64,000 nucleotides of DNA, from the NCBI RefSeq assembly GCF_004010195.1, contig NC_057752.1, positions 8,687,616-8,751,615 on the forward strand. Direction: 5' to 3'. This stretch comes from Chiloscyllium plagiosum (taxonomy: Eukaryota). A program made the translations under genes and the position numbers. Positions within the stretch are counted from its first letter, which is position 1. Each line of letters begins with the position of its first letter. This document shows positions 1 to 64,000 of the stretch, piece after piece. Below the pieces are notes generated by a model. It did no database searches and had not been told where the DNA came from. It saw nothing but the letters and a program-made list of their open reading frames with translations.

Positions 1-1489
1 TACACCCAAAGTGTTGTTAGGAAGGAAGATTCAGGATTTTGGCAAGTTTTTTTATATACCAATTAGAAAGCAAACAGGCTCTTCATTACCCAACTGATTA
101 ACTGAAAGAAATCCAAACAGCCAGGTTTTTCAACAGCTAATGTTTCTAGATCTAAAAAGTGTGAAACTATTTTTTGTGAAAACACAACTTTTTCTTTTTA
201 ATGCCACTATGAGGTTTCTTCTGGGTTGTATGCAACATTGCAATAGGAAATAATCAATGGAGAGATTGAGCAACCCTACTGCTGCCCCAAACTTATCAAC
301 CTCCTCCAGTAATGATCAATGCTGAACAGAAAAGTTTAGCTGTGATTTCTTCATAACTGTGCAACATCCATTAAAACTGAAGTTTACATGTGTAGAACCC
401 AGTACTAAGCGATGACAAGAGGTTTACTTTTAAATATAGCAGAGCAGAAGTCTTCCTGCTTAACATAGATCTTGCATCCTGCTCAATGCACTGTTAGATC
501 CATATAAATATTATAAAATGCACATAAACACTATTACTGTTGTACGTGAACCATTTACAGCTTACCAAGAGGAGTCTGTCCTCGTGCACTACATAAGTGA
601 GATCCTGTTACTTTGATATGCAGTGTAATATCTACTAAAAAAATGATCTCACCAACCCATTGGTGAGGATTACTATTCAGTCTATTGCTTAATGCACTAG
701 TTATATGATTTAATCAGCTTAGCAGCTACAGCAGAGTCACATCTGCTCAGTCCAGAATCCATGTGCTCACTAATCTCCGTAGGGCTCAAACCAAGGAATA
801 TAGCCTGTTGTGCAAGTGAATCAATCTGACCTTACTGAGTAAATTACAATATGTTGCACCCACATATATAAATGTAGCATTCACAAAAAACTGTTGAGCA
901 CTCACTTATTCAGATGGAGTCAAAAATCATTAATCAGAATAGAAAAAGATTAAAATAATCTGAAACCCACTGAATTAAATAAAATTGAATTTTCTTTTAG
1001 ACATTTTAAAAATATGTATTATAGTTGCCATTTTTCCTCTTTCCCCCCTCTAACCACCATGGCCACATGCAGGTCAGTGAAATACTTCTGTACCTAACCA
1101 ACTCTGGCAAACTACCAGAAGTAACAACCCCTTCTTTAGGGCCAGAAGCATTTTTAAAAAACAAAGCTCGATCTTCCACATTAGTCAGAATGTGAACCAG
1201 GCCTCCGATCATTTGGACATTAAATCCATAGGTTTCCTCAGACCACATTCTAAATGGCAGGAGGAAAAGTCTTCTCTACATTGTGGCAGATTAATGACAA
1301 GACCCACAGTGGAGATGTACAACACTTCTGATGTATATCCAACAGCTTCCCATTAATAGTATCATTCAGCTAGAAAATAGTTAACTCTTTCATTCTTTTC
1401 ATTATTGCCTACAAGTTAGATTTGTATTTTCTGTGGAAATGGATTATCAACTGCTCAGAAAGTTAATTGAATGTGTCATGGACATGTTT

Positions 1490-1782
1490 ATGGGAGGTTA
1501 CCATATTGGAACAGTTAATTAGTAATAGTTAACACATCTATATTTTGTTAAGTATTTCGATCGAGTTACAGTTAAGCCAATTTGTTTCTTTTTACTTTGT
1601 CTGTATTTTAACTGTAGTGTAAAAAGACGTTAAGTGTTTTGCTTAACGTCAAGTAATTTGACCAATCAAATTACATCTGGAATGAAACACCTTACACTTA
1701 CCTTTAAAATAAGAAAAAGTTAGGGTGGGGACTATCTTATGGATATATTTTGAGGGGATTTGGTCTGGTCCAGTCCATAACA
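1490..1782 (+). mobile_element. LTR fragment (3' part), same family as the LTR at 18935-19552 but in the opposite orientation
   Basis: 1650-1782 (...gaccaatcaaattacatctggaa...ttttgaggggatttggtctggtccagtccataaca) is a diverged reverse complement of 18935-19060 and ends in ...ataaca. Confidence 0.6.
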
Positions 1783-2084
1783 GCATAAAATAGTGTCTCT
1801 TGCATCCTAGTTCTGATAAGTACAAGATGAAAAGCTTCAACTTCTAGTCTCCATTTAGCAATGGTTTGAACTTCCAGGAACACTCGAGCAGGCACACACT
1901 GGTTTAAAATCTTGGTTCCAGAAAGACCGATCTAGTTAATTTATTTAAAATACCTCCATAAAAATAGATACATCCCCAAATGCCACTTGTTTAAAATCCA
2001 AACACTATAATAAAATTATATTAATGTATATAAATCACAACTGTAAAAAGCTTGGGCCCCAACACACACAAGCACGAGGACGTA

Positions 2085-4185
2085 GCCAAGAGGTTCTTGA
2101 GGGCATCTTGAAACCCATTGTACAGGGGACTCCCAGCTGCTGTTGTGACACTACAGATTTCTTATTGAAGCTCAGCACCCACAGACCAGACGAACCAGGA
2201 ACATTCCTTGTTACAATGGATGTTTCAGCACTCTACACCAGCATCCCCCATGACAACGGCCTCCATGACAACGGCATCACTGCAACTGCCTCAGTAGTCA
2301 ATACCAACAACTGCCAATCTCCAGGCACCATCCTACAACTCGTCTGTTTCATCCTCATCACAACATCTTCACCTTCAACAGCCAGTTTTTTTAAATCAGA
2401 CATACAGAACAGCCGTGCAGACCAAATTTGCACCTCAATATGCCAACATTTTCATGCAAAAGTTCGAACAAGACTTCTTTACTGCACAGGACCTCCAACC
2501 AACACTATATACCAGATACATTCTTCCTCTGGACCTATGACAAGGAGTCACTGAAACAATTACATAGTGATATCAATGAGGTTCATCCCACCATCAGACT
2601 CAACATGGACTACTCTCTAGTATCAGTCTCATTCTTGGACACACACATCTCCACCTCAGAACCTCACTCCACCGCAAACCCACGGATAATCTCATGATGC
2701 TACACTTCTCTAGTTTCCACCCTAAACATTAAAACAACCAGCCCCTATGGACAAGCCCTACACATACACAGGAATCTGTTCAGATGAGGAGGAATGAGTC
2801 AGACACCGGAGGGTACTGAAGGATGTCCTCATAAGAGCAGGATACAATGCTCAACTCATCGATCGCCAGTTCCGACATGCCACAGAGAGAAACTGTAATG
2901 ACCTCCTCAGGAGGCAGACATAGGGTACCCTATCGGTTGTATCCTTCGCTGTCCAGTACTTCCCAGGAGCAGAGAAACTACGCCATGTTTTTCACAACCT
3001 GCAACACGTTACCAATGAGGATGAGCATCTCGCCAAGATCTTCCCTCTGCCTCCAGTCCTTGCCTTTAAACAACGGCCAAACCTTAGACATTGTTCGCAG
3101 TAAACTGCCTAGCCTTCAGGACACACTGAACAACATACAACCCTGTCATGGCAACCACTGCAAGACATGTCAGAGCATCAACATGGATATTACCATTACA
3201 TGTGGGAACACCACCCACCATGTGCACAGCAGGTACTCATGTGACTCAGCCAACACTTCATTTCTTACGCTGCAAGCAAGGATGCCCGGAGGCATGGCAT
3301 GTTGGCGAAACCATGCAGACGCTACGACATGAATGTAAACCGCACAACAAACACCAGACAGGGATGTTCCCTCCCAATGGAGGAGCACTTCAGCAGTCAA
3401 GGACATTCAGCCTTGGATCTTTGGGTGAACGTCCAAGGTGGACTTCAGGATATGCACCAGAGTCACTGAGCAGAGGCTGTTTGCCAAAATCAGTACCCAA
3501 CTGGGGATCTTGGGTTCATATCACATTTCAGGTGACCCCACCACACTATATACACTCACAGACCTGCTCTCATACACACTCTGTCTGTCTGTCTCTCTCT
3601 CTCTCTCTCACACACACACACGCATGCACAAACTTTCACATGTGAACACACATTTTCCCTCTCTCTCACACACAGGTCTTTGGGGTGAATTTGCATTTGC
3701 AGATTTGTATTTGCAAATACATTCTATTTTTTGTTCAAAAAGCACAATGTGTAGAACAGTCAAATGTGACATTTTATAAATTCCTACATTGGAAATAAAA
3801 CAGACTCTAACCTCACACCTTTAATGCATTGTCTGAACGGAAATGCCACTTTTCTTAACACACTGATAAAACCTTAAGTTGTCTCAGGGCTGTGACTTGA
3901 AAGAAATTCTGGGACTTTAATATTAAGTCAATCGAAAGCTGCATCCCCATTCTAAGCGATTAAAGACTTAACAGCCATCTAGGTTTGTCTTAATACATTG
4001 CATCAGTTGAATGACACTTTGATCTTTTACTTATAAATTCTGTGTCCTATGTACCTCTCCCACTTGCTACTTGATGAAGGAGCAGCTTCCAAAAGCTTGT
4101 ATTATCAAATAAACCAGTTGCACCATAACCTGATGTGTGATTTTTAACTTTGTCCACCCCAGTCCAACACCAGCACTCCACATCT
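2085..4185 (+). mobile_element. Penelope-like retroelement, family A, 5'-truncated and frameshifted (RT + GIY-YIG endonuclease + 3' repeat)
   Basis: RT motif TMDVSALYTSIPHD and FFLWT; C-terminal PCHGNHCKTCQ and LRCKQGCPEAWHVGETMQTLR (GIY-YIG-like); (CT/CA)n tract at ~3580-3670; 3' repeat with a decayed hammerhead at ~4068-4100 and terminus ...ccagtccaacaccagcactccacatc. Confidence 0.9.
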
Positions 4186-4939
4186 TTTTTAACCTGGCAC
4201 CTTGTCAAATGCATTTTGGAAATCCAAGTACACAGAGCATTTACAGGCTCTTATCCACAGCATATATTACTCCTGCAAAGAATTATGACTTCCATTTCAC
4301 AGAACCAGGCCGACATTTCCCAATTATCTTGGAGTTTTAAGTGCCCAGATATAACCTCTTTAATAATCAATTCCAACACCTCCCCAATGACATACCTCAA
4401 GCTAACTGGCCTGCAGTTTCTAGTGTTCTGCCTCTCTTCCTTGAATAGAGGGATTATATTTGCTATTTTGCCACCAGACGAAACCTTTCCAAACTCTAGA
4501 TAATTGTGGAAAATTAACAGTGTATCTAACTACCTTAAGACCCAGGGACTTGACAGCCTGAAGCTCCATCAGTTTGCTCACTTTCACAGTTACTGCAGTT
4601 TCACGAAGCTCCTCTTGCTTTTATCTCCTAACTTACAAAAGTAATTGGAATGACAATAACTAAATTTTAATTAACTGAAAATGATTTTTAAAACCAAGTG
4701 GAAGCATTTACTATGCTGGTTTGTAGTCAGTTTCTTTTTTTTTTAAAAATGTTCAAAAGCATAGCTCAGTATACTATTGTGTCCAAAGAAGGTGACTAAT
4801 GTGTGGAGCCTTCACAAAGGCCTACAAAAGGTGGAAATGGAAACTTACAAATGGTGATTAATTCAATCAAGGGGTGCAGCCAGCTTCAAGCAAGATTTAG
4901 TTTAAAACTCCTTGTGCTGAAAATGTCAATCTTTTTGGA

Positions 4940-5045
4940 TGAACATGGACTGCAATGGTTCAAGGAGGTCTCCACCACCTTCTGAAAAGGCAAATCAGGG
5001 CTGGGCAATAATTGCTGGCCCAGCCAGCACCACATTCTATGAAAG
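4940..5045 (+). mobile_element. 3' end of a non-LTR retrotransposon (tail shared with the SINEs at 14657 and 47745)
   Basis: gggctgggcaataattgctggcccagccagc..cacattctatgaa matches the tails at 14820-14883 and 47975-48041. Confidence 0.55.
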
Positions 5046-6029
5046 ATTTTCACGATAACAAAGTTAAAACTCTATGCCAGGGTATTTTATACTGATGTTC
5101 ATTCAGGCCTGTGGTATCTTAAATTTCAAGTCACAGACATGATACAAATCCACACATGTGCTCTGAGTTCCATACAAAATGGCCAAATATCACTAAACCA
5201 CAGCTAGGCATCAGGCAAAGAATCAAGTCATTCTAATGTTTACCTGAAAAGATACGTTTCATAGCTCTAACCAAAAAAAAATACTATAATGCCAAGTTAT
5301 CTGTTTTCTGCTCTGCTCAAATGCATCAACCTTCTGAACAGTTAAGGATCACCAATTTGGACAGCAAAACAAGAAACTTTAATTAAATAATAAAAAAAAA
5401 GAGTTATTTGAAATTGATCGAAACCCATAGGATAAAATGAATTAAGATGGCAACATGTATGCTCCACAGAATTAAGTTGCTGCAGAGAAGTTGGAATTTG
5501 TAACAGTTTTAAAAAGACAGCATCTTCTGGAAATACCTGAAGAAAGAGTGAGAATTTGTCTAACTCTCAAATGATAATATTATTTGTGTTTACGCTCCGG
5601 AGATAATTTAAGTTCAATTAATTCAGATGCTCATCGCCTGGGAATAAAATCACTTGAGGATAAAAAAAATTACAGTTAATCATTTAGACCTGCTTTGTCA
5701 AAGCATCCACAGAAGCTATTCAAAGTGAAAGTACAGTCTACCTCCTATCCCCTCCAGATGCAAAAATCTGTCGTGAGAGCCACAATAAAAACAATTAGAT
5801 CTTATGGAAACTCTTGCTATGTACGAGTGATCATAGGCCACACATCATTCATACATGTTCGGGGGCATTAGCCTTTGGTTGAAGATTGTGTGTGGAGTGC
5901 AATGTGCAAATCCTCCATCTCAGATTATCTGCTATTTGCTACGAAACAAATCATCAAGATCATTCTGACCTGAAGAGACATCGATTATTGTAATGGTCCC
6001 ATCAAATGCTGCTTTGGCCCTACAGTTAA

Positions 6030-6182
6030 AGTTATACACTTCCTGGGTTCTGAGGAAGGGTCACCAGACCCAAAACATCAACTCTGATTTCTCTTCACAG
6101 ATGCTGCAAGATCTGCTGAGCTTTCCCTGCAACTTCTGTTATTGTTTCTGATTTACAGCATCTGTATTTGTCAGTTTTTAAT
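6030..6182 (+). mobile_element. PLE 3'-terminal fragment (family C-like) with decayed hammerhead
   Basis: ctgagga-a-gggtc-acca-gaccc-aaaacatc followed by cagatgctgc..atctgctgagc..cagcatctg tail; possible TSD tacagttaa at 6021-6029 and 6183-6191. Confidence 0.7.
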
Positions 6183-6888
6183 TACAGTTAATGCTTCTCC
6201 TAGAGCTAGGAGCCCACCTACTAATAATATCTCAAAAGAAACCTCAGATTTTCACAAAGGATATCAATCTCAGCAATGCAAATTTCATATCTTTACTAGA
6301 CAATCCTCATGCCTATTTGGGTTGCACCCTGAAATCAGGCAGTCGACTGCAAAAAACTGCATTTCTGAAACAAGACTATCAATCATTGTTAAAAACCTGA
6401 ATGTGTTAAACGCTGTCTTGGGATAAATTGTGCGAGGTAATTTCCCTAGCAACATAGCCTATAATTGCAAAATATATACTGTGACAGAATTGGGACACAC
6501 CAAAACAGCTGTTCAAGAGTTAAAGCAGCTTTGACAAATAGGCAATGTGGTAACAACCCAACAAGTAGGCTGACACAATATAGCACAGAAGATTCAAAAA
6601 CAGTAGATTACAGTGAAAACCATGAAATGGGATAACAGTGAGTTACAGGAGGCTGGATTTGAGCTGTACATTATCCACCTAATTGTTTCTTTAATTATTC
6701 CAGCATTTGCACCTCCACTGCTCTGCTCAGGAGTTCAAGAGGCTAATCCACACTGTGTGCAGAAGATTTTGCTTATTTCCTAGTTATCTTTTATTAGTTC
6801 AAACTTATGCCCCCTTTGTCTCATTTGTGGTTTACTTTAAAAGTTGCATTCCTGAGCTTTATCATTCCCTTAACTACCTTTGTTATCT

Positions 6889-7101
6889 GAAAATGCGTTG
6901 CTGGAAAAGTGAAGTAGGTCAGGCAGCATACAAGGAGCAGGAGAATCGATGTTTCGGGCATGAGCCCTTCTTCAGGAATCCTGAAGGGCTCATGCCCAAA
7001 ACGTCGATTCTCCTGCTCCTTGGATGCTGCCTGACCTGCTGCACTTTTCCAGCAACACATTTTCAGCTCTGATCTCCAGCATCTGCAGCCCTCACTTTCT
7101 C
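6889..7101. mobile_element. Palindromic non-coding PLE mini-element (family C) made of two inverted 3' repeats
   Basis: 6889-6978 is the reverse complement of ~6979-7064; perfect 15-bp TSD ctacctttgttatct at 6874-6888 and 7102-7116. Confidence 0.9.
6945..6978 (-). ncRNA. Minimal hammerhead ribozyme motif (family C); stem-III palindrome mutated ACGU>ACAU
   Basis: Minus strand reads ttc-CTGAAGA-a-gggc-tcat-gccc-GAA-acat-c-gat. Confidence 0.6.
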
Positions 7102-7429
7102 CTACCTTTGTTATCTAACAAGAATCAGCTGCAGTTCAGTGCTAGAACTTTCACCAATACATTACAAGTTTATGGGTTCAAGATGGACTCCAAAAACTTT
7201 AGAACAATATATTGGAAGGCCATAAGAATTATTTTTTTGCCATTCATTTTGTGGTCAGTAAATATATTCATAAAAGGCTGTCAATGGACTTTTAACACAA
7301 GAACATAACATTTTTATTGCATAGAAAAGGAAAATAAATACTATACAAGGATAATTTGAAACAGTCCTATTACAGGTATCAGAAAGAAAACATTTACCAT
7401 CAACAACAATGGTTAGATCCTTAACAAAT

Positions 7430-7650
7430 CAGATGTTGGTTTAATGCATGGTGATCACATCTGCAGCAAGTGTTGACTGCTCAAACAACTTCTGCTTAGA
7501 GTTGATGAGCTGGAGTCCAAGCTACAAACACTGGAACATATCAGGGAGGGGAGAATTCCCTGGACACTGACTCAGGAGACAGTCACACCCCTTAGACTAA
7601 TCGCATCAAATTTAGCCCATGGGCAGGGATTTGAATGTATGACTGAGTAA
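7430..7650 (+). mobile_element. CR1 ORF1 fragment (zinc finger/leucine zipper region)
   Basis: Translates as HGDHICSKC*LLKQLLLRVDELESKLQTLEHIREG..QETVTPLR, typical of CR1 ORF1 Zf/Lz. Confidence 0.6.
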
Positions 7651-7974
7651 GGCAGCAGCATTTTCAGCATCCACAGTATTTTGCTTTTATTAGTGAGATC
7701 CTCAAACCTCAGTGAAGGCTCACCCTATTTCTAGTTTAAGTTCCTTGTTCAGTTGGCACAGCTGTAAATGGTTACTTTCGGCAAGCATCAACTAAAGAGG
7801 ATAACACCAATTGAATGTAAATGTCTTTTCCCCAAGGCCTGCTAATCTGCTACCTTAGCTTACTTATTACTTAACAGGTGTTCCTTAAACCATCGCGTTC
7901 AACAGCCGCCTAGGACATCCTCTTCTTTGAGATCTCAAAGTCTTGTTAAGTTGTCTCATCAGATGAGATCATAA

Positions 7975-8390
7975 GCTAGATCCCAGACAAAAATCTGGCT
8001 TTACAGACCAGTTTTTGAAAAAAAATTAACATAGCAGTCATAGCCCAACTTATACAAACAGACTGTAACCTCACACTTAATGCATTGTCTGAGCTGAGAT
8101 GTCTTTTTTTTGAAGTTATCTCAGGACTAGGACTTGAAAGTAGTTTTGGGATTTGCATATTAATGAATCGAAACCTGCAACTCCATTCTAAGTGACTAAA
8201 GACTCAACAACAATCTAGGTTTGTTCAATACATTGCATCAGTTGTATGACACTTGGATCTTTTACTATAAAATTCTGTGTCCGATGATCCTGTCCCACTA
8301 GTTACCTGATGAAGGAGCACCCTCCAAAAGCTTGTACTTCCAAATAAACCCGTTGGACTATAACCTCATGTTCTGTGATCTTTAACTACA
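7975..8390 (+). mobile_element. PLE family A 3' repeat fragment with decayed hammerhead
   Basis: Colinear with 3790-4150; cctgatgaaggagcaccctccaaaagcttgt at 8305-8335. Confidence 0.85.
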
Positions 8391-9219
8391 TTTGGATAAC
8401 AGCCTTAAGCTTTGACTTTTTAAAGCCATTATTATTCATTGTAGTTCTAATTTCTGCTGCACTCTTCTGCTTATAATATTCTCCTTCCAGTCACACCTAG
8501 ATTGTCAAATTTTGCTTTAATACCCTGCACCTTGTGACATTAAAGAGTTAACTTGCTCTGCTGACCTGCAGGAATTTGAATGTCCTGAGGCTAGGGTGGT
8601 ATGCCTCTGGCTTATAGATAGATTGTAAGAAATGTATATTATCATCTTCTATTATTCAGAGCCATTTACGTGGCCATATCCTTGCCATTCAGAGCCATTT
8701 ACTTTGTCATCTCCTACGATTTACATTTTCATCCCCTAGTCATTACTCAATAGGAACATTGCAGTTGGAATTTGACTACTCCCCTATAGCTACAAAAAAA
8801 TACAATTCACCCCAGATCTGGCCATTAAGGGGGGATTTGCATTACATTGTTTCTGGAGATGTTGTGGTCACTGCATTGTCTTGAGTGGCATGTGATTGAG
8901 GGTGTAGCTGGGGTTGTCTTGTGAGCATTACTTACTGTGATGTAAAGAATTTGTATAAAGGAAGGACTGTTTCCTTTGTTCAGAGAGCTTCCCTGGACAC
9001 ACTTCGCAACCATGGTGAAGAGTGTTCAGGGTTTCCCCAAAGCTTGTATGGTGCTTAATAAAATTCTGATTGTTCACAGAAGTTGATATGTTGCAGTTGC
9101 ATCAAGTGTATAAGAATCTCAGAACAAGAGAGAAGAACTTCACAGCCTCTGCTGTTTTGTTTTAAACTTCCCTTTACTGGAACCCTCTCCTTTCTACCAA
9201 TAAATTAGTTCAGAATCCT

Positions 9220-9793
9220 ATGTACAGGACATTGGTTAGGCCACTGTTCGAATACTGCGTGCAATTCTGGTCTCCTTCCTATCGGAAGGATATTGTGAAA
9301 CATGAAAGGGTTCAGAAAAGATTTACAAGGATGTTGCCAGCATTGGAGGATCTGAGCTACAGGGAGAGGCTGAACAGGCTAGGGCTGTTTTCCCTGGAGT
9401 GTCGGAGGCTGAGGGGTGACCTTACAGAGGTTTACAACATTATGAGGGGCATGGATAGGATAAATAGGCAAAGTCTTTTCCCTGGGGTGGGGGAGTCCAG
9501 AACTAGAGGGCATACGTTTAGGGTGAGAGGGGAAAAGATATAAAAGAGACCTAAGGGGCAACGTTTTCACACAGAGGCTGGTACGTGTATGGAATGAGCT
9601 GCCAGAGGATGTGGTGGAGGCTGGTACAATTGCAACATTTAAGAGGCATCTGGATGTGTATATGAATAGGAAGGGTTTGGAGGGATATGGGCCGAGTGCT
9701 GGCAGGTGGGACTAGATTGGGTTGGGATATCTGGTCGGCATGGATGGGTTGGACTGAAGTGTCTGTTTCCATGCTGTACATCTCTATGACTCT
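9220..9793 (+). mobile_element. CR1 (HER1-like) LINE 3' end
   Basis: YRTLVRPLFEYCVQFWSPSYRKD...RRLRGDLTEVYNIMRG; CR1 3' UTR ending ctctatgactcta. Confidence 0.95.
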
Positions 9794-9802
9794 AAGTGTT
9801 CT

Positions 9803-9905
9803 TGTGGTGATGTGGTAGTGTCATTACCCAAATGAGGTGGTCTGGGTTCAATTCCCACCTGCTCCAGGAGGCACACAATAACAGCTCTGAGCAGGCTGAT
9901 TTGTG
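9803..9905 (+). mobile_element. tRNA-derived SINE head
   Basis: A-box-like tggtgatgtggtag and B-box ggttcaattccc about 30 nt apart. Confidence 0.5.
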
Positions 9906-10637
9906 AATAACTTCATTGCACCAGGACACCGGCTCCAACATCGTTCTTTCCCCAGTCCTGATGCCAATGCCCCAGAAATCAGAATCAATTTCTCCTACAC
10001 TAAACTCTGATCCATGCATTTACCTCTCTAATCTCATTTAACCCATGCTAATTTGTATGTGGTTCAGTTCATAATCCATACAATACCAAATTTATGGATC
10101 TGCTTTTAATATTAGTCCCAAAACTTCTTCCTAGTCCTACATTGTCATTTGTAGTTTTATGATTTGGAGATGCCAGTGTTGGATTGTGGTGTACAAAATT
10201 AAAAATCACAACACCAGGTTATAGTCCAACAGGCTTAATCGGAAGCACTAGCTTTCGGAGCGACGCTCCTTCATCAAGTGGTTGTGGAGTACACAATTGT
10301 AAGATACAGAATTTATAGCAAAAGTTTAGTTTGATGTAATTGAAATTATACATTGAAAAATACTTCGAGTTTGTTGAGTCTCTCATCTGTTAGAGTGACC
10401 AAGTTAGTTTCACTTCTTTCACATGTAAATCACAAAACTTTTAAAAGTTACATTCTGAGGTTAACTTTAACAATTGGCGTCAGCCCAGATAATATGTCGA
10501 AAGTGTTAGCCCCGTGTGGTGTTGTCTGTGCCATAATGTTTAGACTGATTCTAATCTAAAAAAAAAGTGTTTCCAGAGACTTTCATGGATTCATGCAGTT
10601 TTTGAGCAAAGTACAATGTAACTGTGCAAGTACAAAC

Positions 10638-11193
10638 AGAGAGAGAAAGAGCGAGCGAGAGCGCGCGCGAGAGAGAGAGAGAGCGAGAGCACGCGTGAGA
10701 GAGAGAGCGAGAGCGAGAGCACGCGCGAGAGAGAGAGCGAGAGAGAGAGAGAGCAAGAGCACGCGCGAGAGAGCAAGAGCGCTCGCGAGAGACAGAGAGA
10801 TAGAGCGAGAGCGCATGCGAGAGAGAGCGAGCGAGAGCGTGAGCGAGTGCGCGCAAGAGAGAGCGAGAACACGTGAGAAAGCTAGAGACAGAGCGAGAGT
10901 GCGCGAGAGAGAGCGAGAGCACGCGAGAGAGCGCGCGCGAGAGAGCGCGAGAGAGAGCGCAAGAGAGAGCGCGAGAGAGAGAGCGCAAGAGAGAGCGCGA
11001 GAGAGAGAGCGCGAGAGAGAGAGCGCGCGAGAGAGAGAGCGCGCGGGACAGAGAGCGCGCGAGAGAGCGCGAGAGAGAGAGAGAGAGAGAGCGCGAGAGC
11101 GCGAGAGAGAGAGAGAGAGAGCGCGAGAGAGAGAGAGAGAGAGAGCGCGAGAGAGAGAGAGAGCGCGAGAGAGAGAGAGAGCGCGAGAGCGAG
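10638..11193. repeat. Compound (GA)n/(GC)n microsatellite
   Basis: ~555 bp of gagagagagcgcgagaga variants, seen directly. Confidence 0.97.
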
Positions 11194-11252
11194 AATAGTG
11201 CAATGGTGGTCACCTGTAGTGAACTCAAGGTCCCGGTTGAGTCCCCCTCTAT

Positions 11253-11291
<39 letters not shown>

Positions 11292-11644
11292 GGGTGAATT
11301 TGTACTTACAGAGTTACATTGTACTTTACTCAAAAACTGCATGAATCCATGTAACACATTTTTTAAGATTAGTACTAGTCTAAACATTATGGCACAGACA
11401 ACAGCACACAGGGGGCTAACACCTTCAACATATTATCTGGGCTGACACCAATTGTTAAAGTTACATTCTCAGGTTAACTGTTAAAAAAAGTTTTGTGATT
11501 TACATATGAAAGAAGTGAAACTAACATGGTCTCTAACAGATGAGAGACTTAAACAATCGAGGTATTTTTCAATGTATAATTTCAGTTACATCACACTGTA
11601 AACGTTTGCTATAATTTGTGTCTTACAATTGTGTACTCCACAAC

Positions 11645-11679
11645 CACCTGAGGAAGGAGCAGTGTTCCGAAAGCTAGTG
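11645..11679 (+). ncRNA. Minimal hammerhead ribozyme motif (family A)
   Basis: cac-CTGAGGA-a-ggagc-agt-gttcc-GAA-AGCT-A-gtg: core, stem II, palindromic stem III, 3-bp stem I cac/gtg. Confidence 0.75.
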
Positions 11680-12721
11680 CTTCCAGTTAAAACTATTGGA
11701 CTATAACCTGGTGTTGTGATTTTTAAACTTTGCAATTTTATGGATTGCCACAATTGGTTCCTTCTCTTCCATTTCAAGTTCTCTTCTGGGCTGGAGAGAT
11801 TACCAGAACCTTGTTATCAGGTAATGAACACAACTTTTGCTCTACATCACAACGCTTTGATCAGTTTGCTCATTCTCCTTGTGGTCTGTATCCTTGTCCA
11901 CACCAGAAGCAAGGGTTATCACAGGGAAAAGGCAATGGAGAAATCAATTTTGAGGATTGGAGGCAGCATACAGAGAGGACATTTAATTGAGAAGAGTAGA
12001 TATTCAACATAATGAGGGGATGGGGAGAAGACATAGGATACTATGGTAGGGGTGAAGGGGAGGTTAGTGTTGGTCACAACTAACATGCTGCCTACTGAAT
12101 CATCACCTGAAACAAGATACTGATTCTGTGATTTGTTCCTCCCTGCTCACCCTGTTACTGTTAGTGGTTGATGTTCTGGTTGATTTCCAACAGAACCTGA
12201 AAACAGCATCACAAAAAACTCCTATGCTAATCTGATAAAAACATCTCTTCGGAGTTACGATCCATGTCCAATCTCAAATTGTGAAGTTGACCTCTCAGCA
12301 GAAATACAGTGAACAAAGTCTTTCAGGTAATCAAGTAAGTAACCAGCTGTGAAATGTCAGTACCTAAGGACACATTTTCCTGTCATATTTTTAGCCCCTT
12401 CAGTTGCTTCTGTATCCTGTATCCTGTCCCAGCAAATTCTACAAAGTGTGGAAAACCTGTGCAAACATTTAAAATTCCAAAAGCCATGTTAATCTTGCTA
12501 CAACTGAGCAAATATTAAAATTAGCAGCCCTTCGAGGGTTGTAGCTCACATATATCAAATGCACTGCAGTTAAATGCAGCTTTCCTCCATTCATTTACCA
12601 CCATAATGCAATGATACAAGTTGCTTTGAATGTGCTTCCTCAGCCTGCTGTGTTTTAAGTAATAACACTTTGTTAAAAGGATTCAGAGGGGTTGAGAAGG
12701 TTTGATTAACTTTTTTTTCCA

Positions 12722-12985
12722 TGGGCGGCACAGTGGTTAGCACTGCTGCATCACAATGCCAGAGTTCAATTCCAGCCTTGAATGACTGTCTGTGTGGAGT
12801 TTGCAAGTTCTCCCCATGTCTGCATGAGTTTCCTCCTATGATCCCAAGATAGGCAAGTTAGGTGCATTAGCCATGATAAATGCGGGATAGGAGGGGGGGG
12901 GCTGGATCTGGATCAGATGCTGTTTGGAGGGTCGGTGTAGACTTGATGGGCCAAATGGCCTCTTTCTGCACTTTAGGGATTCTTT
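12722..12985 (+). mobile_element. HE1-like V-SINE (tRNA head, V domain, CR1-derived tail)
   Basis: A-box cagtggttagc, B-box gagttcaattcc, V-domain tgtctgtgtggagtttgca.gttctcccc, tail gatgggccaaatggcctctttctgcac..ggattct. Confidence 0.85.
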
Positions 12986-13067
12986 CAGTGTCCTTTTTCA
13001 CTCCTGAATCAGGCCTGTGTCCCTAGGTTTCCTTTTAAAATACAGGCAAACTGTATTAAAGCAGCAC

Positions 13068-13210
13068 AGAGTCATAGAAGTGTACAGCACGGAAACAGAC
13101 CCTTTGGTCCAACCTGTCCCTGCCGACCAGATATCCCAACCCAATCTAGTTCCATCTGCCAGCACCTGGCCCGTATCCCTCCAAACCCTTCCTATTCATA
13201 TACCCATCCA
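13068..13210 (-). mobile_element. CR1 3' UTR fragment
   Basis: Reverse complement of 9650-9790. Confidence 0.9.
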
Positions 13211-14366
13211 ATCTCTGCACTAAAGATGAAACGATGATCATCAGGTTTGCTCGCCTATGCTCTAAAATAGAAGAGGAGGCTGGAGTTTTTTGTACCTCCC
13301 AAGATGCTTCTATAGGGATGACAGATCAACCCAACAGGAAGTGGAGCCAGAAAAGGCAAAATGTCTTCCCTTTTCAGTAAGCTTTCTTGTAGGGCAGAGA
13401 CAAGCAGACATGCTCAACCTTAATACAAAATATCTCGCCAGTGCAACAGCAACGTTTTAATTTGGCAACGTGAGGGATGTTAGCATAAGGGCATGGAAGA
13501 CTTTAGGCACCCAGTGTCAGTAATAAGCACAAAGCAATAGACTCAGAGCACATGAGGTAAAGTTTGTTTTCCATTTTGGGTTGCAACATTCAGGTTAAGC
13601 TATCAGTTGCATGTTTCATGCACCACATTACAGAAGTTTATTTAAAATAAATATTTTTGATTATAGACATAAGATAGAACTACATACATAGAGCACATGC
13701 AACAAAAAGAGATATGGGCTGACAAGGTGGTGGTTAAGGCAGAGGGACAAACATAAACATGACAATCATTTGCTAAATGTTGCTGCATCATTCTACCTAA
13801 ATTTAGACGCTTCTTATACTAATTAATAATAAGGAATGTGTGTGGGTGCGTGTGGGGGGGCAGTAAGGTGGTATTAGTGTCTACAAGTCATGACACAATG
13901 AAGGCATTCAAAAGGAGAACAGGTTTATTGCCAAAAAAGACTTCTTCAGCACAAACTGCTATTAAATAAAAATCCCAGAAGTACATTTTATGACCTTTGT
14001 TCATGAACGTGATGTATGGAATAAAACCAAGTGTGGTCTACAACCTCAGACAGCATTATGCATTTGTGTCCACCCCTCCCCATTCTAATCTTCCTGCAAA
14101 ATGATCAAGACCTTTGGAAATACAGTAAATGGGGGGGGGGGGGGAACAAAAGCCATTTTTATATAGCACTTGACATCTATAGCACTGGACATCTCAAAGC
14201 ACTTTACAGCCAGCCATTTTTGTTTTTACTGAGGTCACCACTACAAAGAAACAAGGCAGTTCTTTTGAATACTGCAAACTCCCACAATGGTTGTGTACTG
14301 TAGTCTTTCATTCACCAGATCGCTTCTGTTCCCCATCCCATCTCCTTTATACCAAGGCAGTGCACT

Positions 14367-14560
14367 TTAGATTTAGATTTTAGATTTTATTGTCACATGT
14401 ACTCAAGTACAGAAGTATAGGATTATAGCAAAAAAATGTACAAACTCACTCCACACGACGCCATTTTAGGTACCAAGGTACAAAAACAAAAAACTTAGCT
14501 ACAAAATAGTACGAGAAACGATTGTTAAAAGGTTAAGCATTACTTCATAGAATAACTGAT
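14367..14560 (-). mobile_element. 3' fragment of a retroposon with a Rex1/Babar-like tail
   Basis: Minus strand ends catgtgacaataaaatctaaaatctaaatctaa; related to the 3' ends at 30452 and 40736. Confidence 0.5.
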
Positions 14561-14656
14561 GCATTAAATTTTGTGAAAATATTCAGTTAGCTTGGGAAGC
14601 AAAGGTGGGGTGAACTATCAACAAGTAAAGCTTTGATTTACGGGAGACAGAGGACC

Positions 14657-14885
14657 AGTGGCAATGTCAGTGGACTAGTGATCCAGAGACTCGGACTAAA
14701 TGTTCTGGGGTCACTGGACATATCGCCATTCCTTCCTGCATCAAAACCTTGGAGCAGCACTCTGGGTGTACCTACACTGCAAAATGACAGTCATTCAACA
14801 GGCAACTCACTGTCTTCAAGAGTAATTAGGGATAGAGAATAAATGCTGGCCAAACTAAAATGCCCACATCCTGTGAATGAATAAC
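14657..14885 (+). mobile_element. SINE head joined to a LINE 3' end
   Basis: 5' part gtggcaatgtcagtggactagtgatccagag..ctaaatgttctgggg; 3' part gggtgtacctacac...aattagggatagagaataaatgctggcc...cccacatcctgtgaatgaataa. Confidence 0.5.
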
Positions 14886-15153
14886 TTACTCTACACAGAA
14901 GCAATGCGTGTATAATTGAAAATGGCTTTGGAAGCAGCTTTTAAATTAGTTTTCACCCAATTGCTGCTGTCTGAAGGAATGCTTCGTTATTTATATGCGC
15001 TCATATGTCAAAACATTAATACATGCACATATACTTGCAAATACAAAAAAAATTAGACTGACTACTGAAGCATTGAAAGATCTAGCCAAGGTGCATTATG
15101 CAAAGCCCTATATGCTGTGTCCTCTGCAGATGAATCAGATTAATTTCAGTGCA

Positions 15154-15352
15154 AAATGTGTGGTGCTGGAAAAGCATAGCAAGTCAGGCAGCATCTGAGG
15201 AGCAGGAGTCAATATTTCGGACATTTCTGATGAAGGGCTTATGCCCAAAACGCCGAATCTCCTCCTCCTCGGGTGCTGCCTGACCTGCTGTGCTTTTGCA
15301 GCATCACACATTTTGACTCTGTTCTCTAGCATCTGCAGTCCTCACTTTCTCC
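15154..15352. mobile_element. Palindromic non-coding PLE mini-element (family C)
   Basis: Inverted arms 15154-15224 and 15225-15313; perfect 14-bp TSD ttaatttcagtgca at 15140-15153 and 15353-15366; decayed hammerhead ctgatgaagggcttatgcccaaaacgcc. Confidence 0.9.
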
Positions 15353-16459
15353 TTAATTTCAGTGCAGTATATTGTGATGAGATTTGGTTTACTGTTAATC
15401 CCATATGTAAATGTTTTCAGGTATATTTCGGGACTCATTCTGCAACGTTTGTGTCTTTAATGGATCGAGGAAAGAGTTGTGAATATTGTACAAGTTAGGT
15501 TTTGTGGAGATACCCTGGATGTTAGGGAACCCCCTTCCATTGTCCTGACCACCATCTTTAAAAAAGGCTCCTGGAAATACAAAACAACTGAATGGACTGA
15601 TATGATAATGGATACAGATTCAATGGTAGCCTTTAACAACTTGACACTTCTAGAAGAAGGGTTAAAAAAAGAAATATTGAGAGAAGAGTGGAGGAGTGGG
15701 ACTAACTGCAATGCTTTTCTAAAGACTGTGTAAACCTGCGTGCATAATACAACACAGAAGGAGACAATTCAGCCTATGATTTCATTGTACACCATGACAG
15801 GAACCGTTCTTCCCTGATCCTCCTCCCACAGGATGTCAAAAGACGCCTTTCAAGTTGTCCAAATGTATTTAATGATTAATTCTCAGTAATAGCAGTGGAT
15901 TTCATTTTAAAAATAAAACTTGTCCAAACACACACCAGTTTCAGTGTGTTCTTCATGATCACCTTGCAAGTAGAAAATTACTGTGCCTACCCAGAAATAG
16001 AAACAAAAATCAAAACCTTGAAGCTCCAATAGGCCACAGACTAGGGTGTCACAGCAAACAATTCAATAACTTTTCACCTCACTCACATCCAAATCCTGTA
16101 TTAATATATCAAATGGACAGCAGGCTACAAATCTGGAAGAAATCACGCACCTCTACAGAAGAAACAATAGAGATGCCAGGAAAAACAAAAAAATTAAAAA
16201 TCCAGAAATAAGTTCAACGTTAGAATTTAAAGGTCTCAGCCTTTGTAAAGTGATCGGCTTTTTCTAAAGCTTAAATCAAATAACTGTTTACAATCCTCCT
16301 CTTAAACTTGCAACAATGTCTATTCCTCAATGCAGCAAGTTCAAAATTTCTGAAGCCAAACCCCTCCTAACTTCTGTAACTTTATTCAGCCATTTAGTCC
16401 CATGTATTCTTGGTTCTTCTTGCACAGGCCTGCCATCTTGCCCCATGTTAATTAAGAAG

Positions 16460-17005
16460 CATAAGAGAAACTTGCCATAATTAGCCAAGGCAGAGAGTTT
16501 AAGAGCAGGAAGGTAATGCTGGAACTGTATAAAACATCGCTTAGATCACAGCTAGAATACTGTGTCCAGTTCTGGAAGCCACATTATAGGAGGGATGTGA
16601 TTGCACCCTCTTCAGTGCAGGAGATTTATCAGGATATTTCCTGGGCTGGAGTTTTAATTAAGAGAGATTGGATAGACAAGGGTTGTTTATTTTGGAACAG
16701 AGGAGACTTTTGGGGGTGGGCGGGGGGAAACGTGGAGGTAGATGGGAACAAAACGGCATGATTAAGACTTACAAAATTATGAGGGACATAGACAGGAAGG
16801 AACTATTCAATGACTGGGGTTATAGACTTAAGTTAAAGGGGCATGAGGATTTGGGTGTGGGGAGGTGGGGGAAAGGGGGTGATATTAAGAAAAACCTTTC
16901 ACCCAGAGGGTGGTGAGAATCTGGAACTGTCTGCCTGTGAAGATGGTAGAGGCAGAAACCCGCACTACATTTTAGATGTGCACTTCCAACATATAAGGCA
17001 TATAA
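16460..17005 (+). mobile_element. Old CR1 LINE 3' ORF2 fragment
   Basis: MLELYKTSLRSQLEYCVQFWKPHYRRD; MIKTYKIMRDIDR. Confidence 0.85.
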
Positions 17006-17139
17006 GACAATGTGCCTTTTTAGGTATGCCTGGTGCTTCTCCTGGCATGTCCTCCTGCACTTTTCATTGAACTAAGATATTTCATATATGCCCAGGCTTG
17101 AGTTAGTAGATCTGTTAAAAAAAAAAAAATCAACCAGGC

Positions 17140-17570
17140 AATAGTGGCACACAACACGATGAATGACATCCACTGTGAAGACAGGATTTAGTCTCCACAA
17201 GGGTCTGTGCAGTGGTCACTCCTAACAATATGGTCATGGATGGATACATGGTAAATTGGTGAGACAAGGTCAAGTAAATTTTTCCCTCTTGGTTCGCATA
17301 CTACTTGTTGCAGACCCAGTCTAGCAGCTAGGTCCTGAAGGACTCAGCCAGCTCAATCAGGAATGGTGCTGGCAAGCCATTAAATGACGGACATTGAAAT
17401 TCCCCACCCAGAGAAGATCCTGCATTCTGTCCACTCGCAGTGTTTCCTCCAAGTGGTGTTTAACACTGATTCATCAGTTGAGGTGGAGTAGGTGGTGTTA
17501 ATCAGGAGGTTCCTTTGCCCATTATTGACCAGATTCATGAGACTGCATTGTGTCCAGAGTCAGTATTGGT
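17140..17570 (-). mobile_element. APE endonuclease fragment of a non-LTR retrotransposon
   Basis: Minus strand, with frameshifts, gives GQRNLLINTTY, WVGNFNVRH (GDFN-like) and LGLQQVV..PRGKNLLDLV motifs. Confidence 0.6.
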
Positions 17571-18169
17571 CTGTTCCAAGCCAATAAAGTAAACAAAATG
17601 TGAGGCCATTGTTTTTTTTAAATCTGTGGTAAACCATCTTCAATGAGATCTCCTTTTCCTTTACGACCTGAGGATTTCTCTTTTCCCCAGTTTCTGTCCC
17701 TCACAGATTGAAATTGATGTCAGAAGCCAAATTTTGACTTGGGACCAACTCAATCATGGGTCATTTCTGCTGCCAATCTTGTAGTTTGAAATCTCTGCTC
17801 TTCCACACACTCTTCTCACTACTTCAGAAAGTGAATTTTTAAATTCCTCCAAAACAAAGTCTACGAGCATCACATGCTTAATCTACTTTCAATGCCCTTA
17901 TCCACCTATCAACGTTACTTTGCTTGTTCCTTTCAAACTCCATGTTTAACTAGGTTGCTTCTTTATATTCCTAAAAATTGTCAGTAGGCTTCTGGCACTA
18001 GCTCATATGCATATGAAAAAATGTGCCTTTTTTACTTCATCATACCCTGCATATACCTCCTCTGATAGTGATACAAATATTTCATTTGCTCTAACTACCA
18101 ACTTTGTTTGGATCAACTATACCTACATGGTCACCAGGCATTTCATTTGTTTAGCCACTTTCTCAAATG

Positions 18170-19552
18170 AAAAGGAAAAGGCTTCTATGGCCTTCAGTAA
18201 ACTATGGTAACACTTGGGCATACTTAAACAGATCTCCACCAGGATTATGGCTACAATGGGTTTGCTCTTCATCACTGTCCCCATCACTACTTCTACCTTC
18301 AACCTTCACCATTTTAAGTTGGCTTTCCTCTTTCATTTCCAACTTCCAAAGTTCAAATACTTTCTCCCTTTCTTCTACTTTGAAATGCAACTCAAACTGT
18401 TTCATTTCCTTTTCATATTCGAACTATTTTAATTCTTTTGCTCTTTGCTCCACTGCAATTGTATCTCTTTTGCTTTTGCCTCTCTATCATTTTGTTCTGC
18501 CAGCGCTAATCTCTCCTTTTCTCTTTCCCTTGCTATTGTCTTTAATTCAAGGTGCTTCATTTGCAAACTGAAATTTACCAATTTCCAATGATTCTGATTG
18601 CATTCCTGGCAATTGTAAATGCAGAGCTACTGCTACAATTATCTCACTTTTCCTCACAGACACGGGCAACTCCAACTTCAATCTGTTTAGCAATTCTGAA
18701 AGTTTTGCCTTGGCTGCTTTCAGTAAACTGCCCAAAGTGACTTCTTCCACTTCAAGATAACCTTATCAATTGAAAGAGCCACTATTATACAAGGCACACC
18801 TTGTTTAAACAACCAAATACACCACCACCTCCCCCCAAAAAAGCAATTACACTCACCACTCAATGCCTTGGAGTTCAAAAATCCTAAATCCAAACTGTAC
18901 TTAGAGATTTTGATCCTGATGAGATATCCCAATTTGTTCTGGACCAGACCAAACCCCTGCCAATATATCAAGGAGATGGCCGAGACCTTAGCTTTTATCT
19001 TATTCGAAGGCAAGTTTAAGGTGCTGTGTTTCAGATTTAATTTGATTAGTCACGCTACTCTGCTTTAAGCAAAGCACACTTTATTCTTAACCCCCAGTTA
19101 AATTACAAAATAAAGAAGAATTAGTATAACTAACTCAATTGGAAAACTTAACAGAATAATAGATTACTTCACTACTAAACAGCAACTGTGCCAATATAGT
19201 AAAATCCCATAAACACACCCTTGACAAAGGCAAAGTTTTTGTCTCACATGCGAATCTGGCAGCAGGAAGAGAACCCAAGCTTTTAGCTGTAACAGAGAGA
19301 AACATGTAGCAGTTTCCACAGCCAACTTCAAAAACCCAACAATTGCTGAAACCTAAACTACAACTTTGGTTCTGCAGGAGCCTGACTCCACCCATTCATG
19401 CTGCTTCTTTTGTTCCAACTTTTTAAAAAAAGCCAAGGCCTCACAAGCTGTTTCTTTATTGGCTTGGAATTGGCCGCTCAGTACCTCGGTCTCAAACTCT
19501 CTTCACACAAAAAAAGGACAAAATACACCTCTTAAGGCCACAGTATCATCAT
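18170..19552 (-). mobile_element. LTR retrotransposon 5' remnant (LTR ~18935-19552, PBS, gag N-terminus), Gypsy-like
   Basis: On minus the LTR ends ...gaaca at 18935, followed by a degenerate tRNA-Pro-like PBS (aattgggatatctcatcaggatc); then coiled-coil gag VTLGSLLKAAKAKLSELLNRLKLELP...GGDLFKYAQVLP. Confidence 0.65.
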
Positions 19553-20227
19553 AGGAACTAGAGGTTGCATCATATGAAACAGTTAAGTGGTTCAACAGTT
19601 AACACATGTTTTTCATGCAATCTCTTGGAACAGTTTTAATACCAGAGCTTTTCAGTGGGGAAAAAAAAGTGTCTTTTTCCTTTTCTTCATTGATATGATT
19701 TGTTTTCTGTTACTCACCAAATCCCAAAGACGTAGAGTTGGCACCTCGTCTGACCATACCCAAGGAAGCTCACCTTCTGTTTTTGTTTAAAAAAACTCCT
19801 TGCAATCAGCAAACACTTCCCTGAAACTGCATTTTAGAAGTTTGCTATGCATTTCATCCCACTAAAATAAAAGGGGAATTTCACCACTCATCTTCAATCC
19901 AGTCAAAAATAGCACAAATACTTAAATCAGGCATTGTCCACTAAACGTAAGCAAACAGGCCTTATTTTAACAACATTGATTGAATCATTAAAGGTACTGA
20001 GATAAAATAGATGACTCTAAAAGTGACATCTGCTTAAATATACTTCATTTTTGTCACATTGTTAAAGGTTTATCTGAAGTTACTTGGAATTTATTTAAAA
20101 TTGTTTTTATGCTTTAAAAAGTGAAGCACGGGATGCTGCAAGAATTTTTGCTCATTCAATAGACAACACCGGGAATACTAGAAGGAGGATCCTAAATGAA
20201 CAGCCAAAACTTCCTAGACTGATATAA

Positions 20228-20500
20228 TCATAAAAGCATATAAAATAGGAGCAGGGCAGGCCAGTTGGCCCCTCAAGCCTGCTCCACCATTCAATAAAGA
20301 TTATGGCTGATCGAAATGAAGCTTCATTTTGACTTTTCTGCCCTTCTCCCACAAGCCTATACTCCCTGGCTGATCAAAACTCTGTCCGTCTATCTCTGCT
20401 TTAAATACATTCAATGACAACTGCTCTCTGTGGAGACAATTCCCAAGAGCAGCAACCCTCAGGAAATTTCTCATTTGTATCTTGAATGGGAGACCCCTAC
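20228..20500 (-). mobile_element. CR1 3' end fragment
   Basis: aaataggagcagggcaggccagttggcccctcaagcctgctccaccattcaataa: reverse CR1 3' UTR related to 35540-35630. Confidence 0.75.
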
Positions 20501-20651
20501 AGATTATGTAGAAGTGATACTTTTCTACAGCGTCCTATATGCTGCATTCCCTTCACATCACACAATGTACAATACTTCTTGGAAACCTGTGAGGCCCCTG
20601 GCAAAATAACAATATCTAAATGTTCAGTTTCATAAAGCATAAAAGTAATAC

Positions 20652-23600
20652 TTGCAGCAACCCTTTCTTCACTTTAATGAGCATATCTCTCCGGTCGTGA
20701 TATGCAAGAGGAAGGCATTTGACGAGGTAAAGAAGCATTTGAGGGATCTGAATATTCAGTATTCCACGAGATATCCAGCAACGTTGCTCTTCAGTCACGG
20801 AGGGTCTGTGTATATCTTCGGATCGCCAGAAAAAGGCAAGAAGTTTTGGACGCTCTTAAATAGACGGATTGGTCTGAATTATATGGACAATTATTTTATT
20901 TTACCCCTCTTTTCCCTTTATTTATAATCTGCCTGGTTTACCTGGTTGTTGGGGGGAGATTTTGATTTTTCCTTTAATATATGTCAGGATTATAATTTTA
21001 TATATGTTATCTCATGTTGCTGCTTTGCCAAGAATGCCTAGGGTAATAGCGTGGAAGGGACAGGTTAGATACCTACTTTTAATTTCTTTGTTATAAGATA
21101 TTGGTATCGGTTTCTTACTTTGTGGTGTCTGGGGCGAGGGCATGGCCCCAGCTGGAAGGAGTCATGGTGGGATTATTGGATGGTAGGAGTGCCCTCTGTG
21201 GACAAGGGGGAAAATCTTCTTTTAGTTATGTTTTATGTTGTTATTTCTTAGGAATAGTTTTTAGTAGTTTTGATTTAGCAGTTTTAAAGGTTGTATTTTT
21301 AAATTTATGTGAATTGTTTACGGTTTCCACTCAATGCTCAATGAGTGGGGTTCTTCCTCCTGGGGGGGGTCTCTGATTTTCCTGAACGATCATGGCTAGT
21401 CAGTTATTCATTTAAATGGTGCACCTGGAATGTTAAAGGGAGTCACTCTCCAATTAAAAAGGAAAAAAAGATACTGTCAAGTCTTAAAAAGGTTGATGTA
21501 GCCCTTTTACAGGGAACACACCTAACTGACAAGGAGCACTTGAAGCTGCAGCAGGGAGGATTTGGCCAGGTGTTCTTCTCATCTTTCAACTTGAAAAGTA
21601 GAGGAGTGGCCATTCTTATCCAGAAGAATCTTCCATTTCAAATGTTAAGCCAAATAAAGGATGAGTCTGGGGGGTTTATAATACTTAAAGCTCTAACATA
21701 TGGAGAGGAATACGGGATTATGAATGTATATTGTCCCCCCCGGCACATCCTTTTAAATTCGTAATGGATGCGCTGTCCAGATTGGTGGCCCTTGGGGTAT
21801 GTCACACATTATAGGGGGAGATTTCAATGTATCATTGACCCAGAGGTAGACAGGATGCCTCAGGGCTCTGCAGGTATACCTCTGCAATCTAGGCAGTTGG
21901 TGGATTTGATTAGGGAGTTATGACTGGTAGATGTGTGGAGCTGTCTTCAACTAGAGGAGAGATTTTATCTTGTACTCTAACCCACATAAGTGCCACACCA
22001 GAATTGATATGCTTTTTATCCCTTCGACCTTTTTGAATTTGATACTGTCATGCAAAATAGGGAATATAGCTGTTTCTGACCACGTGGCAGTGTATGTGGA
22101 GGTCAAGGCTGGTGGTGATGAGATGGACACCCGGCAGTGGCATATAGACCCTTTCCTCCTGAAAGATAGCAAGTTTATGGAATACTTTTCGCAGGAATTT
22201 AAAGCTTTCTGGGATATTAACTTAGATACAGCCAGATTGGTCATGTGGGAGACTGCCAAGGCCTATGCGTGGGGTTTGATTATCTCTTACTGTGACCCGG
22301 AAACGACAGAGGGAAGAACAGCAATGTCTGCTCGAGGCTCGCCTGAAGGCAGCTGAGATAGCATATGTTGATAGGCCATCCATGACTAAATTACAGCAGA
22401 GTACAGTACTCAGGGCTACTTTGAATGCTGCACTTACCCAAACAGCAAAAAGGGAGATACTATTTGCGAAGCAAGGACTATTTGACTATGGCAATAAGCC
22501 AGTAGGTATTTAGCTTACTTATTCGGACAGACCTCAGCATAATGGACCCAGAAGTAGGATCAGGCAGGCATAAAATTATTCTAAGTGGATGCCGTCCTTC
22601 TTTTCTTAACTGATCTACTGACATCTGTGCCCTGCTTAATAAAAATGGTTAATTTATTTGGTTAATTTTTCAGGGTACAAAATTAATTTTATGGGAGGTC
22701 TTACCAGCATACCAAACTTTGCAGATGGAACCAGTTTCTCCTTTCGATGGTCACAGGGAGGTTTTCTCTACTTAGATATTTTTATTACCCTGGCTTTTGA
22801 TCAGTTATATAAAGCTAACTATGTGCATCTGTTAGAGAAAATAAGGCAGAATCTTCGGCGTTGAGAAGATCTCCTGATATCCTGGCTGGGCAGAATAGCT
22901 CTGGTCAAGATGAATGTTCACCCCTACCTATTATACCCCCTGAGAATGCTTCCTTTGATATTGCAGAGGCAAGCGCTGTGCAGGCTTTATGGTTGACTCA
23001 GTTGCTTTGTTTGGCATTATAGACAGCCCTTGATCAAATTAGATAAATTGAAGCTCCCAGAAGGAAGGGGGCGGGGGGTCTAGATTTGCCAGATTTTAGG
23101 AAGTACCAACTGAGCTCCTTATCATATGTGGCTGATTCTGGATCATGAGAGGCCCAATCAATTTGGTTGGATATCGAGGCTTCCCAAGCAAAATGCCCCC
23201 TCATCAACCTGTTGTTTATGGATGAGAACTGTATCACGGATCATTGTAAAAGCCCGATTGTCCTAAACACAACCAAAGCTTGGGGGACGATCTGACAGGG
23301 TGAGGGTAATAAAACCCTCCCCCTTCACTCCTATAGTGATAATGTTGAGATTTCAGCCAGGTTTGATTGATGCTGGCTTTAAACTTTGGGAGTCCAGAGG
23401 AATCCCCTGCTTCGATGGGGAGGTAATGTCCTTTGAACAGCTAGGTCAGAAGTTAAAGTATGAGACTTCATACAAAAATAAAGACCACATTGATGGCCAA
23501 TCCTTATAAATTGGATATGGAGAGGTGTGCTTTGGCCAGTGGGTACCCCTTCGGTCAGTACTCTTGAGGTAATAATGTGTCAAAGGACATGGAACAACTA

Positions 23601-24576
23601 TATAAAACCTGGGGGTGGAAATCTCCTCAGATGTGGGAGGACATCTGGGAAAATGCCAGGTAGATCTCTATCTGTAATAGGACTCAAGCTATTTAATTGA
23701 AGCTACTTCATAGGGCCCATATGGCACCAGAGTGGCTTGCAAAGTTCAAGATAGGAGCGTCCCCAATGTGCTGTCAGTGTAAAATAGAAGTTGGTACTCT
23801 CACTCATTGTTTGTGGACATGCCATAAGATCTGCAGATACTGGGACAACAGTGAATGCCTTGGCAAAGATCAAGGAAACGGAGATTGGGTTGGATCTGGT
23901 ATCTCTCCTTTTGGGTTTTCCAAATTTTCCTTCTCTAGATGCACATGGCAAGAAATGTTTACTATCCTCTCCTTTTGAGGGGAAATACATCTTAGTAAAC
24001 TGGGTATTGGAAGGTCTCCCAGGACTCAAATTGAGATAGGATAGTTATGGAACACATTCCCCTGGACTTCCTTACAAATATTGTGCACAAAAAAACAGAA
24101 CTGTTTTATAGAACATGGCGGCCCTTTTTGAGCTATATCAATGCAGATGTATTGGCCATATTATCTAGGGCCTTTGTCTAGCCAGGAGGATGATGTCTAT
24201 CGGCTCAGGGGCCCCTGGGAGGAAGAATCCCGTATAAATACGGGTCTGCTTACTATTGCTCCCATTGATGGGGAGCTACAATGGGAGTGTGTGTTGAGTA
24301 TAGCTTAATTTACAATCAATAAAGTTATCTTATGACTTGATATTTTGAATGTTTTTTTTGTTGTTATTTATTTACCGTATTGTAGTTTTTTTTAAATATA
24401 TAGAGGTTTTTTTCTTTTATTTTACTGTGTTTTGGTAGTTTGTACAGTAGATTAATAGTTTGCTTTCTTTATTTATATTGTTGTTGCTATGATAGTGAAG
24501 AGATTACACTATTTTGTATAATTTTGTTAAAAAACCCAAAAACCTTTTTCTCAATCAAAATATTTATATAAAAAAA
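20652..24576 (+). mobile_element. L1-clade LINE, 5'-truncated, decayed, with most of RT deleted
   Basis: ORF1 C-terminus RKAFDEVKKHLRDLNIQYSTRYPATL; ORF2 APE TWNVKG..DVALLQGTHL, SDHVAV; jump near 22520 to an HKIIL/YADD-region remnant; C-terminal CCQCKIEVGTLTHCLWTC; T-rich 3' UTR and A-tail at 24570-24576. Confidence 0.9.
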
Positions 24577-25149
24577 GCAGATGTTACTTTTAGAGTCATA
24601 CTTATTTTCTCTCAGATTAATCAAAAACCCAATCCTGGAGTTTGAGTGCCTTCTGCATATACATAATCTGAAATTTCTAACTTAATGAAGCATTTTGTCC
24701 AACAACTGCCTCAGAACGCAAAGTCAATTAAAATAAGAGATTAATCAAGCATTAAGTCATATGAATGGTATGTAATTTTGAATCTCAAATGACAAACATG
24801 AACAAAGTATCAATTAAAAATCCAGCATCTTATCACTAAACAACTCAATAAGAAACAAAGGCACAATTTTGCCTGAGCTCAAGATCTTGGATGATCCAAG
24901 AGAATTCATAATCATTAACAGCTTCTCTGGGTTGGAGAATGAAGCAAACATGGATATTGACTGTATGTTGCTGATGATGATGAAGAAACAACAAATAATA
25001 GAATCTCAAGTTGGATCTTAATGGCAATATTTAAGTGTAACCAATTTGAAGTCCAGGCTTTTGAGATAATGCCAGCTGTCAGAATAAGTAAATATTAGTC
25101 CTTAAGTTATATAAATTGCATAAAATATTACACTCCTCACACTGAGCAC

Positions 25150-26800
25150 AATCTATGGGGCCTGAGCAACACGGGCTAAGGTGCGATTTGTGGGAGAATC
25201 AAATGAGAAGTCTGTCAAAGCATTTCTCGATATTGGGAGCAAATCATTGCATTTTTAATGCATTTGCTGAAGTGAGGTGAATTTCTCACCAGGCGGCAGT
25301 GCATGGTCAAGTAAAAGTGATGTATTATTAAATGCCTTATTAACACCCCAACTCATTTTATTAATATTCACCTTCTACCTTATCAAACATGTTAAACAAG
25401 CTAGACGTTGAGAAATCTTGACATGGAAGTCAGAGTGGGTACCCAGCAACTTCAGCTCACTGCCAGCTCCAAGCCTCCATGTTGCTCAGCAGCAAACATC
25501 ATCTCCAAGCACAATCCACAGGCCCCAGCCACACTCACTCCTCATCCATGGATATTGGCATCTAACCTTTTCCAACCTCTCTCAATCATTATGGCACCTC
25601 TCCAATTCACTTGCAAGATGCTTCGGAAGCGGAGACTTGCATTGCAGCATGCACCAGCAACTAACATTGAAACGCTGCAACAGGGACACTTGGTGCGCAG
25701 GACCAGGCTGCATCTCAGGGTTGCTCACTTGTTTAGGGCTCGCGCAAATATTGCCTACCTGCATGTGCACAGCATTCCTGCCGTGCCCTTTGGCGCTAAA
25801 TATTGGAGGTGCTTTTTTGCAGACAGACAGGCTGTTCGTCAGTAACAATTGGTCCAGTTTTGGGGAGAGGCAATGTTGTGTTGCACACCACATTGAGACA
25901 ACAGTTTAACACCTTCAGAATGTGTCAGTTGGCTTCACAGCAAATTCTGCAAAAATACATGTTGAACCAAATGGTCATATTGGAAAGTGGATGAGGGCTA
26001 GTCTGGAGTTCAGTTGGTCAGGGGGAAGGGGGAGTGGGTCCACAGAGTCGAGGGGACATTCATCTATTTGCTTGGGTCGCTTACAGTCAGGGAATCTGAC
26101 TGACTGCAGTCTGATGATTAGGCAATAGTTCACTTCTGCAGGGCTAGCAGCAACAGTAGTCAGAGGAATCATGTGTTGCCAGTCACGATGCAAATATTGC
26201 AGTCAGCAGTCAGGTCTAGAGGCTGCTCAAAGTCAGACAGTCTGGGGTGAATACCTGGGGATGTGTCCATCAATTGTAAAGGAGGATGGAAGCTGGGTCT
26301 ATAATATTGGGGGGTGGGGGCACTGCCAAAAGTAAAAAAAAAAGGGTAGAGGAACGGAGGCAGAGACTGGGTCAGTGAGCCGCTGAATGGAGGGGGACAA
26401 AGAGTACCAGAAGGAGGTGGGAACAAAAGGACAGTGATGGAGGAGGGAATGAGGCTTCCATATGTATGGGGATATGTGGAATAGCAATGGAGGGCATGGA
26501 AGGTTAGGAGGAGTTATTGGTAGTAACCACCACCGCGGCCTTCACAGGAGAAAAATGTAGAGCACCAGGATAGGCATCAATAAGGTATAATTTCAGGTTT
26601 TAAAGACAGCTGGAAGCAATGTTCAACGTGGTGTCTCCACAATTTGGAGATATGGTTAGAAATGGGCTGTCGGGTTAGAAAGAGGTAAAAAGAGACATGG
26701 AGGCCCAGGGGCTTTTCTGGTGACCCAGGTTGGGTCCACCGCTGGCACTGTCCACCATGAACTGCATTCTCTGCCATCACGTACTCTTCAGTGAATGCTA
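25150..26800 (+). mobile_element. Possible decayed Harbinger/PIF-like DNA transposon remnant
   Basis: GC-richer block; frameshifted PAVPF..LEVLF...RQQFNTFR loosely resembles a Myb/SANT-like ORF; weak, recognised from memory only. Confidence 0.25.
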
Positions 26801-27049
26801 ACTACAGCTGGAAAATGGCTGAGATAATGTCCAAAAATGGACAAAATCAGTACCACTTTGATGGGTGAAAGCACAGGATGCATGTTTTCTAGACCTTAGG
26901 ATATTGAAGGGACAAATACATAAAGCACCCTTCACTTCCGCCATCTTGTAGATTTGAAAGCATCAAACTCTTTGGTCAAATTATATTTCTACCAGAATGG
27001 ATTCAGTCTGGAAACAGAATTGCCAAGGCTTCACGTCAATGGATTAAAC

Positions 27050-27352
27050 TCACTCTGGATGTAGGTTTGCTCGCTGAACTGGAAGGTTCATTTTCAGACG
27101 TTTTGTCACCATACTAGGTAATATCATCAGTGCACCTCTGAATGAAACACTGGTGGTGTAGCCTGTTTTCTATTTACAGGTTTGCATTTCCCAGGGTTTG
27201 TGATGCCATTTCCTGTGGTGACATCATTTTCTTTGGTGATGTAATTTCTGGTTCATTTTCTCAAGGGGTGGTAAATGGGCTCCAAGTCAATGTGTTTATT
27301 AATAGAGTTCAGGTTGGAATGCCGTGCTTCTAGGAATTCTCGTGCATGTCTC
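27050..27352 (-). mobile_element. PLE 3' fragment (family B-related) with decayed hammerhead
   Basis: Minus: AREFLEARHSNLNSINKHIDL then gca-ctgatga-t-attacc-tagta-tggtgac-aaaacgtc. Confidence 0.8.
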
Positions 27353-27529
27353 GTGTCTCATGGGATTTTTCTCCATTGATGATTCATAGTTGTGTTATGA
27401 GATGCAAATTTACATCAAGAGAACACAGTTGCAAAAAACCAAACTAAACCAGTCCAGTGCATCTTGGGCTTGTAGTGGATTTGCCTTCGAAATGTGCAGA
27501 TAGAAGGCATTCGTGATTAACCAACATAT

Positions 27530-27860
27530 AAACATAAGAAATAGGAGCACGAGGTGGCCATTTGGCCCCTCAATGCTGCCCAGATATTCCACAAGACCAT
27601 AGCTAATCTGCCCACCATGACTCCTCTTTTTTGCCACCTCAGCATAGTCATCAACTCCCTAATATTTCAAAAATCCTCTTCTTTAATACTTTCAGTGATC
27701 GAGGCTCCACAATTCTCTGGGGTAGAGAATTCAATGCCCCCTGGAAAAAGAAATTCCTTCATATCTTAGTTCTAAATGAGTATCACCTTATGTGGCCCCA
27801 CATGCTGGGACATCTTCTCAACACCTACCCTGTCAGGCCCCCTCAGAATCTCTATGTTTC
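27530..27860 (-). mobile_element. CR1 3' end, old
   Basis: aacataagaaataggagcacgaggtggccatttggcccc: reverse CR1 tail. Confidence 0.75.
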
Positions 27861-27969
27861 AATGTTAACTTTGGCTTCTTGAAAGGATACAACAAAGTCA
27901 TACATCTAAAAAGCTCACTCAAGGCCATTTCTTCAGTGAAGACTTCTTTAGCACACATCTCCAACTACA

Positions 27970-28352
27970 AGGGACTTGAGGCTATTTTCATTAGAGAGAA
28001 GGTTGAGAGGTGACTTCATTGAGACAAGATAATCAGAGGGTTAGATAGGTTGGAGAGAGCCAGTGAGAGCCTTTTTGCTCAGATGGTGATGGTTAACATG
28101 AGGGGACATAGCTTTAAATTGAGGGATGATAGATATAGGACAGATGTCAGAGGTAGTATCTTTACTCAAGAGTGTAGTAGGGGCAACAGTAGTAGACTCA
28201 CCAACTTTAAGGGGATTTAATTGAATAAATGGTCATTGGATAAATATATGGATGAAAATGGAATAGCGTAGGTTGCATGGGCTTCAGCTTGGTTTCACAG
28301 GTCGGTGCAACATTGAGAGCTGAAGGGTTTGTATTGCACTGTAATGTTCTAC
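27970..28352 (+). mobile_element. CR1 3' end
   Basis: Colinear with 39000-39398; ends gtaatgttcta. Confidence 0.85.
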
Positions 28353-29029
28353 ATTGGTAGAAACCTTAAACACTTTCTCTTGACACCTCCTGGCAAACAA
28401 ATTCCCAACATTTTTATACTCATGATCTCTAGTCTAATGAATGACTTAAGAGTAAGATTCCGTATTCCTCTTACCCAAAGGAAAAGCTCCTCTTTTGTGG
28501 TCTTCTAGGTTTTATAGTGAGCTTCTGAACCTCAACTCAGTCATTCCTTACAGAATGATATCCTATAACATTTGTAACTTGTTGCAAGGGTAATTTGAAA
28601 ATTGACACTTTGAAAAGGTACAAGTGTTCAAAAAGTTTGATGCTATAACCAGTTTTGGTGGTTAAACTGTGCTTTAAGACCACAGAATAAAAACTGAGGT
28701 TCAAGAAAAACTGAGTTTTACAGCCCAAGAATACTAATAGCTCACTTTGGACTGTTAAACAGACGCAATTTAAACAGCAAAATAAATTGAATGCAAACAT
28801 TTTCCCCATACTTCACTGACACAAACTACTAGTTTTCTATCATGTTTCATCAGCAATTGGTCAGTTTCACAGTTTGACAGCATCCAAAGATTATTGCATG
28901 AATTTCCTGTGGTTACTCACTAGATGCACTCATAATCCATCCTGTTTTGGGAGTTAGAACAAGAACAGTAGTAAGCGCTTTAACTAACACAGGGCATATA
29001 CAAAAATCAATCCTAAAATTATAAGCAAT

Positions 29030-30278
29030 ACTGGAGTCGTACCGGAGGACTGGAGAGAGGCAAATGTAATTCCTCTCTTCAAGGAAATAGGGAAATCCCC
29101 GGCAATTACAGACCAGTAAGTCTCACGTCTGTCGTCTGAAAGGTGTTAGAAAGGATTCTGAGGGATAGGATTTATGACCATCTGGAAGAGTATGGCTTGA
29201 TTAAATGCAGTCAACACGTCTTTGTGAGGGGCAGGTCATGCCTCACAAACCTTATCGAGTTCTTTGAGGATGTGACTAGAAAAGTTGATGAAGGTCGAGC
29301 TGTGGATGTGGTGTATATGGACTTCAGCTAGGCATTTGATAAGGTTCCCCATGGTAGGCTCATTCAGAAGGTCAGGAGGAATGGGATTCAGGGGAACTTG
29401 GCTGTCTGGATACAGAATTGGCTGGCCAACAGAAGACAGCGAGTGGTAGTAGAAGGAAAATATTCTGCCTGGAAGTCTGTGGTGAGTGGTGTTCCACAGG
29501 GCTCTGTCCTTGGGCCTCTATTGTTTGTAATTTTTATTAATGACTTGGATGAGGGGATTGAAGGATGGGTCAGCAAGTTTGCAGATGACACAAAGGTTGG
29601 AGGTGTCGTTGACAATATAGAGGGCTGTTGTAGGCTGCAGAGGGACATTGACAGGATGCAGAGATGGGCTGAGAGGTGGCAGATGGAGTTCAACCTGGAT
29701 AAATGCGAGGTGATGCATTTTGGAAGGTCAAATTTGAAATCTGAGTACAGGATTAAATACAGGCTTCTTGGCAGTGTGGAGGAACAGAGAGATCTTGGTG
29801 TGCAGGTACATAGATCCCTTAAAATGGCCACCCAAGTGGACAGGGTTGTTAAGAAAGCATATGGTGTTTTGGCTTTCATTAACAAGGGGATTGAGTTTAA
29901 GAGTCGTGAGATCTTATTGCAGGTCTATAAAACTTTGGTTGGACCGCACTTGGAATACTGTGTCCAGTTCTGGTCGCCCTATTATAGGAAAGATGTGGAT
30001 ACTTTGGAGAGGGTTCAGAGGAGGGAGGGGTCATAGTTTTAAGCTGGTTGGAGGAAAGTATAGAGGGGATGTCAGAGGCGGGTTCTTTACACAGAGTTGA
30101 GAGAGCATGGAATGCGCTGCCAGCAGCAGTTGTGGAAGCAAGGTCATTAGGGACATTTAAGAGACTGCTGGACATGCATATGGTCACAGAAATTTGAGGG
30201 TGCATACATGAGAATCAGTGGTCAGCACAACATCGTGGGCTGAAGGGCCTGTTCTGTGCTGTACTGTTCTATGTTCTA
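29030..30278 (+). mobile_element. CR1 LINE, relatively young (RT to 3' end, short internal deletion at ~30020)
   Basis: GRSCLTNLIEFFE, SGVPQGSVLGPLLFVIFINDL, SKFADDTK; tail ttctatgttcta. Confidence 0.97.
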
Positions 30279-30451
30279 CTGCTTATTACCAGTGGCCAAA
30301 CTTATAAACAACTGATAGTCTTTTGAGCAATTTGTTCAAATATCCTTAAAACTATTTAGCTATTTGCCTGAGTGAATAACATTACCTCTTTTGAAAATGA
30401 TTCTATTAAACATAAATTGATAAACGATTGTGAAATTAATGAAAACCAATA

Positions 30452-31236
30452 TTTGATTTATTTATTGTCACATGTATCTTGTTAAAAAAATAGTGAGAAG
30501 TGCTGTTTGGTGTCACCACTCTCCAGGGCCATCTTAATATACACAGATAAATAAACCAAAACATAGAATATAAAGGCAGAAAATTAAATAAATAAAGTGT
30601 TCAACTTTACAGTCCTTCTTGTTAATGCTCCACGAGCAGCTATGGGCCTCGTAGCCAGACACAAGTCCCCTTCACCATGCCACCGCTGCTGGAACAAAGG
30701 TCGCTACTCTTCAGTGCCATGTCAGCTCCATCAATGCCCTCACCACTATGAGTCCTTGCTAGACATAGCCAATGCAGATGCCACCAGGTACCACACTGGT
30801 GGCCCAAACTTGATTCCGCCACCATGAGTCCGCTTCGGGCCCACCTCATCAATGCAGCTGCTACTGATCCTGCAGGTCTCCTACAAAGCCCAAATGCACC
30901 TCTGTTGTTGCCTCCATGAATCTTCACTGGATGCAGAGACTGCCAGGAACCCAAACTCACCTCTCCTGCAGTAGCCATGAGTTGGTAAGAGGACTGCCTC
31001 TTCAAATGCAGAAGCTGCTGGGAACCCAAACTCACTTCTGACACCACTGCCATGAAGTCCATGCTGGGCTTGCTCACCGCCGCTGATGCTGTCATCACAA
31101 CCAAGCTCTTCACCAAGACGCAAGTGAAATAAGTGAAAAAAAACAAAGAGAAAAATAAACCAAAAGAAAAGTGGGCAGAGTGGACAAGCCCCAGGCTCAG
31201 AAGCCCTACTCCACCATCATCTTACTGGATGTCCGG
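30452..31236 (-). mobile_element. ~780-bp non-autonomous retroposon with Rex1/Babar-like tail
   Basis: Both ends homologous to 39960-40736 in the opposite orientation; minus 3' end catgtgacaataaataaatcaa. Confidence 0.65.
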
Positions 31237-32634
31237 TATCAGCTAATAACCATATTTCCTCAAAGTCTAATTTTGTATGAGGCTGACTAAATAATCAAGG
31301 TTCTGGGAAAGCCAACTCTCCAACAGGATTGATTTTCATGATGAAATACTTTGGCAATAAGCAATTTAATCTGCTTCGTTATAGGACCAAAACAATCCAA
31401 ATATATGGAAAGATCATTGTTAAAATAGAGTGATGTCTGACCAGACTATAAGCTTTTTACTTGCAAGAACAAAATGTTGCCAGCAAAATCTTCAAATAGA
31501 CTTGAAGCAGTATTAAAAAAAAGTACTTAATATTTAATCACTGAAGACATTTCAGTGTTTTACAGTTAATTAAGTACTTTTGATTTGTTAGCCATTGTTG
31601 ACATGTAGGACATTTGAAGAGAAAAGTTGAAAAAAAATGAAACAGTTGGTGACCTCCTCTGTCACCAACAAACTGGAATTTATGTAATTTGGAGAAATTT
31701 CAAGAAATTTCAAGGCCTGAAGCAAATGAGAAAAAAGAAAACATACATGAACAATGGAAAGCAGGATTCAAATCAGTGATCTCATCTTGAAGCAAATTCC
31801 CCAACAACGATGAGAACAAGATTTAGAAAGCAAAGTAATGTACTTGCTTCTTGTGTTGGATACAATGCTGACTCCAATTAGAAAAAAAATGATGCTTTAG
31901 CATCTGACAAGAAACTGCTCAACCTACACCCATTGCAATAAAGTGAAAATATCTCACCCTCCAGTATACATATCCATCTCCTTGAATGGAGTTACTCAAC
32001 CACAAAAAGAACTACAACCGGTCTCCAACTATTGAGTTTAAAAGGTCTGCTGCACAGAACAGTTGCAGTGAACATCTAATTTTAGTTAGAAACTAATGCC
32101 AAGTCAAGTTTAGTCATCTTCAACTAATACTTTTCTATTGTTCAAACTTATATATCTGGATTAATTAATTGCACAAAGAACCGAATTTGTTATTCTCACC
32201 TGTTTGGGACAGGGTAACAGTTTTACAAAGCTGTTTTGCATTCAGTCCAAATTTAGTCACACAGGTATTGCTTGATGCAAGGTGATAACATCTACACTAG
32301 TCACAAATATTATTGACTGATTAACAACAAAGCTTTCTGATGATCCACATAATAATTCATTCAAGACACATATGGTTGCATCAATTGCAAAACTTCATCT
32401 TCTTTAATTATGAAAGAGAGAGAGTGATCAACTCATCACCAGCAAGCTGATGCCAATGATAGAACATTGGAGCTTAGAGAAAATGATGCCCCTTGGGTTA
32501 AACTCACCATCAGTTGTCTCTCTAATACAGACAATGTAAAGTTACCTTTTTTAATCCTATTTCTGTTTCACCATTTACAAAATTTTTCAATATTTAATTT
32601 TTAAAAATAGCTTTTGCTAAAATACCTTTCATAA

Positions 32635-33974
32635 TTTGTGCGAAGATTTGTAGCTCGGGTGCTCGTTGTTGTGGTTCTGTTTGCCGAGCTGGAAGTTTTT
32701 GTTGCAAACGTTTCATCCCCTGGCTAGGCGACATCAGTACTTGGGAGCCTCCTGCGAAGCGCTTCTTTGATGTTTCCTCCAGTGTTTATAGTGGTCTGTC
32801 CCTGCCGCTTCCGGTTGTCAGTTTCAGCTGTCCGCTGTAGTGGTGGTTGGTATATTGGGTCCAGGTCGATGTGTTTGTTGATGGAGTTTGTGGATGAATG
32901 CCATGCCTCTAGGAATTCCCTGGCTGATCTCTGTCTGGTTTTCCCTATGATAGTAGTGTTGTCCCAGTCGAATTCATGTTGCTTGTTGTCTGCGTGTGTG
33001 GCTACGAAGGATAGCTGGTCGTGTCGTTTCGTGGCTAGTTGATGTTCATGTATGCGGATTGTTAGCTGTCTTCCTGTTTGTCCTATAGTGTTTAGTGCAG
33101 TCCTTGCATGGTATTTTGTACACTACATTCGTCTTGCCCATGTTGGGTATCGGGTCCTTCGTTCTGGTGAGTCGTTGTCTGAGCGTGGCTGTTGGTTTGA
33201 TTGCCGTTATGAGTCCTAGGGGTCGCAGTAGTCTGGCAGTCAGTTCCGAGATGCTCCTGATGTAGTGTGGCTAGTCCTTTTGGTTGTGGTATGTCCTCAT
33301 TCCTGCCTTGCTGATCTTTAAGGTAGCCAATTCTCTCTCTAGTGACCCATTTGGTCTTAATGTATTTCTAAAAACCCTTTCCCTATTCCTTACCTTATTT
33401 GCCAAAGTGGTGTCCTGTCCCCTTTTTGCCTTACTTATTTTATTCTTAAGTATACTATTCTTGCCTTTATACTCGAAGGATGTTTGTGATTTTTTGGATT
33501 GGAATAAATGCAAAATATTACATCTTGGTAAAACAAACAAGGGCAGGACTTACACTGATTAAAGGTTGGGCCTCGGATAGTGATATGGAACAAAGAGACC
33601 GAGGGGTTCTGGTCTTTGAAGTATGTGTCACATGCAGACAGGGTGGTTCAGAAGGGGTTTAGCACATTTGCCTTCTGGGACAACACTACTATCATAGGGC
33701 AATCCAGACAGAGAACAGCCAGGGAATTCCTAGAGGATTGGCATTCATCCACAAACTCCATCAACAAACACATCGACCTGGACCCAATATACCAACCACT
33801 ACAGCGGACAGCTGAAACTGACAACCAGAAGCGGCAGGGACAGACCACTATAAACACCGGAGGAAACATTAAAGAAGCGCTTCGCAGGAGGCTCCCAAGC
33901 ACTGATGATGTCACCTAGCCAGGGGACGAAACGTTTGCAACAAAAACTTCCAGCTCGGCGAACAGAACCACAAC
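32635..33974. mobile_element. Inverted PLE family B insertion enclosing CR1-derived DNA
   Basis: Minus arm 32635-33301 encodes GIY-YIG VVYKIPCKDCTKH..GQTGRQL; plus arm 33675-33974; perfect 13-bp TSD atacctttcataa at 32622-32634 and 33975-33987. Confidence 0.92.
33899..33938 (+). ncRNA. Minimal hammerhead ribozyme motif (family B)
   Basis: gca-CTGATGA-t-gtcacct-agcc-aggggac-GAA-ACGT-T-tgc. Confidence 0.8.
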
Positions 33975-34189
33975 ATACCTTTCATAACCCCAGGTTGGCC
34001 CATACTGCTTCAGAGTAATTACTTCCAAAGTTACAACCGATTTGCAGGTTGCTCCAACAAATGGATGTCCTAATAACCAATTTTTGCTGGTGTTAGTTTG
34101 GGGCAATAGGTTGGCCCAGAGATGAGTAAAATGGCCCTTCTCTTCCAATAGTGAGGTTTGAAGAGTGTCAAATCCCCAGGATCTAGCTG

Positions 34190-35632
34190 TTTCCAAAGGA
34201 TGTTAAGGGAAATTGGACAGCAAATTACAGCCACCCTAACGATAATCCAAGTTTTCCAGATACCAGAGTTGTCCCTCTGGATTGGAAAATTTATGTCATG
34301 CTGCTTTTTAAGAAGGACAAATGAAGAAATTTAGGGAATTACAGACCAGCTAGCTAGAAGTTCACAATCAAGGACCTGGTAACTGAATACCTTGAAAATA
34401 TTTTACTTAATCAGACAGCCAGCATGAATTCATGACAGGTAGGTCATACTAAATGAGCCTCATTGAATTTTTTGAAAATGACTAAAGTGGCAGACAGGGG
34501 AATGTCTATTAATGTTGTTTATATGGACTTCGAGGTATTTGGTAAATTCCTACGTAAGAGACTGTTAACGAAGGTAGATGTCCTTGGAATGGATAGAAAA
34601 TTACTGACATGGCTAGGAAATTGGTTGAGTGGCAGGTGACAAAGTAGAGAAAATGGGTAGGTGTTCAAATGGGCAGGATGGGACTAGTGAGATCCCAGAA
34701 GGATCTGTGTTAGGGCCTCACTTATTCTCATTATTTATTAACAACTTGGATAATGGCATAGCAAGTCATAAATCCAAATTTGCTGATGATATGTTAGGTG
34801 GCATTGTAGACAGTGTAGGTGGCAGCATAAAATTAAAGTGATATTCACAATCAAGGTGAATGGGAAAAACTGTGGCAGATGGAGTGCAATGTGTGAGGTT
34901 ATCAATTTTGGACCAATAAAAGGATAGATCAGGGTACATTCTCTATCGTATGGAGTTAAATATCGTGGATGTCCAAAGAGGTTTGGGGATTCAGGTGCAT
35001 AGACCTTTAAAATATAATAAACAGGTGCAGAAGCTAGTCAGGAAAACTAATGGAATGCTGGCCTTTATGATATCTAGAGAACTGGAGTATAAGGATGCAA
35101 GAGTTATGCTGCAGTTACACAAAACCCTGGTTAGACCCCACTTGAAGAACTGAGAGCACATCTGGGCAACATATCTCAGGAAGGCTATAATTGGCCAGGG
35201 GGTTGGATGAGGAGCAGTAATACAAATTAGGCCGGTTTTCTCCAGAATTTATGAGAAGCTTAAGGGGTGATCTGATTGAAGTATTCAAGACATTAACACG
35301 AACAGACAGGATAACAAAAGAACTATTTCCACAGGTTGGGGAGTTTACAACTAGGGGGCATAGACTGAAAATTAGGACCAGACTGTTCAGGTGAGATGTT
35401 AAGAAGCACTTCAACACACGAGTGGTAGACATTTGGAAATCTCACCCACAAATGGCAGCAGATGCAGGATTAGTTGTTAATTTTAAATCAAAAATAGATA
35501 ATGTTTTGTTAAGCAAAGGTATTAAGGGATATGGAGGCAGGTACGTGGAGTTAGGCAACAGCTCGGCCATGATCTCATTGAATGGTGGAACATGCTGGAG
35601 GAGCGGAATGGTCTACTCCTGTTCCTACATTC
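34190..35632 (+). mobile_element. Old CR1 LINE (RT to 3' end)
   Basis: IPEGSVLGPHLFSLFINNL, SKFADD, LHKTLVRPHL; CR1 3' UTR. Confidence 0.92.
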
Positions 35633-35649
35633 CTAAGTTTGGCAAGGCT

Positions 35650-36620
35650 TCTGTTTAATGGCTCATTCAAAGATTAGCATCTCTGACAATGCAGAGTTCA
35701 GTGAGAGCATCTCATTAAAAATGAAAAAATGATCCTGTGGTGTAAGGTGTGTGATTTATCTACATTTTACAATCATTTCAGAGTTTCGATTTGAACTAAT
35801 GCCATGTGGATATAGTCTGCGTCTGAAAGGGTTTAATGATCAACTTATAGGTTTTTCTGTAGAAATTATGACTTCTTTCAAAAACACAGTATCAGAGAGA
35901 CACTTCCTGGAGAATCATAGAGATTGGTTTACATTGGGAGAGTATACAAGGGAACAAAGTAAACAGCATAGTAAATTAAACTTTCAGATAGAAGACTGAA
36001 TTGTTTTTGGGTGGAGGGGAAACACTCAACTTGCAAAAAACATCTGGGTTTAGTGGAGCATTTTGCAGAAGTTTTGGTTGAAACCATATGTGCAAAACGT
36101 TTGCGCCTGAAAAATGGAGGTAAAGACAGGTTCTCAGTGTAAGGAGGTTTAAATTAAAAGTTCCAGACCAGAAGTGTTTGGCTCAAACCCTGAAGGGTTA
36201 TTTAAAGTTGAGAAAGTAAAAGCTCAATTGCATGAAGGCTCCAACAAGAGGCTCAGGTTCTGAAGGTATATTGAAACCACAGTTAAAATTAAGTCCTATA
36301 GAAGTGAATAGGAGGGATTTCTCTCTCATGTGAGTACTGTAAAGGAGATTTGAGGATTAATGGGATTGTGTTTTGAATCTTTAAATGTGCGAGACATGTA
36401 AATAGTTTGGCTAATTCTATGTATCTTCAAACAATAAACAGTTTATTGTTAAAACCAAATCTGCAACAGTGTGTGCTTGTAGTTCAGTGAGAGCATCTCA
36501 ATAAAAATGAAAAATGATCTTGCGAGCCAGATTTCAGTCTGGGATTGGACTTGCACAGTAATGACATCTGGGATCATAACACTCTCGCAATATTACAATG
36601 AAGCATCAACCTAGATCAAG
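35650..36620. mobile_element. Deu-SINE-like fragment (minus) interrupted by a solo LTR-like element (~35695-36581, plus)
   Basis: Flanks gtttaatggctcattcaaagattagcatctctgacaatgcag / ctctcgcaatattacaatgaagcatcaacctagat rejoin as an AmnSINE/SacSINE-like core; insert has aataaa and ends gggatcataaca. Confidence 0.5.
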
Positions 36621-37985
36621 TTCCTCCAACCCGTCCACATAGAGAGGTCACATTTCAACTTCTCTCCCTCAGTGGGAGGGGGTGAGCCAATTTCAGAAAA
36701 TAAGATTTGGCAAAATAATAAATGAGATGAGTTTCAGAAAGAAACTTTAATCAATAATGTAAATAATTAATTCAGGAAGAGGGGCAGAGACAGAAGAACC
36801 AGGAACTAGCTAAGGAGTAGAGTTTGAGTTTAAGTAACTCTGGCCTTGCTTTCACATCTGGGTGGGGAGCTCACTCTAAGCTGACCCCAATGAGATTCAC
36901 CCTAAAGCAGGCGTCAGAAGCAGGGTGCCTGTCAGCCTGGGTTTTCGTCCTCTCCTAGCCTACTCTGTCAAAAGGCTTTTGGAGAAGGAGACTTCAGGGT
37001 CATTATCTCCTGTGGAATCATGCCATCAAATAATCAGAATCTAACAGTAGTGGAGGAAGGAAACAGAGCAGCCCAAAAATGAACTTGTAGGAAACAATGA
37101 CCAAAACTGGCACCACGTAACCCATGCAACAATGATTGAAATATAAAGAGGTTTAGCTTCCTAAATTTATTCAAAGAATACTATGGGATACAAAAGGAAT
37201 CTGTTGTTACACATTTAGTTCCACTTCACAATTACTAGCACTACTGGATTTCAAAGAAAATCAAAGAAAATCAATGTTCCAACGTACTGCAGCATAATTA
37301 GAGAAACCCAGGCACCCATTGAAAGTACAAAGGACACTCGTGATTCATAAAAGTCAACTGACACTAAAAATCCTGATTATAAGATGTCACTGTTACCAAA
37401 ATGAGTGTACAAAACATCCTGCACAGTATGCATTTGAGAAATAGAAAGTACACACACAATAAAGTTGTAAAGGCTGAAAGTTAATCAAGACAGCTCCAAT
37501 GCCAGCAGAGCAGTTAATGGCTTGTGACTTCCAGTTACTGACAGACTTTCAATAGGACTTTCAAATGCAAGTACAGTAATTTTGTTTCTCCCCTTCCATG
37601 CTACTTAAAGCTGAATGAATATAAAATGTACACCTTGGCATGTAGAACACAACTAGATGGAGGGAAACAGCCAAAGTAATAATATTGTTTTAACTTATGA
37701 TACCATTATAAAAAGATTCTGCTTACAACAGATTAAACACCGATACAAAAGTCACTTAGAATATTAATTAGGAATAAGTTTCTGTGCTCAATTGCTAAAG
37801 ATGTTTTCTGTGATTGCTTTCACCATGATGCAATGATTGTACTCAACGCAGCCCTGAAATTTAATAAAAACGAAACATTGGGAATATTTGACAGGTCAGG
37901 CAGTAGCTGTAGAGGGAAAACGAAGAGTTACAATTAAATGTTTCAGTTTAACAAGCTTTAATCAGACTGGAAGTTAGAAATGGAA

Positions 37986-38180
37986 TAGTCGGTTCTGCTA
38001 TAATGTGTTTCTTCAACGTGAATTGGCTTTAATGCATTATTTGTATAATGTGAACTTTCCTTACATTATTGGCTATAATGCAATTCCAGCCCTCATTAGT
38101 TTGAATAGTGCAGCTATTGCACAATTTTCTTATAACATGAGATTGCACAAACAGAACTATTGCATTTTCAGAACCAGCTG
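37986..38180. mobile_element. Tc1/pogo-type MITE
   Basis: Imperfect TIRs tagtcggttctgctataatg / cattttcagaaccagctg followed by TA. Confidence 0.6.
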
Positions 38181-38374
38181 TAGGTCTTAAACAAGAGAAG
38201 CTGAGGGCAGGTAAAGAACTAGAAGTCAACAAAAGTTTTGAGGGCAGGAAGAGTAAAATAAAAGGGGTTTGTGAGTGGTTATGGCTTATATAAATAAACA
38301 AAAATAAAGTGGTGTTCAGAGGAAATGTCAACGGCAGAATGAGAAACAGTTGCCATTTATAAAGTCCAAAGAAA

Positions 38375-39597
38375 CATACAGCATAGAAACAGACCCTTCA
38401 GTCCAACTTGTCCATGCCGACCAGATATCCTAAATTAATCTAGTTCCATTTGCCAGCACCTGGCCCACATCCTTCTAAACCCTTCCAATTCTATACTCAT
38501 CCAGGTGCCTTTTAAATGTTGTAATTGTACCAGCCTCCACCACTTCCTCTGGCAGCTCATTCCATACACACACCACCCTCTGCATGAAAAAGATGCCGCT
38601 CAGGACCCTCTTAAATCATTCCCCTCTCACCTTAAATCTATGCCCTCTACTTTTGGACTCCCCCATCCCAGGGAAAAGATCTTGTCTATTTACCCTATCC
38701 ATGCCCCTCATGATTTTATTAACCTCTAGAAGGTCACCCCTCAGTCTCCAACACTCCAGGGAAAACAGCCCCAGCCTATTCAACCTCTCCCTATAGCTCA
38801 AGCCCTCCAACCCTGGCAACATTCTTGTTAATCTTTTCTGAACCCTTTCAAGTTTCACAAAATCCTTCCTATATCAGGGAGACAAGAATTGCGCACAGTA
38901 TTCCAAAAGTGGCCTAACCCATGACCTGTACAGCCGCAACATGACCTCCCAACTCCTGTACTCAATACTCCATGGACAATTGAAGATCGTATGAGGAAAG
39001 ACTGAGACACTTGGGGCTGTTTTCACTAGAGAAAAGAAGGTTTAGAGGTGACTTGATTGAGGTGTACAAGATGATTAGGGGGTTAGATAGGGTTGACAGT
39101 GTGAACCTTTTCCCGCGTATGGAGTCGGGTATTACAAGGGGGCATAGCTTTAAATTAAGGGGGGGTAGATATAGGACTGAAGTTAGGGGTAGGTTCTTCA
39201 CTCAGCGAGTCGTAAGTTCATGGAATGCCCTGCCAGTAGCAGTGGTGGACTCTCCCTCTTTATGGGCATTTAAGCGGGCATTGGATAGGTATATGGAGGA
39301 TAGTGGGTTAGTATAGGTTAGGTGGGCTTGGATCGGCGCAACATCGAGGGCCAAAGGGCCTGTACTGCGCTGTATTCTTCTATGTTCTATGTTCTATGTA
39401 CTCTGACCAATAAAAGAAAGCATACCAAATGCCTTCTTCACCATCCTATCCACGTGCGACTTCACTTTCAAGGAGCTATAAACCTGTACTCCAAGGTCTC
39501 TTTGTTCAGCAACACTCCCCAGGACCTTACCATTAAGTGTATAAGTTCTGCCCTGATTTGCCTTTCCAAAGTGCAACACCTCACATTTATCTAAATT
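38375..39597 (-). mobile_element. CR1 LINE 3' part, interrupted by a second CR1
   Basis: LDKCEVLHFGKANQGRTYTLNG...KLERVQKRLTRMLPGLEGLSYRERL; same family as 9220-9793. Confidence 0.95.
38971..39398 (+). mobile_element. Nested young CR1 3' end
   Basis: LFSLEKRRFRGDLIEVYKMIRGLD; (ttctatg)n tail; TSD tactc at 38966-38970 and 39399-39403. Confidence 0.93.
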
Positions 39598-39959
39598 AGA
39601 AAGTAAGGATGAAAAGAGAGATGAAACAAAAACCTGGAAAGAAAAAAAGGGAATCAAAACAGGAACAGAAGTTATAATCTCCAATTGTTGAGACCAGAAG
39701 GCTGCAGAGTGCATAATCAAAAGGCGATGTTCTGTTCCTCAAGCTTAGTGGAATACATCGATAGGCAGAGCATTGAGAAGTCAACAGATGAGCAAGTTGG
39801 AGATTTAAAGTTATTGGCAAACAGGAACTTGGGATTATATTTTTGGACCATATAAGTGTGTTCCACAAAGCAGCTACACATCATTTGGTCTTTCCAATAT
39901 AAAGCAGACGAATATAAACAGAAGATATAGAATACTGAATTCAAAGCACACAAAGGTGT

Positions 39960-40736
39960 TGGAATGGGAGTGGCAGCATTCGGTCTACTGAGCCCAGGGC
40001 TCATCCACTTCCATCTGCTGGGTTTTGTTTTCTCTTTTTACTTTTTCTTTACAAGTCTTTTCTGTTACCTTTCCATCTCAATTGCAACGGCATAGGTGAG
40101 AGCAGGCACTGCGTGGAATGGCGGACCAAGAGGGCAGCATGGGCCTGGGGAGTGGCAAAGCCAAGTAAATGACAAAGGAGGTGTCCAGTGACCGCCACAG
40201 CAACGCTAGGACAAAGTGAACTTGCCTCAACCCCAACTTGAGGTCCCCCAGCGAGCAGGTCCCAGGCTTAATCCCCTGGTCCAGACTCAGGCTGAGCCAA
40301 GGCTCCAGGTGCACAGCTAAGCTTGAGCACCTGACAGCAGAGGCGGTGGCTGGTTTGCTCCTGGTGCAGGACCCTGCAGCACCAGCTGCATTTGCAAGGT
40401 TGGCCCAGCAAGAATTCATGGCAGCAGTGCCACTGATGGAGGAGAGATGGCGCCGGTGAGTGGAGACTCTTCTTCCAGCAGCAGTGTATCCGTTTAGCAG
40501 CAGGGGTGGAGAAGCTCTGATTCAGGCCTATAACTAAACTAGAAGCAAGGGCCAAAGACCACCTAACTTAATCGAGATAGAACTATAAAGATGAATTTCA
40601 TGCTTTTATTTTTCTGGCTTTATATTCTATGTTTTGGTTTATTTTTTGTGTTTTAAGGTGGCACCAGAGAGTGGTGACTAAAGAACACTTTTCATTGTGT
40701 TTGCAATAAATATATGCCAATAAATAGAATCAAATC
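39960..40736 (+). mobile_element. ~780-bp non-autonomous retroposon, same family as 30452-31236
   Basis: Shared 5' ctgagcc..gggct..tccact plus T-rich tract; shared 3' ctttatattctatgttttggtttatt...gagagtggtgac...caataaata.aatcaa. Confidence 0.65.
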
Positions 40737-41029
40737 ACTTTCTCCTGGAAGTAATTTCTGGAGCCTTTGACAGTCAGGAAAGAGAAAACAAAATGTGTGT
40801 GTTACATTTGTACGTTAAGGTATTGTGGGAAGGTGGGAATGTTATTGAGGACTGGACTAGTGCAGACTGATTGGTGTGTTTGAAATGCTGAAAAAGGAGA
40901 AATGGAGGGGAGATGGTAGAAACAGAGGTTAATCTGTTGAATATGGAGGCTGGTAGGGCCTAAGGAAAACCCAATCATGGCTCTGGGAGGGAGAGGAAAG
41001 GACAAGAGCAAAAAAAAGGACAGATGTAG

Positions 41030-43860
41030 TGAAGAGGCTGCTCTGCCATTCATCACGACCATGGCTGATCATCCAACTCAATAGCCTAATCCTGCTTTCT
41101 CCCCATTACCTTTGATCCCATTCGCCCCAAGTGCTATGCCCAGGTGTCTCTTGAATACATTCAATGTATTAGCATCAACTACTTCCTGTGGTAATGAATT
41201 CCACAGGCTCGCCATGGTCTCATCTCCATCCTAAATGGTCCACCCAGAATCCTCAGACTATGACCGCTGGTTCTGGAGTCACCCATCATCAGGAACATTC
41301 TCCCTGCATGAAACTTGTCTAGACCTGTTAGAAGTTTAAAAGTCTCTATGAGATCCCATCCATTCATCTGAACTCCAGTGAAAACAACCGTAACCTAGTC
41401 AGTCAGTTAATCTCTTCATCCGTCAGTCCTGCCATGCCCAGAATCAGCCTGGGAAACCCTCTCTGCACTCCCTCGAGAGCAGGAGCATCCTTCCTCAGAA
41501 AAAGGAAGCCAAAACTGCCCACAATATTCTAGGTATGGCTTCACTAAGGCCTGAAGAAGGGCCTGTGCCCGAAACGTCGAATCTCCTGTTCCCTGGATGC
41601 TGCCTGACCTGCTGTGCTGTTCCAGCAATAAAGTTTCAACTTCACTAAGGCCTGTATAGCTGTAACAACACATCCCTGTACTTGTACTCAAAACCTCTCT
41701 CAATGAAGGCCAACATACCATTTGCCTTCTTTACCACCTGCTGTACCTGCATACTTACCTTCAGCAACTGGTGCACAAGGACACCCGGGTCCCGCTGCAA
41801 ACTCCTCTCCCCCCATTTACAGCCAGCCATTCAGGTAGTAAACTGACCTTCTTGTTTTTGCTTCCAAAGTGAAAAACCTCATTTATCCAAAATTAGACTG
41901 CATCTACCATTGATTTGCCCACTCACCCAAACTGTCCAAATCATGCTGAAGGATTTCTGCATCCTCACAGTTCACCCTCCCACTTAACTTTCTACAGTCT
42001 CCAAACTTTGAGATGTTACATTTTGTTCCTGCATCCAAAATCATTAATATACATTGAGCAGCTGGGGTTCTAGCACCAATCCCTATGGCACCATTAGTTA
42101 CTGCTTGCCAATTTGAAAAAGGACCCATTAATTTCTACTGTTTCCTATCCATCTCAATATATTTCCCCCAAACCGATGTGCTTTAATCTTGCACAATAAT
42201 CTTTAACGTCGGACTTTTGACAAACGCTTTCTGAAAGCCCAAATATACCACATCGATGAGCTCCTCTTGTCAACTCTATTAGCTGCATCTTCATAGAATT
42301 CCAACAGCATGATTTTCCCTTCACAAATCCATGGTGACTGTCTGATTTTGCCACTGCTTTCTAAATGCTCCGCTATAAAGTCCTTGATAATGGATTTGAG
42401 AACATTTCCCACTACCGATGTTAGACTTGCTGGTCTATAATTCTCTGGTTTCTCTCTACCTCCCTTTTTGAATATTGGAGTAAGATGAACTACCCTCCAA
42501 TCTGTAGGGAGTTTTCCAGAGTCTACAGACTCCTGGAAGATGACCACCTGTGCATCTACTATTTCTAGAGCCACTTCCTTAAATACTCTGGCATATAGGT
42601 AATCAGGCCCTGGGAATTTATCTGCCTTCAATCCCACCAAATTTTCCCAGCACCATTTCTCCACTATTATTGATCTCCCTCAGTTCTTCCCTCTCACTAA
42701 AGCTTGCGTTCTCCAACATTTCTGGTATCTGGTTTGTGTCGTCTTTTGTGAAGAGAGCCAATATATGTATTTAGTTGCTCAGCCATCTCATTGTCTCCGG
42801 TTATATATTCCCCTGTTTGTCTGTATTGGGCTGACATTTGTTTTCCCTAATCTCTTCCTCTTTAGGTATCTAAAGAAACTCTTAGTGTCAGTCCTTATTT
42901 ACCCTGCAAGCTTACTTTCATACTGTATTTTCCCCTTCTTAATCAATCCCTGGGTCCTTCTTTGCTGAATTCTAAACTGCTCCCAATCCTCAGACCTTTT
43001 TTTGGTCAATCTACATGCTTCTTCATTGGATCAGATATGGTCTCTATTTTCCTTTGTAATCCATGGATTGGCCCTCTTACCAATGTTGCTTTTGTGCTGG
43101 ACTGGACAAGAATAAAAGTTGTTCCAGTTCCCCCATGCACTCCTTGAATGTTTCCCATTGCCTATCCACTGTCATCCCTTTAAGTAACTCTCCCAAATCT
43201 ATCAAGGCCAACTCAAGCCTCATAACTTCATAGTTTCCTTTAAGATTCAGCATCCTTGTTGCTGAAACAACTATTTCACTCTCCATCTTGATAAACAAAT
43301 TCTATGTATGGTCTCTTATCCCCAAGGGGTCTTGCACAGCCAGATTGGTAATGATTCCCTTCTCACTACACAGTACCCACTAAGATGGCTTACTCTCTAG
43401 CTTGTTCTTCCACATATTGGTCAAGAAAACCATCCTGTATACACTCCAGGAATTCTTCTTCTACATCATTGTGGCCAATTTGATTTGCCCAATCAGTGTG
43501 CAGATTAAAATCACCCATGATCAGATATTCCCTTATCACATGCATCTCTAATTTCCTGTTCAATGCCATTTCCAACATCACCACTGAGGTTTGGGAGTCT
43601 ATATATGACACCCACTAACATTTTTTTTGCTCTATGGCATTTCTCAACTCTCTCCATACAGACTCCACATTATCAGAGCTAAGATCCTTTTTCACTATTG
43701 TGAGAATTTCCTCTTTAACCAGCAATGTCACTCCACCACCTTTTCCTTTTTGCCAGTCCTTCTTAAATACTGAATACCCAGGATGTTCAGTTCCTATCTG
43801 TGATCACCCTGCAGCCATGTGTCCGTAATCCCAATCATATCGTACCCATTTACATAAATC
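41030..43860 (-). mobile_element. CR1 LINE, decayed ORF2 (APE + RT) and 3' UTR
   Basis: IMGDFNLH, PGPDYLYARVFKE, PIFKKGGREKPENYRPASLTSVVG, KKANGMLAFIERG. Confidence 0.95.
41551..41639 (+). mobile_element. ~86-bp PLE family C micro-insertion (hammerhead core plus short 3' repeat)
   Basis: CTGAAGA-a-gggc-ctgt-gccc-GAA-ACGT-C; perfect 15-bp TSD cttcactaaggcctg at 41539-41553 and 41640-41654. Confidence 0.88.
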
Positions 43861-44319
43861 TTACAATGATTTGGATCTTGGTGGAAAGGGGCAATTTCAA
43901 AGATTGCAAATGACTCAATACTCAGACTGTGTACTGTGAGGTAGATAACAGAATTTCAAAAGGACATTAACAAATTGGTGGAAAGGGCAGAAAGGTGGCA
44001 GATGAAGTTCAATGCAGCATGGAGTGAGGCAATATACTTTGGTCAGAAGAAAATTGAAAGACCACACAAAAATAGGGGATACAATACTAAAGGGGGTGCA
44101 GGAGCAGAAGACCTGTGTATATGTATGCACAGATCATTTAAAAGGTAACAGAATAGGTGGAGACAGCAGTTAAGAAAACATATAGCATTGTCAGCTTTAT
44201 TAATAGGGGCATAAAGTACAAAAGCAGAGAAATTATTTTGAATTTATACAACTCGCCTTTAACACTTAGCTGGGAAATTGTGTAGTTGTAGATGCCATAC
44301 TATAGGAAAGATATGAGAG

Positions 44320-44320
<1 letters not shown>
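43860..44320 (+). mobile_element. Old CR1 RT C-terminal fragment
   Basis: aatttcaaagattgcaaatgac (ISKFAD-like), ggtggcagatgaagttcaatgca, ggtgcaggagcagaagacc. Confidence 0.8.
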
Positions 44321-44322
<2 letters not shown>

Positions 44323-44396
<74 letters not shown>

Positions 44397-45030
44397 ANNN
44401 NNNNNNNNNNNNNNNNNNNNNNNNNNNNNNNNNNNNNNNNNNNNNNNNNNNNNNNNNNNNNNNNNNNNNNNNNNNNNNNNNNNNNNNNNNNNNNNNNNNN
44501 NNNNNNNNNNNNNNNNNNNNNNNNNNNNNNNNNNNNNNNNNNNNNNNNNNNNNNNNNNNNNNNNNNNNNNNNNNNNNNNNNNNNNNNNNNNNNNNNNNNN
44601 NNNNNNNNNNNNNNNNNNNNNNNNNNNNNNNNNNNNNNNNNNNNNNNNNNNNNNNNNNNNNNNNNNNNNNNNNNNNNNNNNNNNNNNNNNNNNNNNNNNN
44701 NNNNNNNNNNNNNNNNNNNNNNNNNNNNNNNNNNNNNNNNNNNNNNNNNNNNNNNNNNNNNNNNNNNNNNNNNNNNNNNNNNNNNNNNNNNNNNNNNNNN
44801 NNNNNNNNNNNNNNNNNNNNNNNNNNNNNNNNNNNNNNNNNNNNNNNNNNNNNNNNNNNNNNNNNNNNNNNNNNNNNNNNNNNNNNNNNNNNNNNNNNNN
44901 NNNNNNNNNNNNNNNNNNNNNNNNNNNNNNNNNNNNNNNNNNNNNNNNNNNNNNNNNNNNNNNNNNNNNNNNNNNNNNNNNNNNNNNNNNNNNNNNAGAG
45001 AGAGAGAGAAAGATGAGAGAGAGAAAGATG
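44323..45030. repeat. (GA)n microsatellite spanning an assembly gap
   Basis: GA repeats on both sides of the N run 44398-44996. Confidence 0.9.
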
Positions 45031-45039
45031 GGAGAGTGG

Positions 45040-47738
45040 AAGGGGACTAATATACTGGCAGGGAGATTTGCGAGAGCTACTCGGGAGGATTTAAACTAGT
45101 AAGGCAGGGAGGTAGGACATGGAGATAGTGAGGAAAGATTTCAATCTGAGACTGGTACAGTTGAGAACAAAAGGGAGTCAAACAGTCAGGGCAGGCAGGA
45201 ACAAAGCAGATAACAAGGTAGGACTGATAAATTAAACTACATTTATTTCAATGCAAGGGACCTAACAGGGAAGACCGATGAACTCAGGGCATGGTTAGGA
45301 ACAAGGGACTGGGATATCATACCAATTACAGAAACATGGCCCAGGGATGGGTAGGACTGGCAGCTTAATGTTCCAGGATACAAATGCTACAGGAAGGACA
45401 GAAAGGGAGGAGGGGGAGTGGCATTTTTGATAAGGGAATAGCATTAAAGCTGTACATCCAGGGAAGTTATTTGGATGGAATTGAGAAATAGGAAAGGGAT
45501 GATTGGGATTGTATTATAAACCCCCCTCCCCCCACCAATAGTCAGAGGGAAATTGAGAAACAAATTTGTAAGGAGATCTCTAGGTGGTTATGGTAGGGGA
45601 TTTTAGCTTTCCAAATATAGACTGGGACTGCCATAGTTAAGGGTTTTGATGGAGAGGAATTTGTTAAGTGTGTACAAGACAATTTTCTGATTCAGTATGT
45701 GGATGTACCTACTAGAGAAGGTGCAAAACTTGACCCACCCTTGGGAAATAAGGCAGGGCAGGTGACTGAGGTGTCAATGGGGGAGCACTTTGGGGCCAGC
45801 GACTATAATTCTATTCGTTTTAAAATAGTGATGGAAAAGGATAGACCAGATCTAAAAGTTGAAGTTCTAAATTGGAGAAAGGCCAATTTTGATGGTATTA
45901 GGGAAGAACTTTCAAAAGCTGATTGGAGGCACATGTTCACAGGTAACTGGACAGCTGTAAAATGGGAAGCCTTCAGAAATGAGATGAAATAATGAGAGTT
46001 CAGAGAAAATATACTCCTGTTAGGGTGAAAGGGAAGGCTGGTAGGTATAGGGAATGCTGGATGACTAAAGAAATTGAGGGTTTGGTTAAGAAAAAGGAGG
46101 AAGCATATGTCAGGTATAGACAGGACAGATCAAGTGAATCCTTAGAAGAGTATAAAGGAAGTAGGAGTATACTTGAGGGAAATCAGGAGAGGAAAAGGGG
46201 ACATGAGATGGCTTTGGCAAATAGAATTAAGGAGAATCCAAAGGAATTTTACAAATAAATTAAGGACAAAAGGGTAACTAGGGAGAGAATTAGGGCCCCT
46301 CAAAGGTCAGCAAGGCAAGCTTTGTGTGGAACCGCAGGAGATGGGGGGAGATGGTAAATGAGTATTTTGCATCAGTATTTACTGTGGAGAAGGAGATGGA
46401 AGATATAGAATGTAGGGAAATAGATGGTACATGTATTTGAAAAGGCAAGGACTGATTAGAGATAGTCAACATGGCTTTATGTATGGAAAATCATGTCTCA
46501 CAAACTTGATTGAATTTTCTGAAGAACTAACAAAAGAGGACTGATGAGGGCAGAGCGGTAGATGTAATTTATATGAACTTCAGTAAGGCGATCGACATGG
46601 TTATCCATGGGAGACTAGTTAGCAAGGATAGATCTCACGGAATACAGGGAGAACTTGCTATTTGGATATAGAACTGGCTCAAAGGTAGAAGACAGAGGGT
46701 GGTGGTGGAGGGTTGCTTTTCAGACTGGAGGCCTGTGACCAGTGGAATGCCACTAGGATCGGTGCTGGGTCCACTACTTTTCATCATTTATATAAATGAT
46801 TTGGATGGGAGCATAAGAGGTGCAGTTAGTAAGTTTGCAGAGGACACCAAAATTGGAGGTGTAGTGGACAGCAAAGAAGGTTACCTCAGATTACAATGGG
46901 ATTTTGATCAGATGGGCCAATGGGCTGAGAAGTGGCAGATGGAGTTTAGTTTAGGTAAATGTGAGGTGCTGCATTTTGGGAAAGCAAATTTTAGCAGGAC
47001 TTATACACTTAATGGTAAGGTCCCAGTGAGTGTTGCTGAACAAAGAGACCTTTGTGTAGGTTCATAGCTCCTTGAAAGTAGAGTCGCAGGTAGATAGGAT
47101 AGTGAAGATGTTTGGTATGCTTTCCTTTATTGGTCAGAGTATTGAGTACAGGAGTTGGGAGGTCATGTTGTGGCTGTACAGGACATTGGTTAGGCCAATG
47201 TTGGAATATTGCGTGCAATTCTGGTCTCCTTCCTATCGGAAAGATGATGTGAAACTTGAAAGGGTTCAGAAAAGATTTAAGGATGTTGCCAGGGTTGGAG
47301 GATTTGAGCTATAGAGAGAGGTTGAAAAGGCTGGGGCTATTTTCCCTGGAGCGTTGGAGGCTGAGGGGTGACCTTATAGAGGTCTATAAAATCATGAGGG
47401 GCGTGGATAGGATAAATAGGCAAAGTCTTTTCCCTGGGGTGGGGGAGTCCAGAACTAGAGGGCATAGGTTTAAGGTGAGAGGGTAAAGATATAAAAGGGA
47501 CCTAAGGGGCAACTTTTTCACACAGAGGGTGGTGTGTGTATGGAATGAGCTGCTAGAGAAAGTGGTGGAGTCTAGTACAATTGCAACATTTAAAAAGGCA
47601 TCTGGATAGGTATATGAATAGGAAGGGTTTGGAGGGATATGGGCCAGGTGCTGGCAGGTGGGACTGGATTGGGATATCTGGTTAGCATGGACGAGTTGGA
47701 CCGAAGCGTCTGTTTCAGTGCTGAACATCTCTATGACT
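45040..47738 (+). mobile_element. CR1 (HER1-like) LINE: ORF1 end, decayed ORF2 with internal deletion (~46435), 3' UTR
   Basis: GTNILAGRFARATREDLN*; YFNARDLTGKTDELRAW; GEHFGASDYNSIRF; GSVLGPLLFIIYINDL; KFAEDTK; tail ctctatgact. Confidence 0.95.
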
Positions 47739-47744
47739 AAGTTA

Positions 47745-48041
47745 GAATTCCACCATAGATGGTGAAATTTGAATTCAATAGAAATCTAGAATTAAAAGCT
47801 GGTTAGTGGTGAACATTTTAACCATTGTCCACAGTCAAAGAAAGAAAGATATGGTTCATGAATGCCCTTTAGGGAAAGAAATCCACTCTTTGCCTGATCT
47901 GACCAACATGCGAGTCCAGACCCATAACGTGGTTGATTCATCACTGCCCTCTGAAATAGCAGGGTGAGCCAGTCAGCTTGAGGGCAAGAATGAATATTGG
48001 TCTCACTAGTAGCACCCACATTCCATGTAAGAATAAAAAAA
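47745..48041 (+). mobile_element. SINE body and tail (5' head truncated)
   Basis: ggttcatgaatgccctttagggaaagaaatc...gtggttgattcatcactgccctctgaaa...cccacattccatgtaagaataaaaaa. Confidence 0.7.
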
Positions 48042-48044
48042 GTT

Positions 48045-49422
48045 ATGACAGGGTAATGAAGTCATTAACTAGTGATGAAGGCAGAGCAGTCAACATTATT
48101 TACTTGGACTTTGTAAAACCTTTGACAAGGTTCTGCATGGTAGACTAATTAGTAAAGTTAGAACACAAGGGATTCAGAGTGAGCTTGCCAACTGAATACA
48201 AAATTGGTTTGACGATTGACGATACAGGGTGGTGGTGGTGGTGGGTTGTTTGTTTTTCGGACTGTAACCAGTGTTCCCCAGGGATTGGTGCTGAGTCCAC
48301 TTTTGTGTCATTTATATAAATGATTTAGATGAGAATAAAGAAGGCATGGTTAGTAAGTTTGCAGATGACACCAGTATTGGTGGTATAGTGGACAGTGAAG
48401 AAAGTTATCTAAGATTACAAAGATCTTGATCAATTGAGTCCATGGGCTGAAAAGTGGCAGATGGAGTTTAATTTGGATAAATGAGAGATACAGGTAGTTC
48501 TTCTAGAACGCGATGGTTGCATTCTTGTGCAACCTCACATTATAGAAAAATTGCGCTTTAGAAACAGGGCTTAAAGTGTTGGTGACGTAATCATGTTACA
48601 GCCAACACATTTTAAAAGTTCGCGCTTTAGAAACAGTGTCCCCAATCGGTCAATCGCATTACAGCAAATTCACATTAACAAAGTGCATGTTATAGCAAAA
48701 CGACCTGCATTGCATTTTGGCAAAACAAACAAAGGCAGAACTTGTACAATTAAAAGTAGGGCCTTGGGTAGTGTTGTAGAACAGAGAAACCCAGAAGTTA
48801 GTGTACATAATTCTTTGAAGTTTGCCTCATATATAGATAGGGTGGTTAAGGCAGCATTTAGTATGCTTGCTTCATTGCTCAGACCTTGAAGTTGGGACAT
48901 CATATTAATGTTATACAGGATGTTGGTGAGGTCTCTTCTGGAGTACTGTTTGCAAGTCTAGTCACCCTGTTATAGGAAGGATATTATTAATCTGGAGAGG
49001 GTTCAGAAGAGATTTACCAGGATGTCACTGTGAATGGAGGGTTTGAGTTATAAAGAAAGGCAGGATGGGCTGAAGCGTAGGAGGTTGAAGGCTGACCTTA
49101 GAGGTTTATAAAATCATAAGGGGTATAGATATGGTGAATTGTAGGCATCTTTTCCCTAGGAGTAGGGGATTTCAAAACTAGGACTTTTTTTTTTAAAAAA
49201 AGTAGACAAAGATTTAAAAAGACATGGGTGCATTTTTTTAAAAAAAAAGCAGACTGGTTCATATGTGGAATGAATTTCCAGAGGAAGTGGTGGATGGAAG
49301 TACAGTTACAACATTTAAAAGACGTTTAGATAAGTACAATGAATAGGAAATGTTTGGAGGGATGTGAGCTAAGTGCAGGCAAATGGGATGAGCTTATTTG
49401 GGATTATGATTGGCATGGAATG
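48045..49422 (+). mobile_element. CR1 LINE RT to 3' end, interrupted by a MITE
   Basis: gttccccagggattggtgctg (VPQG), aagtttgcagatgacacc (KFADDT), CR1 3' UTR. Confidence 0.9.
48491..48707. mobile_element. 217-bp Tc1/mariner-pogo-type MITE
   Basis: TIRs caggtagttcttctagaac / gttatagcaaaacgacctg; TA on the left and CA on the right; removing it restores the CR1 E-[IV]-LHFGK motif. Confidence 0.8.
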
Positions 49423-49424
49423 GT

Positions 49425-49510
49425 TACAGATGCTGCCAGATCTGCCGAGCTTCTCCAACACCACATTTTTTTTTTCAGATTTCCAGCATCTGCAATTCTG
49501 TGTGTTATGT
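49425..49510 (+). mobile_element. PLE 3' tail fragment
   Basis: cagatgctgccagatctgccgagc..cagatttccagcatctgca matches 6098-6175. Confidence 0.65.
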
Positions 49511-49938
49511 TACTGCAGCTGAAAGTTTCCTAGATTCGCAACTGACAAGGTCACAGATAGGTAGTCAAACCTGTTTCCTTTACACATCAAGGAAGTAGGA
49601 GAAGGGCTTTCTGCATTTTCAGTTACAAGGTTATTTCTCCCCAAGCCAAGGAAACAGCTTGCATAATCACTCAGATTAAAAAGGAAAGTTTTGACAATGC
49701 TTTTAAGCATCAATAGATTTTTTAAAACTCAACCACAAACAGAGTATTAAGTTCCCATTGCTGTGTTCCTTTATTGATCTTTAATTGCCACATGCAAATT
49801 GTTTTACAAAAACGCATGATTTTGGAAAATAAAGCATTCTTTGCCTTTGAACATAATCGATTTTATTAAATACTCAGATTTACAAAGACCTAGCAAGTGC
49901 ATGTTTGACTCAAATTATAGGAAACATCAAATCCCTCC

Positions 49939-49940
<2 letters not shown>

Positions 49941-49969
<29 letters not shown>

Positions 49970-49977
49970 AGGGGGGA
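49941..49977. repeat. poly-G tract
   Basis: ~36 G with one A interruption. Confidence 0.9.
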
Positions 49978-51051
49978 CTGATTTCAGCTCCTGAATTTGA
50001 CCAGAGGGAAAATGTCACTCAATTATTGTGTTTTCTTCCCCCCCCCACCCCCCAACCCAGTGCAGAGACTGAATCAGACTGGATCTATGGGCTTCTTTGC
50101 TTGCTTTGAGCACTGATGTATCCATTTTTTGAACTTGGCCCCCTCAGATGCCAGGGACACATGACTGCTGTCTTGCCGAAACAAAGTCAAGAAGCTCGTC
50201 ACATGTCAGCAAATGTCAGTCAAGATAAGAGATAGCTTTTGTTCAGAGGCTCCCGACATAGTAAATCCCATCTTACAAGACCTCCAGGAACCTGAAAAGC
50301 AAGCTGCCAATTTCCCCTTCTGCCCTATCCAGGGCAAGTATCAGCAATTGCACAGGGAGCTCTGGACTGATAGCACTAGTCCAGGTATACAAAAGAGCTT
50401 TTAAAAAGGTGGCATGGACACAAGGGGTGCTGATGAATCCAGGATATCCACTGAGTGGAGAATTGTTCTGGGAACAGCACATGGCAATATGGGGCCAGAA
50501 TTAGATTGGAGATATACCACAGGTGCTCGGTAGATAATTAAAAAAAAAGAGACAAGATTGACAAAGTACAGTGAGAAGTCTTGCTTTGTCTCATGGTGAC
50601 AAACCCTCAAATTCTCAGCACAGTTCAGACTTCAAAAAATAAAGTAGGATTTGGTCCTTCGTCCTCTAACTGGGCAAGACACCAAAATTCAAAACTTTAG
50701 GATAAACTTATGGAACCTTGATCATCAGGCAGTCACCTGTGTTGCAAGTAACAGAATTTGCTCTCACTCATTGGTGTTAAACCGAAAGGAAACACGGCAA
50801 AATAAATCTCACGCTAAATGCTAGAATTCAAATCACAAAGGGAATCAGGACTACAGAATCACAACTATCCAATCTGCAAAACCAAGGATTTTGAACTAAC
50901 TGCTTACCAAAATTATTACCAGGAACTTCCACTATAATGGGCACATTGCTCAACTACCTGATCTTTGTAAGCATTTCAGAGAGCCATATATTTTTAAACT
51001 TGTATCTTTTGGACTTGCTTTATTTCTAATCTGCATTTTGAAATAACTCCA

Positions 51052-52455
51052 AGGTAGACAGGCAGGAGGCTGGAAGAACACAGCAAACCAGGCAGCATCA
51101 GGAGATGGAGAAGTCGACGTTTCAGGTGTAACCCTTCTTCAGGGCTGGGGGTGGGTGTGGGGGGAGCTGCAGATAAAGGGGGTGGTGGGGGCAGGGAATA
51201 GGTGAAGACAGGTAGAGGGTACAACCNNNNNNNNNNNNNNNNNNNNNNNNNNNNNNNNNNNNNNNNNNNNNNNNNNNNNNNNNNNNNNNNNNNNNNNNNN
51301 NNNNNNNNNNNNNNNNNNNNNNNNNNNNNNNNNNNNNNNNNNNNNNNNNNNNNNNNNNNNNNNNNNNNNNNNNNNNNNNNNNNNNNNNNNNNNNNNNNNN
51401 NNNNNNNNNNNNNNNNNNNNNNNNNNNNNNNNNNNNNNNNNNNNNNNNNNNNNNNNNNNNNNNNNNNNNNNNNNNNNNNNNNNNNNNNNNNNNNNNNNNN
51501 NNNNNNNNNNNNNNNNNNNNNNNNNNNNNNNNNNNNNNNNNNNNNNNNNNNNNNNNNNNNNNNNNNNNNNNNNNNNNNNNNNNNNNNNNNNNNNNNNNNN
51601 NNNNNNNNNNNNNNNNNNNNNNNNNNNNNNNNNNNNNNNNNNNNNNNNNNNNNNNNNNNNNNNNNNNNNNNNNNNNNNNNNNNNNNNNNNNNNNNNNNNN
51701 NNNNNNNNNNNNNNNNNNNNNNNNNNNNNNNNNNNNNNNNNNNNNNNAGCAGTGGAATGGGGAATGGAGGTGGTGTGGTGGAGGCTTGTCTTGATGACAG
51801 AGGGCGAAAAACCATGTTGTTCAAAATAGGTGGATATCTGGAGTGGAATGTTTCGTCAGAACGGATGCAGAGAAATTGGGAAAACAGGATCGAGTTCTGT
51901 CAGGATACTGGGTGGGAGGAGGTGTAGTCCAGGTAGTTATGGAAGTCTGTGGGTTTGTAGTAAACGTCAGTCCGTAAACTGTCACTGAAGATAGAAATAG
52001 AGGGGTCAGGAAAGGGGAGGGAGGTGTCCGAGATGGACCAAGTGAATTTAAGGGCAGGTGGAAGTTGTGGGCCAAGTCGATGAACTGCTCCAGTTCAGCC
52101 TGGTTGCAGGACATTGCACCGATGCAGTCATCAATGTAATGGCATTAGAGTTGAGGCACAATGCCTGTGTAGGTACTGAAGAGGGACTGTTCAACATAGC
52201 CAAAGAGGCAGGCCCATCTTGGTGCCCATGGCCACTCTCCTGGATTTGGAGCAAATGGGAAGAGTTGAAGGAAAAGTTGAGGGTAAGGACCAGTTCGACT
52301 GTGTGGAAGAGGTTATTGGTGGAGGGGAACTGGATGGGTCTGTTGGAGAAGAAGACATTGAGAGCCATCCTTAGGGGAATGGATGTGTATAAGGACTGCA
52401 CGTCCATAGTGAAGATAACACGCTGGCGGCCAGGAAACTGGAAGTTACTGAAGAG
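51052..52455 (-). mobile_element. Coding PLE of the family C lineage, spanning an assembly gap
   Basis: Minus: MDVQSLYTSIP, HYIDDCIG (RT catalytic motif); 3' repeat with ctgaagaagggttacacctgaaacgtcgac at ~51114-51143. Confidence 0.88.
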
Positions 52456-53416
52456 GTAACTTCAGTATTACCAACTTAATTGAGTTCTTTGGAGGAAGTG
52501 ACCAAATTGATAGATTAAAGAAGGGCTGTTATATACATGGTCTTTAGTAAGGCGTTTGATAAGGTTCCCCATGGTAAATAGAGAAAGTGAAGTCACATGG
52601 TGTGCAGGGTGTTCTAGCTAGTTGGATAAAGAACTAGTTGAGCACTAGGAGACAGTTGTAGTTGAAGGGAGTTTCACAAAATGGAGAAAGGTGACCAGTG
52701 GTGTTCCACAAGGATCAGTGCTGGGGCCACTTTGTGATATACATAAATGATCTGGAAGAGGGCACAGTTGGTATGATCAGCAAGTTTGCAGATGACAAAG
52801 AAGATTGGTGGAGTAGCAGAAAGCATAAAAGACTGTCAAAGATTACAGGAGAATATAGATAGACTGGAGAGTTGGGCAGAAAAGTGGCAGATGGAGTTCA
52901 ATCCAGACCAAATGTGAGGTGATGCATTTAGGCAAGTCTAATTCTAGAGCAAATTATACAGTGAACAGAAGAGCCTTGGGAAAAGTTGATGGGCAGAGAG
53001 ATCTGAGAGTGCAGGTCCATTGTACCCTGAAGGTTGCTGCACAGGTGGATAGAGTGGTCAAGAAAGCATATGGTATGCTTGCCTTCCATTGGACAGGGTA
53101 TTGAGTATAAGAGCTGGCAGGTCATGTTAAAATTGTACAAGATATTGGTTCGGCTGCATTTACAGTGTACAGTTCTGGTCACCACATTACCAAGAGGACG
53201 TGGACGCTTTGGAGTGGGTGCAGAGAAGGTTTATGAGGTTGCCTGGTATGGAAGGTGCTAGCTATGAAGAGAGGTTGAGTAGGTTAGGTTTGTTTTCGTT
53301 AGAAAAAAAAAGTGATTGAGGGGGAATCTAATTGAGGTTTACAAAATCATGAAGGCTTTACAAAGTTAAAAATCACACAACATCAGGTTATAGTCCAACA
53401 GGTTTAAGTGGAAGCA

Positions 53417-53451
53417 CACTAGCTTTCGGAGCGACGCTCCTTCATCAGGTG
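53417..53451 (-). ncRNA. Minimal hammerhead ribozyme motif (family A), intact core
   Basis: Minus: cac-CTGATGA-a-ggagc-gtc-gctcc-GAA-AGCT-A-gtg. Confidence 0.82.
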
Positions 53452-54877
53452 ATTGTGGAGGGCTCGATCGTAACACAGAATTTATAGCAAAAATCTGCAG
53501 TGTGATGTAACTGAAATTATACATTGAAGAATTGATTGTCTGTTAAGCCTTTCATCTGTTAGAATACAGTGATAGTTTCACTTCTTTCACGTGTAAATCA
53601 CAAAACCCTTTTTTTTTAAAGTTGCATTCTCGGGTTAGCGGTTAACAATGGTGACAATATGTTGAAGGTGTTAGCCCCCTGTGTTCTGTCTATGGCCTGA
53701 TGTTTAGATTGATTCCAATCTAAAAAGTGAAATAACAGAGTTTTACATAAATTCATGCAGTTTTTGAGTTCAGAGTGTGACATGAATCTATGTGGTTTTT
53801 GAGCAAAGTGCAATGTACCTCTGAAAGTACCAAAAAAAATTCACCACACACAATATATGTGTACTTCCCAGGGGCTGAAAAATTGCACCATGTTCTTCGT
53901 GACCTGCAACACATTATCAATGAATTTGAGCACCTCACCAAGACCTTCCCCACACCTCCACTACTTGCCTTTAAACAACCGCGCAAAGTGCAATGTACCT
54001 CTGAAAGTACCAAAAGAAATTCACCACACAATATATATGTGTACTTCCCAGGGGCTGAAAAATTACGCCATGTTCTTCGTGACCTGCAACACATTATCAA
54101 TGAATTTGAGCACCTCACCAAGACCTTCCCCACACCTCCACTACTTGCCTTTAAACAACCGCCAAACCTCAAACATTGTTCGTAGCAAACTGCCCAGCTC
54201 TCAGGACAACTCCATACAACCCTGTCACGGTGGACGCTGCAAAACGTGTCAGATTGTGGACATAGATACCACTATTACGTGTGGGAACACCTCCCACCAT
54301 GTACATGGCAGGTACTCATGTGACTCAGCCAACATTGTTTATCGTATACGTTGCAGGCAGGGATGCACAGAGGCATGGTACATTGGGGAAACTGAGCAAC
54401 GGCTATGACAACGGATGAATGGGCACCGCACAACAACCAACAAACAGGGGGGTTCCCTCCCAGTTGGGGGACACACGCGCACACGCACACACTTCTTTTG
54501 GTACTTTCAGAGGTACATTGCACTTTGCTCAAAAACCACATAGATTCATGTCACACTCTGAACTCAAAAACTGCATGAATTTATGTAAAACACCGTTATC
54601 TCACTTTTTAGATTGGAATCAATCTAAACATCAGGCCATAGACAGAACACAGGGGGCTAACACCTTCAACATATTGTCACCATTGTTAACAGCTAACCCG
54701 AGAATGCAACTTTTTAAAAAAAAGGGTTTTGTGATTTACACGTGAAAGAAGTGAAACTATCACTGTATTCTAACAGATGAAAGGCTTAACAGACAATCAA
54801 TTCTTCAATGTATAATTTCAGTTACATCACACTGCAGATTTTTGCTATAAATTCCATGTTACGATCACCTCCACTAT

Positions 54878-54912
54878 CACCTGATGAAGGAGTGTCGCTC
54901 CGAAAGCTAGTG
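54878..54912 (+). ncRNA. Minimal hammerhead ribozyme motif (family A), intact core
   Basis: cac-CTGATGA-a-ggagt-gtc-gctcc-GAA-AGCT-A-gtg (G-U wobble in stem II). Confidence 0.8.
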
Positions 54913-56874
54913 TGCTTCCACTTAAACCTGTTGGACTATAACCTGGTGTTGTGTGATTTTTAAACTTTGTACACCCCAGTCCAACACCGGCAACTCCGAA
55001 TCATGAAAGCTTTAGACAGGGTAGATAGAGATAAGCTTTTTCCCCCAGGGTGAGGGGCTCAATAATGAGAGGTCACACTTTCAAGGTGAGAAGTGAAAAG
55101 TTTAAGGGGGATACACACGGCAAGTACTTTACAGAGGGTGGTGGGTGTTTGGAACACGTTGCTAGCAGAGGTGGTAGAGGCAAGCACGGTAGATTCATTT
55201 AAGATGCATCTGGACAAATGCATGAGTAGCATGAGTAGGTGGGGAGCAGAGGGATACAAATACTTAGGAATTGGGTGACAGGTTTAGACAGTAGATTTGA
55301 ATCAGCTCAGGCTTGGAGGGCAGAAGGGCCTGTTCCTGGGCTGTAAATTTTCTTTGTTCTTCATTCTTTATTCTAGGTGGAGGGCATGGTTGGTGTTGCG
55401 GATGTGGGTGGGATGTGCCTGAACCAAGGGGGAGAGGATGGAGTTGAGGTAGGACATGATGAGTTCAGAATAACTCTAGGCTGGTATCCTGTATCCAAGT
55501 CACCCTTTGTTTACATGTGCATAGTGGTTGACACTAGTCTAGCTACAAAGCCACCATTCAATGAGCAGAACCTATGATACTCCTGTTTCTGTCAGCCAGG
55601 GCTCCCTAATTTGGGGCTGTTTAAATCTGGTCCAATCAGGGAACTCCTATTCTAAGAGGCCCACCTGGCTGACCTTTTTACAAATACTTACATCCCTCCC
55701 ACTAAGTCCAGGAATGTAGGCCTATTCTTTTTCTTGTAGTCTCTCCTTCAGAGTTTATGCACCAGCTCTGGTTCCTCGAACTGTCCCGATACGGACAGCA
55801 TGTACTGGACCATAGCCCGCCTCTTGCTCCCAGTGTCTTAAAAGAAATTCATCCACTTCTTCAGGTAGTAAAGGTGTTGAGGCTGTGACATTTGTCATGT
55901 CCATTAGACTCAGGTTTCTTCATGCTAGATGGATGGGGAGAACCCATGGGTTCAGACAGCCTTTCCAGCTGTTCTGAGAAGCCTGGATATGTTTTATTCC
56001 AGCCCCATTTGCGAATTTGCAGCTTTCATATGGTCCACATGTTTGTCCAAGTCTTCTCCATTAGCAACTCTGCTGGAGCCATCCTCATAATTGCATAAAG
56101 GGTGGACCTATAATCAAATTGAAAGTGGGACAGTTTGGTATTGAGTAAGCTGTAGGTCATTTCTATAAGCCAGCCTTCAAAGTTTGAACTGCTCTTTCAA
56201 CAAGACCATTGGATGGATGGATGGTATGGACTTGTCCTTATTAGGACAAATGCCATTCGACTTCAGGAAATACTAAAATATGCTGCTGGTAAATGGCCCA
56301 TTGTCTGTGACCACCATTTCCAGGAGTCTGTGTATTGCAAAAGACAGTTTTTCTATCATCCCAGTATTTGATTAATGAACTTGATGCACATTCAGCCACA
56401 GAGTGGGTGTTCACAATGACCAAGAATTTTGAGCCCATGAAAAGGACCTGCATAGTCCACGTGTAACTGAATCCAGGGTTTAACTGGCCATTCTCACAAA
56501 AGGGGGCAGAGAGCTGCTGGTGGGAACTTTTGTCCTTGTTGGCACTCTAGGCACTGCTCCACCAATTCGGCTATGCCTGCATCCAATCCTGGCCATCAGA
56601 CGTAACTTCTTGTCAACATCTTCATTTTGGACACCCCTGGATGACCCTGATAGGGTTTGACCAGTATCTTTGCTCAACACAATCACCCTCGCTCTCCATA
56701 CTAAAATGCTGCCCTCCACAGTAATCTGGTCTCATTAGATCCAGAAAGATTTCCATTCTGGTTGTGATGACCTTTTGTTTCCTGATTACCACCAGTTGTT
56801 TTACCAGGACCAGGTCTGTGCGTCCACAGTCAGTTATTGCTGTGGTTCTGTTCGCCGAGCTGGAAGTTTTTGTT

Positions 56875-56914
56875 GCAAACGTTTCGTCCCCTGTCTAGGT
56901 GACATCCTCAGTGC
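56875..56914 (-). ncRNA. Minimal hammerhead ribozyme motif (family B)
   Basis: Minus: gca-CTGAGGA-t-gtcacct-agac-aggggac-GAA-ACGT-T-tgc. Confidence 0.8.
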
Positions 56915-57613
56915 TTGGGAGCCTCCTGTGAAGCGCTTCTGTGGTGTTTCCTCTGGCATTTATAGTGGCCTGTCCCTGCCGCTTCCGGTTGTCAGTTTCA
57001 GCTGTCCGCTGTAGTGGCCGGTATATTTGGTCCAGGTCGATGTGTTTGTTGATGGAGTTTGTGGATGAGTGCCATGCTTCTAGGAATTCCCTGGCTGTTC
57101 TTTGTTTGGCTTGAGACACAACAAACAGTGAGACAAAGTATCGTACCCCTGATAACAAGGAAAAGACAAACACATAACCTCAACACCAAGGAGAGGGAAG
57201 CACTAAAATCACTAAGAAACGATAAGAACATAATCATACTACCAGCAGACAAAGGCAGAATGACGGTCATTCTGGACAGAGCAGAATACACCCAAAAAGC
57301 ACAACTACTTGCAGATACCAACACCTACCAAAAGTCGAATTCACGTTGCTTGTCGTCTAAGTCTGCGCAGACGACAAGCAACATGAATTCGACTGGGACA
57401 ACACTACCATTATAGGGCAAGCCAAATAAAGAACAGCCAGGGAATTCCTAGAAACATGGCACTCATCCACAAACTCCATCAACAAACATCAACCTGGACC
57501 CAATATACCAGCCACTACAGCGGACAGCTGAAACTGACAACCGGAAGCGGCAGGGACAGGCCACTATAAATGCCGGAGGAAACACCACAGAAGCACTTCA
57601 CAGAGGCTCCCAA

Positions 57614-57653
57614 GCACTGAGGATGTCACCTCGACAGGGGACGAAACGTTTGC
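57614..57653 (+). ncRNA. Minimal hammerhead ribozyme motif (family B)
   Basis: gca-CTGAGGA-t-gtcacct-cgac-aggggac-GAA-ACGT-T-tgc. Confidence 0.8.
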
Positions 57654-58254
57654 AACAAAAACTTCCAGCTCGGCGAACAGAACCACAGCAACGAGCACCC
57701 GAGCTACAAATCTTCTCACAAACTTTGAAGTCAGTTATTGTCAGCAGTGACCGGAAGGGTATCCAGGGAGTTTAAAACCACAACAGTTTACCAGGGGAGG
57801 CACCACTGGTGGTGTATCTACCAGTAGCAGGCAGCTCAAGGCATCTGCATTGGCTACTTGGCCTCCCAGGCCAAGTATTCCAACTTGTAATTGTACAGGC
57901 AGAATGACAGCCCAATGCTGAATCTGACCTGAAGCTATGGGTAGTACAGCCTTGTCCAGAGTAAGCCGAGCAGGGATTTATGGTCGGTTACTATTACAAA
58001 TTGACGTCTATAAAGGTATTGGTGGAACTTTCTCACACCAAAGATGACTGCCAAACCTTCCTTTTCAATCTGGGCATATTTGCACTCTGAACCAACCAAA
58101 GTCCAGGAGGTACACTCTATCAGGCATTCCTCTCCATTTGGCCATCTGAGAGTCAACACTACCCTGATAACATACAGGGAGGCATCACATGTCAGCACCA
58201 TCTCTCACTTGGGATCGTAGTGGGCCTTACATGATAACTACTTGTTCACTTCCA

Positions 58255-58402
58255 TATTCAAGAAGCATTTGGACGAATGCATGAATAGGAAAGGAATAGA
58301 GGGATATGGATCCTGTAGGTGAAGGCAGTTTTAGCATGGAAGGGCAAAACATGGCACAAGCTTGGAGGACCCAAGGATCTGTTCCTGTGCTGTATTGTTC
58401 TG
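58255..58402 (+). mobile_element. CR1 3' UTR fragment inside Gypsy
   Basis: ttcaagaagcatttggacgaatgcatgaatagg...ctgttcctgtgctgtattgttct. Confidence 0.8.
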
Positions 58403-59585
58403 TCTTGGCTACAAGACCATTTCCAAGGCTGACCCTTTTTCAATAGCAGATGTAAGGGTAGAAACCAGGTTACAAATGAACTTTCCATAATTATTCACCA
58501 ATCCAAGGAAACACCGAAGATCTGGTCCAGACAAAAATCTTTGATCACCCTCACTTTCTTCCAATGGATGTAACCAGGATTTGTCAACTCTGTAGCCTAT
58601 GTAGGTCACTTGGGATGCCTGAAACACACATTTTTCCCTTTAAAGTATACACCCGCCTGGGGGAAGTGTCTAAGGACGATTTCCAGGTTTCCCCATGTAC
58701 TCTTTATTGGTCCTCCCTGTTATTAGCAGATCATCCAGCTAAGTAACAAACTGCGGGAGACCTTATAAAACGTTCTCCATCTGATGAAAAATTGCACAGG
58801 CTGGCCATACCCCAAACGGCAGTCTCTTATTGGTATAAACACTTATGGACATTAATTGTAGCATACTTCTAGGAATCCTCATCTATCCACAATCATAGAT
58901 ATACATGGTTTGCGTCCAGCTTTGTAAAGACACCCCCCTCTCCAGTTTTGCACACAAGTCCTCTATGCGAGGCAGTGAATATTTATCCAGCTGCAAAAAG
59001 CAGTTTACCATTTGTTTAAAATCCCCACAAAGGTAAACCAACCAGTCAGGCTTCACAATCAGTCCAATCAATGCTGTACATCATTCAAACTGGCCTAGTT
59101 TGATGATTCCTTCACTTTCCAGTCTCCTGATGTCTGCCTCTACTTTTGCCCAGAAGGCAAATTGCACTCAGTAGGTCTTGCAGAATTGGGGAATTGTTTC
59201 CTGGTCAACATGTAAGGTAGCCTTGACTCCTTAGTCCCTAGACCTTCCTGAAAAAACCTCTGGGTATTTAATTTGCAGCCATTTTCTAATCAAAAAATGT
59301 TTGGTGAATCAAGGTGAATGTTTCTCAGCCAATTTCACCCCATCAAGCTTGGACCAAAGCCTTTTACCATAAATCAGTGTGAACTGAACTAGTTGCTTCT
59401 CAAGAGACCAGAACTGAAGTTGTACCCTTACTCTGCAAAAGGTTCTCCAGTATATGTTCTTAGAATAGCCGACGTCTTATACAAACACAAGGGTTGGAGC
59501 CCAGAGTAAATTTTGTTAAAAACTGGTTCTGCAATCACTGAATCAGCTTCTCCATTATCAACCTCCATTAGAACCGCAGATATCC

Positions 59586-59836
59586 ATAGATACCCTACAA
59601 TGTGGAAGCTGGTCATTCGGCCCATTGAGTCCACATCAACCCTCTGAAGAGCCATCCTGCCCAGACCCCACCCTATCCCTAAAGCCCTGCATTTCCCATG
59701 GCTAATCTACTGCCTGCACATCCCTGGATATGAGCAATTTAGCATGGCCAATCCAACAAACCTGCACATCTTTGGCATATGGGAAGAAAACAGAGCACAC
59801 TGAGGAAACCCACATAAGACACCGGGAGAATGTGCA
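59586..59836 (-). mobile_element. HE1-like V-SINE, head missing
   Basis: Minus: cacattctcccggtgtcttatgtgggtttcctc...aaagatgtgcaggtttgttggattggccatgctaaattg; homologous to 12800-12985. Confidence 0.8.
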
Positions 59837-60993
59837 GTGGTTGTGATGTATATGCATTTTAGCAAGGTGTTTGACAAGGTTCCCCATGGTAGGCTCATTC
59901 AGAAAGTAAGGAGGCCTGGGATACAGGGAAATTTGTCTGGATACAGAATTGGCTAGCCCATAGAAGACAGAGGGTGGTAGTAGATGGAAAGTATTCAGTC
60001 TGAAGCTCAGTGACCAGTGGCGTTCCGCAGGGATCTGTTCTGGGACCTCTGCTCTTCGTGATTTTTGTGAATGACTTGGATGAGAAATTGGAAGGGTGGG
60101 TTAGTAAGTTTGCCGATGACACGAAGGTTGGTGGAGTTGTGGATAGTGTGGAGGGCTGTTGTAGGTTGGAATGGGACATTGACAGGATGCAGAGATGGGC
60201 TGAGAAGTGGCAGATGGAGTTCGACCTGGAAAAGTGTGAAGTCATTCATTTGGGAAGGTCAAATTTGAATGCAGAATACAGGATTAAAGGCAGGATTCTT
60301 GGCAGTGTGGAGGAACAGAGGGGTCCATGTCCATTGATCTCTCAAAGTTGCCACCCAAGTTGATACGGTTGTTAAGGCATATGGTGTGTTAGCCTTCATT
60401 AGCAGGGGGACAGGGGGAGTTTAAAAGCCAAGGAGGTTATGCTCCAGCTCTATAGAGCCCTGGTCAGACTACACATGGAATAGTGTGTTCAGTTCTGGTC
60501 ACCTCAGGTAGGATATGGGTAGGATGTGGAGGCTTTAGAGAGGGTGCACAGGAGATTTACCAGGATACTGCCTGGACTGGAGGGCATGTCTTAAGAAATG
60601 TTGAGAGATAGGGCTTTGCTCATTTGGAGCAAAGGAGGATGACAGGTGACTTGATAGAGGTATACAAGATGACGAGAGGCATAGATAGAGTGGATAGCCA
60701 GAGACTTTTTCCCCAGGGCAGAAATGACGATCATGAGGGGGCACAATATTAAAAGGTGATTGGAAGAAGGTTTAGGGGAGATGTCAGAGGTAAATTATTT
60801 ACAGAGTGGTGGGTGTGTGAAATGCACTGCCAGCAGTGGTAGTCCAGTCAGATACTTTAGGGACGTTTAAATGACTCTTGGGTAGGCATCTGGAAGTTAG
60901 TACAATGAAGGGTATGTGGGTTAGTTTGATCTTAGGCACAGGATAAAAGGCACAACACTGAGGGCCAAAGGGCCTGTACTGATTCTGTTCTAC
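59837..60993 (+). mobile_element. CR1 LINE (RT to 3' end) inside Gypsy
   Basis: SGVPQGSVLGPLLFVIFVNDL, SKFADDTK; close to the copy at 29030. Confidence 0.95.
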
Positions 60994-62129
60994 ACTAGCA
61001 GCAACTACAATGGATTGCCAGACCTGCTGCACTTTTCTAGCAATTTGTTTTTCTTTGATTTTTATGTCTGCCCAGACCCTGAAGAAAATGTTAACTGTTT
61101 GGCCGAGGCTTGGCTTTGTTCTGGGGTTTTGCTTTGGGCTGACCGAGAGTCCCTCTGTTCAGGCTATGTTCCTGAATGAGGCTGTGCAATTGCCTTCACT
61201 CAAGTGGTGTTCCCCAAGGTCAGTGTGACAAGGGTGTTCACTGCCATCAGTATACCCTGTAACTGATATGCTCCACTTGCCTTATTCTCCAGTGATAAAG
61301 CCAGTTGAAGTGCCTGTTTGAAGTCCGGTTGGGCTTCAGCCATTAGGTGCTTTTTGCATAATAACATCGTTAATCCCATAGATCAAATGGGCTCTCAGCA
61401 TCTCATTAAGGGTTAAACAAAGTCACATGCCCCTGCCAGTTATCTTGCTTCAAAAATCCCAATATGGATTCTCCTAGTTCTTGAAGTGCCAAGTCAAACA
61501 GGTAGTGTCTCAGAATTATGTGAGGCTTGGGGTCATAATATTCCTTAACTAAATCGGTCAACTCTTAGTGTCTGGCGCCTCAGGAAAAAAGTTAGGCTCC
61601 CTAATAACCGATAAAAGCTGTGGGTCCACAGGCCATGAGGAGAATTACTCAATTTTTTCATCTGCACTATGTCACTTGTCCAGAAAACAAACAACACATT
61701 CTTTTCACATACTGGGCCCAAATAACAGCATGATGCCAGAAATGCTTACCCTAACTCAAAGATGATAGTTGAGTAAATTTCTTCACATGTGTGTTTGCCT
61801 TGTCACCATCGGAAAAACCTCCAAAGGCTGGTATTCGGTCACTGAGTCACCCTTCATTTACACTTCGAGTCTTTGACATTGAGCTAGCTCTCAGTGAGCA
61901 GAATCTCTAACATTCCTGTTTATATCTGTCAGCCAAGGCTCCCTGATTGGCACTATTAATTTGGTCCAATCAGGGTACTCATTCTGTGAGGTCTACCTGG
62001 CTGACCTTGTTACAATCACTACACAAGTGTTGCATTAGTATTTCTCATATGTAATAAATACTCTCAATTTGGTTCCTTTCAAAACACAACCATGTGGTCT
62101 GGGAGAAAGGCATCCTTTTTAAATTAATT

Positions 62130-62870
62130 AACCTTATTGCCACCAACTGAGGGACGAGGTAAATGAAGGAGAATCAGTTCCCTCTTCACCCAGGAGGGTA
62201 ACAGCTTAGGGTAGTAGCAATGAGTGGAATAATCGAGTGTCTGGAAAGCAGAGGAAACAGACTGGATAAGGAAGAAATCTACAGGCCTAGATGAAAATAT
62301 ATCCCAAGCTGGGTTGAGTGTGGCAGAGGAGAAGGTATCAACAGCCTTTGCAGTCATTTCCAAATCCTCTCTGGTCACTGAAATGCAGTGTCAGAGGAGT
62401 GAAGATTGTCAGAATTAAAAAGGGAATGAGTAGACCAGGAAGTGACAGGCCAGTCTAATTTTAATGGTGGGAGGTTATTGGAAAAAAATTCTGATAGACT
62501 ATATCTGCAAAGACATTAATTAATTTGGGATAGTCAGTATGAATTTGTTGGTGGAAGGTAGAGTGGATGGGAAGGCACTTTTTCCATTAGAAGATGAAGT
62601 CAATAGCCAGCGGCCCTGGATTTAAGGTAACAGGTGGAAGGTCAGGAGGAGCATTGAAAAATTTTCTTCACTGAAGGTTGGGGAAGTTTGGAAGCATCAG
62701 AAACTCTTCAAACATTTTAGTAGCATTAGATAGTAGCTTGCATTGCCATAACTTCCAGGGCTATAGAGCAAGAGTTAGTAATAGGGTAAGTGCAGTCACA
62801 TCTTTGTTGACTAGCATGAGCATAATGAGCTGAAAGGCCCCCATTCTGTACATTAAATATCTAGGAGTCT
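62130..62870 (+). mobile_element. Highly decayed CR1 with internal deletion
   Basis: ctacaggcctagatgaaaatatatccc (PGPD-like), gacaggccagtc (RPVS), 3' UTR gagctgaaaggcccccattctgtac. Confidence 0.65.
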
Positions 62871-63049
62871 ACACAAGGCCACATTTAATGTGCACCATAT
62901 GTCAAAGAATATTTACACTATTTCAGCATGTTTCTTCAAAAGATTGTATTCTCTTGTCTACCATTACATTTATTGCAGCAGTGACATCCACAACTCAGGC
63001 AGAGGTAGTCTGCTGACTATTCTGGCCTTTTGATGGATGGCTTTGTCAA

Positions 63050-63628
63050 ATGATTTAAAAGTCTCAAGAGCTAGTGAGTCCCAACAAACCAAGGGTCTCC
63101 TGCAGAGGTGGACCCCTACTTTGATCTGCTGAAAGTGATGGGGTTACTGGCAGAAGGAAGGTTGAATGAGACCATGACTGAAAGAGTGCTGAGCAGGGGC
63201 CTAGTCTCCAGCAGTCCTCAACTACTGCTTCCTCCATCTGCTGTGCATCATGCAGTTATGTGCTCACCAGATTGTGACCCTGAGCCTGTTCTAGAAGGTG
63301 CTCCACCAATACAAATGTCTGCACTGGTGGAAGGTACAATGAACTCCAAGCCAGCACATCCTCCGAATATAGAGACATCATCCTCGGATGGTGGAACTGG
63401 AGTTAGAAGAGTGAGGCTGGGGAAGGCAGCAGACTCCTCTTTCCTACTATCCACTAGTACCTGGAGCAGAGTGGAGAAGATGAATATTTCTAGCAATGAA
63501 CACTCCCTTAACTAAATGATTTTCAAAGCTGCAGTGGACAACAGCAGACTGGAGACTTCCAGAGAGTCCCCTTGCTCCCCATCTGCACATGCATCATGGT
63601 CCTCCCCTGCCAGTTCTGCAGCCACCTC
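63050..63628 (-). pseudogene. Possible Harbinger Myb/SANT-ORF C-terminal remnant with in-frame stops
   Basis: After a strong acceptor (ttttttttccag): VAAELAGEDHDACADGEQG..*..PSTSADICIGGAPSRTGSGSQSGEHITA*; resembles shark Harbinger-derived proteins from memory; not verified. Confidence 0.35.
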
Positions 63629-64000
63629 TGGAAAAAAAAAGAGGGGAATTCAAATATCCAGTTTCCCTCAGTCTGGGACTGCTCCCTCCTATTGTGGACA
63701 CTTGTCCTACAAACAAGCAAACAGAAGAGTGAACATAAGTACAACGTATGCATGAACACTTCATGAAATTGCAAAGCTATGCCAGGACTTGAGTCCTCCC
63801 CAGTAAGTGAGTAACAAGCTACACTGTTCTGCAACCAGTCTAACAGTGACAGCACAAGGTGATTGTCAGACTTCTGTTTACATTTCATATGGTGCTGAAG
63901 TTTGCAGGCAGTCATCTCATCTGACAGTAGGATTGTCTGGGTACCTTTCAAATATAGTACTCACACCTCCAACACCAGAACGTCCCAGTGGAGGAGAAAA

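What the first reader, a model, noticed from the sequence alone, without database searches (positions are those of the whole stretch)
4068..57653. About 17 minimal, probably dimer-dependent hammerhead ribozyme motifs from three PLE lineages on both strands
Seen: the fold stemI-CUGANGA-(extra A/U)-stemII-GAA-[4-nt palindrome]-H-stemI recurs in three sequence-unrelated families. A: AGCU-A (4071, 8306, 10246-, 11648, 53417-, 54881). B: ACGU-U (27094-, 32704-, 33902, 56875-, 57617). C: ACGU-C (6050, 6945-, 6981, 15227, 41551, 51114-). Stems differ between families yet still pair, which is structural conservation. Established: PLEs carry minimal type I hammerheads whose palindromic stem III favours dimeric cleavage. 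Inference: at this density (about one per 4 kb) any transcript crossing the region would carry several same-strand, same-family motifs able to pair, and families B and C share the ACGU palindrome, so cross-family heterodimers are conceivable.
Basis: partly seen in the sequence, partly recalled or inferred. Interest (0 to 1): 0.72.

Follow-up and report, generated by a model that had tools for sequence, protein, structure and literature searches.

The report
Decayed Penelope hammerheads, no cross-family dimers
The motifs are real but mostly decayed copies of the miniature hammerhead (predicted self-cutting) RNA that Penelope-type jumping genes are already known to carry; they are no denser here than elsewhere in this shark-like genome, cannot pair across families, and likely work only between the two ends of the element's own transcript.

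Summary
[quoted passage not shown] This is the minimal type I hammerhead described in PMC4209133. Only 8 of 17 keep both catalytic boxes and the palindrome, and only 6 also keep a 3-bp stem I; CpG decay explains most losses. The 17 come from 12 insertions. Density is ordinary (20 remnants seen, 19.6 expected); three exact patterns match 125,986 times genome-wide. Stems covary across subfamilies (67 of 72 cells paired). More interesting: short A and C copies start at a fixed base 8 or 4 nt before the core, often behind a non-templated G (likely the cap), and family-A RNAs are polyadenylated 29-32 nt after the cut site. So hammerheads likely lie at both tips of the element's mRNA, copied mostly uncut. 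The scan noted the cap signature before, in this and other genomes. Cleavage was not shown.

The parts
1949..4184 (+). Old family-A PLE remnant: broken RT, linker Zn-finger, GIY-YIG and pLTR; hammerhead 4071-4098 broken (C3>U, G12>A)
6050..6079 (+). Hammerhead remnant of subfamily D (own stems); G12>A, palindrome lost
6888..7103 (.). One family-C fold-back insertion with about 12-bp target duplication; motifs 6948-6975 (-, palindrome ACAU) and 6981-7005 (+, core deletion and G12>A)
8056..8389 (+). Old family-A pLTR; hammerhead 8306-8333 with G12>A; TATA-like box at -40; AATAAA in tail
10155..11735 (.). Family-A inverted pair (85% identical arms): 10249-10277 (-, C3>U) and 11648-11676 (+, complete)
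15153..15353 (.).
27056..27339 (-). Older B subfamily pLTR; hammerhead 27097-27130 with G12>A
32628..33982 (.). Family-B inverted pair (94%) with 13-bp target duplication and GIY-YIG C-terminal remnants: 32707-32737 (-, core deletion) and 33902-33935 (+, complete)
41539..41654 (+). Short family-C insertion between 15-bp target duplications (41539-41553, 41640-41654); core 41551-41578 intact but the 5' strand of stem I is host DNA
51069..52461 (-). Subfamily E element: broken RT (52461-51748), assembly gap, pLTR with core 51116-51142 intact but 1-bp stem I
53359..55006 (.). Young family-A inverted pair (96%) with about 16-bp target duplication and linker/GIY-YIG remnant (54033-54474): complete motifs 53420-53448 (-) and 54881-54909 (+)
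54921..54941 (+). Family-A poly(A) signal position (mutated in this copy) and the poly(A) addition sites seen in reads from other copies at 54938 and 54941
56826..57729 (.). Young family-B inverted pair (96%) with 11-bp target duplication: complete motifs 56878-56911 (-) and 57617-57650 (+); the AUG at the start of stem II is in frame with the PLE ORF

Best explanation
The 17 motifs are terminal-repeat (pLTR) remnants of 12 Penelope-like retrotransposon insertions carrying the known minimal type I hammerhead, now decaying with no sign of selection, and the ribozyme likely acts only as a homodimer between the two pLTR copies of the element's own transcript. Shown: PLE context, motif anatomy, decay pattern, same-strand motif pairs 2.3-2.5 kb apart around an ORF in fuller elements, failure of cross-family stem I pairing, fixed 5' ends with a G excess in A and C, and poly(A) tails 29-32 nt after the family-A cut site. 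Inferred: transcription starts 8 nt (A) or 4 nt (C) before the core, so the RNA begins with one hammerhead and, in A, ends just after the other. The RT primes in the tail behind the 5' hammerhead, as shown in vitro for the anole element PAc, and mostly copies uncut RNA up to the cap. Two priming sites give the short-tail/long-tail inverted pairs. Cleavage is probably weak and protein-assisted; it was not shown here.
For: PLE proteins beside the motifs: A has RT, a CX4CxxC linker and GIY-YIG; C loci have the same linker (L086); B has a GIY-YIG C-terminus and DKG motif. Fuller elements L215 (A, motifs 2,517 nt apart) and L216 (B, 2,267 nt apart) hold same-strand pairs around the ORF. Neutral decay in family C from the 0.96-Mb sample: core CpG positions 147 of 704 changed against 18 of 263 for G5 and G8 (p 5e-8); G5/G8 6.8% against tail G 4.7% (p 0.16); core A 2.9% against tail A 4.4% (p 0.14). 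Covariation across subfamilies: 67 of 72 cells paired, shuffle mean 42.3, 0 of 10,000 shuffles reach it; with five lineages 37-38 of 40. 5' ends: 102 of 224 C copies end between -10 and +5 of C3, about 18 between -54 and -11. Base before the fixed start is G in 65 of the 100 listed of 3,172 C matches (A 18, T 17, my tally) and 77 of the 100 listed of 395 A matches, 29 of 32 when the letter before that is A (my tally). TATA-like box 35-40 nt above C3 in 6 of 6 A copies. Poly(A) tails at 54938 (263 reads) and 54941 (315 reads) in run X19. All 6 inverted pairs have one short-tail and one long-tail arm. PMC11167929: internal priming at two sites, uncut RNA the dominant substrate, hammerhead active only with protein.
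Against: No cleavage or dimer was observed: no pile-up of read ends at the cut site (the library cannot hold the short products well). The double-hammerhead fold is not the minimum-energy state even for homodimers (1.1-9.5 kcal/mol above the monomer sum). The transcription start is inferred from DNA only. Fold-back junctions can supply a G (reduced, not removed, by the pattern prefix), and a stall of the RT at that base is not excluded. Family B shows no 5' pile-up near the core (42 of 45 copies run on upstream). Intact cores are 2.4-fold enriched in the window (8 against 3.3, Poisson p 0.019). The covariation shuffle ignores relatedness, and the Cb majority was mis-called as Ca in that script.
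Confidence: 0.8

Rival explanations
1. Dispersed motifs dimerise, within or across families, in host read-through transcripts and cut them.
For: B and C share the ACGU palindrome (4 of 4 stem III pairs); two complete same-strand homo-pairs exist; family C RNA reads run in both directions; A1-A2 and Ca-Cb subfamily pairs are compatible.
Against: B-C stem I is 0 bp at both cores. Partners are 24-43 kb apart while antisense copies lie 0.7-1.4 kb away. Neutral decay. Near-zero RNA depth on the unique stretch 55759-56521 in about 2% of one run. Even tandem dimers cut poorly in print: low activity in PMC4209133; 1 of 9 Xenopus dimers active in 10.64898/2026.07.22.740005.
Confidence: 0.04
2. The hammerheads do cut the element RNA in vivo at an appreciable rate, and part of the genomic copies were made from cut RNA and so begin at the cut site.
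For: 596 family-C copies have three non-template letters directly before the cut site against 254 at a control offset 4 nt downstream; 10 of 12 inspected cut-site loci are unique-flank or fold-back junctions; the core is conserved across diverged lineages.
Against: Many of the 100 listed prefixes are explained by a 2-nt GA microhomology (fold-back junctions, core-skipping deletions) or by small deletions. Only 12 of 224 sampled C copies start at +0 to +3 of the tail. PMC11167929 found no reads ending at the PAc cut site.
Confidence: 0.3
3. The motif is kept mainly for another role at the transcript's 5' end (promoter or initiator, start-codon context, protein-binding fold), and self-cleavage is marginal.
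For: It overlaps the inferred start site in A and C and the in-frame AUG in B. Hammerhead mutants do not affect PAc insertion in vitro (PMC11167929). Naiads proliferate without hammerheads (PMC8557442).
Against: All catalytic bases, G10.1-C11.1 and a palindromic stem III are kept across all subfamilies with compensatory stems, which is hard to explain without catalysis; PAc mutants C3G and G8C lose cleavage and the double mutant partly rescues (PMC11167929).
Confidence: 0.2
4. The roughly 90-130 nt copies are an independent SINE or retrozyme family with its own circular RNA cycle.
For: Very high numbers of short copies with target duplications (41551; 12 of 32 non-fold-back short C copies).
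Against: They lack the upstream promoter-like region, are identical to the ends of ORF-bearing elements, and are not tandem arrays in the window.
Confidence: 0.06

Closest known systems
[quoted passage not shown]
   Same: Type I fold, extra base between A9 and G10.1, G10.1-C11.1, palindromic stem III, several consensus families per genome, mostly single truncated copies, pairs on opposite strands 100-700 bp apart, dimer requirement.
   Different: Shorter stems here (stem I 2-4 bp, stem II 4-7 bp). At least 125,986 exact intact cores against about 4,000 (coelacanth) and 9,000 (Xenopus) reported there, with different search methods. Sharks are not named in the parts read.
PAc, Poseidon element of Anolis carolinensis, Frangieh et al. 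2024 (PMC11167929; parts 1-2 of 4 read)
   Same: Family B has the ORF AUG at the start of stem II, an AC-rich tail and two tail ends; uncut junctions are copied.
   Different: A and C are Neptune/Nematis-type, with the A ORF starting after the long tail (L215). The parts read do not place the transcription start or a poly(A) site at the hammerhead.
EN+ PLE insertion architecture, Craig et al. 2021 (PMC8557442; passages)
   Same: 5'-truncated copies, partial tandems forming pLTRs, adjacent inverted copy, 30-40 bp tail at one end, CX2-5CxxC linker in Neptune/Nematis and absent in Poseidon.
   Different: Nothing structural; the fixed 5' end with extra G is not in the passages read.
Drosophila virilis Penelope promoter, Schostak et al. 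2008 (PMC2377424; passages)
   Same: Transcription starts within the pLTR.
   Different: There the promoter is TATA-less and internal; here A and B have a TATA-like box upstream.
Non-LTR retrozymes (10.64898/2026.07.22.740005; parts 1-3 of 5 read)
   Same: PLE-pLTR-derived type I hammerheads, reported in one cartilaginous fish.
   Different: Retrozymes are head-to-tail tandem arrays; the window's copies are single or inverted.

Membership tests
PLE minimal type I hammerhead | CUGANGA and GAA boxes, extra base before stem II, G10.1-C11.1 | tested here: met
   All subfamily majorities; 8 of 17 individual copies
PLE minimal type I hammerhead | Palindromic 4-nt stem III | tested here: met
   AGCU or ACGU in all majorities; 14 of 17 copies
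PLE minimal type I hammerhead | Compensatory variation in stems I and II | tested here: met
   Between subfamilies 67 of 72 cells paired. Within family C, changes look like decay: 56 single changes break a stem II pair, 40 keep it; 6 of 13 double changes keep it
PLE minimal type I hammerhead | Located in the pLTR of an RT/GIY-YIG element | tested here: met
   L215 and L216 hold two same-strand motifs around the ORF
PLE minimal type I hammerhead | Self-cleavage as a dimer | not testable with these tools
   Indirect tests were inconclusive
Rfam hammerhead families | Score at gathering threshold | tested here: not met
   0 hits in the window at gathering; no hammerhead family among 7 hits at E up to 10 in 53000-58000
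Neptune/Nematis-type PLE (A, C) | CX2-5CxxC linker before a C-terminal GIY-YIG | tested here: met
   A: window 54172-54405 and P0001; C: L086. No tree was built, so Neptune and Nematis were not told apart
Penelope/Poseidon PLE (B) | C-terminal GIY-YIG without linker Zn-finger; DKG motif | tested here: inconclusive
   L055 ORF shows GIY-YIG with no linker cysteines in the part seen; DKG in L216; AUG position as in PAc; no phylogeny; clade label partly recalled
Cross-family double hammerhead (B-C) | Stem I pairing between the 5' strand of one motif and the 3' strand of the other | tested here: not met
   0 bp at both cores for B with Ca, Cb and Cc
Non-LTR retrozyme | Head-to-tail tandem units, each with a hammerhead | tested here: not met
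   No such array among 10 Tandem Repeats Finder rows or in the self-comparison

The most novel reading that the evidence does not exclude
In shark Neptune-type PLEs the hammerheads are the first and last ~35-60 nt of a capped, polyadenylated mRNA. Their end-to-end dimer strips cap and tail and yields a circle, the only template on which an RT primed in the 5' tail can run on into the ORF. Uncut RNA gives only the ~100-nt cap run-off stubs, which make up a large part of about a million remnants. The ribozyme would thus be the switch between dead stubs and long copies.
Probability: 0.25. Interest if true: 0.7.

Novelty: new member of a known kind. Interest (0 to 1): 0.3.

Why it matters
As stated, the finding repeats a 2014 result in a new host, and its new idea (heterodimers, cutting of host transcripts) fails on base-pairing. 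The side result bears on an open question, what PLE hammerheads do: a fixed capped start just before the core and a poly(A) site just after the cut give exact, testable RNA ends and predict a circle junction. The genome also holds on the order of 10^5 intact cores, well above the vertebrate counts in PMC4209133, which makes it a large natural record of PLE insertion junctions.

Tried and rejected
Rfam finds no hammerhead; I read this as the minimal motif being outside those models. Pfam did not recognise any of 9 PLE fragments; it gave only a weak RVT_1 hit on L215 and nothing for 9 candidate host-gene frames, so no host gene was identified. No RNA holder was listed for 54400-58000; run X20 gave 0 reads (no test); X1 is only guessed to be RNA and was not used. 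Reads of X19 come mostly from other copies (42 of 2,627 at 99% or more). The cut-site footprint test was inconclusive. My first guess of a 5-bp stem I for family C was wrong: it came from a fold-back junction (6981); the majority has 2 bp (Ca, Cc) or 4 bp (Cb). A Naiad assignment for C was rejected because a C locus has the linker and GIY-YIG just upstream of the pLTR. Nearest-neighbour energies do not separate homo- from heterodimers; the argument rests on stem I pairing. Lunse et al. (RNA Biol 14:1499) was not available; I saw only its title and two reviews citing it, so its counts, species and any heterodimer tests are unchecked. Supplements of PMC4209133 and of the preprint were not seen and may list shark motifs. 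No covariance model and no RT tree were built.
Full report
Observation. All 17 sites exist. A strict descriptor (CUGANGA, stem II of 3 bp or more, GAA, palindromic A-N-N-U, H) finds 8 in the window against a mean of 0.04 in 200 Markov controls. A per-copy audit shows nine broken copies: G12>A in six, C3>U in two, box-1 deletions in two, palindrome loss in three, some with two defects. G12 is the general base (PMC6155905, passages). Of the eight intact cores, 41551 and 51142 have a 1-bp stem I; at 41551 the 5' strand is host DNA inside a 15-bp target duplication. Six motifs are complete. Rfam does not detect them.

What they belong to. Family A lies behind RT, CX4CxxC linker and GIY-YIG remnants (1949-3532; 54033-54474); the 12 homologues found include named proteins from carpet sharks. 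A family-C locus shows the same linker type (L086), and 51142 follows a broken RT. Family B follows a GIY-YIG C-terminus, and its AUG at the start of stem II is in frame with the ORF of the fuller copy L216, the arrangement reported for PAc (PMC11167929). Per PMC8557442 (passages) the linker marks Neptune/Nematis and is absent in Poseidon; I built no tree. Ten of the 17 motifs lie in five inverted pairs, and 15227 has a partial inverted arm. Five of these six structures have clear 11-16 bp target duplications, so the 17 motifs are 12 insertion events. All six have one short-tail and one long-tail arm, matching the two RT priming sites of PAc.

Abundance. Exact intact patterns match 20,232 (A), 8,408 (B) and 97,346 (C) times in the 3.56-Gb genome, with 0 for reversed controls. 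In 100 fixed-offset stretches from the 40 largest contigs (961,498 non-N bases), profile search gives 299 remnants and the strict descriptor 50 cores. That extrapolates to about 1.06 million remnants and 178,000 cores. The window has 20 remnants against 19.6 expected, so its density is ordinary. Its 8 intact cores against 3.3 expected (p 0.019) is a mild excess in a window chosen for this feature.

Structure conserved between lineages, decaying within copies. Across nine subfamily majorities, 67 of 72 stem cells pair (shuffle mean 42.3; 0 of 10,000 reach it; 37-38 of 40 with five lineages). Examples: I.1 is C-G, A-U or U-A; I.3 is G-C in B and U-A in old B; II.4 is G-C, C-G, U-A or A-U. The shuffle ignores relatedness, and the Cb majority collapsed into Ca in that script. 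Within family C, CpG positions of the core change at 21% against 7% for G5 and G8, and non-CpG catalytic bases change like tail bases. C11.1-G12 is a CpG in every family, so methylation-type decay likely disables most copies (inference). There is no sign of selection on dispersed copies.

The dimer inference. In a double hammerhead the two palindromes pair antiparallel, so each core joins the GAA side of one motif to the H17 side of the other, and stem I forms between motifs. This follows from the geometry described in PMC4209133 and was built explicitly. A shared ACGU is therefore not enough: B with any C subfamily gives 0 bp of stem I at both cores; A with B gives 0, A with C gives 1 plus a mismatched stem III. 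Only subfamilies of one family are compatible. Complete same-strand pairs in the window are A 11648/54881 (43 kb) and B 33902/57617 (24 kb); the minus strand has none. Each complete motif has an 85-96% identical antisense copy 0.7-1.4 kb away. The pairs point outwards, so the antisense arm is transcribed first in either direction, and folding pairs 25-33 of the 29-34 hammerhead bases to it. No host gene was identified, and the unique stretch 55759-56521 has almost no RNA reads in about 2% of one run, a weak test. The natural partners are seen in fuller elements: same-strand motifs 2,517 nt (L215) and 2,267 nt (L216) apart around the ORF.

Where the ribozyme sits on the RNA. 5' ends of A and C copies pile up just before the core: 102 of 224 C copies between -10 and +5, about 18 between -54 and -11, 37 longer. 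Among copies with near-intact cores, 36 of 60 A and 85 of 122 C extend 14 nt or less upstream, but only 2 of 45 B. The C position (-4) lies in an initiator-like YYANWYY (consensus recalled); the A position (-8) is about 30 nt below a TATA-like box. The base before it is G in 5 of 5 (A) and 9 of 11 (C) held copies. Genome-wide it is G in 65 of 100 listed of 3,172 C matches (binomial p 1e-15 against base composition) and in 77 of 100 listed of 395 A matches. The first pattern excluded the commonest fold-back G; the second did not fully, but 29 of 32 matches preceded by A still show G. I read this as reverse transcription of the cap (inference). In run X19 (poly(A) single-cell library, same species label), family-A reads lie mainly in PLE sense and carry poly(A) tails at 54938 (263 reads) and 54941 (315), 12-15 nt below an A(A/U)UAAA position and 29-32 nt past the cut site. 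Depth is continuous across the cut site with no end pile-up in A, B or C. These reads come from other copies, and the library would miss a 30-nt cut product. Because this poly(A) site lies before both tail ends, long A copies need read-through RNA, a template jump or a circle (inference). Starts at the cut site (596) exceed a control offset (254), but microhomology and small deletions explain many of the listed cases, so this is inconclusive.

Comparison with print. PMC4209133 (parts 1-2 read) describes this motif class, its opposite-strand pairs and low dimer activity. PMC11167929 (parts 1-2) shows internal priming, uncut templates and protein-assisted cleavage. PMC6765202 and PMC6466107 (passages) review the tandem-dimer model; PMC2377424 (passages) places the Drosophila start in the pLTR. 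Searches for shark PLE hammerheads and for a capped start at the ribozyme returned no paper whose listing states it; the library is incomplete and Lunse et al. was not available. Several unreviewed notes of this scan report the same cap run-off reading in this and other genomes. I had noted the start-site pile-up before that look-up; they are not independent support.

Verdict. Interest 0.3, carried by the transcript-end evidence and the copy number.

Noticed in passing
window 54921-54941 (family A tail): Family-A pLTRs carry a used poly(A) signal; with tens of thousands of copies they could end host transcripts. The window's young copies have it mutated; 4071 and 8306 keep AATAAA.
   Followed up: partly
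window 54955-54990 and family C tail near 7055-7090: Tails of A and C contain branch-point/pyrimidine/CAG-like stretches resembling a 3' splice site; PLEs are known for a 5' UTR intron. Seen by eye only.
   Followed up: no
L193, L194, L198: Recurrent fold-back copies in which the whole hammerhead core appears skipped through a 2-nt GA microhomology, possibly RT jumping across the folded core.
   Followed up: partly
window 53803-54166: 180-bp tandem duplication at the centre of the young A inverted pair; (AG)n or (AC)n runs lie inside the 10155-11735 pair and the 1949-4184 element.
   Followed up: no
window 57333-57394: Short perfect fold-back at the junction of the two B arms, which gives chance miRNA-like Rfam scores.
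   Followed up: partly
window 9221-9791, 29198-30278, 38379-39598, 46453-49425, 52470-53355, 59834-60893: Many CR1/L2-type LINE fragments (RVT_1 hit at 29332-30033; type label recalled), often next to PLE ends.
   Followed up: no
window 20649-24044: Broken L1/Tx1-like LINE (endonuclease PF03372 at 21345-21761, weak zf-RVT at 23697-23975).
   Followed up: no
   Followed up: partly
family B stem II, e.g. window 57628 and 57639: Young B has an A-G or G-G mismatch where old B has A-U; the stem lies within the ORF's first codons, so coding constraint may explain it.
   Followed up: no
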